A DNA stretch of 64,000 nucleotides from Pseudomonadota bacterium (GCA_043744215.1 JAYTVC010000012.1:19246-83245), one strand, 5' to 3'. Counted from the stretch's first letter, positions 1-64,000 are shown. Notes: a model not told the origin generated them from the sequence alone. Numbers and translations are program-made.

Positions 1-210
1 GAATCGGTGAAAGCCGCGTCGGATGTCTATGCACCCATCAGCGGCGAAGTCATCGAAGTGAATGCCGACGTGGAAGCCGCGCCAGAAAAAATCAATGCCG
101 ACGCTTACACAAACTGGATGTTCAAACTGAAGCCGAGCAGTGTTGCGGAACTCGACAAGTTAATGAGCGCGGATGAATATCGCAAGCAGGTGGAAGCGGA
201 AGGGCATTGA
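1..210 (+). CDS. gcvH: glycine cleavage system H protein, C-terminal part (gene continues left of the window)
   Basis: Frame 1 is open from base 1. ESVKAASDVYAPISGEVIEVN is the lipoyl-lysine region typical of GcvH. Both glycine dehydrogenase subunit genes follow. Confidence 0.85.
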   Translation, partial: ESVKAASDVYAPISGEVIEVNADVEAAPEKINADAYTNWMFKLKPSSVAELDKLMSADEYRKQVEAEGH

Positions 211-331
211 GCTCGCTTCAAAACGCCGTCATCCCGAGGGCGGAGCCCGAAGAGCCTGTTTTTGAATTTGAAAAAGCACTAATCTTTCGCTTTACCCAGG
301 ACAACAAACTTTTATATTTTTGACTACCGCT

Positions 332-1729
332 ATGCCTTTTATCCCCCACACCGAAACCGACATCGCCGCCATGCTTCGAGCCATCGGCGCACCAAACATC
401 GACGCACTGTTTGATGAAATCCCCGCTGCATTAAGAAGCAAAGGGCTCCAGCATGTGCCCGACGGCCTGAACGAAATGCAAATCACGCGCCTGATGAACG
501 AACGCGCGGAGCTGGATAAGCGCACGCTCAATTTCATCGGCGCGGGCGCGTATGAACATCACATTCCCGCCGCCATTTGGCAGATTGTGACGCGCGGCGA
601 ATTTTATTCTGCCTACACGCCGTATCAGGCCGAAGCGAGCCAGGGCACGCTGCAATTGCTGTACGAATTCCAAACCATGATCGCGTCGTTGTGCGCGATG
701 GAAGTGTCGAACGCGAGTTTGTACGATGGTGCCAGTGGCCTCGCTGAAGCGATTTTGATGGCGGTGCGCGCGCATAAATCGTCGCGCAAAATTTTGATTC
801 CGCGCAGTTTGCATCCTCATTATGTCGACGTGGTGCGCACGATCGTTAAATCGCAACACATTGATTTAATTGAATTTTCTTATGACTCTGCAACCGGCGT
901 TTCGACGCCCGATCACGACCAGACTGATTTCGCCGCGCTCGTCATTCCACAACCGAATTTTTTCGGCGCGCTGGAAGATGCCGATGCGCTCACCGATTTC
1001 GCCCATGCAAAAAATGCATTGGTGATCGGCGTGGTGAACCCGACATCATTGGCTTTGTTAAAACCGCCGGGCGAATGGGGCAGCATAGCGTCTGATAAAC
1101 GCGGCGCGGATATCGCCGTCGGTGAAGGCCAGCCCCTCGGTGTGCCGTTATCGTCGGGCGGGCCGTACTTCGGTTTCATGTGCTGCAAACAGGAATTCGT
1201 GCGCCAAATGCCTGGAAGAATCATCGGTCGCACCGTTGATTTCGACGGCAAACCCGGCTTTGCACTCACGCTACAGGCGCGCGAACAACATATTCGTCGC
1301 AGCAAAGCCACGTCAAACATTTGCACCAATCAAGGTTTGCTCGTTGCTGCCGCAACTTTATATATGGCGCTGGTCGGCCCGCAAGGTTTGCGCAATGTTG
1401 CGGCAGCGAGTCATGCCAACACACGCAAGCTGGTGGCACGACTAACGAAAATCAGCGGCGTGTCGCACAAATTTTCTGCGCCGGTTTTTCACGAGGCCGT
1501 GTTGCAATTGCCCGCACCCGCCCATGCGGTACTCGCAGCGCTGGAAGCGCAAGGCATCGCAGGCGGCTTGAGTTTGCAGACGTATTACCCTGAACTCAAC
1601 AATTGCCTGCTGGTGTGCGCGACAGAAACCAAAACCGATGAAGACATCGACCGCTACGGAAAAGTGCTGGAAAGCGTATTATCCTCATACTGGAAACCGC
1701 AGGCAGTGGGGGGTAGTGCCCATCGCTGA
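332..1729 (+). CDS. gcvPA: glycine dehydrogenase (decarboxylating) subunit 1
   Basis: First ATG is at 332 (the track ORF opens at TTG 320). About 465 aa, with length and sequence of the N-terminal chain of the two-subunit P protein. Lies between gcvH and gcvPB. Confidence 0.9.
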
Positions 1730-1865
1730 TTTATTCGCGCCACCTTGCAGCAACGAAAGAACATCCCTTCCCCTTGAAGGAGGGGAAAACGAATCTGAAA
1801 AATTGGCAGCGATATTTGTTCTCTAATCTTCACTACATTCAACCACTCACCACAGGAGAATCATC

Positions 1866-2366
1866 ATGACCACTGTTACCCTTCACGGCACCCCCATCAA
1901 TGTTGCTGGTAATTTGCCGCAGCCCGGCCAGACTGCGCCGGATTTTTCGCTCTGCGCTGTCGATATGGCGGACAAATCACTGAAAGATTACGCCGGCAAA
2001 CGCAAAGTGCTCAACATTGTGCCCAGCCTCGACACGCCCACCTGCGCCACCTCGACGCGCAAGTTCAACAAGGAAGCAGGCGAAATGAATAATGCCGTCG
2101 TGCTGGTGATCGCTGCCGACTTGCCTTTCGCAATGGCGCGTTTTTGCACGACGGAAGGCTTGAAGAATGTGGTGTCGCTGTCCACCTTTCGCGGCGCGGA
2201 CTTCCTCGACAAATACGGCGTCCACATCACCAACGGCCCGCTGCGCGACCTGACCGCCCGCGCCGTCGTGGTGCTGGATGAAAACAACAAAGTGCTGCAC
2301 TCGGAACTGGTGCCGGAAATCGGACACGAGCCGAACTATGAGGCGGCGCTGAAGGCGTTGAAATAA
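1866..2366 (+). CDS. tpx: thiol peroxidase (atypical 2-Cys peroxiredoxin)
   Basis: 166 aa with the PSLDTPTCA peroxidatic-Cys motif and the [10 protein letters not shown] motif. AGGAG RBS upstream of the ATG. Confidence 0.9.
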
Positions 2367-2393
2367 ACCATAGGTTTTTGCACAGGGCGCGCC

Positions 2394-2594
2394 ATGGACT
2401 TCATCGAACTCGAACAAACCGACGGCCAGGTGATCATTATCAATAAGGCCTATGTGGTAAACGTGTTGCCGGCGGAAGGCGGTTACGGCAAAGGCGCGGC
2501 GGTGTATCTGAACACGGGCGCGGCGGGCGTAGCCGTAGTGAATGTGGTGGCCTCGGACGTGAATGCACTTCGGCGCTGGTTGTTGCCGCACTAG
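2394..2594 (+). CDS. hypothetical small protein (66 aa)
   Basis: ATG-initiated ORF in the gap between tpx and gcvPB. No recognisable motif and a weak RBS. Confidence 0.3.
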   Translation: MDFIELEQTDGQVIIINKAYVVNVLPAEGGYGKGAAVYLNTGAAGVAVVNVVASDVNALRRWLLPH

Positions 2595-2647
2595 CCGCAG
2601 CATGGGTTGAGCGACAGCGATAGCGAGACCAGCGCCTTGCTAATCAA

Positions 2648-2779
2648 ATGGAAAATGTTATGCCCGAAGAGAAAGAAAGTTTTTTCAGCAAATACCGTGA
2701 ATGGATCGGTGCGACGGCGTGGTTCTTTTTTGTGATGGGCATTTTGTTTTTGATCTGGGCCAGCATGAGCCATCAATAA
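2648..2779 (+). CDS. hypothetical small membrane protein (43 aa, below the track cutoff)
   Basis: My own translation is MENVMPEEKESFFSKYREWIGATAWFFFVMGILFLIWASMSHQ. It has one clear hydrophobic helix and ends 54 nt before gcvPB. Confidence 0.25.
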   Translation: MENVMPEEKESFFSKYREWIGATAWFFFVMGILFLIWASMSHQ

Positions 2780-2832
2780 TGTCGTTGATGGATATCGCTA
2801 CCACTCAACCCACTACGTTCTGAAAGCTGAAA

Positions 2833-4275
2833 ATGTTGATATTTGAACTCTCGCAACCGAATCGCCGCAACGCGCCGCAGGCTCCGGACGATATCGGCGC
2901 CTTCGACCTGCCGCATAAATTTTTGCGCACCTCCAAACCGCTGTTGCCGGAAGTGTCGGAGATGGACGCGGTGCGCCACTACACGCGGTTGTCGCAGAAA
3001 AATTTTTCCATCGACACGCATTTTTATCCGCTGGGCTCATGCACCATGAAATACAATCCGCGTGCGTGCAATTCGCTTGCAATGTTGCCGGCGTTTTTAG
3101 CGCGGCATCCGTTGGCACCTGCATCAACCGGCCAAGGTTTTCTTGCCTGTATGCATGAGTTGCAGGAGATGCTGAAAGACGTGACCGGCATGGCCGGCGT
3201 GTCGCTCACGCCGATGGCGGGCGCGCAAGGCGAGCTGGCGGGCATAGCGATGATTCGCGCGTATCATCATTCGCGCAACGATTCGGCGCGCACGGAAATC
3301 ATCGTGCCTGATGCGGCTCACGGCACCAACCCCGCGACGGCGGTGATGTGCGGCTACACGGCACGGGAAATTCCCACGGACAAAGACGGCAATGTCGATC
3401 TGGCCGCGCTGGCAGCCGCCGTCGGCCCGCATACGGCGGGGCTGATGTTGACCAATCCTTCGACACTGGGCGTGTTCGAAAAACAAATCGCCGACATTCA
3501 GAAAATTGTGCACGACGCAGGCGGGCTGTTGTATTACGACGGCGCGAACCTGAATGCGATTCTCGGCACGGTGAAGCCGGGCGAAATGGGCTTCGATGTG
3601 ATGCACATGAATTTGCACAAGACATTTTCAACGCCCCACGGCGGAGGCGGGCCGGGCGCGGGGCCCATTGGCTGCAACGCGCGACTGCTGCCTTTTATGC
3701 CCGCGCCGATCGTGATTCATGAGAATGAAAAATTCCGTTACTCGACCAACAAAGATTTGCCACACAGTATGGGCCGTCTCTCCGCGTGGATGGGCAACGC
3801 GGGCGTGCTATTGCGCGCCTATGTGTATGCGCGCCTGTTGGGGCGCGAGGGCATGCATCGCGCGGCCGAGTTTGCGACGCTGAACGCAAATTATCTCGCG
3901 GTGAAATTACGCGAGGCGGGATTTGATCTGGCTTTTCCGCAGCGGCGTGCTACTCACGAATTTATTATTTCGCTAAAAAAATTGAAAGAGCAGACCGGCG
4001 TGACCGCGATGGATTTTGCCAAGCGATTACTCGACTACGGCTTTCATGCGCCGACGACTTATTTTCCATTACTGGTGCCGGAATGTTTATTGATCGAGCC
4101 GACGGAAACGGAATCAAAACAAACGCTCGATGCTTTTATCGACGCCATGATCAAAGTGCGTGATGAAGCGATCAACCATACGGATCGGGTGAAAACCGCG
4201 CCGCACACCATGCCGGTGCGTCGCCTCGACGATGTGAAAGCCGCGCGCGAACTTGATCTGGTATGGAAACCATGA
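2833..4275 (+). CDS. gcvPB: glycine dehydrogenase (decarboxylating) subunit 2, PLP-binding
   Basis: 480 aa. [16 protein letters not shown] is the PLP-lysine region of the P protein C-terminal chain. Confidence 0.9.
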
Positions 4276-4649
4276 CGCCCAGACCACCGCCGCCAGAAAA
4301 TAACGTCGGTCTCGCGCGCATTGGGCGCGCGTTTTTTTATTCGCGTGACGGTTTGTTGGCGGCGTGGAAACATGAAGCGGCATTTCGTCAGGAATGTTTG
4401 CTCGCACTGATTTTAATCCCGCTGGCACTGTGGTTGAATGTGAGCGGCCTCGCCAAAGCACTCATGATCGGCAGCGTGATGCTGGTATTGATTGTAGAAT
4501 TGCTCAACTCGGCGATTGAAGCAGTCGTCGATATCGCGTCGCCGGAAATTCAGGAGCTTGCCAAACGCGCAAAAGACATCGGCAGCGCGGCGGTGTTTTT
4601 AAGTTTGATGAATGTGCTCGCGGTGTGGTCGTTGGTGCTGTTTTTTTAA
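4263..4649 (+). CDS. dgkA: diacylglycerol kinase
   Basis: 128 aa, three hydrophobic helices, and the [12 protein letters not shown] motif typical of DgkA. Overlaps the gcvPB stop. Confidence 0.85.
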
Positions 4650-4657
4650 CTAAAATA

Positions 4658-4681
4658 ACTCAATATAATCAATAGATTACA
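4658..4681 (-). repeat. 24-bp AT-rich dispersed motif copy
   Basis: Minus strand reads TGTAATCTATTGATTATATTGAGT (21/24). Its last base is the A of the PfkB-kinase ATG. Confidence 0.8.
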
Positions 4682-5616
4682 TGAATACTCTGATTTGCGG
4701 CTCCCTCGCCTACGACACCATCATGGTGTTCCCGGATAAATTCAAGAATCATATTCTTGCCGATCAATTACACATTTTGAACGTGTCGTTTTTTGTGCCG
4801 GAGATGCGGCGCGAGTTCGGCGGTTGCTCGGGCAACATCGCTTACAACTTGCAATTGCTCGGCGGCAAGCCGCTGATGATGGCGACGGTCGGTGACGATT
4901 TCGCGCCTTACTCTGTGCGCCTCGACAAGCTGGGGCTGCAACAAAAACATGTGCGCGTGGTGCCGGGCACGTTCACCGCGCAGGCGTTTATCACCACCGA
5001 CCTCGACGATAACCAGATCACCGCGTTTCATCCGGGCGCGATGAGCCAGTCACATCTGAACATCATCGATGACGCGGAAGGCGTCGAGCTTGGCATCGTG
5101 TCGCCCGATGGGCGCGACGGCATGCTGCAACACGCGCGGGGATTTCGCGACGCGGACATTCCGTTTATTTTTGATCCGGGCCAGGGCATGCCGATGTTCG
5201 ACGGCAAAGACTTGCTGGAATTTGTCGACCTCGCCGACTACGTGACGCTGAACGATTACGAAGCGAAAATGCTTGAACAGCGCACGGGAAAATCCATCGA
5301 CGAATTGGCGAAAAAAGTAAAAGCCTTGATCGTCACCCGTGGCGGCGAAGGCTCGCAGATTTTTGCCGAAGGCAAGCGCCACGACATTCCCAGTGTGCGT
5401 GCGGCGTCGATTGTTGACCCGACCGGCTGCGGCGACGCCTATCGCGCCGGCTTGCTTTACGGCATCAGCAAAAATTGGGATTGGCCGAAGACGGGCCGCC
5501 TAGCGAGCCTCATGGGCTCGATAAAAATCGCCAGCCGCGGCGGGCAAAATCACACGCCAACGCGCGATGACATCGCCGCGCAATTCGCGTTGCAGTTTGG
5601 CATGGCGCTTGATTGA
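4681..5616 (+). CDS. PfkB-family carbohydrate/nucleoside kinase
   Basis: 311 aa with the DPTGCGDAYRAGLLYG PfkB signature. No Shine-Dalgarno. The ATG abuts a copy of the 24-bp motif. Confidence 0.8.
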   Translation: MNTLICGSLAYDTIMVFPDKFKNHILADQLHILNVSFFVPEMRREFGGCSGNIAYNLQLLGGKPLMMATVGDDFAPYSVRLDKLGLQQKHVRVVPGTFTAQAFITTDLDDNQITAFHPGAMSQSHLNIIDDAEGVELGIVSPDGRDGMLQHARGFRDADIPFIFDPGQGMPMFDGKDLLEFVDLADYVTLNDYEAKMLEQRTGKSIDELAKKVKALIVTRGGEGSQIFAEGKRHDIPSVRAASIVDPTGCGDAYRAGLLYGISKNWDWPKTGRLASLMGSIKIASRGGQNHTPTRDDIAAQFALQFGMALD

Positions 5617-6406
5617 TGATGCAGTGCTGACTTCGCTTCCCGTCCGCTGGTATCGCTTTTGCCGATTGCTGCTGCATTTCATTAAAGGCCTGCTGATTGT
5701 CGCGCTGATTTATCCGCGCAAAAACACTGAATGGCAACGCGCCACCGTGCAACGCTGGGCTCAACAACTGTTGCGGCTTTTGAATGTGGACGTCGTCGTG
5801 CGCGGCAGTTTGCCTGCCGTGCCGAAAGTTATCGCGTCCAATCACATCTCGTGGCTGGATAATTTTTTGATTCATTCTGTTTGCCCCGCGCACTTTATCG
5901 CCAAATCGGAAATTCGCGATTGGCCCGTGATGGGGTGGCTCGTCGCGCGCACCGGCGCGCTGTTCATCGAACGGGCGCGGCGGCATCACACGTTGAAAAT
6001 CAATCAGGACATGATGACGGCACTGGATCGCGGCGACAGCGTGGCGCTGTTCCCCGAAGGATCGACAGGAACGGGTGATCATGTGAAATTATTTCACAGT
6101 TCATTGCTACAGGCGGCCATTGGCAGCAATGCGCCGCTGCTGCCCGTCGGCTTGCGCTACCACGGCGCTGATGGCAGGCAAACTCACGCGGCGGATTATG
6201 TCGGCGATATGAGTTTTATGCAGTCGTTGCAATTGATTTTGCGCGAGCCGAAAATCGTCGCGGAAATTCACATCGGCGCAAAAATCAATGCCGCCGGCAA
6301 AACGCGGCGCGACCTGGCGCTCGAAGCGGAACAGGCCATCGCTACCCTGCTTGGCCTACCGGCTCCGCACAGGACACCGCGAACACCGCCCGATCTTCCA
6401 GCCTGA
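5567..6406 (+). CDS. lysophospholipid (1-acyl-sn-glycerol-3-phosphate type) acyltransferase; start uncertain
   Basis: NHISWLD (HX4D) and FPEGSTG acyltransferase motifs. The track start overlaps the upstream gene by 50 nt, so the true start is probably a few codons downstream. Confidence 0.75.
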   Translation: MTSPRNSRCSLAWRLIDDAVLTSLPVRWYRFCRLLLHFIKGLLIVALIYPRKNTEWQRATVQRWAQQLLRLLNVDVVVRGSLPAVPKVIASNHISWLDNFLIHSVCPAHFIAKSEIRDWPVMGWLVARTGALFIERARRHHTLKINQDMMTALDRGDSVALFPEGSTGTGDHVKLFHSSLLQAAIGSNAPLLPVGLRYHGADGRQTHAADYVGDMSFMQSLQLILREPKIVAEIHIGAKINAAGKTRRDLALEAEQAIATLLGLPAPHRTPRTPPDLPA

Positions 6407-7163
6407 ACGCGCTTAACGCGCATCGCCACAGGCAACCGGAGTCGAGGGCGATTAGATTTTTCTCCACGCGCAAGCCCAGCGCCGACCAATGGCCGCAGAT
6501 GAGCGGCTGTTGGGCACTTTGACGATTGGGCGCTTCAAACCACGGAAAAAATTCCGCCGGCGCATTTTCTATTTCACCCTTATGATCGAATTCCATGCGG
6601 CCGTCAGCGGTGCAAAAGCGCAACCGCGTCATGACATTGGTAATCACGCGCAGTCGATCATGGCCGGTTAAAGTGTCACTCCATCGATCAGGCTGGTTGC
6701 CGTACATGACGGAAAAAAATTCGCGGTAATGGTCAGCGCGTATCGCACGCTCTACTTCCCGCGCCAGGCGCAAGGCTTGATCGACAGACCACTGTGGCAA
6801 CAAGCCCGCATGCACCATCGTATAACCGTGTTCGCTGTGCATCAGCGGCTGCCGGCGCAGCCAGGCGAGCAATTCATCGCGGTCTGGTGCGCGCAAGATG
6901 GCGTCGAGCGTATCGCCGCGATAAGCTGTGGCGACACCCTCGGCCACGCAGAGCAAATGCAGATCATGATTGCCCAGCACAGTGACGGCACGGTCACCAA
7001 GGTTTTTGACAAAGCGCAAACATGCAAGCGAATCTTCGCCGCGATTGACCAGATCGCCGACGAACCACAGCACATCTTTAGTCACCTCAAAGCGGATTTG
7101 CCTGAGTAGTTTTTGCAGCGGCTGGTAACAACCCTGCAGATCGCCTATCGCATAAGTGGCCAT
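6342..7163 (-). CDS. apaH: bis(5'-nucleosyl)-tetraphosphatase, symmetrical
   Basis: 273 aa. MATYAIGDLQGC, GDLVNRG and GNHD metallophosphatase motifs in ApaH order. Confidence 0.9.
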   Translation of the reverse strand: MATYAIGDLQGCYQPLQKLLRQIRFEVTKDVLWFVGDLVNRGEDSLACLRFVKNLGDRAVTVLGNHDLHLLCVAEGVATAYRGDTLDAILRAPDRDELLAWLRRQPLMHSEHGYTMVHAGLLPQWSVDQALRLAREVERAIRADHYREFFSVMYGNQPDRWSDTLTGHDRLRVITNVMTRLRFCTADGRMEFDHKGEIENAPAEFFPWFEAPNRQSAQQPLICGHWSALGLRVEKNLIALDSGCLWRCALSAFRLEDRAVFAVSCAEPVGQAG

Positions 7164-7180
7164 GGGGTTCTATAGCGTCA

Positions 7181-7210
7181 AAAATAAAAAAGGGCGATAC
7201 CGGATCGCCC
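7181..7210 (-). terminator. intrinsic terminator after the cytochrome c gene
   Basis: 7-bp GC stem GGGCGAT/ATCGCCC (7192-7210), followed on the minus strand by a T-rich run. Confidence 0.65.
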
Positions 7211-7232
7211 TTTGTGTGGATGTCGGCAAAAT

Positions 7233-7796
7233 TTATTTTGCCGCCGGAGCCGGCGCAGCGGCAGTCGCGGCAGGCGCATCCGGTTCCTTGAAGCTGGCAC
7301 CGGCAGAGTTTGCCATGTAGGCCACCGCGCGCGCGACTTCAACATTATCCAGATCCGTCGCGCCACCCTTAGCCGGCATCATACGAATGCCATTCACAGC
7401 ATTTTTTACCAACGTGTCGTAACCCTGGCCGAGGCGCGCAGTCCAGCCGGCCTTGTCGGCAAATTTCGGCGCGTTATTCAAACCAGCGGCGTGACACGAG
7501 GCGCAAATGACGTCATATACTTGCTGGCCCGTTTTGAAAACCTTGGGTGCATTGGCATCGACCACGGAAACCTGGCCCACCGGCTTGATGCGCGCAGCGA
7601 TAGCCTCGGCGGCCATAGCCGGATCCTTATTCGCATCGCGGGCGCGGCCTTGGTAGGCGCTGATGGAAAACTGCGCCAGCATGACAATGGCAAATATGCC
7701 GGCCACAGAACCGGTGGCGATAGCAATGGCTGTGTGGATAACTTTTTTTGCGTTATTGGATTGGGGTGCTTGTGAATCGTGCTTGCCTGCGCTCAT
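7233..7796 (-). CDS. membrane-anchored class I c-type cytochrome (cytochrome c5-like)
   Basis: N-terminal TM helix, a CASCH haem-binding site and a distal MPAKGG Met ligand region. Confidence 0.8.
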   Translation of the reverse strand: MSAGKHDSQAPQSNNAKKVIHTAIAIATGSVAGIFAIVMLAQFSISAYQGRARDANKDPAMAAEAIAARIKPVGQVSVVDANAPKVFKTGQQVYDVICASCHAAGLNNAPKFADKAGWTARLGQGYDTLVKNAVNGIRMMPAKGGATDLDNVEVARAVAYMANSAGASFKEPDAPAATAAAPAPAAK

Positions 7797-7986
7797 GAAA
7801 ATTTTCCTGTAAATGTCACGTTACGTTCATCGACTGGCGCGAAATTATTTGCCCATCGACAGCGCGTCATTATAACGTTTTCCCACGGGCACACCTAGCG
7901 ACGGCCTGCGCCGCGTGGCGCGCCGATAGACTGGCCAATGGAAATTCGTTATGCTGCATCGTCTTTTGCATCAAGACTTTCACCCC

Positions 7987-8063
7987 GCGCCCGTAGCTCA
8001 GTTGGATAGAGTGTTGGTTTCCGAAACCAAAGGTCACAGGTTCGACTCCTGTCGGGCGCGCCA
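7987..8063 (+). tRNA. tRNA-Arg (anticodon CCG), CCA encoded
   Basis: Hand-folded cloverleaf. Acceptor GCGCCCG/CGGGCGC, anticodon stem TTGGT/ACCAA, loop TTCCGAA (anticodon CCG), T arm ACAGG-TTCGACT-CCTGT, then G-CCA. Confidence 0.9.
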
Positions 8064-8067
8064 AAAA

Positions 8068-8091
8068 ATTCAATGTAATCAAATAGTTACA
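8068..8091 (-). repeat. 24-bp AT-rich dispersed motif copy
   Basis: Minus strand reads TGTAACTATTTGATTACATTGAAT (20/24 to consensus). Begins 5 nt after the tRNA CCA end. Confidence 0.8.
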
Positions 8092-8164
8092 GATTAACCG
8101 CTGATGGCGCCTGAACCGCTTCGTCACGCACGCCATTTAACTTAATGCCTTACACGCCACCAGG

Positions 8165-8192
8165 AAAAAGGGCTCCTTCATTGGAGCCCTTT
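8165..8192. terminator. bidirectional intrinsic terminator
   Basis: Stem GGGCTCC/GGAGCCC (8170-8189) with an A-run before and a T-run after. Sits between the tRNA and the end of the 8224 autotransporter gene. Confidence 0.7.
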
Positions 8193-8223
8193 CAACCGCA
8201 CCGGATAAACTACGTTGTCAAAA

Positions 8224-10041
8224 TCAAAACTCCACTTTGAGCCCCAAAGAATATTTCTGATGCTTGAAGTTTAGTTTGCCGAACGACCGGTCGTAATCGA
8301 CAAAGCCGACCACGCCCTTTGAAAATTGCGCCGAGACGCCCACGCCCGCAGTACCGTAATCTTTATCGAGATTGAGTTGCGGATCGATATTCACTTGCAC
8401 TGTGTCGCCGACAAGTTGTGCTGTGCCGGTCTTGCCGCTGGTTTGCGTCTGGCGTAAATATTCCATGCGCGCGTGAGGGATCAGTACGCCCCATGTGGTG
8501 CTGATGAAATATTGCATTTCGCCGCCTAGCGCCAGGGTCGTGGATGTCAGGGACTGATCGCTGACAGCTATCGGCGATTCGCCGTATTCCCTATAGGCAT
8601 CGACCTTCGATTGCAGGTATTCGAGCCGGCCGTAGGGTGTGACGATGAATGCACCCTCGCGATAATCATAACCGCCCGTTAACGACAAACCTATGCCGGT
8701 AGCTTTGGTGTTGGCGGTCGCGCTGCCGCCGCTCAGTTCCTGCCGCGTTAAATCATACGTGTTGCGACCCCAAGTAGCGGCGAAATCCACAAAGGTTTTA
8801 GGCGACGGCGCGAAGGCTCCATAGGCAACCATGCTATAGCCCGTGGCCGTTTGCTTGCCGGCTTCGACTCCCATGTCCGAGCTGGATTTCAACGCGCCGA
8901 TGGCGGCCCCCACGGCGGCAGCTTTGCTGACGCGATTGTCTGCGCCCACCGTCAGGCCCTTGGTGTTGACACTGAGGCCGCCGTCGGTTTTGTCGGTCAC
9001 GTCTACGCCGCCAATGACGTAACTGCCCCATCCGCTCGCTGTAGCGCGCTGCGTTTTGTCTTCGCATTCCTCATTGGTGTTGCTGGCACCGGTATTGCTG
9101 ACACTACCGCACCCGCCGCCGGGCAAGGGCACGCCGCGGCCATTAACGGCAATGTCGATATCGTGACGAAAGCCCGGTGTGCGGCCCTGAAAGCGCAAAT
9201 AGCGAATGCGTTTGTTGATATTGTCCAACTGGGTTTGCACGCCGATTTGCGTGGTCAATAAATTCGCCGCCGTTTGTTGCGTGGCGATTTGCTGCACTTG
9301 TTGCGCAGAAAGCCCTGCAGCGGCGGTGACGGAAAAGTTTACCGAACTGATGCCCCCGGTAAATGCGCCGTTCTGGGTGCCGATGGTAGCGGTGACCACT
9401 CGCCCGGTATTGCGGTTTGGCAAATTGAATGGCAGGCTGGCCACACCGTTTGCATCAGTCAGCGAAGTCCCGAGCGTTTGGAAGCCCGCCGGGCCGCTCG
9501 TGCTGTCGTAGGTCGTCCAGTACACTTTTTCTCCTGCAAGGATGCCCTCTTCCTGAACGCTGACGATCAGCGGTTGCGCTGGTGTGCCGAGTTTCACCGT
9601 CTGGTTGTCGCCGGAGACAATGCTTAACACGCCGGCGGACAAGTATTGGAAGTTGAGTGTGCCTTTTACCGCAGGCGCTGCCGTTGCATTGACATCAATG
9701 GTGTAGGCGCCGGAAGGCCGCCCCGCTGCGATGAACGTTTGGATCGGAGCAACGTCCCCAGTATTTAAAAATCCAACGTAATCAATTAAACCATATCCGA
9801 CGGGGCAATTCGCATAGACCGTTACTGACTCCCCGCTACGTATCACCCTGGTGCTGTTAATCACGGCTTCTTTTCCTTTGCGCGCGCTCACCCTCGCCGC
9901 TGGAGACGGGGCAGGCTTTACTAGCGGAACAAAATCGGGGAAACATTCCTCTGGCACGGTTTGTGCCGTGGAAGTGCCTGCGCAGAATAAAAGCGTCGCG
10001 AAGACGAAGTATTTATGTAATGTAGAAGTTGTCATGGTCAT
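8224..10041 (-). CDS. autotransporter-type outer membrane protein (605 aa); start may be the second ATG at 10035
   Basis: Signal peptide, beta-rich passenger, a Q-rich linker helix (QQIATQQTAANLLTTQIGVQTQLDNINKRIRYL) and a C-terminal ~280-aa alternating-hydrophobic barrel ending in KVEF. Confidence 0.75.
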   Translation of the reverse strand: MTMTTSTLHKYFVFATLLFCAGTSTAQTVPEECFPDFVPLVKPAPSPAARVSARKGKEAVINSTRVIRSGESVTVYANCPVGYGLIDYVGFLNTGDVAPIQTFIAAGRPSGAYTIDVNATAAPAVKGTLNFQYLSAGVLSIVSGDNQTVKLGTPAQPLIVSVQEEGILAGEKVYWTTYDSTSGPAGFQTLGTSLTDANGVASLPFNLPNRNTGRVVTATIGTQNGAFTGGISSVNFSVTAAAGLSAQQVQQIATQQTAANLLTTQIGVQTQLDNINKRIRYLRFQGRTPGFRHDIDIAVNGRGVPLPGGGCGSVSNTGASNTNEECEDKTQRATASGWGSYVIGGVDVTDKTDGGLSVNTKGLTVGADNRVSKAAAVGAAIGALKSSSDMGVEAGKQTATGYSMVAYGAFAPSPKTFVDFAATWGRNTYDLTRQELSGGSATANTKATGIGLSLTGGYDYREGAFIVTPYGRLEYLQSKVDAYREYGESPIAVSDQSLTSTTLALGGEMQYFISTTWGVLIPHARMEYLRQTQTSGKTGTAQLVGDTVQVNIDPQLNLDKDYGTAGVGVSAQFSKGVVGFVDYDRSFGKLNFKHQKYSLGLKVEF

Positions 10042-10106
10042 CTCTCCGAAAGACTTCAGTATTTTTAAAGGCCTGTTGATTTCTTGAAAGCGTAATTTAC
10101 GAAAAA

Positions 10107-13100
10107 TTAAAACTCCACTTTCAATCCCAACGAAAATTTATCTTCCTTAAAATTTCTCTTTTTGAATAATTTTTCAAAATCAAAAAATCCCGTTACGCCT
10201 TTGCCAAATTGCGCTGATACACCGAGCGCTGCGTTGCCAAAGCTGTCGTCCTTGTTCAGGTCAGGGTCTACCTGCAATTGCACCGAGCTGCCCACGGCTT
10301 GTGCATTAACCATCGCCGCGCTTTGAGTTTGCTTCTGGGTTTCAATCCGCAGATGCGGCACCAGCACACCGAAACTTGTACTGGCGGTGTATTGTAATTC
10401 ACCCCCCAGCGTCATCAGACTTGCCGTAAGTTCCTGATCACCTACCGATATAGGTTCCGTACCCTTTTCCACGTAAGCCTTAACATTCGACTTGATGGAG
10501 TCGTAGCGTGCATAGGGCGTGAACACCCAGGCGCCTTGACGAAAATCATAGCCGGCTGTGAATGAAAACGCGACGCCTTTTCCTTTGGTGTTAGCGAAAG
10601 CTGTGCCACCAACAGGCTCAGTGCGCTGCAGATCGTATTGACTATTGCCCGTGGTGAGCGCCACATCAATAAAGCCGTTGTCACCCGGGGCAAACGAACC
10701 GTAAGCGACAAGACTATACCCTGCCGTCTCCTGTTTGCCTGCGTCGCCGGCTAAATCGGTGGTGGATTTCATTGAACCGAATGCGGTACCCATCGCGGAT
10801 TTTTTGCCCAGGCGATAATCGCCACCCATCGTAATTCCGTTTGTGTTGATATTGATGCCCGTTAAATTGTTTTCCGTGACGTTAAATCCGCCAATAATGA
10901 ATGTACCCCAACGACCGGTTTTAGTGTCTCGCGTTTTTTCTTCGCAGGCGTCTTGATTGCCGGCGCCGCCTTTGCCTCCCGACGACCCACAGCCGGCTGC
11001 ACCGCCTCCATCACCCGGAAGCGGCACATTCTTGCCTCCCACGGAAACGTCAATGTCCCGGTTGAAATCTGCGCTCCACTCTTGCGAACGTAAATACCGC
11101 GCGCGTCGATTGATGTTGGCAAGCTGGGTCTGCAAACCGATTTTCATTGCCAATAAATTGGCACTTGCTTGTTTACCGACGATTTGTTGCACTTGTATAG
11201 GCGTCATCGTAAGCGGCCCTGCGCCTATTGCAGCACCGCTGATATTGATCGAGCGCGGGCTGCCGCCTGCATTATCTTCAATAATCAACAACCCACTGCG
11301 TACACCTACGGCCGATGGTTTGAACGTAATATTTATCGCGCATGTCGAATTGGCCGTTAAGGTAGCAGGGCAATTATTAGTTTGAGAAAAATCGGTGCTG
11401 GAGATGCTGATGGCCGTAATTCTCAGATCCGCAGTACCGCTGTTTTTAAGGGCCACACTATTTTGCGTTGACGTTCCGATTACAGCTTGACTGAAACTCA
11501 AATTTACCGGAGTGAGCGTTACAACCGCAGAGGGTGTTACCACCCCCGCGCCGCTCAAGGAAATAGTTCGCGCGCCGCCAGCTGCGTTGTCGTTAAGTGT
11601 GATGGTGCCAACTATATTGCCTGCGACTGTCGGTTGAAATGTCACACTGATCGTGCAGGAGGCGCTCGGCACAATGGCTTGCGTACAAGTATTGGTTTGC
11701 TTGAAATCTCCAGCACTTACTACAACGCTCGATACCGTCAATACCGCGGTGCCCGTATTGGAAATGGTGATATTTTGTACGCTCGTGGCGCCGATTGGCG
11801 TTGCCGCAAATACCAAGCTGGCGACAGAAATTGACACAACTGGCGCAGAACCTGTTCCGCTTAACGGCACGGTACGCGGGCTGCCGCCTGCATTGTCGGT
11901 GATAGAAATACTGCCCAATTGAGATCCTGCTGCTACCGGTGTGAAGCTCACGCTAACGCTACATGTTCCATTCGGCGCAATGGCCTGCGTGCAGGTATTG
12001 GTTTGGGTGAAAGCTGTGCTAGCAACAATGCTGGTAACAGTGAGCGCCGCGCTTCCGCTGTTGGTTACGGTAATAGTTTTGATTACGCTCGTTGTACCAA
12101 GAGCAGTGCTGAAGGCGAGCGTTGCAGGTGCCAGACTAACAGCAGGGCTGGTAACGTTTGCACCGGTGCCCGACAATGTTATGCCATGCGGACTGCCGCT
12201 GGCGTTATCGGTGATTGTAATAACCCCATTGCGCGCGCCCGTAGCGGTGGGCAAGAATTTTACGCTGATGATGCAATTGGCGTTGGGTGCCAAGGGCTGA
12301 GTGCAGTTATTGGTTTGTGCGTAATCGCCAGTGAGAGCGATATTGGAAATACTGAGGCTGGCCGTACCAGAATTACTAACGGTGATGGTTTGCGCTGTGC
12401 TGGTGGTATTGATCGAGGTGGAAGTAAAGACCAACGCTGTTGGCGCGAAATTTATAATTGGGCTTAAAGGGGCAACTCCCGTACCGGTCAGATTCACGAC
12501 ATGCGGGCTGCCTGGTGCATTGTCCACGAGGGTGAGCGTGCCGGCATTCGACCCCACCGCCGCAGGTGAAAACGAAATGTTATAGCTGCATGATGCGTTG
12601 GGTGCGATACCCCCTTGCGGGCAATCTGTGGTAAATGTGTAGTTGGCCGTGATTGCGACGCTTGTGAATATTAAATTGGCGTTGCCGCTATTGGTGACTG
12701 TCACCGTCTTGACGGCTGACGTTGTTCCGACTGTTGCGGAAAAACTTAAAGTCGTTGGCGACAAGACAATACCCGCAGCAGTGCCAGTGCCACTCAACGT
12801 AATAGTGCGCGGGCTGCCGCCCGCGTTGTCAGAGATGGTAATCGTCCCTGCACGGACGCCTGGTGCGGGCGGTGTAAAAGTTACGTTGATAGAACATGTA
12901 CCGTTGGGCGCAATGGCCGCCGCACAGGTATTGGTTTGCGCATAGTCGGCACTGGCGATAATGCTCGAGATGGATAACGCAGCCGTGCCGCTATTGGTCA
13001 CCGTCAAGGTTTGTGCGGCTGTCGTTACAGCGACAGGCGAAGTAAAACTCAAACTGGTTTGTGACAAGCCCACGATCGGCGCCAGCACACCTGTGGTTAG

Positions 13101-14999
13101 GCCATTCAACGCAACGCTGCGAGGGCTTCCGCCAGCATTATCACTAATAGTAATTGCACCGTTGCGCGTGCCCGCTACTGTGGGTGTGAAAGTGACGGTG
13201 ATGGTGCATGTCCCATTGGGCGCAATGGCCTGCGTGCAATTGTTGGTTTGTGCGTAATCGCCAGTCGCAGCGACAGTTGCTACTGTGAGCGTTGCAGTAC
13301 CGCTATTAGTGACGGTGATGGTTTGCGCTGGGCTGGTTGTGCCGACGATAGCCGTAAAACTCAGACTTGTATTGGAAAGAGTTACGACTGGCGCTGTCCC
13401 GGTACCGCTTAACGCAATAAGTGTGGATCCGCTGCCTGCATTGCTGGCTAAGGTGAGCGCTCCATTGCGAGCGCCCGTTGCTGTCGGCGCAAACAATACG
13501 CTAATCGTGCATGTACCATTCGGAGCGATAGCCTGCGTGCAAGTATTGGTCTGGGTGAAATCACCGCTGGCTGCGATGCTTGTGAATATTAAATTGGCGT
13601 TGCCGCTATTGGTGACGGTCACGTTTTGTAAGGCTGCGTTAGAACCGACGGGGGTTGAGGCAAAGCTAAGCGAAGCATTCGACAATGATATTGCGGCGGC
13701 CGTCCCTGTACCACTTAATGCCACGCTGTGAGGGTTGCCAAGCGCACTGTCTTTCACGCTAATGCTGCCAGAGCGCACGCCCGTGATAGTCGGTGTAAAA
13801 CTCACAATAATGGCGCATGTACCACCGGGTGCAATACTCGTCGGGCAATTATTGGTTTGCGCAAAATCGCCGTTTGCGGTGATGCTGGAAATCGTCAGGT
13901 TCGCTGTCCCTGTATTGCTTAGGGTAATAGTCTGGGTAGTGCTAGAGGTGTTTAAGGCAGTTGCGCTAAAGGTAAGCGCTGAAGGGGAAAATCCAATCGA
14001 CTCGGCCAGCCCGACACCAGCTAACGCGACGCTATGCGGGCTACCTGCCGCATTATTGGAGATATTCAGACTACCTGATCGGTTGCCCGCTGCGGTTGGC
14101 GTAAACGTAACCAGCAAAGTACATGCGCCACCTGGCGCAACAGGCTGGCTGCAATTATTCGCCGTCACGCTGAAATCACCCGTGGCGGCAGCGCTCGATA
14201 CAACTAAATTGGCACTGCCTAAATTGTTCACCAACAAAGATAACGTACTACTGGAACCCAATACAGTGTTCGGAAAATTTAGATTAGACTGCACCTTAAT
14301 GAGCGGTGCCGGGACCACTCCAGTACCGCTCAAACTAACAGTGTGCGGGCTGCCAGGCGCATTGTCCGAAATGGTGAGGGTTCCTGCTAGCACACCAACA
14401 GCGGTGGGATTAAATGTAACCGTAATCGTACAGCCGCCTTTAGTACCTGGTGGGATATTTACAGATAAACAGTTATTGGTTTGACTGAAATCCCCCGACG
14501 CCGTGACAGAAGTCACCACAAGATCTGCAGTGCCAGTATTGTCGATAAATACCGATTGCGGGGCACTTTGAGCGCCAACTGTGGTGTCGGGAAAGACCAA
14601 ATTACTTGGCGACACGGAAATTGACGGCGCGGTGGGCGGTGGGTTAACAACAAAAGTCGCCGAACCTGCAGAATTTAACAGTGTATTAAAAACATTTACC
14701 TGTTGATTTCCCAGCGCTGCGCTAACAACAGTCAATGTTAATTGCGATCCTCCATTGCCGGTAGCTGCGCTGTAACTTCCACCAAAGACACTAAAAATAT
14801 AGGAATTGCCACCGTCCGTTGCGCCTGTATCGCTGACACAACTGGCGCTGAAGAATATCGATTGGCCAAGCTCAACCGGATTGGGCGTGGCTTGCACAGA
14901 GCAAGATCCTAATGCGAAAACTGGCCCGCAAAAAAAACTGGCGCTAAAAAAAATTAGGTGGCCGAGCAAAATTCGAAGCATATTTTTCTTCGTTTTCAT
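10107..14999 (-). CDS. giant autotransporter-type adhesin with 11 Ig-like (ASH / choice-of-anchor-D-like) repeats
   Basis: ATG at 14999 gives the signal peptide MKTKKNMLRILLGHLIFFSASFFCGPVFALG (the track ORF opens at 15032). Eleven ~103-aa repeats are followed by a linker and a barrel paralogous to the 8224 gene, ending in KVEF. Confidence 0.8.
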   Translation of the reverse strand: MKTKKNMLRILLGHLIFFSASFFCGPVFALGSCSVQATPNPVELGQSIFFSASCVSDTGATDGGNSYIFSVFGGSYSAATGNGGSQLTLTVVSAALGNQQVNVFNTLLNSAGSATFVVNPPPTAPSISVSPSNLVFPDTTVGAQSAPQSVFIDNTGTADLVVTSVTASGDFSQTNNCLSVNIPPGTKGGCTITVTFNPTAVGVLAGTLTISDNAPGSPHTVSLSGTGVVPAPLIKVQSNLNFPNTVLGSSSTLSLLVNNLGSANLVVSSAAATGDFSVTANNCSQPVAPGGACTLLVTFTPTAAGNRSGSLNISNNAAGSPHSVALAGVGLAESIGFSPSALTFSATALNTSSTTQTITLSNTGTANLTISSITANGDFAQTNNCPTSIAPGGTCAIIVSFTPTITGVRSGSISVKDSALGNPHSVALSGTGTAAAISLSNASLSFASTPVGSNAALQNVTVTNSGNANLIFTSIAASGDFTQTNTCTQAIAPNGTCTISVLFAPTATGARNGALTLASNAGSGSTLIALSGTGTAPVVTLSNTSLSFTAIVGTTSPAQTITVTNSGTATLTVATVAATGDYAQTNNCTQAIAPNGTCTITVTFTPTVAGTRNGAITISDNAGGSPRSVALNGLTTGVLAPIVGLSQTSLSFTSPVAVTTAAQTLTVTNSGTAALSISSIIASADYAQTNTCAAAIAPNGTCSINVTFTPPAPGVRAGTITISDNAGGSPRTITLSGTGTAAGIVLSPTTLSFSATVGTTSAVKTVTVTNSGNANLIFTSVAITANYTFTTDCPQGGIAPNASCSYNISFSPAAVGSNAGTLTLVDNAPGSPHVVNLTGTGVAPLSPIINFAPTALVFTSTSINTTSTAQTITVSNSGTASLSISNIALTGDYAQTNNCTQPLAPNANCIISVKFLPTATGARNGVITITDNASGSPHGITLSGTGANVTSPAVSLAPATLAFSTALGTTSVIKTITVTNSGSAALTVTSIVASTAFTQTNTCTQAIAPNGTCSVSVSFTPVAAGSQLGSISITDNAGGSPRTVPLSGTGSAPVVSISVASLVFAATPIGATSVQNITISNTGTAVLTVSSVVVSAGDFKQTNTCTQAIVPSASCTISVTFQPTVAGNIVGTITLNDNAAGGARTISLSGAGVVTPSAVVTLTPVNLSFSQAVIGTSTQNSVALKNSGTADLRITAISISSTDFSQTNNCPATLTANSTCAINITFKPSAVGVRSGLLIIEDNAGGSPRSINISGAAIGAGPLTMTPIQVQQIVGKQASANLLAMKIGLQTQLANINRRARYLRSQEWSADFNRDIDVSVGGKNVPLPGDGGGAAGCGSSGGKGGAGNQDACEEKTRDTKTGRWGTFIIGGFNVTENNLTGININTNGITMGGDYRLGKKSAMGTAFGSMKSTTDLAGDAGKQETAGYSLVAYGSFAPGDNGFIDVALTTGNSQYDLQRTEPVGGTAFANTKGKGVAFSFTAGYDFRQGAWVFTPYARYDSIKSNVKAYVEKGTEPISVGDQELTASLMTLGGELQYTASTSFGVLVPHLRIETQKQTQSAAMVNAQAVGSSVQLQVDPDLNKDDSFGNAALGVSAQFGKGVTGFFDFEKLFKKRNFKEDKFSLGLKVEF
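11230..14630 (-). repeat. in-frame tandem array, 11 x ~309 bp
   Basis: Each unit encodes ...L.F....G..S..Q.ITV.NSG.A.L.I.S...GD..QTN.C....AP.G.C.I.V.F.P...G.R.G...I.DNAGGSP....L.G.G. Boundaries were derived from my residue counts. Confidence 0.8.
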
Positions 15000-15054
15000 A
15001 ATGCTTCTCTCTAAATAAAAATGAATATCCATCCGATCAAATAGATACGTCGTC

Positions 15055-16671
15055 TTAATTCACTGGTACAAACAGAAAATCTCCCGCTTCATGCCCTGCG
15101 TACTTTATCGGGGCGTAATCGGGACGTTGCGTTACCTTTAAACGTGTGGCGCGATATAAAAATCGTGCGGACAGTTCTGCGTGAACTTTGCGCGCCTCGA
15201 TTGGCTCCTTCACGACGTTCAACACCTCGAGAAAACTTTTGGCGAACATGGAATTTTTTCCGCCACCGCCATCGACGACGGGTTCTAATCCGCCTGACGT
15301 GAGCGCAACCCGGGCTTTATTTTTGCCGAGGGCGGCGAGCACGGCGCGGCGCGCTTCTTCGCTGATTTCGTTTTCCGAATGGGTCAGCGCGGCACGGGTC
15401 ATGGTACCGGCATAGCAGGAATCGGCGATGACCAGAATATGTTTGGCCGGCATGGCGATGAGCTGGTCGGTGATGTCGATAATGGAAATCCAGTTGGTGA
15501 CATTTTTTTGCTCGCCGTCAATGGGAATCCAATAGCCGCGTTGGTTCACCGCGTCGATTTCGCCGTGGCCAGCGTAATACACCAGCAGATTATCGTTGGC
15601 CGAAAGACGATTGCGCAAGTCATTGAGCGCCAGCAAAATGTCGCGTCGCGTGGCGTCTTGCAACAAAGTCACTTTGAAACCATAACGCGTTTCCAAAATA
15701 TTTTTTACGTCGCGGCCATCCGCAAGGGGCGTGTCGAGTTTTTCGTATTTGCGGTAATTCTGGTTGGCGATGACCAGCGCGTAGTAATTGCCCGACGGCG
15801 TGAGGTCCGCCTTGCTCGGGAAGCCGGGTAAGGGCGCGGGCTCGTTCGATGTTGATTCGCTTTTAATCAAGGTGAGCTCGGCATTGGCGCGCTGGCCTTG
15901 CTTGTCGATGGCGACAATTTTTACCTGCACCGGGCCGGCCGTTAAGTCGATGGCGGCCTTAAACAAGCCGTTATCGTCAAAGCTTTCTTGTTTCTCATTC
16001 ACCAGCAATGATGCGAGACCTGCGGGCGCGGTCACTTTGCCGATGAGATCGCGCGTGGGCAGCGTACCGCGCACGCGCACTATCGGTGCTGTGCCACGGG
16101 TTTTGACAGACGACAATACGACGGCGGGTTCGATAATTTGAATGGACGGCACTTCCATATTGCTGCGGACGCCGCCAGCCATGCGAAATAGATCCTGCGC
16201 CTTGGCCGAATCGCGCTTGACGCCGAGACCGCGCTCATACAACGCGCCCAGATTCACTTGCGCACGGGCATATTTTTTATCGGCCGCTTTTTGATACCAC
16301 TGGGCGGCGGCAAAATAATCCGGCGCGCCGGCAATGCCTTTTTCGTACAATTCGCCAACATTAGTCTGCGCATCTTCATCGTCCGCATGGGCAAACGGCA
16401 GCCAGATATTCAGCGCTGCGGCAGGATTAGTGTTAGATGACACATACTCACCACCCTTTTGTTCGCAATCGGCAATGGTGGTTTTGAGCGCGCGGCGGGG
16501 GGTGACGCCCGACTGATAAGCGCCGAGCTTGCGCACCTGGCCGGGTATAAGGCAATCGACCACGAGTAGTTTGTTTTCGTCATTGGTGGTGGCTGGCAGA
16601 TCGGCACAACTCGCAGCGAATACGGCCATCAACAGTACCATCACAAAATAATATTTGGGTTGTTGTTTCAT
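15055..16671 (-). CDS. exported lipoprotein with Sel1 repeats and a C-terminal caspase-fold (peptidase C14) domain
   Basis: Lipobox FAASC. Sel1-like AAQWYQKAADKKYARAQVNLGALYERGLGV. C14 dyad contexts LLVYYAGHG (His) and VIADSCYAG (Cys). Confidence 0.8.
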   Translation of the reverse strand: MKQQPKYYFVMVLLMAVFAASCADLPATTNDENKLLVVDCLIPGQVRKLGAYQSGVTPRRALKTTIADCEQKGGEYVSSNTNPAAALNIWLPFAHADDEDAQTNVGELYEKGIAGAPDYFAAAQWYQKAADKKYARAQVNLGALYERGLGVKRDSAKAQDLFRMAGGVRSNMEVPSIQIIEPAVVLSSVKTRGTAPIVRVRGTLPTRDLIGKVTAPAGLASLLVNEKQESFDDNGLFKAAIDLTAGPVQVKIVAIDKQGQRANAELTLIKSESTSNEPAPLPGFPSKADLTPSGNYYALVIANQNYRKYEKLDTPLADGRDVKNILETRYGFKVTLLQDATRRDILLALNDLRNRLSANDNLLVYYAGHGEIDAVNQRGYWIPIDGEQKNVTNWISIIDITDQLIAMPAKHILVIADSCYAGTMTRAALTHSENEISEEARRAVLAALGKNKARVALTSGGLEPVVDGGGGKNSMFAKSFLEVLNVVKEPIEARKVHAELSARFLYRATRLKVTQRPDYAPIKYAGHEAGDFLFVPVN

Positions 16672-16745
16672 GCTGCGCTCGCTGCCGAAGATTACGTTGA
16701 GTGGAGGGTGACGAACTACCGATGAAATGTAATCGCCCGCGCAAA

Positions 16746-17474
16746 TTACTTGCGGCTGGAATTGATGATGACTTCTGATGCGCCTTCGACAGGGCCTCTT
16801 CGAGCTTGCTCGACGCCGTCAAGCGTAATACTGCTTGTGCCACGGGCACTGGTGAATGCCTGCCGGATACGGCCTCCAGTATAACGGATGCTGCCTGCAC
16901 CGCTAGTATCTGCCCACAGGTTTTCCACTGCGCCGCCTTTGATGGTAATGTCGCCCGCGCCATCGATGGCTGTACGCACGTCTTTCGTTGCTTCGATAAG
17001 CTCGATAGCGCCCGCGCCCTTTACGCGCAGGCGAGACGGCCCGAGGCGCTTGGCTTTGATGTGCCCTGTGCTGACCGACAAATCTGCCGGGCCGTTCATC
17101 GAGTCGATGTCAGCCTTGCCTACAAAACCGATGGCTTGTAGCGCAGTATCCGCCGGCACTTTGACCGTCAGATCGGCAGACTCTTCGATTGGGCTGAAGC
17201 TACCTGATCTATTCAAAGCTACATTCTTCTCTTGATAACTCACGCGCAGCACACCTTGATTGACCATCGCTTCTAATGCTTGCTGGTTGCCGCGTTTCAA
17301 TTGCAACAAGATGGTTTTTCCGGCATGGGATTCAATATTTATTTTTCCGTTGAAGCCGGAGAAATCCAGTGTGGTCGCATTGAACTGGCTCGTCGCCTGC
17401 GCATAAGTCCACGGACTCGCGCTGGCCAAAATCAGCGTTGTCAACATCCATAATTTATAGTGCATTTTTCTCAC
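16746..17474 (-). CDS. exported GIN/DUF2807-like (adhesin-head-like) protein
   Basis: Signal peptide ending in AQA, then repeated G.G.I...G beta-helix-like segments. The family assignment is by eye only. Confidence 0.45.
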   Translation of the reverse strand: MRKMHYKLWMLTTLILASASPWTYAQATSQFNATTLDFSGFNGKINIESHAGKTILLQLKRGNQQALEAMVNQGVLRVSYQEKNVALNRSGSFSPIEESADLTVKVPADTALQAIGFVGKADIDSMNGPADLSVSTGHIKAKRLGPSRLRVKGAGAIELIEATKDVRTAIDGAGDITIKGGAVENLWADTSGAGSIRYTGGRIRQAFTSARGTSSITLDGVEQARRGPVEGASEVIINSSRK

Positions 17475-17549
17475 AATTTTTTTGTATACCTAATAATTTT
17501 GCAAAATAAATTCAGCAGGGCTGCTATTTTCCCGCATTGCCGGATTTTT

Positions 17550-17573
17550 CATAACTATTTGATTATAAACAGT
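17550..17573 (+). repeat. 24-bp AT-rich dispersed motif copy (degenerate)
   Basis: CATAACTATTTGATTATAAACAGT. The reverse complement keeps AATCAAATAGTTA. Lies 15 nt before the 12-bp stem-loop. Confidence 0.55.
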
Positions 17574-17588
17574 TTTTAAGGTTGTTTT

Positions 17589-17616
17589 GGCACAGGCGAG
17601 TTGCCTCGCCTGTGCC
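17589..17616. other. 12-bp GC-rich stem-loop after the lipase-like gene (no U-tract in the gene direction)
   Basis: GGCACAGGCGAG-ttgc-CTCGCCTGTGCC. Confidence 0.7.
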
Positions 17617-17643
17617 ACGCTGTCAGAATGTTTTGCGCAGGTC

Positions 17644-18963
17644 TCAATTCGCCGTAAACGAATAAACGCCCGCCTCATTTTTACTGACCACGACGTCAAG
17701 AACGGGCGTGGGGCTTGCGTTGCCATCCTTGCCGTTTTCAGCGCCTACATCTACGGTTTTGGTTAGCAGGGTTCCGCCCTTCGATGTCGACACTTGAACC
17801 GTTGCCTTGCGTCCTGCCCCGTTAGTGAAATGGTTAATGCCCATACGGTAGGTGCCTGTCTGGATGACCGCGGGGTCGCACGACACGTAATAGTGTTCGG
17901 GGCCGTCTGCGATGGTGTTGTCCACATCGAGAAAGCCTGCATCACCTGCTCGGGATTCATAATAGACATGCGCGCCGCTGGGTTCGAAGGTGTGCAGATC
18001 GAGATCGCCGAGGCCATCCCACGTTAATGTCACGCTGAACGCGCCCGGTGTGCCCGACGTAGGGGGTGACGCGAGGGCCTGCATGGCGGTGGTGATCATC
18101 GTATCGACTAGGTTGCGTGCCGCCCGCGTGGGATCAAGGTAAGTTTCCACCAGGCCATGGCCGGACAGGTCGGATACCGACACAGGCAAAATAATATTGA
18201 TCGGCGGCACGGAACCCGCCCCTTGAATACGCAAGCTGTTGATCACCAGATCGATATCGGCCAGCAGATAATCGCCGCGCAAGGTCGGCGATGCCGGTGC
18301 GACGTGCACTGCCTTCACACTTGCCTCACCGACCTTGGGGGAAATATGGTCATACGCATGGTTCATAAACAGATTGCCCTGCGAATGGGCCACGAGCATC
18401 AGTTTCTGTTGTTGCACGGCCAGCGCATCGAGGCGGGTGTTATGCTCGTTGTAGTCCGCTTCTGTCGGTGGGTTACTGAGCAGGCTGGATAGTGCGGCCA
18501 TGGTCTTCGTGGCAATGTCGGTGTATAGCTGCGAAAAAAATCGGCTAATATTGGGAATGAATCCTGTTAATTTATCCGTCAAAGGTTTATCGAATGTGAG
18601 ACTCTCCCAAAAAAATTCCCATCGATTTCCCAGCTCTCCGCTCGCATCAATTTCTGCGGCGCGTTGCATAAATGTTTCGGCGAGATCCTGTAAGAGCGTT
18701 GCGCCTGCTGTGGAACCGGTGTGGTTGTAAAACACTTCATACTGTACGGGCTCGTTGTTGAACTTTGTGCCGCGCATGCTCTCCAGCTTCGCCAGAGCCG
18801 CCTTTGCTTGAAACTCTGTATTCCCCACCCCGTTAAAATACCCCAGGGTATAACCTGTGGCCAAGCAAAGATCCGTATCAGCGGCGACGGAAACTATGGG
18901 TGAAGAAGCAGCGGCTAAGCAAAAAGCGGCTGATAACAAATATTTTTTCAGATTAGTTAACAC
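17644..18963 (-). CDS. exported alpha/beta-hydrolase (lipase-like) with a C-terminal beta-sandwich domain
   Basis: Signal peptide and the nucleophile elbow VAHSQGN (GxSxG). The C-terminal ~120 aa (LTWDGLGDLDLHTFEPSGAHVYY...VDNTIADGPEHY) resembles the DUF2135/YfaP-type domain. GTG start overlaps the upstream stop. Confidence 0.6.
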   Translation of the reverse strand: MLTNLKKYLLSAAFCLAAASSPIVSVAADTDLCLATGYTLGYFNGVGNTEFQAKAALAKLESMRGTKFNNEPVQYEVFYNHTGSTAGATLLQDLAETFMQRAAEIDASGELGNRWEFFWESLTFDKPLTDKLTGFIPNISRFFSQLYTDIATKTMAALSSLLSNPPTEADYNEHNTRLDALAVQQQKLMLVAHSQGNLFMNHAYDHISPKVGEASVKAVHVAPASPTLRGDYLLADIDLVINSLRIQGAGSVPPINIILPVSVSDLSGHGLVETYLDPTRAARNLVDTMITTAMQALASPPTSGTPGAFSVTLTWDGLGDLDLHTFEPSGAHVYYESRAGDAGFLDVDNTIADGPEHYYVSCDPAVIQTGTYRMGINHFTNGAGRKATVQVSTSKGGTLLTKTVDVGAENGKDGNASPTPVLDVVVSKNEAGVYSFTAN

Positions 18964-19498
18964 AGCCGCCTCCTTGAGGTAAAACCATGCTCTTGCCGTT
19001 CATGGCGGAGTTGTATTTTTCGTAGGCCAGAAAGCGAATTTTGGTATTCACGGTGTATTTTTCTATTTCACGGCTTTTTTTGCTCGCTGCAGTCGTGTCG
19101 TAGCGAGCGTATAAGCAACTGGCCGCGGCGGATAGTTGATTGGATACCGCACGTAACGCGCTCTGATTGGTAATGTCGACTGTCAACGCGTTGGCTAAAG
19201 CAATGGCGGTTTGTCTCATCGCAGCTTTCTGCACCGGCGTATCCGGCAGAGCGGCGATATAGGCGTCGATATCATCTCGAATGCCGTTTGCGTCAGTGTC
19301 GGGCCCAGACACCGTCGAGTCGCGATTGAGCGTCGGGAATGCACCCGATTGATCGCCGCTTTTGAGGGCTTGCGCAACCGTCATATCCGGTGCTGATGGG
19401 GTTTGCGCGGTTGTGGATGGATTACCGCTGCCACCGCAGGCAGAAAGTAACAACGACACCCATATAGCCAAACACTTTTTATTCCGAGCTTTGAACAT
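18953..19498 (-). CDS. lipoprotein with a DxDxDG calcium-binding-like motif
   Basis: ATG at 19498 with a GGAG RBS, lipobox LLSAC, and DTDANGIRDDID. The track ORF opens 14 codons earlier. Confidence 0.6.
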   Translation of the reverse strand: MFKARNKKCLAIWVSLLLSACGGSGNPSTTAQTPSAPDMTVAQALKSGDQSGAFPTLNRDSTVSGPDTDANGIRDDIDAYIAALPDTPVQKAAMRQTAIALANALTVDITNQSALRAVSNQLSAAASCLYARYDTTAASKKSREIEKYTVNTKIRFLAYEKYNSAMNGKSMVLPQGGGCVN

Positions 19499-19534
19499 TT
19501 TCGTCTCCTGAGTAGGCAGCTTGCCCGTGTAATA

Positions 19535-19562
19535 TGTCACAGCTGATGAACCTTCGGTTCAA
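19535..19562 (-). promoter_or_regulatory. candidate ECF-type promoter (P-lipoprotein)
   Basis: Minus strand reads TTGAACCGAAGG-ttcatcagct-GTGACA. This is the same architecture as 22475-22502 (GAACC, 15-nt spacer, GTGAC). It lies about 37 nt upstream of the ATG. Confidence 0.55.
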
Positions 19563-19669
19563 ACATTTTGTGACAAATATCACTTCAAGCATCACTTATG
19601 GCAGCACTGGTTACGTCCGATTTTGCGTGCCGCCGATAATGCCGCTTGCTGGATAAACATCGAACCATT

Positions 19670-19693
19670 TGTAACATATTGATTATATTGAAT
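19670..19693 (+). repeat. 24-bp AT-rich dispersed motif copy (consensus)
   Basis: TGTAACATATTGATTATATTGAAT, identical to the copy at 40136. Immediately followed by the 19694 terminator. Confidence 0.9.
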
Positions 19694-19721
19694 AAAAAAG
19701 GCGCTCAAATGAGCGCCTTTT
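19694..19721. terminator. bidirectional intrinsic terminator after the OmpA-like gene
   Basis: A6 - GGCGCTC aaat GAGCGCC - T4. Confidence 0.75.
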
Positions 19722-19758
19722 GATTCTTTCGCACGGCAGGGAAACTATTTATCCCTTT

Positions 19759-19806
19759 TGTGCACGGACGTATTGTGCACGGACGTACAGTTTGTTCACG
19801 GCTGCA
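19759..19806. repeat. tandem 15-bp repeat, about 3 copies
   Basis: TGTGCACGGACGTAT, TGTGCACGGACGTAC, then a degenerate TGTTCACGGCTGCA. Lies between the OmpA-like stop and its terminator. Confidence 0.7.
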
Positions 19807-19819
19807 CAGTTGAGAAGCA

Positions 19820-20338
19820 TCACGCTCCTGCTCTGAACTGCACGCGGCGATTTTCGCCAGAGAAAGGATTCCGCGAATTGTAAAGTTCGTTAAACCCTTT
19901 GCCTTCGGTTTTGAATAAGGTTTCGTCTATGCCGTGTTTTTGCACCAGATAAACTTTCACCGCATCGGCGCGACGCTGTGACAGCGTGCGGTTATACATT
20001 TCTTTGCCATGCCGATCGGTATGGCCTTCGATCACGATGCTCGATGCGCCATCGAGTAGCTTGATGCCTTCGGCCACCACGTCCAACTGCCCCATGGCTT
20101 CGGGCAAAATGGTGGCGGAATCAAATGAAAACTGCACCGGAAGCGCCAACGCCGACGGACCTTGCTCAGCAATCAACTGGGTTTCAGTCATGCCGCGCAT
20201 TTTCATTTTCGGGCGCAATATTTGCGCGACTTCTTCTGCATTCAGCTTGTCCGTCGATCGGTACAGTTTGACATCCTGCGCGATGGCGCCGAGCGCAACA
20301 CACAGCATTGCAGAAGTAATAGCTATTTTTTTCAACAT
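19820..20338 (-). CDS. OmpA C-terminal-domain (peptidoglycan-binding) exported protein
   Basis: Signal peptide, then FDSATILPEA...IEGHTDRHG...NRTLSQRRADAV, the OmpA/MotB-like motif set. Confidence 0.85.
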   Translation of the reverse strand: MLKKIAITSAMLCVALGAIAQDVKLYRSTDKLNAEEVAQILRPKMKMRGMTETQLIAEQGPSALALPVQFSFDSATILPEAMGQLDVVAEGIKLLDGASSIVIEGHTDRHGKEMYNRTLSQRRADAVKVYLVQKHGIDETLFKTEGKGFNELYNSRNPFSGENRRVQFRAGA

Positions 20339-20367
20339 GATTCTCTCCTAAAACATTTAACCGCTAT

Positions 20368-21207
20368 TTACGAACCGGCACACTGCCCGTTAGGGCCGGG
20401 CTTGAAACAAAAATCGACGGTCAGATTGCCCTGCTCCCAGGGAATTTGTTTTTGCTGCGATTCCTGCAGCACATCGATCCGCACACGCTTGAACATTTGC
20501 TCCAACGCGACACCGGGTGCGGCGAGGTGGCGCAATAAATGTTTGGTGTAAAGGCTGTTGTCGCCGCCGGCCTTGTCGTCGGCCACGTTGCCCGGCGAGG
20601 TGGAAAATGCCAGCAATGTACCGGGCGGTGCTTGCACAGTAGCAAAACCCGGCGCAGCACCTCGCACTTTGATTTTGCGGCCGTCGGCGGTGAGGGCCAC
20701 ATTGCTCAACGGGTTGTTGCGGCATGCGTCGAGGATAACCACATTGATGCCTTTGCTGTTGCGCCCCAGACGATCAAGCACTTCGCTCACGTTGAGGCTG
20801 TGTTGCACTAGCTCGTCTTCGCCTTCCATTTGCAAATCGACGGGAATCAAATAATTTTTGCCACGGATTTGCGCGCCGTGTCCGGCGTAAAAAATCACGC
20901 GGGCTTCGGCATCTTGCGTATGGGCGATAAATTCGCGCACGGTTTCATTCAGGTTTTGCCAGCCGGTGTCTTTCGCCAGCCTGGTGGTAAAGCCGATTTT
21001 TTTCAGCTCCGCTTCGACGGCCACGGCATCATTCAGGGGATTTTTCAGCGGTATGCTTTTGTAACCGGCATTGCCGATCACCAAAGCAACGCGCTTCATG
21101 CCCGACCAGGTTTCGCTACGCGTTTTGTCATTGCCCTGGGCGGCAGCGTGCATTGCCGCGAGCCCGAAAAACAAAATGAATAAAGGGTGCAGAGTGCTCA
21201 TTCGCAT
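20368..21207 (-). CDS. exported caspase-fold (peptidase C14) protein
   Basis: ATG at 21207 gives the signal peptide MRMSTLHPLFILFFGLAAMHAAAQG. Dyad contexts VIFYAGHG and VVILDACRNNP. The track ORF extends 53 codons upstream into the anti-sigma gene. Confidence 0.8.
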   Translation of the reverse strand: MRMSTLHPLFILFFGLAAMHAAAQGNDKTRSETWSGMKRVALVIGNAGYKSIPLKNPLNDAVAVEAELKKIGFTTRLAKDTGWQNLNETVREFIAHTQDAEARVIFYAGHGAQIRGKNYLIPVDLQMEGEDELVQHSLNVSEVLDRLGRNSKGINVVILDACRNNPLSNVALTADGRKIKVRGAAPGFATVQAPPGTLLAFSTSPGNVADDKAGGDNSLYTKHLLRHLAAPGVALEQMFKRVRIDVLQESQQKQIPWEQGNLTVDFCFKPGPNGQCAGS

Positions 21208-21217
21208 GGCCTTGCCT

Positions 21218-21898
21218 TTACCGATCCACCAACTCTTCGGGCAGCGTCGGCACGACGGCGACGGCTTCCACGAATGGGCTGGCGCGAAATTGCGTTTCCG
21301 TTTTCTGCATGCGTGCGTCCGCCACCTTGATGAAGTAATCACCCAGCTGTGTCGGCCCGGCGACAATTAGCGCACGGTTGTCGATAAGCATTAAGCGAAT
21401 CTGGTTTTCTGTGGCATCCGCTTTGAAATTCACGCGCAGCAATGGGCCGTCGGCGAGACCAGTTTTTGCGCCGCGTACTTGCGCGAAATCCGGTGCATCA
21501 ACCACGCTTTTGCCGATCACCACGGCTTGCAAGGCAATCACCGCCAGCGCGAGACCTAGCGCCGGTGAAAATCTGGCGAAGCCGGTGTTGCCGCTGCCAA
21601 ACAACCATTGGGTAAAGCGCTCGAATGCCGATAGGTGTTTTGCCGCCGGCACGCGTGCCGCTTTTTCGGCATGGATGCGCACCAGCGCTTTTTGCAAACC
21701 GATATCTGCGGCGATGACGGGAATATTTTCTTTCGTCTGGGTTTCAAGCGTGCGCCAGGCCGCCAATTCCACGGCGGCCTCGGCTTGATGATTTTTTAAA
21801 TAGGCATCGACCCACACGCGGTCGGCACCGGCCAATGTGCCGTTCACATACCACGGCAACAATTCAGCAAAGCGTAAATGCTCTTTATTCACGTACAC
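21218..21898 (-). CDS. single-pass anti-sigma factor
   Basis: Overlaps the sigma gene stop. N-terminal anti-sigma-like helix region (LLPWYVNGTL), one TM helix (LGLALAVIALQAVVIG) and an ~85-aa periplasmic tail. Confidence 0.65.
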   Translation of the reverse strand: MYVNKEHLRFAELLPWYVNGTLAGADRVWVDAYLKNHQAEAAVELAAWRTLETQTKENIPVIAADIGLQKALVRIHAEKAARVPAAKHLSAFERFTQWLFGSGNTGFARFSPALGLALAVIALQAVVIGKSVVDAPDFAQVRGAKTGLADGPLLRVNFKADATENQIRLMLIDNRALIVAGPTQLGDYFIKVADARMQKTETQFRASPFVEAVAVVPTLPEELVDR

Positions 21899-22457
21899 CC
21901 TCTCGTTCTAAATAAATTCTCAGGCAATTTTTCACTTTTTGCCGCGCATGAAATAATCTGGTCTTGATCGTATTTTCCGGTACACGCTGCACTTTTGCGA
22001 CTTCACTCAACGAATAGCCTTCATAAAAAACCAAATGAAGACAATCTCGATGTTCGTCGGACAATTTACTCATGCAATCTTGCACACCTGCGTGGCGTTG
22101 TTTGTCTGCCAACAGCGCAAACCCGTCCGGATCGGATGACACAAGGGTTTGCTCATAATCCTGCACATCATCATGGTCGGGTTCCGCCGACCGGTAACTA
22201 TTTAATATTTTGTAACGCGCAATCCCCAACACCCAGGTACTGAATTTGGATTCGCCGCGAAAACGATCGGGGAATTTCCAAATCTCGTGCAGCGTATCGA
22301 CGACTATTTCTTCCGCTTGCGCCGGGTCATGTAATCGATTCAAGGCGAAGGCATACACTTTGCGACTCATTTCTTTATAGAGTTCGGTGAACGCAGCCTC
22401 GTCGCCGACTGAAATTTTTTTCAATAAAATTAAATAGTTGTTGTTATCAAATTCCAT
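21885..22457 (-). CDS. ECF (group 4) RNA polymerase sigma factor
   Basis: ATG at 22457 with an AGGA RBS. Region 2 (FTELYKEMSRKVYAFALNRL...STWVLGIARYK) and region 4 (YEGYSLSEVAKVQRVPENTIKTRLFHARQKV). Confidence 0.85.
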   Translation of the reverse strand: MEFDNNNYLILLKKISVGDEAAFTELYKEMSRKVYAFALNRLHDPAQAEEIVVDTLHEIWKFPDRFRGESKFSTWVLGIARYKILNSYRSAEPDHDDVQDYEQTLVSSDPDGFALLADKQRHAGVQDCMSKLSDEHRDCLHLVFYEGYSLSEVAKVQRVPENTIKTRLFHARQKVKNCLRIYLEREGVRE

Positions 22458-22474
22458 CTGCTTGTCCTGAAATG

Positions 22475-22502
22475 AGTCACCGCTTTGACGCTTTCGGTTC
22501 AA
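22475..22502 (-). promoter_or_regulatory. candidate autoregulated ECF-type promoter (P-sigma)
   Basis: Minus strand reads TTGAACCGAAAG-cgtcaaagcg-GTGACT, ending 17 nt upstream of the sigma ATG. Matches the 19535-19562 site. Confidence 0.55.
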
Positions 22503-22640
22503 TCTATCTGACATTATCGGCGTGGCCTGCCGCCGCTTCTCAGCGCTATCTACGTACCATTTTAGGCGGGTCTGCCTGCAAAAAAAATGCTCCAAAACCA
22601 TTAGTAGGGAGATTTCAATAGCGTAATATTCGTTACTTTA

Positions 22641-22664
22641 TCTATCTAATTGATTATATTGAAT
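22641..22664 (+). repeat. 24-bp AT-rich dispersed motif copy
   Basis: TCTATCTAATTGATTATATTGAAT (the 16-nt core is perfect). About 140 nt upstream of P-sigma. Confidence 0.75.
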
Positions 22665-22898
22665 TTTATTTTTTGCTATTTGTGCGGCATACTCCAAAAA
22701 TACAGTATTTACCCTATGCTGATTTACGGGGTTCACAGTACAGCTATTCTTGCCTAAGCGACTAGACTGACCTTGAAGCTTTAAAGAGTCAGCAGCTTGC
22801 CACCCACTAGTCTTTCCACAAGCCATTAACGGCTTAGGCGACGGCTCACCTTTCCAGTGTGCCCGAACTTTTATTTGCGCAGCAGCCAGGAGTCAGAA

Positions 22899-23549
22899 AT
22901 GAAACAACGCATCGTCATCGCCGAAGACCACACCATATTGCGCGAAGGTTTGCGCGCGCTGGTATCGGCAGATCCGGACATTGAAGTAGTGGCAGAAGCA
23001 TCAAACGGCCGCGACGCCATCCGCCTGGCGGCCACGCTTACACCCGATCTGATGATGATGGATATTTCCATGCCTGGCACCAACGGCATCGAGGCGATGG
23101 TTGAAATCAAAAAACGCAATCCTGAAGTGCGCATTCTTGCCTTAACGGTGCACAAGACGGAAGAATATATCCGCGAGACCCTCGCCGCCGGTGCCGACGG
23201 TTATGTGCTCAAAGACGCGACTTATGCCGAATTGATGATGGCGGTGAAAAGCGTGCTGGCAGGGAAAAAATACCTGAGCCCGGCCATTTCGGAAAAAATC
23301 GTCAACGGTTTTCTCGACCCGACAAAGGGCGGCAAGGGCAGCACATCATGGGATTCGTTAACGCACCGCGAACGCGAAGTGTTAAAGCTGATTGCCGAAG
23401 GCCAAACCAATAAGCTCATAGCGGGATATTTATGCCTGTCGGTCAAAACGGTGGAAAAACACCGTTCAAATTTAATGCGCAAACTTGATTTGCATAATGT
23501 CTCGGCACTCACTTCCTTTGCCATCGAAAAAGGCTTGGTGCAGCATTGA
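22899..23549 (+). CDS. NarL/FixJ-family response regulator (REC + LuxR HTH)
   Basis: ATG at 22899 with an AGGAG RBS. MKQRIVIAEDH...DLMMMDISMPG receiver and a C-terminal LTHREREVLKLIAEGQTNKLIA HTH. Confidence 0.9.
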   Translation: MKQRIVIAEDHTILREGLRALVSADPDIEVVAEASNGRDAIRLAATLTPDLMMMDISMPGTNGIEAMVEIKKRNPEVRILALTVHKTEEYIRETLAAGADGYVLKDATYAELMMAVKSVLAGKKYLSPAISEKIVNGFLDPTKGGKGSTSWDSLTHREREVLKLIAEGQTNKLIAGYLCLSVKTVEKHRSNLMRKLDLHNVSALTSFAIEKGLVQH

Positions 23550-23570
23550 TCAGCGTTGTTATAAACTAAA

Positions 23571-23598
23571 AAAAACGGGCGCTGTGCGCCCGTTTTTT
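23571..23598. terminator. bidirectional intrinsic terminator between convergent genes
   Basis: A-run - CGGGCGC tgt GCGCCCG - T6. Confidence 0.8.
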
Positions 23599-23633
23599 AT
23601 TGATGCTGTTTTTTATTGATACCGTTTTTTGCA

Positions 23634-24983
23634 TTACACCGGCCGCTTGGCCAGGCTTTTACGTGCACTCGGATCAGGCCCGCAATAGGCCCAGGCCGCG
23701 CGGATGCGCGTACCGCCACCTTTGATTGATTGAATCACAAACGATCCGCCCGACATCTCGGCACGTTCTCTCATGATCGCCAAACCAAAACCGCTATGTG
23801 AACCCGGTTTGGTGCGTACTTCTTCCGGCTTGAAACCCTTGCCATTGTCATGAATGGTAAGTTCCATCACGTCATTCTGTTTGGTCAGCGCCACCAGCAC
23901 GCTGCTTGCGCTGGCATGCTTGGCGATATTATTCATCGCCTCTTGCATGACGCGGAAGATGACCGTCTTCAGTTCATTCGGCACATCTTCTTCATCGACG
24001 GTAATATTTTTTTCTACGCCAAGGTGCTGATAGGTGCTGCTGTATTCGCGCATAAACCAGGCGATGGTCGGCAGGATGCCCAAATCGTCGAGCGTAGTGG
24101 GGCGCAAATTCATGGAGATGTTGCGCACTTCTTCAATCGCCCCTTGAATATGCTTGACTACCATGTTGAGCGGCTGCACTTCGCGAACGCCTTTTTCACC
24201 CAGCATGCGCACGGCATTTTCTACATTGAATTTCACCGCACTCAAAGTCTGGCCGATGCCGTCATGCAATTCCGAGGCGATGCGTTTGCGTTCTTTTTCT
24301 TCCGTCGCCAACAATTCGGCCGAGAGTACGCGCAGCTTTTTTTCCGATTCGCGCAACACGTTTTCGGCACGCTTGCGCTCTTCCATTTCCCATTTGAGCA
24401 TGGTGTTGGTGCGCACCAGTTCCGATGTACGCAGTTCGACGCGTTGCTCCAGTTCTTCGTTGAATTTTTTCAATACTTCTTCGGTGTGTTTGATATCCGT
24501 GATGTCATGCACCACCGCAATAGTCAGCGCACCGACTGCCGTCTTTCGTACATCGGCCGGGAGGTTGTTACGCAACTGGATTTGCAAATGCCGCTTGAGT
24601 ACGCTGTCTTCCGACTCACATTCGGTAAATTGCTTGAAGGTCAATTCGCGGGATGCGCGGTCAAGAAAGCCCTGGAGATAACAGTCGGCACCATTGCAGG
24701 ATGGATGCAAAAGCTCATGCAGACTGCGGCCCTTGATATCGGCCACGCGGCCCACACCCCAGCGCTCAACCGTGCGGTTGGCACGCATTACGCGGCCTTT
24801 TTCATCCAGCAGGAATACGAGTTGAGGCAATGCATCGGCGGTGGATTCCCATTCTTTCTTTGCTTGCGCGATACGCTGTTCAAGCTCGGTGCGGGATGAG
24901 CTGACGTCGTCGCCTGAGCGGCGGTTTTTCGGCGGCACGGTAGCGCCGACCTGCTTGAGCGAAACTTCGTTGGTTTTTACCAT
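23634..24983 (-). CDS. cytoplasmic PAS sensor histidine kinase (HisKA_3/NarX type)
   Basis: No TM segment, a PAS-like N-terminus, a coiled coil, the H-box SELHDGIGQTL and a HATPase_c domain (NNIAKH...DNGKGF...GFGL). Confidence 0.85.
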   Translation of the reverse strand: MVKTNEVSLKQVGATVPPKNRRSGDDVSSSRTELEQRIAQAKKEWESTADALPQLVFLLDEKGRVMRANRTVERWGVGRVADIKGRSLHELLHPSCNGADCYLQGFLDRASRELTFKQFTECESEDSVLKRHLQIQLRNNLPADVRKTAVGALTIAVVHDITDIKHTEEVLKKFNEELEQRVELRTSELVRTNTMLKWEMEERKRAENVLRESEKKLRVLSAELLATEEKERKRIASELHDGIGQTLSAVKFNVENAVRMLGEKGVREVQPLNMVVKHIQGAIEEVRNISMNLRPTTLDDLGILPTIAWFMREYSSTYQHLGVEKNITVDEEDVPNELKTVIFRVMQEAMNNIAKHASASSVLVALTKQNDVMELTIHDNGKGFKPEEVRTKPGSHSGFGLAIMRERAEMSGGSFVIQSIKGGGTRIRAAWAYCGPDPSARKSLAKRPV

Positions 24984-25166
24984 GTTTGCAAACCTCTTTA
25001 ATAGCGCGGCGCACGAACTGTCATGTCAATAGCCATTTACCGCAGGACGCACTTTAGTATAAAGCACCTCGTCAAAATCGTTTTGCGGTGTCGGGCTGGC
25101 GCCCACCGATGGCGGCATCGAATAAAACAGGTTACTCCCACGATGCATGCAATGCTGTGACGAAAA

Positions 25167-25203
25167 TCACTTGATTTCACGTTGTCGATTTCACTTGTCG
25201 ATT
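25167..25203. repeat. three head-to-tail copies of TCAC(G)TTG(TCG)ATT in the kinase upstream region
   Basis: TCACTTGATT, TCACGTTGTCGATT, TCACTTGTCGATT. About 185-220 nt upstream of the kinase ATG. Confidence 0.6.
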
Positions 25204-25244
25204 TTCGTGATCGAGGCAAATTTAACGCCCTAAACCACGGGCGT

Positions 25245-25266
25245 AAAAAAGCCCTCGAATGAGGGC
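25245..25266 (-). terminator. intrinsic terminator after the CheY-like gene
   Basis: GCCCTC gaat GAGGGC, followed on the minus strand by T6. A second hairpin lies at 25225-25244. Confidence 0.7.
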
Positions 25267-25273
25267 GTAAAAT

Positions 25274-25297
25274 ATTCAATATAATCAATTAGTTATG
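25274..25297 (-). repeat. 24-bp AT-rich dispersed motif copy
   Basis: Minus strand reads CATAACTAATTGATTATATTGAAT. Directly followed by the 25245 hairpin. Confidence 0.85.
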
Positions 25298-25303
25298 CGT
25301 TGT

Positions 25304-25705
25304 CTAATTCGGCATGCTGAGAACGGTGCCGTAATCGGCATGGCTGCGTACCGATTCCACCACCGATAAAATTTGCGCCTCGGTCGTCGCGCCCTTGGCC
25401 ACAAAATAGCTGGCGCCAGAGGAAAATGCGGCATGGCGATATTCGGGCAGATCTGAGCCAGTCATCACGACAATGGTGGTTGCTGCGTGTTGGCGCTTGA
25501 TGATTTTGGTCAAGTCCAACCCATTGGCATTGGGCAGTTTTACATCCATAAATACCAGGTCGGGAAGCAGCATATCCATCTGCTTCAAGGCTTCGTCGCC
25601 ACTATCCACCTCCACCAACATCATGTCGGGAAAACGTTCGTGCAGCATATGGCTCAGTGATTGGCGGAACGCAGGATTGTCTTCAACGATGAGTGTTTTG
25701 AACAT
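25304..25705 (-). CDS. single-domain CheY-like response regulator
   Basis: ATG at 25705: MFKTLIVEDNP...DLVFMDVKLP...VMTG. The upstream 37 codons of the track ORF are not receiver-like. Confidence 0.8.
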   Translation of the reverse strand: MFKTLIVEDNPAFRQSLSHMLHERFPDMMLVEVDSGDEALKQMDMLLPDLVFMDVKLPNANGLDLTKIIKRQHAATTIVVMTGSDLPEYRHAAFSSGASYFVAKGATTEAQILSVVESVRSHADYGTVLSMPN

Positions 25706-25943
25706 ACAATTCTCGGCTAGGGGGTCTGGCGTGACTTCGGCTGCGGCTGCGTAATGTCGCGGGCAAACCGATTTTTTCTTGATTGAAGTGTAAGGGGCGG
25801 TGGCTCCCATGAGCATGGGGTATAGGCTTTATATCAGGTGGGGCGCTACCCTAAAATCTCGTGCGGGGCGGGGCTCGGAAACGGCTTGTGCAGATGAGAA
25901 TATCCCCCGGCGAGCGGGCAAGGCCGGCTAAAGCTTCGGACGG

Positions 25944-28373
25944 TTAAAGCTTCGCTATCAGCGATTTTGCCGTTTCAATGCCGGCAAACGTGTTGCCGCC
26001 GGTCAATGCGTTTTGCAAATGGATTTTTGCCCGTTGTTTATCGCCTGCTTCGTGATAGGCCATGCCAAGATGGAACTGGCCTATAGACGATACCTCAGAC
26101 TGGCTCTCGAGCGCCCGTTGCAAATACGGCAAGCCGCGCCTTGGTTGCCCATTTTTTACCCACGCCCAGCCGAGCGTGTCGAGATACGCCGGGTTGGAGG
26201 TGTTTTCAAACCGGCGCGCGATAGTCAGCGCGCGTTCGCGGCTGGATGCATCGCTGCGTTTTTCCAATAGCATCATGGCAAGATTATTGGCTGCCACATC
26301 CATAGCCGGATTTTGCTTGAAGATGGCATCGTATTGCGCCAGCGCACGGTCATGGGCCTGATTGGTTTCCAGGATCGCCCCGTGGGCAAACGCCAGTATC
26401 GGATCGCCAGGCATCTGGCGCAGGCCTGCTTCGAGCACCTCCTGCGCCTTGGAGTTGTCTTTGCTGTCGTGATGCAGTTGCGCCAAGGCAAGGTAAGGCG
26501 TTTGCCAAAATGGATTGATATTTAACGAGCGGCCATAGGCTTGCTTCGCCTCGGCATATTTTTTTTGTTCACGATAAAACTCACCGAGCAGGTAATAGGC
26601 CTGGTTCAAGGTGGGGGAATCAATGCGCAGTTGCCCTTTGATTTTAGCCAGCGCCAGATCGGCGCGGCCTTGGGCAAGATAGGCTTGTACGATGCCTTTG
26701 AGCGGCTCAATGGCTTTCGGTGAAGTGCGCAACGCCCGCTGGAATTCACCTACCGCCGCACCGAATTTTCTTTCTCCGAGATAATAACTGCCCAGTCGAA
26801 AATAATTTTGCGCGGCCGGCGACAAGTAGTTGGTCATGCTGGTGAGGCCCGCCTCTGCTCCCGGCAAGCCTTGATTGGCGGCTTGTAACGTTGCGCGCAT
26901 TTGCAATAAGCGCGCATCAAGCGGGGATAGTTTTAGCGCCGCGCCCACTTCAGCCAGCGCTGCGTTGAAATCCCTGGTCTGCGCCAAAAACTCGGCCAGC
27001 ATTAAGCGCCCTTGCGGGTTAGCGGGATTGCGTTTGACCGCGCTGGCTAAAATTTCCCGCGCCAGCATGGGCTCGTTATTGGCAACGTGGGCGCGCGCGA
27101 GCATACCGGTGTATTCGATGGAGTCTGGATAGTCTTTCAACGCCCAACGGAAATCTGCAATGGCAAGCTGCGCATCGCCGGCCTCGAGCGCCAAGCGGCC
27201 GTGCAGTACGCTGGCTTCAACATTTTTCGGATTGAGTTTCAGCACTTCGTCTACTAGCGTTTTAGCACTACTGGCCTTACCTGCGGCCGTTAACGCCTGC
27301 GCCAGTTGCGTGCGCGCCCGCTCATTGGCGACCGGATTGCCATTTTGCGCAATGATGTCGCGATAAGCCTGCTCTGCCTTGTCGATTTGTCCGGTGAGGC
27401 CGTAAAAATCTGCCAGGCCAAAACGCAAATCAAGTTCGGAAGGATTGGTCTGAATCAATCCCTGCCAGAGCATCTCCGCTTTTTCTGGCGAGCGATAGCG
27501 CAGCAAAAATTCCGCCAGCAGTTGCGCCCGGCCTAGGTCGGAAGGCTGCTGGGCGACCGAGGCGCGCAAGGTCTTCTCGGCATTGTCCTTTTCGCCTGCC
27601 AACACGTACAACGTCGCGAGGCGAAGATGGTGAAGATTATTTTCGGGTTCGAGGCCAGCCATCTCGCGCAATTGCCCGGCCGCTTTGCCCTGTTGTTTGG
27701 TCTGCAAATATAAGTTGGCCAGCGCCACCCGCAACGAAATGTTTTTGCTTTGCCGCGCGATGCTTTGCGTCAACACGTTTTCTGCACGGGCCGTCTCACC
27801 ACGCCTGAAATGTAACTGCGCCAATTCAACTGCCGTATCGGTGAAATCCGGGCGGGCTTTCAAGGCCAATTCCAAGTCTTTAATGGCAGAATCCAAGTTG
27901 CCTTGTTTCGCTTTCACGCTGGCCATTAACGCTTTTGCCTCGACGCTGCCGGGGTCGGCCGCCAGTGCCGCTTTTGCCTTGTCAACGGCGGCCGTGTCTT
28001 TTCCTGCCAGCAGTTGCACGCGGCCCAGCCGGGTTTTTGCCTCTACGTAATTGGGTTGGATTTCCAGCACCTGCGTGTAGTTCGCTGCCGCCTCTTGGTA
28101 TAACTGCTGGCTTTCGTGAATGATACCGAGCTGATAATACGCTTCGTAATTAGCTTGATTGATTGCCAGCACGTTCTTTAGCTCAAGCTTGGCCAGGTCG
28201 TATCGGTTGGCTTGCATCAATGATTTGGCTTGGTCGAGATAATATTTTTCGTGCTCGACCCGATTGCCGCAGCCGGCAAAAAAAACCAACACCAGCGCCT
28301 GGAAAAATACCGTTGCCTGTTTTGGCCAGAAGCAAAATTTTGGCACTTCTGAAAACTGTATGGCGCGCGTCAT
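25944..28373 (-). CDS. large TPR-repeat lipoprotein (PrsT-like, PEP-CTERM-system type)
   Basis: ATG at 28373, lipobox FFAGC, then about 800 aa of continuous TPR repeats. Last gene of the EPS locus. Confidence 0.7.
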   Translation of the reverse strand: MTRAIQFSEVPKFCFWPKQATVFFQALVLVFFAGCGNRVEHEKYYLDQAKSLMQANRYDLAKLELKNVLAINQANYEAYYQLGIIHESQQLYQEAAANYTQVLEIQPNYVEAKTRLGRVQLLAGKDTAAVDKAKAALAADPGSVEAKALMASVKAKQGNLDSAIKDLELALKARPDFTDTAVELAQLHFRRGETARAENVLTQSIARQSKNISLRVALANLYLQTKQQGKAAGQLREMAGLEPENNLHHLRLATLYVLAGEKDNAEKTLRASVAQQPSDLGRAQLLAEFLLRYRSPEKAEMLWQGLIQTNPSELDLRFGLADFYGLTGQIDKAEQAYRDIIAQNGNPVANERARTQLAQALTAAGKASSAKTLVDEVLKLNPKNVEASVLHGRLALEAGDAQLAIADFRWALKDYPDSIEYTGMLARAHVANNEPMLAREILASAVKRNPANPQGRLMLAEFLAQTRDFNAALAEVGAALKLSPLDARLLQMRATLQAANQGLPGAEAGLTSMTNYLSPAAQNYFRLGSYYLGERKFGAAVGEFQRALRTSPKAIEPLKGIVQAYLAQGRADLALAKIKGQLRIDSPTLNQAYYLLGEFYREQKKYAEAKQAYGRSLNINPFWQTPYLALAQLHHDSKDNSKAQEVLEAGLRQMPGDPILAFAHGAILETNQAHDRALAQYDAIFKQNPAMDVAANNLAMMLLEKRSDASSRERALTIARRFENTSNPAYLDTLGWAWVKNGQPRRGLPYLQRALESQSEVSSIGQFHLGMAYHEAGDKQRAKIHLQNALTGGNTFAGIETAKSLIAKL

Positions 28374-28374
28374 A

Positions 28375-30009
28375 TCAAGCCAACAATGTGCGTACCGCAA
28401 GAACCGCAAGTAGCAGTGAAAGGCCGGCGCGCAATAGCATCCACCCTCGCGTCATGCGGCTGAGCAAGAGTTCTACTGCGTAAAATAAGACGATTACTTT
28501 GAGCAAAATGACTGCGTAGCCGCTCTTTTGCGATAGCAGCCCCGACAGGGCCGGCAATGCGATGGCCATGAAGATCACCAGAAAATCCAATGTAGTTATT
28601 TCAAAACGGTTTTTTTGCGCGTAGTGAATCCCCATAAAAATCATCGCGGCGAGAAAAATAAAAACCCCGTTGTCGATGGTAAAGTTGGGCCCGGCGATGT
28701 GCACCACCGGCTGTATCAGGTATTGCGCCAGCACGCAGATCACATACAAGCCCGCACGCTCTGCCATGACAAACGGCTGGTTGCGGCGGGTGAATAAAAA
28801 AGTCAGCTCAATGGCTAACAGCACCAGGCACAGCACCATGATGTCGGTCGATACGCGCGGTGTGCGGATCAACGAGAACGTCACGTAGGACGCGACGATA
28901 GCGAACACTATACGAAACGCCCATTGACCGAGGCCGCCGCTGGCACGCAGCCACTCTACGCGATGCACGAGGAAAGTGCCGCCTTCACCATGGGAGCGCC
29001 CTTTGAAACGCCAGCCGCTATGCCAGGCCCATCGAAAAAACCCTAACACCGCCGCGCATATGCCCAGATAGACGCCGAGCACCAGCCAATCCGAACGGTA
29101 GCGCAACGCAAAACCGAGCAACACCAGGGTAGATTGTGTGACATAGATCATCAGCACAGATTCATATTGGTCAAACCCGAGCGCCAGCATACGATGATGA
29201 ATGTGGTTTTTATCCGGCGAAAACGGCGAGCGTTTCTGGTAGAGGCGCAGGCCCATGACCATCAGTGTATCGAGCACGGGCAAACCAAACAGCAGCAGCG
29301 GCGTAACGGAACTGAGCCGGGTATTCACGCTCTGCGTGAGCACAATCGCCAACACGCCGACGCAAAACCCCAGGTATTGGCTGCCCGTATCGCCCATAAA
29401 AATACTGGCAGGATGGGTATTGAAGCGCAGAAAACCCATGATGCCGCCCATGACGGCAAGGCAAATCACGACTAACTGATTGCTGCCTGCACGATAGCCC
29501 AGCAACGCGATGGCGGCGAAAGACAACAACGCCACGCCGCCGGCCAAACCATCGAGACCGTCGGATAAATTGATCGCATTGGTAATGCCCAGCAGAACAA
29601 AAATGGTGAGGGGAGCCGACAGAAAAATCGGCAGCGCTCCTTGATTAAAGGGCGTGCGTTCAATCAGCACATCGCCGTAAAACACGACGATGCAAGCAGC
29701 GATAAATTGGCCCAGCAGTTTGAGCTTGTAATTCAGGTTGGTGCGGTCATCCCAGATCCCGAACACCGCAATGGTGGAAATGCCTGCGATGATTGCAGCC
29801 GTTTGTTGCGAGCGTTCTAACCACAACAAGGTGGCCAGCAGGGTGCCGATTATCATGGCGACGCCACCGATGCGGGGAATCGCGCCCGTATGCACTTTGC
29901 GCGCATCGGGAATATCGACAAAGCCCAAACGCGCCGCAAATTGCATCAGCGGCGGTATGAGCAACATGGTCACAAACAACGAGACCGTAAAACTGAAAAA
30001 ACCTGACAC
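28375..30009 (-). CDS. polyprenyl-phosphate N-acetylhexosamine-1-phosphate transferase (WecA/MraY family) with an extra C-terminal membrane domain
   Basis: VDIPDARKVH, NAINLSDGLDGLAGG and FMGDTGSQ motifs, followed by about 200 additional aa with more TM helices. Confidence 0.8.
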   Translation of the reverse strand: MSGFFSFTVSLFVTMLLIPPLMQFAARLGFVDIPDARKVHTGAIPRIGGVAMIIGTLLATLLWLERSQQTAAIIAGISTIAVFGIWDDRTNLNYKLKLLGQFIAACIVVFYGDVLIERTPFNQGALPIFLSAPLTIFVLLGITNAINLSDGLDGLAGGVALLSFAAIALLGYRAGSNQLVVICLAVMGGIMGFLRFNTHPASIFMGDTGSQYLGFCVGVLAIVLTQSVNTRLSSVTPLLLFGLPVLDTLMVMGLRLYQKRSPFSPDKNHIHHRMLALGFDQYESVLMIYVTQSTLVLLGFALRYRSDWLVLGVYLGICAAVLGFFRWAWHSGWRFKGRSHGEGGTFLVHRVEWLRASGGLGQWAFRIVFAIVASYVTFSLIRTPRVSTDIMVLCLVLLAIELTFLFTRRNQPFVMAERAGLYVICVLAQYLIQPVVHIAGPNFTIDNGVFIFLAAMIFMGIHYAQKNRFEITTLDFLVIFMAIALPALSGLLSQKSGYAVILLKVIVLFYAVELLLSRMTRGWMLLRAGLSLLLAVLAVRTLLA

Positions 30010-30061
30010 AGTAGTTTCCCGTCAATGGAAGGCGGCCATCACGACCTGCCTGTCGGTAAAA

Positions 30062-30838
30062 TTACGACGTTGCGCCGGCGTTGCTGACGCCAAGAACGTG
30101 CCGCCATAGCACCAGCAAAACAAACTTGGGATTGGACACGAATGCGCGACGCCACATGCGTTTGGGCTCTTTGATGAAACGATAAAACCATTCGAGGCCG
30201 CAACGGATCATCCACTGCGGCGCACGCGCGTATGTACCCGCGTAAAAATCGAACACCGCGCCAATGGAACCGATAACCGGCACATCCAATTGTGCGGCAT
30301 TTGCATTAGCCCATTTCTCTTGCTTGGGCGCTGTCATGCCGACCCACAATACGTCTGGGCGTGCATTGTTAACCTGTTGAATATATTGAATATTTTGTGC
30401 GTCTGGCCAAGTACCGAAAGGTGGCGAAACCGCGCCGCAGAGCACGATGGCAGGATAGTCGCGTGCCAGCCGCGCGGCGATCAGATCCAAAACTTTTTGC
30501 GATGAGCCGAAAAAGAAAACCCGTCCGCCGCCACGCTCAGCCAACATTTTCATGATGGCAAAAAAATAATCGCTTCCGGTGATGCGCGGGCCAATATCGA
30601 TCCGCGCGAATTTCGCCATCATGGTAACACCTACGCCATCGGCAACCGTGAGATTGGCGCTGTTAAGCGCCTGCCTGAATAAATCATCGCCCTGCGCCAC
30701 CACCAGTGAATGCGGATTGGCGCAGGCGAACACGATTTTTTCGGCGCGCCGCTCCACGGCTTCGCGCGCATCGTGCGTAACCCGCTCGAGATTTTTACGG
30801 TCTATGGGCACACCGAGCAATTTGCCAGCGTCTCTCAT
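30062..30838 (-). CDS. WecB/TagA/CpsF-family glycosyltransferase
   Basis: GMTAPKQEKW...GAVFDFYAG...RAPQWM...GLEWFYRFIKEPKRMWRR. Confidence 0.85.
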   Translation of the reverse strand: MRDAGKLLGVPIDRKNLERVTHDAREAVERRAEKIVFACANPHSLVVAQGDDLFRQALNSANLTVADGVGVTMMAKFARIDIGPRITGSDYFFAIMKMLAERGGGRVFFFGSSQKVLDLIAARLARDYPAIVLCGAVSPPFGTWPDAQNIQYIQQVNNARPDVLWVGMTAPKQEKWANANAAQLDVPVIGSIGAVFDFYAGTYARAPQWMIRCGLEWFYRFIKEPKRMWRRAFVSNPKFVLLVLWRHVLGVSNAGATS

Positions 30839-32040
30839 GCGGCCTCCGCTTTTGCGCCGCGCTGCCCGTGATCGGCGATGGCATCACGGTAAATATCCAT
30901 CAGCAATTGGTAATTTCGCTCGGATGAATAGTCGCGTTCAAACAGCGCCCGTGCCTGGGCGCCCATGCGTTGCATGTCTTCAGCCAACATGCGGGTGACC
31001 GTGTTGGCAAGATCGCCCGCATTGCCCGCTTCAAACTTGCGCCCGGTTTCGCCCTCTACGACCAGATCATCGAGGCTACCCAGCCGCGATGCCACCACCG
31101 GGGTGCCGCTGGCATACGCTTCAAGCAAGGCCATGGGAAATCCTTCATAACATTCCGACGGCAAAATTTGCAACGAGGCTTGCGACACGATGCGCAGCAC
31201 TTCTTCGCGCGGCTGATAACCGAGAAACGCCACATCAAGCTGATGTTCGGCTGCGGCTTGTTCCAATTCGGCACGCAACTCACCGTCGCCGAGAATTTTC
31301 AGTGGCACATTTTTAACTTGGCACCAGGCTTTAATCAATGTGCTAACACCCTTCTCGGCGCTGAGGCGCCCGACAAAAACGGCAAACGGCGCGCGCGCAT
31401 CTTGATTAAAAACCGGCGGATTCGGCAAAAAATTGGGTTTGATGACGATGCGATCGGCGGGCAGGCCGCCCTGAGCGAGGCGCGGAATGGAGAACGCCGA
31501 CGGCACAATATATCGGTTAACGTTATCGCTGTAAGAACCCTTGTGCTTATTGCTCACCTGCATCCACACCAGGGCCGCCGTGGCGGACAGTGAGCCGCGG
31601 TAACAGCGGTGCCGCAGCGCGCTGATTACGCTGCCCGTGAGGCAATCCTCACAGGGTTTGCCATCACGCAGCAACAAGCCATTGGCGCAGACGATGCGGT
31701 AGTTGTGCAAAGTCTGCACTACCGGCACGCCATGTTCCTGGCAGGCGGCATACACGCTGGGCGACATCTGCGGAAAAGTATTGTGAAAATGCGCCACCTG
31801 CGGCCGGGTCTTTTTGATCAGATCGCGCACGGCGTCATAGCTGCTTTGCGACCATGCTGTATTGCGCGCAACATTGATGCGGCTGCCCGGGGTCAAAATG
31901 TCGATGTCGTCATTGAAACGCTCAAACGCGATCACTTCGTGGCCGCGCGCTTCCAGCAACTTGCGTTCGTTGCGATACACCGCGTCTTCACCGCTAGGTG
32001 CGCTGCTGCGATAGTGGCAATGGCCCAAAAGAATTTTCAT
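30835..32040 (-). CDS. GT-B glycosyltransferase (group 1)
   Basis: ATG at 32040 (MKILLGH). ECYEGFPMALLEAYASGTPVV EX7E-type motif. Confidence 0.8.
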   Translation of the reverse strand: MKILLGHCHYRSSAPSGEDAVYRNERKLLEARGHEVIAFERFNDDIDILTPGSRINVARNTAWSQSSYDAVRDLIKKTRPQVAHFHNTFPQMSPSVYAACQEHGVPVVQTLHNYRIVCANGLLLRDGKPCEDCLTGSVISALRHRCYRGSLSATAALVWMQVSNKHKGSYSDNVNRYIVPSAFSIPRLAQGGLPADRIVIKPNFLPNPPVFNQDARAPFAVFVGRLSAEKGVSTLIKAWCQVKNVPLKILGDGELRAELEQAAAEHQLDVAFLGYQPREEVLRIVSQASLQILPSECYEGFPMALLEAYASGTPVVASRLGSLDDLVVEGETGRKFEAGNAGDLANTVTRMLAEDMQRMGAQARALFERDYSSERNYQLLMDIYRDAIADHGQRGAKAEAA

Positions 32041-32053
32041 CGCTGTAAAGCTT

Positions 32054-33256
32054 TCAAGTTTTGATCGGCCGTTGCAAACAGGCTTCAACGCCATCCGCAA
32101 AATGCCGCACCATGTTTTCCATCGTATAGACCTTGCTGGCTGCCAAGGCGGCCGCACGAGATTTTTGATATAAATTGTTATTATTCAATAGGTTATAAAC
32201 TTCATCAGCATAGGCTTGCGGTGTGGCTTCAGCAAAGAAACCATTTTGCCCCGGCTCTAGATAGACTACCTCGGGCGAATGCGGTGTATCGCCGCCAGTA
32301 GTGACGACGGGCAAGCCTGCACAGAAAGCATCCAGCACGACCAGCCCAATTAAACCGGGGTTCATCACGACGTGGGCCAGCTTGAAGTACGCGGCTTTGC
32401 TCACGCCGGATTGCGGCCCTACCGCGTGCGCCCAAGGGCGCGTCTTCATCGCTGCTTCCAGCATGGGGGCCTCTGCGCCTGAGCCGATTACTATCAATCG
32501 AAAATCGGGTAAGCGTTGATGCAGCAGGTCGGCGGCTTCTATCAACAAATCAATCCGCTTGTCTTTGTACAAAGCGCCACAAAAAAGACCGACGGCCGAT
32601 TGGTCGTTGATGCCGCAAGCTGCTGAAATATCCGCCAGCATTTGCGGCGACACTTTTTCCATGTCGGCCTGGAAGCCCGTGTTATCAACGGTGTTGTTCA
32701 AATTGGAAATCCGGTCGTGGGGAAACCCGCCCTGCGCGAGCGCTTCCACCGAGCGGCGAGTATAGGCAAACCACCAGTCCGCGCGCTGGGCCCAAAAATG
32801 TCGCCATTTCTCTTTTACACTGCCCGCTGAGCGGCTGCGCGGGCCCACGCCATGGCCCCAAAATGCCAATCGCTTTCCTGCAAGACGCCGCCTTAATATG
32901 AGCGGATAGTTGGAAAGTATCAGGTTCTCTTGCGTGACGATCAGCAGGTCTGATTCGTTCAATTGTTGCGTTGGCAATGTCTGCCATACGGCGGAACGGC
33001 CGCGGCCAAAGGAGATGAAGCGGTTGTGGATGGGCTGCGCCCAGTCGAGTTTGCACTCGTAGCTGCGGTCTCTTTCATGCGGCCAATGCTCACCATGTAA
33101 ATAATTCAAATCAATGCCGCGGGATGACAACTCATCATGCAACTGATTGTAAAAAGGGATGCGAAACGGGCTGAGCTGCACATTTACAATCGACACTTTT
33201 TTTCTTTCGCCTGTTGCGGTAGCTTGCCCGGCGGCGCTTGTTTCGGTCTTGTTCAT
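32054..33256 (-). CDS. GT-B-like glycosyltransferase
   Basis: 400 aa. The C-terminal half (GLIGLVVLDAFCAGLPVVTTGG) resembles the group 1 GT fold. Confidence 0.65.
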   Translation of the reverse strand: MNKTETSAAGQATATGERKKVSIVNVQLSPFRIPFYNQLHDELSSRGIDLNYLHGEHWPHERDRSYECKLDWAQPIHNRFISFGRGRSAVWQTLPTQQLNESDLLIVTQENLILSNYPLILRRRLAGKRLAFWGHGVGPRSRSAGSVKEKWRHFWAQRADWWFAYTRRSVEALAQGGFPHDRISNLNNTVDNTGFQADMEKVSPQMLADISAACGINDQSAVGLFCGALYKDKRIDLLIEAADLLHQRLPDFRLIVIGSGAEAPMLEAAMKTRPWAHAVGPQSGVSKAAYFKLAHVVMNPGLIGLVVLDAFCAGLPVVTTGGDTPHSPEVVYLEPGQNGFFAEATPQAYADEVYNLLNNNNLYQKSRAAALAASKVYTMENMVRHFADGVEACLQRPIKT

Positions 33257-33257
33257 G

Positions 33258-34406
33258 TCAACGCCCTTTTCCTGCGATCAAGGTCAGATAATCGCAGACT
33301 TCCCGCGCGGCTGTGGCGCAATCATGGCGGCGCACTTTTTCGTAGGCGCGCAGCCCCATCGCCTTGCGCTGCGCCTCCTCCATTTCCACCATGAGTAAAA
33401 TTTTCTCCGCTGTCGTGGCTGTATCGTATGGGTCGATGCGGTAACCGGTTTCGCCATCGTCCACCAGATCCCGCGTAGCATACGCATGCACCGAAGACAG
33501 AACGGGCAATTGCGCCGCCATCGCTTCGGCCGCGACGGCGCCGAAGGAATCATTCAAGGTGGGGAACACGGAAAAATCCGACACGGCCAAATAGCGCGCA
33601 ACGTCGGGCGGCTCAAGAAAGCCGAGGAAATGCACGTTGCGCCAGCCCTTGTCGCACGCCAGCGTTTCGTACTCCTTGCGCTTGGGGCCGTTACCAACGA
33701 TGAGCAAGGTAGCATCCGGCCGCGAAGCGACGACTTGTTCGTAGGCCTTGAATAACTCGGGAAAACCTTTGGCATCCCCAAGCCGGGCAATCACGATCAT
33801 GACGGGGCCGGGGAACTGTTTTTTCAACACATCATATTCAGCCGATGCGCGAAATGCCTTGGCGGTTTCATGAAAAAAATCTACGTCAATCGGCATCACT
33901 ACCACCCGGACATTTTCCGGCTCGGCGCCAAAATGCAAAAACGCATCCCGGCTGTCACTGGATGAGGCGATCGACGCATCGGCGTGGCGCGATAGCGTAC
34001 GTCGTATAAATCGTTTTGCCGCAGAACGGTCTGACCCGTCCTGCATAGTAAACTCGCACCAGTTCACGAATTTCTTGCCTGACAATTTGCAATATACAAA
34101 CGCCGCGATATTGGTTAATGCAAACCCGCCGCCGCTGAGCACTACATCGGCATTCAAGCGCCAAAGTGTCGGCATCACACCAAAATTGATCGACAGCGGG
34201 AATGGCCAATTTTTCCGCGGAATCTGCAGACCTGGCAGAATTTTGTGCTTGAACTGATAAGGGTATTGGCTGAGGTCCCACTCACGCTGTTCGCCCTTGT
34301 GGTGCATCATGGTCAGCACGGCGACATCCCCCGTCTGCTTATGCAGCTCGTCGTAAATAGGGATGCGATAAGGCGTCAGGATAGTATTGATGATGGCTAG
34401 TTTCAT
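33258..34406 (-). CDS. GT-B glycosyltransferase (group 1)
   Basis: ATG at 34406 (MKLAIINT). FPTLNDSFGAVAAEAMAAQLPVLSS motif. Confidence 0.8.
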   Translation of the reverse strand: MKLAIINTILTPYRIPIYDELHKQTGDVAVLTMMHHKGEQREWDLSQYPYQFKHKILPGLQIPRKNWPFPLSINFGVMPTLWRLNADVVLSGGGFALTNIAAFVYCKLSGKKFVNWCEFTMQDGSDRSAAKRFIRRTLSRHADASIASSSDSRDAFLHFGAEPENVRVVVMPIDVDFFHETAKAFRASAEYDVLKKQFPGPVMIVIARLGDAKGFPELFKAYEQVVASRPDATLLIVGNGPKRKEYETLACDKGWRNVHFLGFLEPPDVARYLAVSDFSVFPTLNDSFGAVAAEAMAAQLPVLSSVHAYATRDLVDDGETGYRIDPYDTATTAEKILLMVEMEEAQRKAMGLRAYEKVRRHDCATAAREVCDYLTLIAGKGR

Positions 34407-34466
34407 AATTTTTGTGCGTAAAGTTATCTCAACCATTAAGCCGTCAGGGCAGGGTTTACCAAATGC

Positions 34467-35876
34467 TTACCTGATGACGGATTGCCGTTTTGCGTCCAAG
34501 CCCATCCGCGTGCGTGCGGCCTGGGGCTGGCGCGTAACTACTTGCGCCGGCAAAGACGCCTCCTTTAATTCTTCTAATTCTTCTCGGCTTCTGCGCGGTT
34601 TTTTCACTTCGATGATGCCCGTTTCATACCACCTGACGATATTAGGTGAGACACCGATATAGATGAAAGTGAACAGCAACCAAAGCGGATTCGGCGCGGT
34701 GCCAAATGAAGCTTCGGAATAGTTATGCAACATCAGCACGATGAGCAGCACGCCAAAACTGGCGGCAAAGCGTTTGTTCATCGGCGCAATTTTAATTATT
34801 CGCACCGCGGTTGTGACCGCAAAAATGATGATAAAGCCCAGCGCAACGACACCGCCACGCACCATGATGTCGAGATAACCGTTATGAAACTGGTTATATC
34901 TGATTTGATACTTGGTCGGCAGCGATTGCAGGAAGTCGAAGCTCCAGCCAAACCAGGGCTTGTCATGAATGGCTTTCCAGGCAATCTCCCACAGGCCTGC
35001 GCGGCCGGTCAGACTGGAATCCCGCCCCACCGAACCCAATGCCCGGTTTACCTCGAACAATTCGGGAGACGTCGCATAAAAATAGCCGGCCACACCAAAA
35101 ACCAGCAGGCTGACCGAAGCGATTCTTATCACCGCCTCGGATGCGCTTCGACTGCTGGCGAACCAGATAAATGTGGGAACGCCAAAAATCACAAAAACTG
35201 CCAGCGAAGCGGCGGTGACACTGCCTGATCCGAGAATTAGCACTAGCGCCCCTACCGTGGCCAAAATGAGCATCAATCGCATCCAGTTACTGGTGGCATA
35301 AAAAAAATAGCTTACATTCGCCCACACCATAATGAGCGATATATACCCCAGCGTGTTGGGGTTCCATGTCAACGCCATCCAGCGCCCGGTTTCAATGTGA
35401 ATGTTGCGATAGGGGAATAACAGCGCCGTCGCCAGGCAAGCAGGGACAAACAAAAAAGAAAACATACTGTACACCCGCAAAACCGTCACTTCGTGACCTC
35501 TGAACATCAGCAGAGCCGCCACCGCAATCAGGTAATGGCCCAACAAGTGGGCGCTGCTGGAAATCGCCTTTACCGGATTGGCCGACCACAAAAATGACGC
35601 CATGGCATAAAGTACAAACGCGATGAATATCCAATGACCACGCATGAGTTTTGAAAAATCTTTTCGGCGCAAATAAATCACCCATGCGGAAAGCAGGTAA
35701 ACAAAACTGAATACAACCAGCCGGTATGTCTCGGTATCAATGAGTAAGCCCACGCCTTCTTTGCTGGGCTTTTCGATGGTGATGAAGTCGCCCATCAGTA
35801 GGCACATTAAGGGGAAACCATGTTTAATGGAGCCCCAAAAGCTGATTTTCTGATCTTTAGGTATCGCGGCAAACAT
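34467..35876 (-). CDS. O-antigen ligase/polymerase-like (Wzy_C) membrane protein
   Basis: About 10-12 TM helices and a large loop with FHNGYLDIMVRGG. Confidence 0.7.
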   Translation of the reverse strand: MFAAIPKDQKISFWGSIKHGFPLMCLLMGDFITIEKPSKEGVGLLIDTETYRLVVFSFVYLLSAWVIYLRRKDFSKLMRGHWIFIAFVLYAMASFLWSANPVKAISSSAHLLGHYLIAVAALLMFRGHEVTVLRVYSMFSFLFVPACLATALLFPYRNIHIETGRWMALTWNPNTLGYISLIMVWANVSYFFYATSNWMRLMLILATVGALVLILGSGSVTAASLAVFVIFGVPTFIWFASSRSASEAVIRIASVSLLVFGVAGYFYATSPELFEVNRALGSVGRDSSLTGRAGLWEIAWKAIHDKPWFGWSFDFLQSLPTKYQIRYNQFHNGYLDIMVRGGVVALGFIIIFAVTTAVRIIKIAPMNKRFAASFGVLLIVLMLHNYSEASFGTAPNPLWLLFTFIYIGVSPNIVRWYETGIIEVKKPRRSREELEELKEASLPAQVVTRQPQAARTRMGLDAKRQSVIR

Positions 35877-35878
35877 GC

Positions 35879-36778
35879 TTACTTTTCTCCGTACTCTTGG
35901 TAGCGATACTGCAGCAGCGTTGATAGTTGTCCGACATTACTGGCCATTTTTTGAAAGCACTTTATGCCCCACGCTTTTTTGAACGGCCAGCTCAATACCC
36001 CGCCTAACAGTGCGACGACTGCCAGTGATGCGCGATAAAAAAACCAGCGTAAAAATCCCAGCGCATTTTGGCGGCCGATAAAAATTTCCGCAAAAACCTG
36101 CCCACCGCGAAATGCGCGGCGAATCAGCCATCCGGATGTCAGCCGGTTTGGCACCACGGCTTCTCTTGCTATAGCCTCATCGCACCACACAAATTTCGCA
36201 TTTTGATCACGCAGCTTCTTGAAAAACTCTGCGTCTTCACCGCCCGAGAGGCCATACTTCGGATTAAACGGCGATACACGATCTGAAATGACTGACGCGC
36301 GCATCAGCACGTTTCCGGTGCCCCTGATAGGCGGCTTCGTTCCTGTCTGGTAACGCTCCCTATCGAAAAATCTGCCTTCCGCAATCCAGTTTGGCGCGCC
36401 AGGGGGCAGTTCACCAATTACGGGCCCGAACACTACATCGGCTTCGTATTGAATCAATGTGTTGTATAAATTTTTCAGCCAACCGGCATCTGCCTGCTCA
36501 TCGTCGTCAATAAACGCCAGCAGTTCGCCTGTGCTGTGGGCAACGCCTGCGTTGCGCGTGAGGGCAATATTTTTTTGCGGTTGCGTGTAATAACGCACCG
36601 GCATAATTCCATTGGCGGCACGCTCCGCAATCAGGCGCCCCGTGCAAGCCGGGTCGTTATCCACGACGATAATGCTCGCCGTCACCCCTGCGGGTAGCGC
36701 CTGGCATTGCAGGCTATCGAGCAGCCGCTTGAGCAGCTCGGGTCGTTTGTAGGTGGCGACGCAGATATCAATATGCAT
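35879..36778 (-). CDS. GT-A (family 2) glycosyltransferase, paralog A
   Basis: MHIDICVATYKRP...VVDND...FIDDDE (DXD). Confidence 0.8.
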   Translation of the reverse strand: MHIDICVATYKRPELLKRLLDSLQCQALPAGVTASIIVVDNDPACTGRLIAERAANGIMPVRYYTQPQKNIALTRNAGVAHSTGELLAFIDDDEQADAGWLKNLYNTLIQYEADVVFGPVIGELPPGAPNWIAEGRFFDRERYQTGTKPPIRGTGNVLMRASVISDRVSPFNPKYGLSGGEDAEFFKKLRDQNAKFVWCDEAIAREAVVPNRLTSGWLIRRAFRGGQVFAEIFIGRQNALGFLRWFFYRASLAVVALLGGVLSWPFKKAWGIKCFQKMASNVGQLSTLLQYRYQEYGEK

Positions 36779-36783
36779 GACGG

Positions 36784-37686
36784 CTACTTATCCCCGTATT
36801 CTTCATAACGGTAGCGCATCAGGGTTGATAGCTGGCCTATGTTACTTGCGAGCCTCTGGGAGCAACGAATAAACCATGCGCGTCTCAGCGGCAAACTGAG
36901 AATGGCCCCGGCGAGAGCGGCCAGTGCCAGCGACAGGCGATAGAAAAACCAACGTAAGCGGGCGAATGCGCCCCGCGAATGGCCGCATATTTCCACAAAC
37001 ATCTGCCCGCCACGGAATGACCGCCGAACCAACCAGCCAAGTGTGGCGCGTTCCGCAGGAATGTTTTCTCTTACCTTCGCTTCGTTACACCAGACCAGTC
37101 TGGCGCCCGCGTGCCGCATGCGTTCAAATAAATCCGTGTCTTCTCCCCCCGTTAATCCATAACGGGGATTAAACGGTGCCACTGGGTCCGGCAAGGCTTT
37201 TATGCGGACCAACGCGTTGTTGGTTGCGCCACGTAATTGCATCGCACCCGTGGTTTCCGGTTCACTTTGAAAAAACCGGCCTTCTGCAGCCCACTTCGGC
37301 GCGTCCGCCGGCAATTCACCTATCACTGGCCCGAACACAACATCGGCATCGTACTTGACCAGGGTGTCATATAAACTCTTAAGCCAGCCGTCATCTGCCC
37401 GTTCGTCGTCATCAATAAACGCCAATAGCTCGCCTGTGCTGTTGGCAACGCCGAGGTTGCGTGTGAGCGCAATGTTTTTTAGCGGCTGTGTGAAATAACG
37501 GATGGGCATGACGCTATTAGCGGCGGCTTGTTCTACGGTGGCGCGCCCGCTGCAAGACGGATCGTTATCCACCACGATGATGCCAGCCGAAACGCCATTG
37601 GGCAGCGCTTGTCGCATCAAGCTCATGAGCAGCAATTGCAGCAAGCCGGGGCGCTTATACGTTGCGATGCAGATATCAATATGCAT
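36784..37686 (-). CDS. GT-A (family 2) glycosyltransferase, paralog B
   Basis: MHIDICIATYKRP...VVDND...FIDDDE. Collinear with the neighbouring gene over the full length. Confidence 0.8.
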   Translation of the reverse strand: MHIDICIATYKRPGLLQLLLMSLMRQALPNGVSAGIIVVDNDPSCSGRATVEQAAANSVMPIRYFTQPLKNIALTRNLGVANSTGELLAFIDDDERADDGWLKSLYDTLVKYDADVVFGPVIGELPADAPKWAAEGRFFQSEPETTGAMQLRGATNNALVRIKALPDPVAPFNPRYGLTGGEDTDLFERMRHAGARLVWCNEAKVRENIPAERATLGWLVRRSFRGGQMFVEICGHSRGAFARLRWFFYRLSLALAALAGAILSLPLRRAWFIRCSQRLASNIGQLSTLMRYRYEEYGDK

Positions 37687-38950
37687 GGGCTTTCCTCACA
37701 TGCCTGATTCCATTTGCCAATAACAAAGTGAGCACCGCCTCGCCGATAATCAACGTCATCAAACTACCCTTCACGCCGTATGCCTTGATCAACACTACTC
37801 CCATGAGCAATACGCCAATTGCCGTAGCAGAATTTGCCAGTGTGATTTCCCTGAATCGTTTGAAAACTTGTAACAAGGAGGAATAATTTCCTCGCATCGA
37901 TTGGATGGCAAACAAAATGCCCCACAGCAAAATCAGTGAAGCGGTTTGCGTATAGGCGCCGGTCAGCACGATTGGAATCAGCCAGTCTTTGACCAGGAGC
38001 AAAAAGCCGACATAGCCGAAGATGACCAGCAGAAGAACCCATTGCACTTTTTTGGCCACCGTTTCAATTTCATCGTGTTTGCCGGCATGGGCAAGGTAGG
38101 CCCACCGCGGCACCAGCACGCGGGAAAACCCTGCATTCAACAGCAGCAACGGCGCGAGAAACAATCGCGCCGCACTGGCTTCCGCTGTCTCTGCCGTGCT
38201 CACCAAGGCGGACAGTAAATAAATGTAGCTTTGATCTTGTATCCAAGTCACGGTTACGCCGCCCAAAGCCCAGCGCCCGTGTTGCCATGATTCCTGCATT
38301 GCCGGGCGAATATCCGCCGGGCGCACAGGCAGCTCGCGCCGCGCCATGACCGTTGCGGCAATGCCGACTATCAATGAGGCCAAGCCCATGATCACCAGCG
38401 CGGCCTGGTTAATTTGGGGAATCTGCAAAATCACGGCCGCCCATAGGCCGGTAAATAGCAACGTGACAAATGCGATGTCAAGCCAAAGCACGCGCATCGG
38501 CTGCAAGCGCAGAAAGAAATAGCTGCGGAAAAATTCGCGCAGCACCACACCAAGCAAACTGACGGATATGGCGAAGGCCATGCCTGCGCCTGCATGGCCG
38601 GCCCCTTTCAGCGCCAGACCGACTACCAGGCCAATCAGCGCAAGCGGAACAAATATTGCAAACTGCCCCACCGCCAGCGCGCTGCAAAAACGGCCCTGCT
38701 CGCTTGCGCTGCGCGACGGTGCCAATACGGCCATTTGCGATGAGACGAGTGCGTTTTGGATGCCGACCAAAAAAAGAATGATGGCGTAGCCCAACACATA
38801 CGCGCCGTATTCTTCTTTGCTCGAATGCCTGATCAGAAATATACCCAGCAGCAGGTTCGCCGCGCTCAGCATGGCCTGATCCACTACGCTGATTATGACA
38901 CTCGTGCGCATTCTCGGCACGGCGGGTGCGTTCGTGTCGGGGCTGGTCAT
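37676..38950 (-). CDS. polysaccharide flippase (Wzx/MOP-like) membrane protein
   Basis: ATG at 38950 forms an ATGA overlap with the upstream stop. About 12-14 TM helices. Confidence 0.7.
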   Translation of the reverse strand: MTSPDTNAPAVPRMRTSVIISVVDQAMLSAANLLLGIFLIRHSSKEEYGAYVLGYAIILFLVGIQNALVSSQMAVLAPSRSASEQGRFCSALAVGQFAIFVPLALIGLVVGLALKGAGHAGAGMAFAISVSLLGVVLREFFRSYFFLRLQPMRVLWLDIAFVTLLFTGLWAAVILQIPQINQAALVIMGLASLIVGIAATVMARRELPVRPADIRPAMQESWQHGRWALGGVTVTWIQDQSYIYLLSALVSTAETAEASAARLFLAPLLLLNAGFSRVLVPRWAYLAHAGKHDEIETVAKKVQWVLLLVIFGYVGFLLLVKDWLIPIVLTGAYTQTASLILLWGILFAIQSMRGNYSSLLQVFKRFREITLANSATAIGVLLMGVVLIKAYGVKGSLMTLIIGEAVLTLLLANGIRHVRKAHAY

Positions 38951-40095
38951 GGCGAGGCTGTGGCCCATTTTGTTTCCACGCTCAACCCATTGAACAAGGC
39001 CGTTTTTTGGAATGGGCCATTTTTAAGCGCCAGCCACTGCGCATCGGACATGCGTGGCCGATGATAAAACGCGATGCCCGTGCCCGGCAGTTGTTGCCGC
39101 GCCAGATCGACGTAGCCGCTGATGACGCTTGCATCGCGCGCGACGGGCGCACGTTGCACCATATCGTAAAGTGAAACCAGCAAAGTTAATTTTGCCGGCT
39201 CACGCAATGCGTTGCGGGCAGCCAGTGCTTTTTCTACATCTATGCGCGGCGCGTATTGCATGTAATAGATCACATCAATCCAACCTTGATTGGCCCACGT
39301 AATGCTGTCTTGACCTTGCAGCAGGTCATATTCGCCCAGCGGATGGCCGTCCATGCTGACTTCGAGTTTGGGTTTGAGTCGTTTGGCTTCCGTTGAAAAC
39401 CTGCGCACGATGTCGCTCACGGATGCGAAATTCCATTGGGACAGACTCTCGGTTTTGTTGCGCGGAATTTTTCGCAGCAGCAAATCCAGATACAGTGAGC
39501 GGTCAAATTTGCTGCGGTAATCTTGCGCGCAAAAATCACTGGTACAAAAACCCATGCTGCGAATGTAATCAAGATTTAATCCGTCAATGTCATACCGCTT
39601 CACAGTATCGAGCATGAGGTTGACTATGAAAGTACGGAACGCAGGCTGGTGCAAATTAAATGCGTCCTTCGGTGTGCCCTCATCAAAAAACGCAGGCAGC
39701 TTGTCGTCTTCCCGCCGCATGACATAAAACCAGGGGTGTACCTGCACGCCTATCGCATGGGCCTGCGTGATGAGATAGGCCAACGGGTCGTCGCCGCTCT
39801 CTATACGATTGGCGACGCGCGTATCGGTTTTGCTCAACGCGCTGGGAAATAACGTACCGCGCCCATGCCACACGCAGGGCACGTAAACATTGAAGCCGCC
39901 TGACTGCACACGCGCAAGTATCGTGTCGGTCGCTGCTCTTGATTCAGCCCAATCGAGGCTCTCATCAAACATGACGCGCCGCTCTTGCGCGACAACGGCT
40001 TCTTTCGTTGCGTTTTGTGGCGAGTCTGCGGCGTGCACGAACGTGGTTGCCATAAACCACAACGAGCCGACCAAACAAAAAAAACCGCAACGCAT
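38947..40095 (-). CDS. exported glycoside-hydrolase-like protein (GHL10/DUF187-like)
   Basis: ATG at 40095 gives the signal peptide MRCGFFCLVGSLWFMATTFVHA. GFNVYVPCVWHGRG and DGLNLDYIR TIM-barrel-like motifs. The longer track ORF runs through an intergenic motif copy. Confidence 0.55.
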   Translation of the reverse strand: MRCGFFCLVGSLWFMATTFVHAADSPQNATKEAVVAQERRVMFDESLDWAESRAATDTILARVQSGGFNVYVPCVWHGRGTLFPSALSKTDTRVANRIESGDDPLAYLITQAHAIGVQVHPWFYVMRREDDKLPAFFDEGTPKDAFNLHQPAFRTFIVNLMLDTVKRYDIDGLNLDYIRSMGFCTSDFCAQDYRSKFDRSLYLDLLLRKIPRNKTESLSQWNFASVSDIVRRFSTEAKRLKPKLEVSMDGHPLGEYDLLQGQDSITWANQGWIDVIYYMQYAPRIDVEKALAARNALREPAKLTLLVSLYDMVQRAPVARDASVISGYVDLARQQLPGTGIAFYHRPRMSDAQWLALKNGPFQKTALFNGLSVETKWATASP

Positions 40096-40135
40096 TACTG
40101 CGCTGGCAGATTTTTGAGGTGCTCGTTGCTTTACA

Positions 40136-40159
40136 TGTAACATATTGATTATATTGAAT
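40136..40159 (+). repeat. 24-bp AT-rich dispersed motif copy (consensus)
   Basis: TGTAACATATTGATTATATTGAAT. About 40 nt upstream of the GHL10-like start on the opposite strand. Confidence 0.9.
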
Positions 40160-40371
40160 ATTTTATAGCGTTTTGCGCAACCGTCACCTGTTCGCGCATG
40201 CGCGACAGTTTGAAACTGCGCGGGAATAGGAAACCGAAAAAAATAAAGAACGGGGGCCAGTTTGACGGTTATTGTTTCAATCGCAGCGAATAATGATTGC
40301 GTATTTAATTGCATGATCAGGCTGGCTCAACAACTTGGCGATGAAATAATTTGCAATAAAACGACGGCTCA

Positions 40372-41214
40372 CTACGAAGACGCCACTTTGCGCGGAATCT
40401 GAAACAAGCCTCCCTTTTGCTTGTCGCGAGCGGCCTCTTCCACCAGTTTGGCATCCACTGTCTGGCGCTGCACCGCGTAGGCGTAAACCAATACCGTGTC
40501 ACACAACAAATTGATCAATCGCGGCGTGCCATTGGTTTGTGCATACACGACATCGCAAGCGGTATCGCTGAACAACTCCGGGTTAATGCAGCCGGCATAA
40601 AGAACACGATGGCGGATATAGCCACGCGTCTCTTCACGGTCCAGCGGCCACAGGTGATAATCCACCGCGATACGTTGCGCGAATTGTTCAAGCTCCGGGC
40701 TGGTGAGAGTTTCACGCAATTGCGGCTGGCCTACCAGCACCACTTGCAGCACCTGGCTTTTATCCGCGTTCACATTGGATAACATGCGCAACTCTTCCAG
40801 CGTTTCCGGCGACATGTTTTGCGCTTCGTCCACTATCAATACCGTGCGGCGGTTGTTGGCGTATTCACTGATAAGAAATTCCATGAAGGCCTGGAACATC
40901 TCGACTTTTTCCTTGCCTTTATAGTCGAGGCCGTAGGCGTACAAAATCCATTGCAGCAATTCGCCGAAGGAACGGTGAGTATTGGAAATCAACCCGACCG
41001 TGACATCACGGTTCATACGATTAAGAATGTGGCGAATCAGCGTGGTTTTGCCGGTGCCAATTTCACCGGTGATCACATTAAATCCGGCCTGATTCATCAT
41101 GCCGTATTCCAACAGGTCGAGCGCGGCCCGATGCTTGCTGCTGGGATAGAGAAAACTGGGATCGGGGATAATCGAAAACGGTTTCTCTTTGAACCCGAAA
41201 TAATTTTCGTACAT
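40372..41214 (-). CDS. ExeA-like AAA ATPase (PEP-CTERM-locus secretion ATPase type)
   Basis: Walker A GEIGTGKTT and Walker B VLIVDEAQN. Confidence 0.75.
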   Translation of the reverse strand: MYENYFGFKEKPFSIIPDPSFLYPSSKHRAALDLLEYGMMNQAGFNVITGEIGTGKTTLIRHILNRMNRDVTVGLISNTHRSFGELLQWILYAYGLDYKGKEKVEMFQAFMEFLISEYANNRRTVLIVDEAQNMSPETLEELRMLSNVNADKSQVLQVVLVGQPQLRETLTSPELEQFAQRIAVDYHLWPLDREETRGYIRHRVLYAGCINPELFSDTACDVVYAQTNGTPRLINLLCDTVLVYAYAVQRQTVDAKLVEEAARDKQKGGLFQIPRKVASS

Positions 41215-41216
41215 GG

Positions 41217-42080
41217 TCAGGCGCTCCGGGGACTAAACCAGCGGCTGAACGTGCCTGCAGTGCTGGCGTAAACCGATTGCATTTCCGGGACTTTGTTAAG
41301 CACGGTGCCGATCAGTTTGTCTGTTTCGATAAGCTCTGCCGCGTTGCTGGCCGCGTGGGTAGGAGTCTTGCCCTCTTCCACCACCATGATGGCGGCTTCA
41401 ACGTGGGGAATAAACACGGTGGCATCCGCAACATTGAGCATCGGCGGCAAATCAAACATAACGTAGCGCGAGGGGTACCGGGTTTTCATTTCCTGTACCA
41501 GTTTGATCATGCGCTGGGAACTCAGCATCTCGGATGAATTGAGAATACGTTTGCCGGCCGGCAACACCACCAGACGCGGTATGCCGGGATGAATCAGCAA
41601 CTCGTTAAGCGGCACGCCATCGGTTAGATAATCGGAAAGCCCTCGCACGTCGCCCAAACCGAGCAATCGATTAAGCGTGGGGTTACGCATGTCGGCATCC
41701 ACCAGCAGCACCGTCTTGTCTACCTCAAGCGCTAAACTCAAGGCCAGGTTAAGCGCCGTGAGCGACTTGCCTTCGCCGGCGCCCGGGCTGGTGATGGCCA
41801 GTGTATTGGCACCGCGTTCGCGCATACGGTGCAGAACTTGCGTACGCAAAACCTTATACGCGTCGGAATATCCATTTTGTTCTGGTGCACGGATAACCCG
41901 GTTGGCGCGCAATGTTTTGGGAGACAGCGTTACCGTGCGCGTTTGCGTGTATTCGATTTCTTCAAAGCGCGGGACAGGAGACTGGTTGGGCAGGTTGACG
42001 AGTTTCCCTTGCTCAAGCCAGCCAGTTTCGCTGCCGCGCTCTTGGCGGGCGCGGTCGAGTGCTTCTTTTATGCGTTCCAT
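41217..42080 (-). CDS. BY-kinase-like P-loop ATPase (EPS tyrosine autokinase type)
   Basis: ITSPGAGEGKS Walker A, VLLVDADMRNP Walker A' and YVMFDLPP Walker B. Confidence 0.75.
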   Translation of the reverse strand: MERIKEALDRARQERGSETGWLEQGKLVNLPNQSPVPRFEEIEYTQTRTVTLSPKTLRANRVIRAPEQNGYSDAYKVLRTQVLHRMRERGANTLAITSPGAGEGKSLTALNLALSLALEVDKTVLLVDADMRNPTLNRLLGLGDVRGLSDYLTDGVPLNELLIHPGIPRLVVLPAGKRILNSSEMLSSQRMIKLVQEMKTRYPSRYVMFDLPPMLNVADATVFIPHVEAAIMVVEEGKTPTHAASNAAELIETDKLIGTVLNKVPEMQSVYASTAGTFSRWFSPRSA

Positions 42081-42101
42081 GTCGTTTTCCTTGATAACAT
42101 T

Positions 42102-43838
42102 TTATAGCCCCAGCTTGCGCATGAAAACAAACCACGCGACGTCAAGCGGCATCCAGAATATGTGCAATACCAACAACAGGCTGGTGAGCACCACCACGCC
42201 CATCATGGCGTGCATAATTTGCGACCAGCGTGCGCTGCTGATATCGCCTGAATTGGAAATGTAAGGGATGCTTGCCAGCACCGGAACCGGCACGATGGCG
42301 GCCAGCACATTGCCACCGCGTATGGTTTTATCGAGCGCTTCGGCGATACCGCCATACGCTGCGCCGCCGGCCAATGAGAACAACATACCCAGCAACAGCA
42401 ATAGTGGGCGATTAGGCTTGGCTGCCTTGTCCGGCAAATTGGGCGCTTCATTCAACGCAAATCGTTCGCCTTTGCGGTCTTTTTCAAGCCCCTCGGATTG
42501 CTGGGCTTCTGACAGCTTGGCTTTAATTTCCTGATAACGCCTGATGGAATTTTCACGCTCGCGTGAAAGATCAAGATATTCGCGTTCCACTTGCGGCGTT
42601 TTTTGCAGGCGCGACTCGTAATCAGCGAGGCGGGATTTGGTCTGGGCCTGTTTCGATTTCAGCGCGCGTAATTCAGCATTAGTGGCTTCCAGTTGCGCTT
42701 GCAGAGTGATGTACGCCGGGTTCTCCGGTTTTCTGGCGGGTTGTACCGATACTGACGGCGAGCGCGCAATCGCCGCTTCGGTTTGTGCGATGGCACCGCG
42801 CAACTTGATAACGTCTGGGTGATCTTCCGTATACCGCTCTTGAGCGGCAACCAAATCACCGCGCAACTTGACCAATTTTTTGGATTCTTCAGCGCGATCG
42901 CCCGATGCGCCGGATTGTTCCAGCGCTTCGATTTCATTCCGCATTTTTATGACGTCCGGATGCTCGGGCGAATACTGCGAGGCAACCGATGCATATTGTG
43001 TGCGCAGCGATTTGAGCCGCTCGTCGGTATCGAGAATACGGGCACCGTCCAGGGAAAAGCTCGGTGTATTCGGCTTGATTTGGGCTAACTGGCCCTCCAG
43101 ATAAAATTTGCGGTCACTCACCGTCGCCAGTTGGCGCTCCACATCGACCGACTCCGTCTCGGTACGATCGCGCAATTGTAAATTGAGTTGTGCCAATTCC
43201 GGCAGGGTGCCTACATTGCGCTGTTTGAAATTTGCCAAACGCGCTTCCAAATCGGCGATTTGATCGTTGAGTTTTTTTGCTTCGTCATCAAGAAAAATAG
43301 ACGTATCCGACGCTTTTTGACGGCGGGTTTTCAGGTTTTCATTCAGATAGAGCGAGGTCAATTCGTTCGTGACACGTTGTGCCTGCTCTGGCGTTTCGCC
43401 AAAATAAGAAATGCTGAATGCGATGGTTGCCGCGGACTTCTGGCCGTTACGACGATCGATAATGTCTGCGTTAATCATCTCCAGCACGATGTTCTTACGC
43501 ATCTGCTCGAGGATGCCCTCCGTCGCTTCCTGCTTGCGCCGTTTTTCGAACAGGTTGAATTTTTCGACGATTCCCCACAAGTGTGGGCGCGTCATGACTT
43601 GCTGGCTGATAACCTGGATGCGCTGGTCGGCATAGGTTGTCACGGCTGATTTTACCAACTCGGCCGGAACTTCCTGCTCTTCAATCAGGATGGTCCCCGT
43701 CGACTTGTACACCGACGGAATGGACATCACGTAAAACGTGGCGGCCGTGGATAAAATGGCGGCCGGAATCAATACCTGCCATTTGCGGCGGCGGAGTATC
43801 TCCAGATAATCGCCGAGTTCCTTCACTTTTTGTTCCAT
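42102..43838 (-). CDS. polysaccharide chain-length determinant (Wzz/GumC-like)
   Basis: ATG at 43838 with an AGGAG RBS. N- and C-terminal TM helices flank a long coiled-coil periplasmic region. Confidence 0.8.
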   Translation of the reverse strand: MEQKVKELGDYLEILRRRKWQVLIPAAILSTAATFYVMSIPSVYKSTGTILIEEQEVPAELVKSAVTTYADQRIQVISQQVMTRPHLWGIVEKFNLFEKRRKQEATEGILEQMRKNIVLEMINADIIDRRNGQKSAATIAFSISYFGETPEQAQRVTNELTSLYLNENLKTRRQKASDTSIFLDDEAKKLNDQIADLEARLANFKQRNVGTLPELAQLNLQLRDRTETESVDVERQLATVSDRKFYLEGQLAQIKPNTPSFSLDGARILDTDERLKSLRTQYASVASQYSPEHPDVIKMRNEIEALEQSGASGDRAEESKKLVKLRGDLVAAQERYTEDHPDVIKLRGAIAQTEAAIARSPSVSVQPARKPENPAYITLQAQLEATNAELRALKSKQAQTKSRLADYESRLQKTPQVEREYLDLSRERENSIRRYQEIKAKLSEAQQSEGLEKDRKGERFALNEAPNLPDKAAKPNRPLLLLLGMLFSLAGGAAYGGIAEALDKTIRGGNVLAAIVPVPVLASIPYISNSGDISSARWSQIMHAMMGVVVLTSLLLVLHIFWMPLDVAWFVFMRKLGL

Positions 43839-43891
43839 GCTGCTTACTCCTGAATCAAGCTTTGCCGACACGCGGGCCGATTGGTTTGCGG

Positions 43892-45142
43892 TTAGCGCGA
43901 AATTGCCGTTTTATTCCACGTATATATAAAATTGATAAATGCGCCTTTGGAGGTCAGTTTTCTGTCATCGCCGCCATTATTCACCGGCTGCCTTGCGTTG
44001 CGATAACTGAGGCCGCCATCCAGGCTCCACTCTCTGCTGGGCACCCAGGTCAAGCGCGGCTCAATGCGAAAATAACGAATCTTGTCCGCTTCGGCCCCGC
44101 CAATGGTGGTGTTGTCGTAATAAGCTGTGGTCAGGGCAAAACGGGAAAGTTCAGTAAGATTTTGGTTCCATTCCACCACTGCCCGCCGTGTATCTACCAG
44201 TGCATTCACGCCGGCCGCATTGATTTCGCGACCCGCATTGAAGCCGATATTGCCCGACAGGTATCTTTGTAAAACCTTGAATCCTCCCTGCACGCCTGAT
44301 TGTTTGGTCGTTCTCGCCGGAGTGGGTAGCGCAGGGGGTGGAATCGGTTGGCTCTCTGAAGCATCGGCGTCAACATTGAATACACCCAAGCCTACCGACC
44401 AGCTTAAAGTTTCATCTACAGGGTGGGAATACAATCCGTTAATGGCCGAATTTTTGAATTTTGTGCGTGGAACCACGAGGCTGTTAGGCAACGTCTTCAG
44501 TGAACCTAACCGGGCGTTGAGTTCGATTTCATCGTTCTGCGCGGTACGGTAGCGCCAGGCAGGAATAATTTCGTTGTTGCGATAATCGAGCAGTGCGGTC
44601 TTTTGGGCATCCTTGAAACCGACATCCTCAAAGCGGTAGCCGATAGAAAGTGCCGTGCGTTCATCAAGGTTGTAGGTGTAACTGGGAAACGCGCTGATTC
44701 TCTGTCTTTGTTTGCGCTCCAACGGTAACCCGGTTTGCTCCAACAATGTTGCCAGAGTGGAATCAAGGCTGTTGTTGGATGTCAGGCCAAATTCACTGCG
44801 TTCGCCTTTTTCTTTCCAATCAAAATCGAACAACACGTCGTTGGCATTGAGGTCCGTATCTTTGTTGTAGCGTCGGCTGGCCACGCGCACTTTGCCGCTC
44901 ACCTTGCGCACCTCGGTTTCCAGGCCGAACAACACGCCGGGTGAAACGGTAACGCCGAAGTTGGAACGGATAGCCGGATTATTTTCTGCAAAAAAACGGA
45001 TGTTGTCGTCATAGCTGGTCGACAGGGCCACTGAAGGTTCAACGGACCATTCCGCCGCATGGGACGCCAAGCTCGCGCAGGCGGCGGCAATTAAAACCAG
45101 ACGCTTTGTCCGGCTGCTGTTTGTGCAATCATTGTTTGACAT
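43892..45142 (-). CDS. putative outer-membrane beta-barrel protein of the EPS locus
   Basis: Signal peptide (AACASLASHA) and alternating beta-strand pattern throughout. Its position between the export and chain-length genes matches PEP-CTERM-type loci. Confidence 0.5.
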   Translation of the reverse strand: MSNNDCTNSSRTKRLVLIAAACASLASHAAEWSVEPSVALSTSYDDNIRFFAENNPAIRSNFGVTVSPGVLFGLETEVRKVSGKVRVASRRYNKDTDLNANDVLFDFDWKEKGERSEFGLTSNNSLDSTLATLLEQTGLPLERKQRQRISAFPSYTYNLDERTALSIGYRFEDVGFKDAQKTALLDYRNNEIIPAWRYRTAQNDEIELNARLGSLKTLPNSLVVPRTKFKNSAINGLYSHPVDETLSWSVGLGVFNVDADASESQPIPPPALPTPARTTKQSGVQGGFKVLQRYLSGNIGFNAGREINAAGVNALVDTRRAVVEWNQNLTELSRFALTTAYYDNTTIGGAEADKIRYFRIEPRLTWVPSREWSLDGGLSYRNARQPVNNGGDDRKLTSKGAFINFIYTWNKTAISR

Positions 45143-45162
45143 ATCGCGCCCTAAAAAATGAA

Positions 45163-45780
45163 TCAGGGAACCAGCACCACATCGCCGCTTTTAAGCTGGA
45201 TGTTCTGGGTCAGGTCGGAACCGTTTTGTACTTTGGCGTATTCGAAAGGAATGGAAATTTCCTTGCCGCCTTCACGTCGCAAAATTTTAATTTTGTTCTC
45301 GGCCGCGTACGGTGTAAGGCCGCCCGCCATGCTCAGTGCCTGCAACACATCGAGGTAGCGCCCCGTTACCAGTTCGCCAGGCCGATTCACTTTACCGATG
45401 ACATAAACCTTGTTGCTGACAATTCTCAAAACGGAAACCGACACCACGGGATTGGGAATGTAGCGCGTGAGTTTCTGTGTGATTTCCTGCTGGACCTGGA
45501 CCACTGTTTTGCCGGCAGCCTGCAAATCGCCGACCAGCGGAAAAGCAATGCCGCCATCAGGACGCACCAGCACTTCTTTTTTCAGCGCATCTTCTTTCCA
45601 CACGGATATTTCAAGCACATCTTCTGCGCCGATTCGGTAATCGTTGGTCGCGGCTACCGTGTCTTTGGCGGCAGAGGTCGCCGTCGCGGCCTTGTCGGCA
45701 ACCGATTGCGCCTGGGCCCATGTCACACACGTCAACATTAAGCCTATGAGAATGAATTGATTCAACGTCATTTTTTTCAT
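45163..45780 (-). CDS. polysaccharide export protein (Wza-like Poly_export + SLBB)
   Basis: Signal peptide. YRIGAEDVLEISVW, PDGGIAFPLVGDLQAAG, VYVIGKVNRPG. Confidence 0.85.
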   Translation of the reverse strand: MKKMTLNQFILIGLMLTCVTWAQAQSVADKAATATSAAKDTVAATNDYRIGAEDVLEISVWKEDALKKEVLVRPDGGIAFPLVGDLQAAGKTVVQVQQEITQKLTRYIPNPVVSVSVLRIVSNKVYVIGKVNRPGELVTGRYLDVLQALSMAGGLTPYAAENKIKILRREGGKEISIPFEYAKVQNGSDLTQNIQLKSGDVVLVP

Positions 45781-45947
45781 GAGTACACCTTCATCATGGA
45801 TATCAAAACGGGTTTTTAAAACCGGATTTTCAACACTATTTCAAAACGCATGCGCTACGCGTGCTTACCCAAACCACTCAACCATAAATTTTAGACGATA
45901 TAAGCGCTCATGCCGGAGTGCGCCAAAGCCCGCTTATCCGTTAAAAT

Positions 45948-45971
45948 CATAACCTATTGATTTTATTCAAT
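45948..45971 (+). repeat. 24-bp AT-rich dispersed motif copy
   Basis: CATAACCTATTGATTTTATTCAAT. About 170 nt upstream of the EPS export gene. Confidence 0.7.
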
Positions 45972-46170
45972 ATTTTTAATATCGAGCGGATAATTCTCTC
46001 TGTCTGCGGTTGCCCACACTATAACTACAGCATAGCTGGCTTGGAGAAAATCGCACTGGGGTAAACACTGTATACCCGGCGGGGGCGATTCTTGATTTTG
46101 AGGACAAAAGGGCCTTCGCCCTCGCAGGCTGAAGTCTCGACCGGCGATGCCATTGCGTGCCTACAACCAG

Positions 46171-47640
46171 TCAGCTTCGGCCGTATACGTCATTGAAGCG
46201 CACGATGTCGTCTTCCTCAAGATAAGCACCGGTTTGGATCTCGATGATTTGCAGCGGAATCCTGCCCGGGTTTTCCAGGCGGTGTTTGTGGGTCTTGGGG
46301 ATATAGGTAGACTGGTTTTCTTCCAGAAAAATTTCCTGCTCGCCGTTGACGATGCGCGCGGTGCCTGCAATGACCACCCAATGCTCCGCCCGATGATGAT
46401 GCATCTGCATGGAGAGCTTTTGTCCCGGTTTGACCAGAATGCGCTTTACTTTGTAATGGGGGCCGTCCTCAAGAATAGTATAAGAACCCCATGGCCGCGC
46501 AACGGTCATATGCGTCTCGGTCAGCGACGGCGACTTTTCTTTCACCTTGGCCACCAGTTGTTTGAGTTCATCTACCTGGTCGCGCGGGCACACCAAGGTG
46601 GCGTCGCGGGTCTGCACCACGGCGACATTTTTTAATCCCAGGGTTGCAATCAACCCGTGATCGCTCCAAAGCAAATTGTCGCGGCTGTTGTGGGCCAGCA
46701 CATCGCCCTGTATCACGTTGCCCGCTTCGTCCTTGTCGCGCTGTTGATACAACGCCTCCCAACTGCCCAGATCGCTCCAGCCCATATCCACCGGCACCAC
46801 GGCGACCTTGTCGCAATGTTCCAGTACGCCGTAGTCAATGGAAAGATCGGGCAAGCTGGCATATAACTCTTTTGGCGCAACGCCCGTTGTATCGCCCAAG
46901 AGAGCGGGCAACGCGGCATGGATTTTCGGTTGCAGTTTTTCCACCCACTTCAAAAATACATCGGCGCGGAAAACGAACATGCCGCCGTTCCAATAATAGC
47001 CGCCCTGTTTCAAATAATTTTTGGCTGTTTCTTCATTCGGTTTTTCTACAAATTTGACCACGCGCTTGACCTCATCGGCAGTCAATCCGGACAACGGTAA
47101 TCCCTCGCCCGACTGAATGTAACCGAAGCCCGTTGCCGGTTCGGTCGGCTGCATACCAAACAAAGCGATAAAGCCCGACTCGGCCGCTTTTTCTGCTGCA
47201 TCCCAGGCGGATAAAAAAGCGAGATCATTGGCAACAGCGTGATCGGATGAAAATACCGCCACCAACGCATCCGGCGTATGTTGCGCGATTTTTGCCACCG
47301 CCCACGCGATAGCGGGCAAGGTGTTGCGCCCCATCGGCTCGGCCAATACACCGGCGGCCAGTTGCGCGCTCACCGCATGACTTTGCCCCGCTACTTCAAA
47401 CCGATGATCGGCGTGGGTAACTGTCAGCACATGATCGGCACCCACGCGCGGCAACACGCGACGATAGGTCTGTTGCAGCAAACTCTCGCTGCCATTTAGC
47501 GGCAACAATTGCTTGGGCATCGTGGCGCGCGATAGCGGCCACAAACGCGTGCCCGAGCCGCCAGCGAGAATGATGGCAAAGCGCTTGGGATGCGTTTGCG
47601 GTAACGCAGCCGTATTTTTTTGCGCGAGGGGTGCGTTCAT
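46171..47640 (-). CDS. manC: bifunctional mannose-1-phosphate guanylyltransferase / mannose-6-phosphate isomerase (type II PMI)
   Basis: 489 aa. N-terminal LAGGSGTRLWPLSR nucleotidyltransferase motif and a C-terminal cupin (HHHRAEHWVV). Confidence 0.9.
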   Translation of the reverse strand: MNAPLAQKNTAALPQTHPKRFAIILAGGSGTRLWPLSRATMPKQLLPLNGSESLLQQTYRRVLPRVGADHVLTVTHADHRFEVAGQSHAVSAQLAAGVLAEPMGRNTLPAIAWAVAKIAQHTPDALVAVFSSDHAVANDLAFLSAWDAAEKAAESGFIALFGMQPTEPATGFGYIQSGEGLPLSGLTADEVKRVVKFVEKPNEETAKNYLKQGGYYWNGGMFVFRADVFLKWVEKLQPKIHAALPALLGDTTGVAPKELYASLPDLSIDYGVLEHCDKVAVVPVDMGWSDLGSWEALYQQRDKDEAGNVIQGDVLAHNSRDNLLWSDHGLIATLGLKNVAVVQTRDATLVCPRDQVDELKQLVAKVKEKSPSLTETHMTVARPWGSYTILEDGPHYKVKRILVKPGQKLSMQMHHHRAEHWVVIAGTARIVNGEQEIFLEENQSTYIPKTHKHRLENPGRIPLQIIEIQTGAYLEEDDIVRFNDVYGRS

Positions 47641-47718
47641 GGCGAGCCTTGATTTAATTCGGAAAATATTAAGCTGATTACTTTACGCCCTCAGCGACCT
47701 TGGGGCAAATACAGTGAA

Positions 47719-49707
47719 CTACTCTACCTTCATGGGTAATATCACCATTTGCACGCCCATGAGGTGCAAGATGCGCTGCATCGCCAACGGGGTCTGGTTG
47801 TGCAAAATGCGCGTGAACCAATTGTCGTGCACGAAGATCAATTTGCTGGCGAAAAAAACGCAATTGGAAAACTCTTCTTTCGCCTGCAACACCAGTTTGG
47901 TCAACTCATCCACGCGATCCGTTCCGTAGGCTTCGTAGGCTTTAGCGGCGATGCCGTGCTGGTGGCAAAAATTCACATAGTAGGCCAACGATTCATGGGT
48001 TTCTTTTTGCAGTTTTTCCAGCGCCCCTTCGCCGCCGTATGCGGCTGTATCGACCGAGCCGACGCTGAGGAATAAAAAGTTTTTGAAATTACCGGGGAAC
48101 AAACGCTGCACCCACAACATGGTGTGCATGCCTGCGCCGCGGCTGCGACTCACCATAAATATCGCCGTCGGCGCGTCGGGATCAAGTTTGGGCGGATTTT
48201 CTACCGGGTCGCAGGCCTCGGCGGAAAATAGTTCGTCGATTTTGCGGATCTGCGCGCGGGTTTCGCTGTAATGGCGTTTAATCAACATGCAAAAGCCCAC
48301 CACCGCGCCGGTGATAATTACCGCCACCCAGCCGCCCTCAAAAAAGCGGGTGAGAAACAGCGCAATCAAAATAGTGCTGGTAATCGTAAATGCCGCGCCC
48401 GACAACAATAACCGCGCCAGCCAGCCTTTGGTATCGTTGCGATGCCGCCACCAATACAAACACAAACCGAACAACGAAATCGAGAACGTCAAAAATACAT
48501 TGAATGTATAGAGCAACACCAGTAATTCCACTTTGCCGTCGGTATAAAGCAACAACACCAGCGCGGCAATGCCCATTAACAACACACCATGCTTGGTCAC
48601 CAAACGTGATGACAATGACGAAAACTGATTCGGCACCCATTGATCAACCGCCATGTTTGCCAGCACGGACGGCCCGCCGAGAAAGCCCGTGTTCGCCGCG
48701 ACGAACAACAAACCGGCCGCCGACGCCAGCACCAGCGGCAGAAAATATTTGGTCCAATCAAAACCGAACAGCGTCCATTCACTGGTGATTTTTTGAAACA
48801 CGATGGCATTAAGCGTTTTGCCCGCTTCCGGTTTCACATCCCACAATAAATACAGCAGCAGAATGCCCGATGCGGCGATGGCCAGTGACAGCGCCATATA
48901 AAACATCGTCCACTTGCCCGTGCGCACGCGCGGCTCGGCGAGGGTATTCACATTGTTCGACACGGCTTCTAGCCCGGTGTAAGTGCCGCCGCTGGCCGCG
49001 TAGGCGAGTATCAGCGTCCACATCACAAACCAACCGCCATCTTTTGCCGCCATGTCGCGCGTCTCATTCAGCGTGGCGGGTAGCAGCGCGGGTAAGTGAT
49101 CAAGGTGTGAATACACGCCGATGCCGATCATCAACAAATGCAGCACGACAAATGACATGAATATCGGCAGCAGAATATTGATCGCTTCTTTCATGCCGCG
49201 CAGATTGAGATAAATAAGCAATACAATAATAAAAATCATCACGCCAATGCGCACGGCATGGCTGAACGGATAAATACTGAACAGCGCATCGATGCCTGCG
49301 GCCACCGATGTGGTGATGGTCAACGCGTAATCGACGATTAACGCCGCGCCGGAAATCAATCCCCATTTCGGGCCGACCAGCACGGTGGAAACTTTATATC
49401 CGCCGCCGCCACTGGGAAACAAATCGATCACTTGGTTGTAGGCCAGCGCGATGATGAACACCGTTGCCGCGAGCGCAAAACACATGTAGAGCGCGAGGTG
49501 GGTATGCGTGCCGAGTGCGAGATACGTCAGCTCGGGGCCGTAAGAAGAAGACGACAGTCCGTCGGCACCGAGGCCGACCCAGGCGAAAAATGCCACCAGC
49601 GAAATCGCGTGGCGCGTCTCAGGCTTGAGGGGATCAAACGGTTTGCCGAAAAAATTGACGCGCAGGCGTTGCAAAAAAGTCGGCGGCGGAAGCTGTGTGG
49701 TTGTCAT
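47719..49707 (-). CDS. APC-superfamily permease with a cytoplasmic C-terminal domain (KimA-like architecture)
   Basis: About 12 TM helices, an early GADGLSSSSYGPE motif and a soluble tail of about 200 aa. Substrate unknown. Confidence 0.65.
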   Translation of the reverse strand: MTTTQLPPPTFLQRLRVNFFGKPFDPLKPETRHAISLVAFFAWVGLGADGLSSSSYGPELTYLALGTHTHLALYMCFALAATVFIIALAYNQVIDLFPSGGGGYKVSTVLVGPKWGLISGAALIVDYALTITTSVAAGIDALFSIYPFSHAVRIGVMIFIIVLLIYLNLRGMKEAINILLPIFMSFVVLHLLMIGIGVYSHLDHLPALLPATLNETRDMAAKDGGWFVMWTLILAYAASGGTYTGLEAVSNNVNTLAEPRVRTGKWTMFYMALSLAIAASGILLLYLLWDVKPEAGKTLNAIVFQKITSEWTLFGFDWTKYFLPLVLASAAGLLFVAANTGFLGGPSVLANMAVDQWVPNQFSSLSSRLVTKHGVLLMGIAALVLLLYTDGKVELLVLLYTFNVFLTFSISLFGLCLYWWRHRNDTKGWLARLLLSGAAFTITSTILIALFLTRFFEGGWVAVIITGAVVGFCMLIKRHYSETRAQIRKIDELFSAEACDPVENPPKLDPDAPTAIFMVSRSRGAGMHTMLWVQRLFPGNFKNFLFLSVGSVDTAAYGGEGALEKLQKETHESLAYYVNFCHQHGIAAKAYEAYGTDRVDELTKLVLQAKEEFSNCVFFASKLIFVHDNWFTRILHNQTPLAMQRILHLMGVQMVILPMKVE

Positions 49708-49743
49708 CGGAATGGTGGGAAGAAAAGCGCGGTGCCGGCACCG

Positions 49744-50130
49744 CTAGGAAATACCTTTTGTTTTTTCAATGCGTTTCAAAAAAACCTGCATTTCTTTTGC
49801 GGCTTGCTTGTCGCCTTTTAATTCTGCGGCGGCGATGCCGCTTTGGTAAGCGCTGATCGCTTCATCATCGCGGCTTGTTTCCACTAACGCCTTGCCCAGC
49901 ATTTTCCACGCGGCAGAATAGCCCGCATCGAGTTCAACCGCCTTTGAAAAATGTTCAATGGCCTTATTGTAATCTGCCGTCTTGAAATATTCATTGCCCA
50001 AGCCAAACCGCAATAGCGCACCATCGCGGCCCGCCAGCAGCATTTTTTCGAAATTCTCTATGATGACGCTGACCAAACCATGTCTCTTTAAGCGTACAGG
50101 GAAACTAGTGTAATCCTTATTGCGGCGCAA
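49744..50130 (-). CDS. small TPR-repeat protein; start uncertain (possibly about 20-30 codons downstream)
   Basis: ALLRFGLGNEYFKTADYNKAIEHFSKAVELDAGYSAAWKMLGKAL are TPR units. Confidence 0.6.
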   Translation of the reverse strand: MRRNKDYTSFPVRLKRHGLVSVIIENFEKMLLAGRDGALLRFGLGNEYFKTADYNKAIEHFSKAVELDAGYSAAWKMLGKALVETSRDDEAISAYQSGIAAAELKGDKQAAKEMQVFLKRIEKTKGIS

Positions 50131-50162
50131 TAAAACTACTTGAGTGGAATATTGTGGACGAA

Positions 50163-50186
50163 TGTAACATATTGATTATAATCATT
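50163..50186 (+). repeat. 24-bp AT-rich dispersed motif copy (palindromic-core variant)
   Basis: TGTAACATATTGATTATAATCATT. Confidence 0.85.
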
Positions 50187-50215
50187 TTTGTTATTCGTTC
50201 GAGCAAACTGGCGAA

Positions 50216-50511
50216 TCAAGCCTTCCGCGTATTTTCTTCCGCCCGCTTTATTGCCCGACTCACTGTTGCATAATGCACGCCGAAAAAATCAGCAATCTCT
50301 TGCTGAGCGTAATCCCCAGTGGCATAGGCCGCAGCCATCGCCGCCTTCGGGTTTTATGTTTGCTTTGATAATGCTCAAGCGGTTGGGCCGCGTGGACGAT
50401 GTGCGCGGTTGGCGTCAAGATGGCGGCGCGGGCGGCGGGACATGATGCGTTGTCTGGACGTGCAAATACTGGTGTCAAGTCTTGCAGGCCTAGCGCGCCT
50501 ACTTTTCGCAA
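50216..50511 (-). pseudogene. C-terminal remnant of a transposase-like (COG1943 long-form, DnaA-like HTH tail) gene, frameshifted and 5'-truncated
   Basis: One frame reads NPKAAMAAAYATGDYAQQEIADFFGVHYATVSRAIKRAEENTRKA-stop (stop at 50216-50218). Upstream residues (..AAQPLEHYQSKHK) are in another frame, joined at an A-run near 50350. No catalytic N-terminal part is present. Confidence 0.45.
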
Positions 50512-50523
50512 TCTATGATCATT

Positions 50524-50547
50524 TTTAACTCATTGATTATATTCAAT
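50524..50547 (+). repeat. 24-bp AT-rich dispersed motif copy
   Basis: TTTAACTCATTGATTATATTCAAT. Ends 2 nt before the ntrX stop codon. Confidence 0.75.
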
Positions 50548-50548
50548 T

Positions 50549-51805
50549 TTATGCCTTCCCCGGCTTGATCCCCAATTGTTTTAATTTACGATACAGATGC
50601 GTGCGTTCCAGGCCAACCTTATCGGCCACGCGGGACATGTTGCCCGATTCGGCGCGCAGGTGATGGGCGAAATATACTTGTTCGAAGGCGTCGCGGGCTT
50701 CGCGCAGCGGCAGGTCGAGTGGCAAGCCGTGGGCGCTGGCAGTGGTGGCTTCGGGGTTGAATTCGGCGGCGACGCGGGCGACATCGTCAGCGCCGATTTC
50801 ATTCGATAGCGATGTGAGGGTCAGTGTTTTGACGGCATTGGCCAGCGCGGTGACGTTGCCGGGCCACGGCAGGTTGCGCAGGCTGTTGAGGGCGGCAGTG
50901 CTGAGTGTTTTGAGCGGCACTTCTTTTGACTCAACCATTTGCGCCAATAACAGGTTGGCAATGTCGGGAATGTCTTCCGCGTGGTCGCGCAACGGGGGCA
51001 GCGCGATGGTGAGTTGGCTGAGGGTGCCGAATAATCCAGCGTCAAATTCGCCTGTATCGACGAGCGGCGTGAGAGGCCGCGTGGTGGCGCACACGAGTCG
51101 CACGTTGAATTTTTCCAGCTTCTGGGTAATTTGCGCCAGGCCTTTTTGTTCGGCCTTGTTGAGTTGCGACACGTCGTGCAAAAACAGCAAGCCATCTTTA
51201 GCCTGATTGAGCGGGTCAAACGGATTGTCGGCCAGCCAGGCGTTGTCGGGTGCCGTTACAAACGGGGAGTTGGCGGACTGAAGAAATCGCGCAGCGAGAT
51301 CAAAACCGGCACCAGGTTCGCCGGTAAACAGCACCGTACTCTTTAGCGGCGACACTTGCGCCAGACGCTGACGCAATTGGACGATGGCATTGCCGCGCCC
51401 CAGGTTGGTGAGGGTGAGTTCATTGCGCATCAGCGCCTTGCCGCTTTGCAACGCGCTGCCCACGGTAGCGAGCAACTTGGGCAGGCTGATGGGTTTTTCC
51501 AAAAAATCCACCGCGCCGATACGCGTGGCTTCGACGGCTGTGTCAATGGTGCCGTGGCCCGACATCATCACCACCGGCATGGTGAGCTGGCCGCTGCCGG
51601 CCCATTCTTTGAGCAAAGTAATGCCGTCGGTGTCGGGCATCCAGATATCGAGCAGCACTAAATCGGGCCGCGCCGCGCGGCGGAAATCCCGCGCCATGGC
51701 GGCGTTTTCGGCGAGTTGCACTTCGAAGCCTTCGTCGCGCAAAATTTCCGACAGCAATTCGCGTATGCCGATTTCGTCATCCACTACCAGAACCTGATTC
51801 AACAT
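50549..51805 (-). CDS. ntrX: NtrX-type response regulator (REC, degenerate AAA+ domain, Fis-type HTH)
   Basis: VLVVDDE...LLDIWMPD receiver and a C-terminal GNMSRVADKVGLERTHLYRKLK HTH. The central domain has GEPGAGFD in place of the Walker A motif. Confidence 0.8.
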   Translation of the reverse strand: MLNQVLVVDDEIGIRELLSEILRDEGFEVQLAENAAMARDFRRAARPDLVLLDIWMPDTDGITLLKEWAGSGQLTMPVVMMSGHGTIDTAVEATRIGAVDFLEKPISLPKLLATVGSALQSGKALMRNELTLTNLGRGNAIVQLRQRLAQVSPLKSTVLFTGEPGAGFDLAARFLQSANSPFVTAPDNAWLADNPFDPLNQAKDGLLFLHDVSQLNKAEQKGLAQITQKLEKFNVRLVCATTRPLTPLVDTGEFDAGLFGTLSQLTIALPPLRDHAEDIPDIANLLLAQMVESKEVPLKTLSTAALNSLRNLPWPGNVTALANAVKTLTLTSLSNEIGADDVARVAAEFNPEATTASAHGLPLDLPLREARDAFEQVYFAHHLRAESGNMSRVADKVGLERTHLYRKLKQLGIKPGKA

Positions 51806-51829
51806 GCACCTCTTCGTCTGAATTTATAT

Positions 51830-54040
51830 TTACGCAGCTTCGGCCAACGGCAATACGATGCTCACACTCGCGCCATGGGGTGACACGTTGGCCACCTGTA
51901 CCTGGCCATGATGTTCTTCCACAATTTTTTTCACAATCGCCAACCCGAGACCGGTGCCCCTGGCCTTGGTGGTGACATAGGGTTCGAATACGCGCGTCAA
52001 TAATTCTTCGGCAAAACCGCTGCCGTTGTCGCGGATGGATAAACTCACACCGTCGGCGGCGCGCTCGGTTTTTACCACGATTTGCGGATTGTCGATGCCG
52101 GCCAGTGCGTCCAGCGCATTTTGCATAAGATTATGCAGCACTTGCCGCAGCAGCGTCTCGTCGCCGCTGATTTTAGGCAGCATCGGCTCCAACTCGGTGG
52201 TGACCCGTACACCCATGGATTCGTACAGCACCAGCACTTCGCGGATAAGGCCGTTGAGCGAAATCGGCTCGGCGCGCAGCCGCGCCGCTTTGGCGTATTC
52301 GCTGAAATCATCGACCATGCTTTTCAGCGCCGCCACCTGGTTGACGATGGTAGCGGTGGCGCGTTTGACCATGGCGGCCTCGGCCTCGGGCAGCTTGCCT
52401 TGCAGTTTGTGTTCAAGCCGCTCGGCGGATAATTGGATTGGCGTAAGCGGATTTTTAATTTCGTGCGCCAGCCGTCGCGCCACTTCGCCCCAGGCCGCAT
52501 CGCGCTGGGCTTGCAGTAAATGGGTGATGTCGTCGAACACGACGATGTAGCCGCCGCCGGCGTCATCGGGCAAGCGGCTGCCACGCACGAGCAGGGTGCG
52601 TATACCGCTGGTACCTGGCAGTTGCACCTGGTTTTCCCACACTTTTTCCGGCGCATCGGCAAACCGCCGTGCGGCTTCTTTCGACAGGGGTTTGAGCTCG
52701 GCGAAATGTTCGCCCCATTCACCTAGCGCAATACCGCCCACGCCAGAGAATTGCGTGCCGAGAATTTTTTCGGCGGCAGAATTGGCGGTGCGCAAATGCA
52801 TTTCGTCGTCAAAGGCGAGCACGCCCGCAGACAAGTTGCCGAGGATACTTTCGAGATAAGTTTTGGCGTTTTCCAACTCGCGTTTGTTGCGCTCCATGGC
52901 CGAGGAAGCATCGGCCAGGCGTCGCGTCATGGTATTAAACGATTGGGTCAGCGAGCCCAGCTCGTCGCGGCTGCGCACCGGGTTCATGCGACTGAAATCC
53001 CAATCGCCCACGGCGCGCGCACTCTCGGCCAATATGCCCAGCTGCCCGCTAAATTTTTCCGACATCAGCAACGCCAGCGCAATGGCGATCAATAACGTAA
53101 TCAGCATGGCCAGCGTCAGCGCCAGGGCAAAAATGCGTTTGAGGCCGAGCCGTGCGACCGACAGCTCCTGATAATCGCGATGGCCTTCTTCAACGATCTC
53201 GGCGTCTTTGGCGATGCCGGCGGGCACTGGCTGCAATACCTGCAACACGCGAATGTCTTCCATTAACGAACCCGTATTCACCGGCACGAGCACGCGCAAA
53301 AATAATCCACGGTCGGGTATCGATTCGATGGCGCGGAAGCCTTGCTGGGTTCGCACATGCCGCAGCGTGGCCTGGTTGGGCAATTCCGGCAACAGGCCGG
53401 CGTTTTCGTTGCCGGAAAACGCGATGACTTTTCCACGGGCACTGATCAGCGTTGCTTCTTGCACGCGGGTTTGTTCGCGCAAATTATTGAGCATTTTCAC
53501 TTCTTCGCCTGGACGCGCATCGGCGAGGGCGAGGGCCATGTTACGCGTGCGGTCATCGAGGTCTTTGAGTAAATTATCGAGCACGTTGCGGCCCAGTTTG
53601 AGACCGCCTTCCAGCGCCTTGTCTACGCGCACATCGAACCACGATTCGATGCTCTTATTGATGAATTGCACACTCACCGCATACACCAAACCGCCAGGCA
53701 CCAACGCCATGAGCGAAAAAATCAGCATCAGGCGCAAAGTGAGTTTGGAGCCGAACACGCCCGCTTTGAGTTTGCGCCTTAGCAGCCACAATTGGTAACC
53801 GATCAAAATCATCAGGCCCAGCGCCAGCGCGCCGCCCAAGCCGAGCAGCGTCGGATAATGGCGCGCCAACAACGTGGTGTTGCCCGACGCTTGCGAGATC
53901 AGCGCCAGCAATGCCGCACCAAATAACGCGCAGGCAATCACCAGCGTGCGCAAACCCGGCGGCGTACCGCCACGACGGTTATGCAGCAGCCGCATGGGCG
54001 TATCTTCGCGGCGACGGTCTTTATTTGCGCTAGGATTCAT
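51830..54040 (-). CDS. ntrY: NtrY-type sensor histidine kinase
   Basis: N-terminal TM helices, HAMP, PAS, the H-box LAHEIKNPLTPI and a HATPase domain (DNGSGF...GTGLGL). Directly upstream of ntrX. Confidence 0.8.
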   Translation of the reverse strand: MNPSANKDRRREDTPMRLLHNRRGGTPPGLRTLVIACALFGAALLALISQASGNTTLLARHYPTLLGLGGALALGLMILIGYQLWLLRRKLKAGVFGSKLTLRLMLIFSLMALVPGGLVYAVSVQFINKSIESWFDVRVDKALEGGLKLGRNVLDNLLKDLDDRTRNMALALADARPGEEVKMLNNLREQTRVQEATLISARGKVIAFSGNENAGLLPELPNQATLRHVRTQQGFRAIESIPDRGLFLRVLVPVNTGSLMEDIRVLQVLQPVPAGIAKDAEIVEEGHRDYQELSVARLGLKRIFALALTLAMLITLLIAIALALLMSEKFSGQLGILAESARAVGDWDFSRMNPVRSRDELGSLTQSFNTMTRRLADASSAMERNKRELENAKTYLESILGNLSAGVLAFDDEMHLRTANSAAEKILGTQFSGVGGIALGEWGEHFAELKPLSKEAARRFADAPEKVWENQVQLPGTSGIRTLLVRGSRLPDDAGGGYIVVFDDITHLLQAQRDAAWGEVARRLAHEIKNPLTPIQLSAERLEHKLQGKLPEAEAAMVKRATATIVNQVAALKSMVDDFSEYAKAARLRAEPISLNGLIREVLVLYESMGVRVTTELEPMLPKISGDETLLRQVLHNLMQNALDALAGIDNPQIVVKTERAADGVSLSIRDNGSGFAEELLTRVFEPYVTTKARGTGLGLAIVKKIVEEHHGQVQVANVSPHGASVSIVLPLAEAA

Positions 54041-54049
54041 GGTTGATGA

Positions 54050-54658
54050 TCAGGGCGTAAAATTAAAATTCTGCCAATCGGATGACAGGTTCCAGTCGCG
54101 CGATCCGAGCGCGTTAACCTGGAACGGTTTGGGCAATTGCGCCACATCGAGACGCAGGCGCGTTGCCACTTTGTATGCGGTGTTTTTTTTCAACTGGTTT
54201 TTGTCACCATTGCCGATGATGAGAGCGCGTTGGCGCGATAGCAAACGGCGCGCTTCTTCAAGCGTGGGCACATTCTGGTAGAACGAACCGATCGACAAAC
54301 GGTATTGCTGCGTGAGCGCGTTGTAAGAAATTTTCCACAGCTTGGTGCCGGTCACTTCAGTCGCATCAAACCAGTATTTGCGCGGACGCACCACTTCGTA
54401 ATCGAGAGCAAAATAAAGCGACACGCCGCGGTTGATGGCGTCTTCCAGCACTGGCGTGAGGCCGATGTCGAAATCGGCGTTGAGCCGATAGCCTTCTTCT
54501 ACCTGCTCCAACTCGGCAGTCAGGACGCTGATGCCTTCTGCCTGGGCGAACGGCGCGATGAACAGGCACAGCGCCAAAGCGCAGGCGCGTAGCCATGGCC
54601 GGGCGAAGGCGTCATTTTTTTTGTAACAGCGCGTAAAAAAAACCATCGTGAAATTCAT
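54050..54658 (-). CDS. DUF4390-like exported protein; start uncertain
   Basis: Signal peptide ..LFIAPFAQA. Conserved position between rsmB and ntrY. Confidence 0.55.
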   Translation of the reverse strand: MNFTMVFFTRCYKKNDAFARPWLRACALALCLFIAPFAQAEGISVLTAELEQVEEGYRLNADFDIGLTPVLEDAINRGVSLYFALDYEVVRPRKYWFDATEVTGTKLWKISYNALTQQYRLSIGSFYQNVPTLEEARRLLSRQRALIIGNGDKNQLKKNTAYKVATRLRLDVAQLPKPFQVNALGSRDWNLSSDWQNFNFTP

Positions 54659-55913
54659 CAGGAAGTATTTGCCCGTTTATTATGAGTAGCGGCGGCAATG
54701 AAAGGGAAACCGCGTCGGCATGATGCGCCAAAAACTTCTCGATTTGTTGCTGGTTTTCTTCACGAAATACCGAGCACGTAACGTACAACAATTTACCACC
54801 TTGCGCGAGGCAGTGCCACAGGGCTTCCAGCAGACGGGTTTGCTGGACGGCGAAACTATGTAAATCTGACGGCCGCCGCGCCCACTTGATGTCGGGGTGG
54901 CGCTTCACCACGCCCGAGCCGGAACAGGGCGCATCGAGCAGGATGCGGTCGAACGGTTTGCCATCCCACCAGGCCTGGGTGTCGGCCGCATCGACACATT
55001 TTGTTTGCGCGGCAAAACCCTGGCGCGCAAAATTTTCTTTCACCTGGCTAAGACGCCCCGCTTCATTGTCGAGGGCGAGTAATTTTACATCGGCTGTTTC
55101 AAGTATGTGCGCCGCCTTGCCGCCGGGCGCAGCACAGGCATCGAGCACGCGCTGCCCGTCATGCAAATCGAGCAGCGGTGCGGCAAGTTGTGCCGATGCA
55201 TCCTGCACCGACACGATGCCGTCACGAAAGCCCGGCAGTTTTTCCACGTTGACAGGGTGTTCGAGCAGGATCGATGCATGCTCCATCAACCGCGCTGGAA
55301 TATTTTCTGCGGCCAATAACGCGAGATAATTTTCTGCGGAAATTTTTTTGTGATTTACACGAAGAGTCATGGGCGGATGCAGATTGCCCGCATCCAGTAT
55401 ATTTGTAACATATTGATTATAATCAATTTTTATTTTATCAATCCACCACTGCGGATAGCTGTAGCGGGCTTCTTCGTCGTCTTTTTGCACTTCTTCAATC
55501 AGGGTTTCTCGCTGACGCAAAAAATTACGTAGCGCGCCGTTCACAAAACCTTTGGCGTGGGGCAGCTTGGCGCGCTCGACGCTTTGCACGGCGTAATCGA
55601 CCACGGCATGCGCTGCGGTGCGCGTGAATTGCAGTTGATACAGCGCGACCAGCATGAGGTTAATGAGCGCCTCTTCTTGAATTGGTTTATGCGTCAGCCG
55701 ATTGAGCACCGCGTGCAGCAAACCGCCGTGCCGGCAGACACCGAACGCGATATCTTGAATCGCCGCACGCTGATGGGGAGTGAGATTCGGAAAACGCCGC
55801 CAGATATCGGCCAGCGTGGCATTCAAGTTGCGGCCCGACAGCGCCGCGCCGACGGCGTCGCTGCCGTGCCGCTGGATGTCAAGCACGCGCCATAGCTCGC
55901 AGGCGCGCGACAC
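54612..55913 (-). CDS. rsmB: 16S rRNA (cytosine967-C5)-methyltransferase; GTG start, exact start uncertain
   Basis: NusB-like N-terminal domain plus a SAM MTase domain ([33 protein letters not shown]). Confidence 0.85.
55404..55427 (+). repeat. 24-bp AT-rich dispersed motif copy inside rsmB (perfect 16-bp palindrome core)
   Basis: TGTAACATATTGATTATAATCAAT. The core ATTGATTATAATCAAT is self-complementary. On the coding strand it encodes part of [11 protein letters not shown]. Confidence 0.85.
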
Positions 55914-56724
55914 GTTCGCCCGTGTCAGGATGGGTGCTGAACAATCCTTTGAGGCCGCCGCCGGAGAGTGGGTTCATGATCATCATCTGCGCCGTTTCCG
56001 GATGCCTATCGGCCGTTTGCAGCGGCAGGCCTTGGGCGTAACGATGGATTTTTTCCAGCGCCGAAGCCAGTGCTTCCGGGTCGCCGGAAATCTCCGCGCC
56101 GCCGCGGTCCGCATGAAATTCCCGCGAGCGCGAAATCGCCATCTGGATTAACGACGCTGCCACGGGCGCCAAAAACATCATCAACATACTCACCACGATA
56201 TTAGAGCGGCCCTCGCTGTCGCGGGAGCCAAACATGCCGGCAAATTGCGCAAACGACGCAATGGCACCCGCCATGGTCGCGCTCACGGTTGAGGTCAGAA
56301 TATCGCGATGCTTCACGTGCGCCAGTTCATGCGCCATCACGCCGCGCAATTCGCGCTCGGTCAAAATTTTCATAATGCCGGTCGTCGCGGCCACCGCTGC
56401 GTGTTCAGGGTTGCGCCCCGTGGCAAAAGCGTTGGGCTGATCTTCGTTGATGAGAAATACTTTCGGCATGGGCAAGCCGGCGCGCTGAGAAAGATCTTTG
56501 ACGATGTTGTAATACTGAGGCGCCGTGGTTTCATCCACTTGCTGCGCGTTGTACATTTTCAGCACGGCTTTGTCGGAAAACCAGTAGGCATACCCGTTCA
56601 TGCCCGCCGCCATCAGCAGCGAAATGATCAAACCATTGAAGCCGCCGAGCGAAATACCGATCATGCCGAACAGCGCGACGATGGCCGCCATGAGAATGGA
56701 AGTCTTAAGCCAATTGCCGAACAT
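55879..56724 (-). CDS. htpX: M48-family zinc protease HtpX
   Basis: 281 aa with TM helices and the [10 protein letters not shown] zinc motif. Confidence 0.9.
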
Positions 56725-56807
56725 GGTGTGTCCTTTTCTGAAATTTGCGTGCCGTTGCGACGCGCTTGTTAGATTATAGCGCGCCGCAAAAATTCAAGGC
56801 CTTGGCT

Positions 56808-57755
56808 TCAAACATCGAATTTGTCGCCCGCTTTAATGTCATTCGACGCCAAAAACTGCATGCTTGAAATCCGTTTACCGCCCGGTTTTTGCACTTCGTC
56901 GAGCTGCAAACCGCCGCTGCCGCAATCGATTGTAACTATTTGATTATTATGAATATTTATTGTGCCGGGCGCTGCGTGGTTTGCGCTTGCCGCAACCTGC
57001 GCGCGCCAAATTCGTAATGTTTCGCCCTTCAATTGTGTAAACGCGATCGGATACGGATTGAACGCACGAATTTTGCGTTCGATTTCTGTGGCGGATAAAC
57101 GCCAATCAATGCGCGCTTCCTGTTTGGTGATTTTGTGCGCGTAGGTGACGCCTTCGCTCGGCTGTTTGGTGCGCGCCCATTTATTGTCGCCGGGCCCGCT
57201 GCATTGCTGCCGCGCCAGCGCATCGACGATGCATTGCGCGCCCAGTTCAGCGAGTTTATCGTGCAGCGAAGCGGTGGTGTCATCCGGCTCTATCGCCATC
57301 GCGCGCGCGAGCAGCATGTCGCCCGTGTCAAGGCCCGCATCCATTTGCATAATGGTGATGCCGGTTTGTTTATCGCCCGCCTCAATGGCGCGATGTATCG
57401 GCGCCGCACCGCGCCAGCGCGGCAACAGCGAGGCGTGAATATTCAAGCAGCCCAGGCGCGGCAAGTTGAGTAGTGCTTGCGGCAAAATCAAACCGTAGGC
57501 CGCGACAATCATCGTATCGGCTTTGATTTCGTCTATGGTTTTTTGAACTTCGGCGCTTTTAAGCGAGGCGGGCTGCAACAACGGCAGCCGGTGTTCGAGC
57601 GCCAATAATTTTACGGCGCTGGCACTGAGTTTCATGCCGCGGCCTGCCGGTTTATCCGGCTGCGTGAGCACCAGGGCTATGTCGTGGCCGGCGCGAATCA
57701 GCGCGCCCAGCGCCGCCGCCGCAAAGTCGGGCGTGCCGGCAAAAATCAGGCGCAT
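56808..57755 (-). CDS. fmt: methionyl-tRNA formyltransferase
   Basis: ATG at 57755 (MRLIFAGTPDFAA). HASLLPRWRGAAPI motif. Downstream of def. Confidence 0.9.
   Translation of the reverse strand: MRLIFAGTPDFAAAALGALIRAGHDIALVLTQPDKPAGRGMKLSASAVKLLALEHRLPLLQPASLKSAEVQKTIDEIKADTMIVAAYGLILPQALLNLPRLGCLNIHASLLPRWRGAAPIHRAIEAGDKQTGITIMQMDAGLDTGDMLLARAMAIEPDDTTASLHDKLAELGAQCIVDALARQQCSGPGDNKWARTKQPSEGVTYAHKITKQEARIDWRLSATEIERKIRAFNPYPIAFTQLKGETLRIWRAQVAASANHAAPGTINIHNNQIVTIDCGSGGLQLDEVQKPGGKRISSMQFLASNDIKAGDKFDV
56931..56954 (+). repeat. degenerate 24-bp motif copy inside fmt
   Basis: TGTAACTATTTGATTATTATGAAT (19/24 to consensus). Confidence 0.5.
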
Positions 57756-57780
57756 TGGCTGGTGGGGAAGATGAGAGAAA

Positions 57781-58284
57781 TCAGGCGGGTTCCCGTTCAC
57801 GTTTTTTCAGCTTGGCGACGATGCGGGTTTGCTTCAGGCGCGACAGATATTCGACAAACACTTTGCCTTTGAGATGATCCATTTCGTGCTGGATGCATAC
57901 GGCAAGCAATCCTTCGGCGTCGAGAGAAAACGCTTTGCCATCGCGGCCCAGCGCTTCGACCGTGATTTTTTCTGCGCGCTCCACCACATCAAAAATCTCC
58001 GGCACCGACAGGCAGCCTTCTTCACGTTTCGCGCTGCCTTCGGCGCGGGTAATTTTTGGATTGATCAAAACCAATAATTGATTGCGCGTTTCCGATACGT
58101 CGATAACGATCAGTTGTTCATGCACATCGACCTGGGTGGCGGCGAGGCCGACGCCAGGGGCGGTATACATCGTCTCGGCCATGTCGTCCGCCAATTGGCG
58201 GATACGGACATCGACGGCAGCGACCGTTTTAGCAACGGTGTGCAGCCGATCATCGGGATAGCGCAGGATTTTGAGTATCGTCAT
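57781..58284 (-). CDS. def: peptide deformylase
   Basis: 167 aa with the [15 protein letters not shown] and HEMDHL motifs. Confidence 0.95.
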
Positions 58285-58452
58285 ACACGTTAAGACCTGT
58301 GAAACAGTTCACAGTTTAGTCATTGAATTTGCTTGCTAATTGAACGGACTACGGGCAGAATTTGCTGTATTACATGAAGCTGAGGCGGCCTTATTTCGTA
58401 CCTGCCTTCCCTCTGGCGTTCAGCAAAAACCCCAATAATCCCGGGACAACCT

Positions 58453-59502
58453 ATGCAAAAACTTATTATAACGCTAGTTTTGATTGCCAGTGCCATGCTC
58501 GGCGTGGCGCGTGCTGCCGATCTGGAACTGGTTGATAACCCGCCGGACCAATACACCGTGGTGAAGGGCGATACCTTGTGGGGCATTGCCGGTAAATTTC
58601 TCAAGAAGCCGCAGCTTTGGCCCCAAATCTGGCAAATGAACCAGTCGCAAATCAAGGACCCTCACTGGATATACCCTGGCGATGTGGTTTTTCTAGACCG
58701 CTCCGGCGCCACGCCGCGCCTGACGCTCGGCCGTCCGGTGGGCAACGGTTCGAGCGACGGCACCGTTAAACTTTCCCCGCAAATCCGCGGCCAAAGCCTT
58801 GGTGCCGGCGCGATTCCCAGCATTCCCGCTGCCGCCATTGAGCCTTTCCTGACCAAGCCGCTGATCGTCGATGCCGGCGCGCTGGCCACCGCCCCCGTTG
58901 TGCTCGGCACGGAAGAAGGCCGTGTCATCATCGGTGCCGGCAGTATCATGTATGTAGAAAACCTGAATGATGACCGCGTAGCCAAATGGCAGATTTATCG
59001 CCAGGGTGTGCCGCTGAAAGACCCGGAGACAAACGAGCTGCTGGGCTACGAAGCGTTTTACCTCGGCGATGCGGTGCTGAAAAAATTCGGCCCCGTCAGC
59101 ACCATGGAAGTGACGCGCTCGACAGAAGAAATCATCCGTGGCGATCGACTGGTTGCCGTGACTGAAAACCGCTTCCCCTCCTACGTGCCGCGCGCGCCGG
59201 AATATGCCATCAATGGCCGCATTATGCATGTGCACAACGGCGTAGCAGAAACCGGCAAGGGCCATATCGTATCCATCAACAAAGGTGCCACCAGCGGCAT
59301 TGAAGCGGGCCATGTGTTGACCCTCAAACGAAAAGGCGAACTCGTAAAAAGTTTGCAAAAAGAAAAGACGCTGATTCAACTACCCGATGAAGACAATGGC
59401 GATTTGTATATTTTCCGTATTTTCAATCGCGTGTCTTACGGCATGATTATGGACAGCAAGCGCACCGTGCATGTGGGCGATGCCGTAACCAGCGGCAAGT
59501 AA
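58453..59502 (+). CDS. LysM-domain exported protein
   Basis: Signal peptide and the LysM motif YTVVKGDTLWGIAGKFL..PQLWPQIW. Confidence 0.8.
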   Translation: MQKLIITLVLIASAMLGVARAADLELVDNPPDQYTVVKGDTLWGIAGKFLKKPQLWPQIWQMNQSQIKDPHWIYPGDVVFLDRSGATPRLTLGRPVGNGSSDGTVKLSPQIRGQSLGAGAIPSIPAAAIEPFLTKPLIVDAGALATAPVVLGTEEGRVIIGAGSIMYVENLNDDRVAKWQIYRQGVPLKDPETNELLGYEAFYLGDAVLKKFGPVSTMEVTRSTEEIIRGDRLVAVTENRFPSYVPRAPEYAINGRIMHVHNGVAETGKGHIVSINKGATSGIEAGHVLTLKRKGELVKSLQKEKTLIQLPDEDNGDLYIFRIFNRVSYGMIMDSKRTVHVGDAVTSGK

Positions 59503-59527
59503 ATTCCTCTTTGTAGCTTTCTATACC

Positions 59528-60631
59528 ATGGCGGACCGCGATCAAGAAGCGCTGCTATGGGTGGCGCTGGCAAGTATTCCCGGCCTAGGCGATGAATCGT
59601 TACGCAAACTGCTCAAGGCCTTCGGGCTTCCATCACAGATTTTTTCCAAAACCGGAAGCGAGCTGGGCAACGTAGTCAAACGTCCTATTGCCCGCGCCAT
59701 TGCCGATGGCCCCAACGAAGCGGCGCTAGAAGAGACCCGCGACTGGTTGGCCCAACCGGAAAATCATCTGGTGACACTTGCCGACGAGCAGTATCCGAAA
59801 TCATTGCTCGATTTGCCCGATGCGCCGCCGATGTTGTACGTTAAAGGTCATGTTGAACTACTTGCCGCACCGAGCATGGCCATCGTTGGCAGCCGCAATG
59901 CCACACCCCAGGGCGAACAGAATGCCGAAGCCTTTGCTGAAGCATTAAGCCATGCCGGTATCACGATCATCAGCGGTCTCGCATTAGGTATTGACGCCGC
60001 CGCCCACCGCGGAGGCTTGCGCGGCAAAGGCAGCACGATCGCCGTAGTCGGCACCGGCCTCGATACGGTTTACCCGGCTCGCAACAAAACCCTCGCCCAT
60101 CAGATCGCCAAGGAAGGCACGCTGGTGTCGGAATTTGCGCTCGGCACCATTCCTGATCGAGCCAATTTTCCCCGCCGCAATCGCATCATCAGCGGGCTGT
60201 CGCGGGGTGTATTGGTGGTTGAAGCGGCGTTGTCCAGCGGCTCACTCATCACCGCCAAACTCGCTGCCGAGCAGGGCCGCGATGTGTTTGCTATTCCCGG
60301 CTCGATTCATTCGCCGTTTTCCAAAGGCTGCCATGCGTTGATCAAGCAAGGTGCCAAATTGGTGGAAAGCGCCGAAGATGTAATGGAAGAACTGGCCTGG
60401 CACTCGGCCGCGCGCAATCATGATGGGTCAATTGGTGAAGATAACCCAGGCGAAAGCGAAGCACATCCGCTACTGCAACACATGGGTTACGACGCCGTCT
60501 CCATGGATGCGTTAAGCGCCCGCGCGCAATGGCCGGCGGAAGAAATCTCTCGCGCTTTGTTGGAACTCGAGCTGGCCGGCGAAGTCAGCAGTTTGTCCGG
60601 TGGACTTTATCAGCGCTTGAAAAAAGCCTGA
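59528..60631 (+). CDS. dprA: DNA-processing protein DprA
   Basis: 367 aa. IVGSRNATPQG...GLALGIDAAAHRG...FPRRNRIISGLS Rossmann-like core. Confidence 0.9.
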   Translation: MADRDQEALLWVALASIPGLGDESLRKLLKAFGLPSQIFSKTGSELGNVVKRPIARAIADGPNEAALEETRDWLAQPENHLVTLADEQYPKSLLDLPDAPPMLYVKGHVELLAAPSMAIVGSRNATPQGEQNAEAFAEALSHAGITIISGLALGIDAAAHRGGLRGKGSTIAVVGTGLDTVYPARNKTLAHQIAKEGTLVSEFALGTIPDRANFPRRNRIISGLSRGVLVVEAALSSGSLITAKLAAEQGRDVFAIPGSIHSPFSKGCHALIKQGAKLVESAEDVMEELAWHSAARNHDGSIGEDNPGESEAHPLLQHMGYDAVSMDALSARAQWPAEEISRALLELELAGEVSSLSGGLYQRLKKA

Positions 60632-60831
60632 ATTCTTTTTTCAGAGGCTATTTCGCGGCCGTCGTTTCAAAAAAAATTTTTGCCGCAAACTTTCGCGTAA
60701 TCAATATGATGTAAATTTATTCGTGTGTATTTTTTACGCGCGTTTGTGTGATATGTTTGCATTGCCTTGAAAACATTCTTATTATCTGTGCCTTCCCGCG
60801 CTTGGCGCGCCCTTCCGGATACTCTATATAT

Positions 60832-63606
60832 ATGTCCAGCAGCCTGCTGATTGTCGAATCTCCCTCTAAAGCCAAAACCCTGAAAAAATATCTGGGTAAG
60901 GGCTACGAAATTCTCGCGTCCTACGGCCACGTGCGCGACCTGGTGCCGAAAACCGGCGCGGTCGATACGGAAAATAATTTCGAGATGAAGTACGAACTCA
61001 TCGACCGCAATAAAAAACACGTCGATGCGATTATCGCCGCCGCGAAAAAAGCCGACCACATTCTGCTGGCAACCGACCCAGACCGCGAAGGGGAAGCGAT
61101 TGCCTGGCATTTGTCGGAAATTCTGAAAGAAAAAAAAGTGCTCAAGGGCAAATCGCTTAAGCGCGTGCGTTTTTATGAAATCACGCAGTCGGCTGTGCGC
61201 GAAGCGGTCGACAACCCCAACGATATCGAAATGCCGCTGGTGAATGCACAACAGGCGCGCCGCGCGCTGGATTATCTGGTGGGCTTCAATCTCTCGCCGC
61301 TTTTGTGGAAAAAAATTCGCCGGGGTTTATCCGCCGGTCGCGTGCAAAGCCCCGCGCTGCGTTTGATTGTCGAACGCGAACAGGAAATCGAAAAATTCAA
61401 ATCGCAGGAATATTGGTCACTGCACATGGAAGCGTTGAAGGGCAAACAGCCCTTCGGCGCTAAACTGATTCAATTCAAGGGCGAAAAAATCACCCAATTC
61501 AGCGTCACTGACGACAAGCAGCAGGCCGAAATCGTCAAGTTTCTCGAACAAAACGCCAAGGGTAAAACCACCGTCGTCAACATCGAGAAAAAACGCAAAC
61601 AACGTTCACCGACCGCGCCGTTCACCACCTCTACGTTGCAACAGGAAGCCGTGCGCAAGCTGGGCTTCACCACGGACCGCGCCATGAAAGTCGCGCAGCA
61701 ATTGTATGAAGGTGTCGATATCGGCGAAGGCACGGTGGGTTTGATTACCTACATGCGTACCGACTCGGTGAATTTATCCAAGGAGGCCATCGCCGATATT
61801 CGCGCCTACATTGGCAAAAATTTCAGCAAGGATTATGTGCCGGCCAGCCCCAATACCTTCGCCAACAAATCCAAAAACGCCCAGGAAGCCCACGAGGCGA
61901 TCCGCCCGACGGCGATTTCACGCACGCCACAAAGCCTGGAAAAATATTTGCACGCCGATTTGTTCCGTCTCTACGACATGATCTGGAAGCGCACGCTCGC
62001 GTCGCAAATGACCAATGCGCAATACGATACGGTTGCGGCGGATTTATCGGTAGGCGGCGAGAAAAATTTGTTCCGCGCCAATGGCCAGACGCTGGTGTTT
62101 CCCGGCTTCATGGCCGTCTATCTGGAAGACCAGGACGACGCGGAAGAAGAAGGCGAAAGCAAATTGCCCGTGTTGGAAAAAGGCGAGACGCTACCCATCA
62201 ACAAACTTTTCGGCGAACAACATTTCACCCAGCCGCCGCCGCGCTACTCGGAAGCGAGTTTGGTAAAGGCGCTGGAAGAACACGGCATCGGCCGCCCTTC
62301 CACCTATGCGAGCATCATTTCAACTTTGCAATCGCGCGAATATGCAACGCTGGATAAAAAACGTTTCCAGCCAACCGACGTCGGCACCGTGGTGAGCAAA
62401 TTTCTCACCGAACATTTCACCCGCTACGTCGATTACGATTTCACCGCCAAACTGGAAGACGATCTCGACATTGTTTCCACCGGCAAAAAAGAATGGATCC
62501 CGCTGCTGCGCAGCTTCTGGAAAGATTTCAGCAAACAGATTACCGAAAAAGAATCCGTCTCCCGCGCCGATGTGACGCAGGAAAAACTCGACGAGGCCTG
62601 CCCCAAATGCGGTAAGCCGTTGTCGATTCGTTTGGGCCGTCGCGGAAAATTTGTCGGCTGCACCGCCTATCCCGAATGTGATTTCACTCGCAACCTCGAC
62701 GGCACCTCACAAGCCGACGGCCCGAAAATTATTGGCGAATTTCCCAAGACCAAACAAAATATGTTGTTGCTCAACGGCCCTTTCGGTCCGTATTTGCAAC
62801 TGGGCGAATCGGTAGAAGGCGAAGAGAAAAAACCCAAGCGCGTATCGATTCCAAAAAATATTTTGCCCGATCAAGTCACGATAGAAATCGCCGTGCAATT
62901 ATTGTCGCTACCACGCGAACTCGGTATGCACAGCGGCACCGGCAAAAAAGTCATTGTCAACATCGGACGCTTCGGCCCATATATCAATCACGACGGCGCA
63001 TTCAAATCGATTCCGCGCACGGACAATATTTTTGATATTGCTTTGCCCCGCGCTGAAGAATTATTGGCCGAACCCAAATCCGCCGGACGCGGCGCGCTGC
63101 GCATCGTCGGCAAACATCCGGATGACGGCGAGAGCATCGGCGTCTATGACGGCCGCTACGGCGCGTACGTCAAGCACGGCAAAATCAACGCCACGTTACC
63201 AAGCGGCACCACGCCGGAATCCGTCACGTTGGAAGAGGCTGTGGACTTGCTCGCCGCCCGTGCCGCCAAAGGCCCAAGCGCCAAGAAAGGTCGCGCCGGC
63301 AAAAAAACCGCAACCAAAAAAGCGGCGGCCAAGAAAACTGCTACCAAGAAAAAAGCGGAAGCAGAAACGGAAGAAGTAAAACCCGCCGCCAAAAAAACCA
63401 GCGTAAAGAAAAAAGCAGTAGAGGAAGAAGAAAAGCCAGTAGCTAAAAAAGTGGCGGCGAAAAAACCCGCTGCTAAAAAAGCGGTAGTCGAAGAAATCAA
63501 AGCCGTCACCAAAAAGAAAGCGGCCGTGAAAAAAGTGGCAAAAAAAGCAAGCGCAAAAACAACAGCCGCCAAAAAGCAAGCGGATAAAACCAAAAAGAAA
63601 GCTTAG
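60832..63606 (+). CDS. topA: DNA topoisomerase I with a Lys/Ala-rich C-terminal tail
   Basis: ATG at 60832 (MSSSLLIVESPSKAKT, TOPRIM). Catalytic region GLITYMRTDS, C-terminal zinc-ribbon CPKCG...CTAYPEC, then a 111-aa KA-rich tail. Confidence 0.95.
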   Translation: MSSSLLIVESPSKAKTLKKYLGKGYEILASYGHVRDLVPKTGAVDTENNFEMKYELIDRNKKHVDAIIAAAKKADHILLATDPDREGEAIAWHLSEILKEKKVLKGKSLKRVRFYEITQSAVREAVDNPNDIEMPLVNAQQARRALDYLVGFNLSPLLWKKIRRGLSAGRVQSPALRLIVEREQEIEKFKSQEYWSLHMEALKGKQPFGAKLIQFKGEKITQFSVTDDKQQAEIVKFLEQNAKGKTTVVNIEKKRKQRSPTAPFTTSTLQQEAVRKLGFTTDRAMKVAQQLYEGVDIGEGTVGLITYMRTDSVNLSKEAIADIRAYIGKNFSKDYVPASPNTFANKSKNAQEAHEAIRPTAISRTPQSLEKYLHADLFRLYDMIWKRTLASQMTNAQYDTVAADLSVGGEKNLFRANGQTLVFPGFMAVYLEDQDDAEEEGESKLPVLEKGETLPINKLFGEQHFTQPPPRYSEASLVKALEEHGIGRPSTYASIISTLQSREYATLDKKRFQPTDVGTVVSKFLTEHFTRYVDYDFTAKLEDDLDIVSTGKKEWIPLLRSFWKDFSKQITEKESVSRADVTQEKLDEACPKCGKPLSIRLGRRGKFVGCTAYPECDFTRNLDGTSQADGPKIIGEFPKTKQNMLLLNGPFGPYLQLGESVEGEEKKPKRVSIPKNILPDQVTIEIAVQLLSLPRELGMHSGTGKKVIVNIGRFGPYINHDGAFKSIPRTDNIFDIALPRAEELLAEPKSAGRGALRIVGKHPDDGESIGVYDGRYGAYVKHGKINATLPSGTTPESVTLEEAVDLLAARAAKGPSAKKGRAGKKTATKKAAAKKTATKKKAEAETEEVKPAAKKTSVKKKAVEEEEKPVAKKVAAKKPAAKKAVVEEIKAVTKKKAAVKKVAKKASAKTTAAKKQADKTKKKA

Positions 63607-63640
63607 TGCTGCATGCTTAGCTGCTTTGCACTCAATTAAA

Positions 63641-63667
63641 ATAGCCGTCGTAAGACGGCTATTTTAT
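63641..63667 (+). terminator. intrinsic terminator of topA
   Basis: AGCCGTC gtaa GACGGCT followed by ATTTTATT. Confidence 0.75.
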
Positions 63668-63689
63668 TCAATAAAATCAAATGCATACG
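63666..63689 (-). repeat. 24-bp AT-rich dispersed motif copy (left part degenerate)
   Basis: Minus strand reads CGTATGCATTTGATTTTATTGAAT. It is adjacent to, and slightly overlaps, the topA terminator. Confidence 0.55.
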
Positions 63690-63912
63690 TAATTACGGCT
63701 TCGCAAAAGTGTTGTGAGGCACAATCTCCTAGCGACTAGGAACAAACATCGACTCCCTTTTGCTGGCACAATTTGTTTGATCGTACACAGCTTCTTAATT
63801 AAGCACTGAGCGACACATGGTCTGCAGTGATATTGACCGCCTCCAACGAGTCATTTACATTAAATTGACCCTTTGAGAAACTCGTTATTAATCAAAATAG
63901 AGGTTTTTCTTA

Positions 63913-64000
63913 ATGTCTACTCAGCGCTATACCGTCACCCCACATCCAGTCGAAACCCTAATGACGTGGGTAAAATCCGGTGAGATTGCTATTCCTGAAA
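63913..64000 (+). CDS. N-terminus of a DUF262-like (GmrSD/ParB-nuclease-type) protein, truncated by the window edge
   Basis: [29 protein letters not shown] ends where DUF262 proteins carry the G.I.IPE(F)QR motif. Only 29 codons are visible. Confidence 0.35.

Follow-up and report, generated by a model that had tools for sequence, protein, structure and literature searches.

A dispersed AT-rich motif resembling an IHF site in a Gallionellaceae-like chromosome

What is the short AT-rich sequence that recurs along this stretch of bacterial DNA, and what has kept it there? The window, by which we mean the whole 64,000-nt stretch that was analyzed, is a piece of a Gallionellaceae-like chromosome, and the motif recurs through it and through its relatives; 24 to 30 bp long, it reads like an ideal site for IHF, a protein that bends DNA. 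A phage or plasmid origin of the window was rejected, since no phage match was obtained and its genes are of the chromosomal housekeeping and exopolysaccharide type. The motif is most likely a protein-bound architectural mark and not a mobile element or a promoter. Going by its sequence, there is about an even chance that it represents a family of high-affinity sites for heterodimeric IHF, or for a very close relative in the IHF/HU family, maintained by selection.

Copies of the motif along the window

An initial annotation of this DNA had reported the exact 24-mer, TGTAACATATTGATTATATTGAAT, at positions 19670 and 40136, where we recovered it, with none expected from shuffled sequence; the eleven further positions given there likewise hold copies at the similarity claimed (15/24 to 22/24). 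The weak echoes it listed fared unevenly: the one at 22419 is present (15/24), while those at 60694 (10/24) and 63886 (9/24) are unconvincing at those coordinates, a 15/24 match lying beside the former at 60690. In addition, copies at 852 and 30368 (both 19/24), 32166 (16/24) and, marginally, 36443 (15/24) had been overlooked. The window holds 13 distinct sites with a score of at least 18/24, against a mean of 0.02 in first-order Markov simulations. With three or four weaker copies beyond these 13 strong ones, the total comes to ~16 copies per 64 kb, or about one per 4 to 5 kb. Match scores are graded from 24/24 down to 15/24 with no dominant perfect core, and the spacing is more even than random (CV of 0.53 to 0.60 versus 0.95).

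Non-coding DNA makes up 8.2% of the window yet holds nine of the 13 strong copies (binomial P = 8e-8), and copy density there is 25-fold greater than in coding DNA. The earlier statement that most copies are intergenic thus holds overall, but not for those at 55404 and 56931, which sit inside rsmB and fmt, a location passed over at the time; four strong copies in all lie within genes. Several of the intergenic copies come after terminators or a tRNA, and many are found just upstream of starts. Ten of the 11 intergenic window copies are oriented with local transcription, pointing toward the next gene past the upstream terminator. Pure architecture does not predict such co-orientation, an observation that goes against the IHF reading.

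Beginning at the left end, a copy within gcvPA (852..875, minus strand, 19/24) is antisense to the gene and has its core intact (AATCAATGTGTTG). The next (4658..4681, plus strand, 21/24) fills the 31-nt spacer from the dgkA stop (4649) to the ATG of a pfkB-family kinase gene (4681), with no Shine-Dalgarno sequence found between the two. Four nucleotides past the 3′ end of tRNA-Arg(CCG) (7987-8063) lies the copy at 8068..8091 (plus strand, 20/24), which faces a convergent autotransporter gene, so that no downstream gene is available to it. A weaker intergenic copy (17550..17573, minus strand, 15/24) also keeps its core (AATCAAATAGTTA), the next gene being 75 nt downstream, and the first of the exact copies (19670..19693, minus strand, 24/24) follows a bidirectional terminator hairpin (19696-19721) at a distance of 2 nt, with the next gene 129 nt on. 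An ECF sigma-factor gene is associated with two sites, namely the weak 22419 echo within it (22419..22442, plus strand, antisense, 15/24), a doubtful member of the family, and a copy in the divergent spacer 39 nt upstream of its start (22641..22664, minus strand, 20/24), which has ATA in place of TTR. Between a response-regulator stop (25304) and the terminator hairpin of that gene (25251-25266) sits the copy at 25274..25297 (plus strand, 20/24), the sole intergenic one in the window that is oriented against local transcription.

Further along, a copy in sense orientation within a WecG/TagA-family glycosyltransferase gene (30368..30391, minus strand, 19/24) has a core degraded to ATTCAACAGGTTA, and a weak copy (32166..32189, minus strand, 16/24) marks the junction of two glycosyltransferase genes. 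The second exact copy (40136..40159, minus strand, 24/24) separates an XrtA/PEP-CTERM ATPase gene from a GHL10 lipoprotein-like gene, whose likely ATG is ~42 nt downstream; from this copy onward, gene content departs from that of the relative L193. The copy in the spacer between manC and a polysaccharide-export gene (45948..45971, minus strand, 19/24) occurs at this position only in the window lineage. Two directly repeated copies form a duplicated pair on the minus strand around a 337-bp insertion (50187..50523): the right-hand member (50163..50186, 21/24) and the left-hand member (50524..50547, 20/24), the latter 1 nt past the ntrX stop. The rsmB copy (55404..55427, minus strand, 22/24) is a palindromic variant read in sense as the peptide KIDYNQYVT, and the fmt copy (56931..56954, minus strand, 19/24) lies, also in sense, within the 3′ part of that gene. 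Finally, a weaker copy with a broken TTR (63666..63689, plus strand, 17/24) directly follows a terminator-like hairpin downstream of a topA-like gene.

Anatomy of the motif and its likeness to IHF sites

A logo of 68 copies yields the consensus TAAAAT-ATTCAATATAATCAA-WWAS-TTA-YA, in which three elements follow one another: an A-tract (TAAAAT), ~9 AT-rich bp, and AATCAA-N4-TTA. The A-tract, of which the initial annotation had made no use, occupies logo positions -4 to 0, about one helical turn 5′ of the core. As these positions were absent from every search pattern used to collect the copies, the A-tract counts as an independent observation; upstream of it, information content falls to ~0. The N4 spacer differs between copies (TATG, ATAG, TTAG, TGAG, TAGG, and others), and certain N4 subfamilies, ATAC-TTA-TA among them, turn up in several genomes. 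At position 4, C outnumbers G by 53 to 10. Most copies carry a perfect TATAAT, at positions 7-12, and given this hexamer and the AT richness of the motif, promoter or melting-site roles overlap with that of an IHF site.

The IHF consensus is quoted as WATCARNNNNTTR (PMC2709558). The window contains 15 instances of its core, WATCAANNNNTTR, where 2.2 would be expected (7-fold), and motif copies account for 12 of them. In agreement with the initial annotation, the core is intact in 11 of the 13 copies described there; the two in which TTR is missing are those at 22641 and 63666. Both core variants that it distinguished were also found, the palindromic form, ATTGATTATAATCAAT, being that at 55404. 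A closer comparison is provided by the H′ site of lambda attP, AAAAAA-GCATTGCTT-ATCAA-TTTG-TTG-CA, a sequence that we verified in lambdoid phage genomes. When both are aligned on ATCAA, 18 of 29 positions are identical, and the A-tract, WATCAA, TTR and the CA after it stand in the same register. The two differ in the stretch from A-tract to core, which contains GC in H′ (GCATTGCTT) and is an almost invariant AT-rich ATTCAATAT in the motif, and in that H′ is one site in a recombination locus whereas the motif is multi-copy. Conservation of the left arm (ATTSAWTAT) and of parts of N4 in the window exceeds what E. coli IHF is known to require, which stands against the IHF reading; this surplus could reflect a protein other than IHF, or one acting in addition to it, or else copying of some sort.

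A candidate protein is encoded by the motif-bearing genome L008, whose IhfB (3986-4270) is 60% identical to E. coli IhfB, keeps the equivalents of R42, E44, R46 and P64, and retains GDRIEIRGFGSF and RNPKSG. IhfA was not found in the sequence examined. The copy number, the non-coding bias and the even spacing would suit an abundant nucleoid protein, and the copy number suits such a protein better than an ordinary regulator, in line with a suggestion made in the initial annotation.

Nothing points to a role in single-stranded form. That is, no significant hairpin was found in the motif, with minimum free energies of -0.1 to -2.8 kcal/mol being no better than those of shuffled sequence; Rfam covariance models returned only tRNA at gathering score and no family for the motif; inverted repeats of at least 9 nt were absent from the flanks of 15 of 17 copies; and the window copies showed no terminal inverted repeats, their flanks being unrelated to each other. 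With neither single-strand structure nor Rfam family nor terminal repeats, we take the motif to act as duplex DNA. We also considered an IHF site associated with sigma-54 and rejected it: the element TGGCAC-N5-TTGCW is not enriched in the window (43 matches with up to 2 mismatches versus 50.8 expected), and none of the matches was linked or adjacent to a copy.

Conservation and spread among relatives

The motif is restricted to a subset of Gallionellaceae-type genomes. Orthologous loci taken from other Betaproteobacteria, 1.41 Mb in all, gave only 1 match with a score of at least 18/24, which upholds the earlier proposal that it is lineage specific, and a similarity search of E. coli with the motif gave chance-level matches only. 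A literature search returned no paper linking Gallionellaceae and IHF.

The rsmB copy occupies the same codons in L090, L195-197 and L193, and compared with seven outgroup RsmB proteins it involves no indel; that is, it arose in place by substitution. The initial annotation had favored a repeated element or a regulator's operator rather than independently evolved sites, a contrast which fails for the in-gene copies given this lack of any insertion. The fmt copy is conserved in L090, L193 and L195, with 71% invariant columns versus 25 to 42% in its flanks, and htpX has a conserved promoter-like sequence of its own, distinct from this fmt-internal copy. In four lineages ~74% identical in DNA, both copies keep to the same codons and stand out as footprints amid diverged flanks. 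The substitution-derived in-gene copies fall in variable peptide segments.

In L193 and L195, the nearest relatives, the core is as dense as in the window, at 15 per 64 kb compared with 4.6 in outgroups, and AATCAA-N4-TTA is retained next to a left arm that is simply AT-rich. An IHF site is built in this way, its core conserved and its arm loosely AT-rich, and this retention is the pattern of putative selected binding sites, not of copied elements. The copy at the ntrX stop is conserved in position, L195 (17/24) and L193 (15/24) each having the single ancestral copy. Both lack the 337-bp insertion, at whose ends the copy at 50524 retains the ancestral upstream flank and that at 50163 the ancestral downstream flank, including the distance of 26 nt to a conserved palindrome seen in both relatives. 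The insertion carries the frameshifted relic of an HTH gene of ~74 aa, of which intact relatives occur in other genomes at unrelated loci, beside decayed Y1-transposase-like sequence. No motif copy flanks those in L199 and L200. This relic led us to consider Y1-transposase/REP-type processing, which was rejected because the motif has no hairpin and the L199/L200 relatives lack flanking motifs.

In two sister isolates, SLM_LV1_0830-G10 and N11, the same 24-mer sits centrally in a ~130-bp MITE with 20-bp terminal inverted repeats. The terminal repeat of this MITE is absent from the window, and as flanking inverted repeats are also missing there, a MITE was rejected as the element seen in the window.

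If IHF is indeed the ligand, each bound site would impose a sharp U-turn on the DNA at a gene border, past a terminator or tRNA and ahead of the next start codon, and in operons without spacers the sites would come to lie inside coding sequence. An array with about one such bend every 4 to 5 kb could contribute to local nucleoid organization, could insulate or couple neighboring transcription units and might, incidentally, offer a preferred landing or assembly site for mobile DNA. Upkeep would depend on selection on point mutations and not on transposition, a point that the data show in part. The MITE of the two sister isolates has presumably adopted the site as its core. Repeated IHF sites have so far been known as passengers, in REP clusters in E. 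coli and in MITEs in Neisseria, so that the role of the site for the cell has been hard to tell apart from its role for the repeat. In the present case, an IHF-type site stands alone, apparently selected even within rsmB and fmt and evenly spaced, in one branch of an iron-oxidizing family. Should IHF binding prove true, this clade would be a natural experiment on how an array of sharp DNA bends is built across a whole chromosome, and the effects of the array on transcription-unit insulation, nucleoid folding and mobile-DNA capture would be open to study. In practical terms, the motif offers a sharp signature for binning and for tracing the lineage in metagenomes.

Alternative explanations and related systems

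Sister lineages with IHF lack the motif, so IHF alone cannot explain the array in the motif-bearing clade. This absence would be accounted for if the motif were an operator or binding site for some other abundant protein specific to the lineage, for example a nucleoid-associated protein or a dimeric regulator, and its resemblance to an IHF site a coincidence, which we consider unlikely. Such a protein would also explain conservation beyond the IHF core: in some copies, the ATTSAWTAT arm and TGTAA...TTACA ends form an imperfect dyad of ~32 bp (the quasi-palindrome considered for a dimeric regulator being TGTAAMAT-ATTSAWTATAWTSAAT-ATKTTACA), and at 55404 the variant forms a perfect palindrome of 16 bp, TTGAT-N4-ATCAA. 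However, most copies are asymmetric, the preference for C over G at position 4 destroys an FNR/CRP-type half-site, only a minority of copies have the outer left arm TGTAAAAT, relatives retain just the asymmetric core and AT-rich arm, and a register match to H′ in three elements is hard to get by chance. An FNR/CRP-type box was rejected for the same bias at position 4, as TTGAT-N4-ATCAA fits the minority palindromic variant only. By-eye comparison with consensus sequences showed no fit to Fur, ArgR, ArcA or dif/Xer sites, and a resemblance to the XerD arm falls on the variable N4 positions. A promoter element, with TATAAT or, on the other strand, TATATT as the -10 hexamer and an AT-rich UP-like tract driving the downstream gene, would agree with the perfect hexamer in most copies, with the near-uniform orientation of intergenic window copies toward the next gene, and with start codons found in several relatives 2 to 25 nt past either motif end with a weak or absent Shine-Dalgarno sequence. 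We nevertheless regard it as very unlikely. No -35 element is conserved upstream of the A-tract; consensus scans gave no enrichment, and the few copies that they called were frequently on the wrong strand; ATCAA and TTA, the best-conserved parts, come after the -10, in a region where promoters show no conservation; and the copy at 8068 has a tRNA end on one side and a convergent gene on the other, while that at 25274 falls between a stop codon and its terminator. Among the 68 copies, judged with crude gene calls, 12 lie between convergent and 6 between divergent genes and orientation is split 16 to 12; many of this set fill 30- to 50-nt junctions within operons. The separate conservation of the htpX promoter-like sequence argues in the same direction.

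Two further explanations concern the way in which copies arise. In one, which we judge quite unlikely, the motif serves a mobile-DNA system for recognition, for attachment or as a target, or else it is an eroded MITE core, and the copies mark past insertions or excisions. The window-specific 337-bp insertion fits this, since it is bracketed by a motif duplication with one ancestral flank on each side, as in attL/attR or a long target duplication; so do the HTH-gene relatives near transposase-like remains, the MITE core of the two isolates, the break in gene content at 40136, and the copy that abuts a tRNA 3′ end beside an island-like block. But this motif-bracketed insertion is the only one seen, the HTH-gene relatives in L199 and L200 are not motif-flanked, window copies lack terminal repeats and common flanks, and the rsmB and fmt copies are stable across four lineages, the former made by substitution. 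Mobile elements are known to target host repeats of the REP kind (PMC1525189), and such targeting would be compatible with the motif being primarily a host-protein site. The other explanation, which seems highly improbable, is that the lineage is naturally transformable and the motif its DNA-uptake signal, accumulating through biased uptake and recombination. In its favor are the high copy number in one clade only with apparent dialects, the use of both strands, the substitution-derived copies in variable peptide segments, the even spacing, the frequent proximity to terminators and a dprA gene in the window. DUS and USS are ~3-fold denser in non-coding DNA, compared with 25-fold for the motif; in addition, the graded scores lack a dominant perfect core, an in-register IHF-site match is not predicted by uptake, the nearest relatives keep the IHF-type core alone, and no uptake receptor is known or was identified. 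The dprA gene was assigned by synteny. If the uptake explanation were true, uptake sequences would have evolved independently a third time, here as an AT-rich motif that mimics an IHF site, and the even spacing, in-place genic origin and clade dialects would stem from uptake-driven molecular drive, not from nucleoid-protein binding.

Returning to the putative IHF-type site, known repeats offer several points of comparison. The motif resembles the DUS of Neisseriaceae and the USS of Pasteurellaceae in being short, lineage specific and grossly over-represented in one clade, on both strands and in genes as well as spacers, often near terminators and arising by point mutation; unlike them, it is AT-rich, strongly biased to non-coding DNA, present in graded degenerate copies and similar to an IHF site. 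Correia elements (CREE) of Neisseria have a central IHF site and can bind IHF (PMC2649163). The SLM_LV1 MITE shares their layout, with the 24-mer in the middle, and both hosts are Betaproteobacteria; unlike CREE, however, the window copies are bare, without terminal repeats or target duplications, and show no sequence similarity to Correia repeats. The MITE appears to make use of the site rather than to have given rise to it.

In E. coli, the linker of BIME-1 is reported to carry an IHF site (PMC3333891). By analogy, the motif family may, with a probability near one half in our estimate, be a functional counterpart of E. coli RIP/BIME-1 without being a member, as both are dispersed, multi-copy IHF-type sites that are mostly extragenic; several motif copies lie at transcription-unit ends, many others just upstream of starts and four strong ones within genes. 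The suggestion of a RIP/BIME-type element as such was not borne out, the window showing neither flanking palindromes nor terminal repeats. In BIME-1 the IHF site lies between two REP palindromes, whereas the motif has no REP hairpins, no stable GC-rich stem-loop of the REP kind and no conserved flanks; it is also denser, belongs to another host lineage, and includes copies that lie in coding sequence and arose in place, and nothing suggests that a REP-associated transposase spread it. The sequence AAATTCAATATATTGCA, which we take to belong to the L-linker of BIME-1, is a repeat in 5426 of 5426 E. coli genomes (median, 16 places), and it has the string ATTCAATATA in common with the left arm of the motif.

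Setting, copy number and taxonomic spread

The window is a segment of bacterial chromosome of ~54% G+C, carrying gcvPA/gcvPB, dgkA, tRNA-Arg, two-component and ECF sigma genes, a large XrtA/PEP-CTERM exopolysaccharide cluster and a def-fmt-htpX-rsmB-DUF4390-ntrY-ntrX run. Its NtrX is encoded on a 97.8-kb metagenomic contig and has closest relatives that are 81% identical. Beside tRNA-Arg(CCG) lies an island-like block (8224-21366) encoding an autotransporter, a 1641-aa protein, an OmpA-like lipoprotein and several ORFs without a family; two proteins of this block (15055-16671 and 20368-21366) weakly resemble an EACC1-associated caspase-type domain, with scores below threshold.

Dispersed along this segment is an AT-rich 24-mer, which occurs as exact TGTAACATATTGATTATATTGAAT at 19670 and 40136 (0 expected in shuffles) and whose motif reading is ATTCAATATAATCAATATGTTACA. 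The initial annotation had listed further copies with 15-22 of 24 matches, and each of these is present at that similarity; the weaker echoes that it had also claimed, at 60694 and 63886, were unconvincing on rescanning. Scanning the full window added copies at 852 (19/24), 30368 (19/24), 32166 (16/24) and, as a marginal case, 36443. Altogether, 13 distinct sites score at least 18/24, as compared with a mean of 0.02 in first-order Markov simulations of the window. Loci of other Betaproteobacteria, 1.41 Mb in all, contain a single site at this threshold. The repetition is real and far beyond chance.

Outside the window, every genome in which the exact 24-mer was found carries the label Gallionellaceae, Gallionellales or Burkholderiales. 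A degenerate-pattern search returned repeated matches in the same set of genomes and one match each in other taxa, restricting the repeated motif to one clade. A 5316-bp contig from another sample (L201, Logan SRR22198269) encodes a GcvPB identical to that of the window, this being the only protein compared, and stops ~44 nt past the 4658 copy.

Position, conservation and origin of the copies

As the initial annotation had noted, most copies are intergenic: non-coding DNA, which makes up 8.2% of the window, holds 9 of the 13 strong copies (P = 8e-8). Copies 19670 and 63666 directly follow a terminator hairpin, 8068 adjoins the 3′ end of tRNA-Arg, and 25274 has a stop codon on one side and the terminator of that gene on the other; others are 0-170 nt upstream of the next start codon. 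Intergenic window copies are co-directed with local transcription in 10 of 11 cases. Across 68 copies from several genomes, assigned by crude gene calls, there is little bias (16 co-oriented, 12 opposed), with 12 copies between convergent and 6 between divergent genes. Many copies fill very short intra-operon junctions, and in some the N4 positions, the 4-nt spacer between ATCAA and TTA, also serve as Shine-Dalgarno sequence. Distances between copies within the window vary less than for random placement (CV 0.53-0.60 versus 0.95; P 0.008-0.045), a result that is suggestive only, because gene borders limit the available positions.

At 4658-4684, the last base of the motif is also the first base of the pfkB-family kinase gene, which has no Shine-Dalgarno sequence. 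In several relatives (L062, L073, L080), start codons lie 2-8 nt from either copy end, which hints at short-leader or Shine-Dalgarno-independent initiation beside the motif.

Two of the copies within genes are conserved between lineages. That in rsmB (55404) sits at matching codons in L090, L195-197 and L193. L090, L193 and L195 also share the one in the 3′ part of fmt (56931), with 71% invariant columns in the copy and 25-42% in its flanks. The position of the copy just past the ntrX stop is conserved too, so that conservation at orthologous positions is seen for the rsmB, fmt and ntrX-stop copies. Copy 45948 belongs to the window lineage only, indicating that turnover of copies also occurs. 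At the rsmB copy, the alignment to seven outgroup RsmB proteins contains no indel, and a variable peptide, for example QQYGGRAAE in outgroups, is recoded as KIDYNQYVT; together, these observations show that these two gene-internal copies originated in place by substitution rather than by insertion. Selection on the motif is thereby demonstrated in part.

Two neighbouring elements deserve mention. In the fmt-htpX spacer, CTTGAAT-N13-TATAAT (56745-56772, - strand), conserved in L090, looks like a heat-shock (sigma-32-type) promoter of htpX, separate from the fmt-internal copy. In the spacer between manC and the polysaccharide-export genes, a ~70-nt block (~46029-46099, - strand) is near-invariant in the window, L193 and L195 amid otherwise diverged sequence. 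The XrtA/PEP-CTERM export operon may have its promoter, its leader or a small RNA here.

Likeness to IHF sites and competing readings

A logo of the 68 copies without terminal repeats reads TAAAAT-ATTCAATATAATCAA-WWAS-TTA-YA and then a few A/T positions, with zero information content beyond a span of ~35 bp. Since the upstream A-tract was absent from every search pattern, it is an independent feature. Anchored at ATCAA, the extended consensus AAAATA-TTCAATATA-ATCAA-TATG-TTA-CA is identical at 18 of 29 positions to H′, the IHF site of phage lambda attP (AAAAAA-GCATTGCTT-ATCAA-TTTG-TTG-CA), with A-tract, core and TTR of the two in register, as is the CA next to TTR. PMC2709558 gives the H′ core and the IHF consensus, and a longer H′ string finds matches of 100% identity in lambdoid phage genomes. 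N4 differs between copies, as it should in IHF sites.

In the window, WATCAANNNNTTR has 15 matches versus 2.2 expected, and 12 of the 15 are motif copies. The nearest relatives, L193 and L195, have lower similarity to the 24-mer and a left arm that is just AT-rich, and their density of IHF cores equals that of the window (15 per 64 kb; outgroups 4.6); the item conserved across lineages is thus the IHF-type architecture. Lower-GC loci of Alysiella crassa (L192) and Neisseriaceae bacterium B1 (L187) contain WATCAANNNNTTR at 27-43 per 64 kb, a raw density without the extended motif. We sought a significant hairpin or an Rfam family match in the copies, and flanking inverted repeats or shared flanks around those in the window, and found none, which argues that the motif acts as ~30-bp duplex DNA. 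In the window it is neither a REP nor a MITE.

The best-supported reading, to which we give an even chance, is that the copies would form a family of IHF-type sites of high affinity, held by selection and placing sharp bends at gene borders. Such bends could serve nucleoid organisation, or the coupling or insulation of transcription units, and mobile elements would take advantage of the site. From the sequence likeness, we infer that IHF is the binder; IhfB is encoded by one motif-bearing sister genome, with the E. coli DNA-contact residues present. A literature search for a link between Gallionellaceae and IHF found none. That a different abundant DNA-binding protein occupies the sites is unlikely, and slightly less likely still is a primary role as an attachment or target sequence of mobile DNA. 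We regard a promoter element as improbable and a DNA-uptake sequence as the least probable of these readings.

Read as IHF-type sites, the copies are closest in function to the RIP/BIME-1 IHF sites of E. coli. The BIME-1 linker is repeated in all 5426 E. coli genomes and has ATTCAATATA in common with the left arm of the motif. This linker has been reported with an IHF site (PMC3333891). Membership in RIP/BIME-1 was nonetheless rejected because REP palindromes are absent; membership in the MITE/Correia class was rejected for the window copies and holds for a derivative in two isolates. The motif belongs, as a variant, with already known dispersed IHF-site repeats, and is distinctive in that it stands alone, is dense and is written into coding sequence.

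Mobile DNA at the motif

In the two isolates, SLM_LV1_0830-G10 and N11, the identical 24-mer centres a ~130-bp MITE with 20-bp terminal inverted repeats CTAGCAGCCTGTCGGACTTA...TAAGTCCGACAGGCTGCTAG (L016:2890-3090, L031:1490-1690, L015:4920-5120 and L014:5870-6070). The Neisseria Correia element, an IHF binder (PMC2649163), is laid out in this way. A second repeat, ...CTACACTACGCTCTGCTTCGCATAGGACAAGAACCCCTGCGGGG..., is often nested with the MITE of the isolates.

In the window, the ntrX-TPR spacer harbors a 337-bp insertion (50187-50523) that L193 and L195 lack. It is flanked by a directly duplicated motif, each copy retaining one ancestral flank, and contains what is left of a ~74-aa HTH gene, now frameshifted (...YAQQEIADFFGVHYATVSRAIKRAEE). 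This gene has intact relatives (P0124, P0126) at unrelated loci in other Nitrosomonadales, beside decayed Y1-transposase-like sequence (L199:3445-3972). The MITE core and the motif-bracketed insertion together suggest that the site is exploited by mobile DNA, a use likewise known for REPs (PMC1525189).

Upstream of the TPR gene and 26 nt downstream of the motif lies a near-perfect palindrome, TTATTGCGCCGCAATAA (~50114-50136, - strand), a possible operator that L193 and L195 have as well. The 128-aa TPR ORF probably begins further downstream than its called start at 50130.
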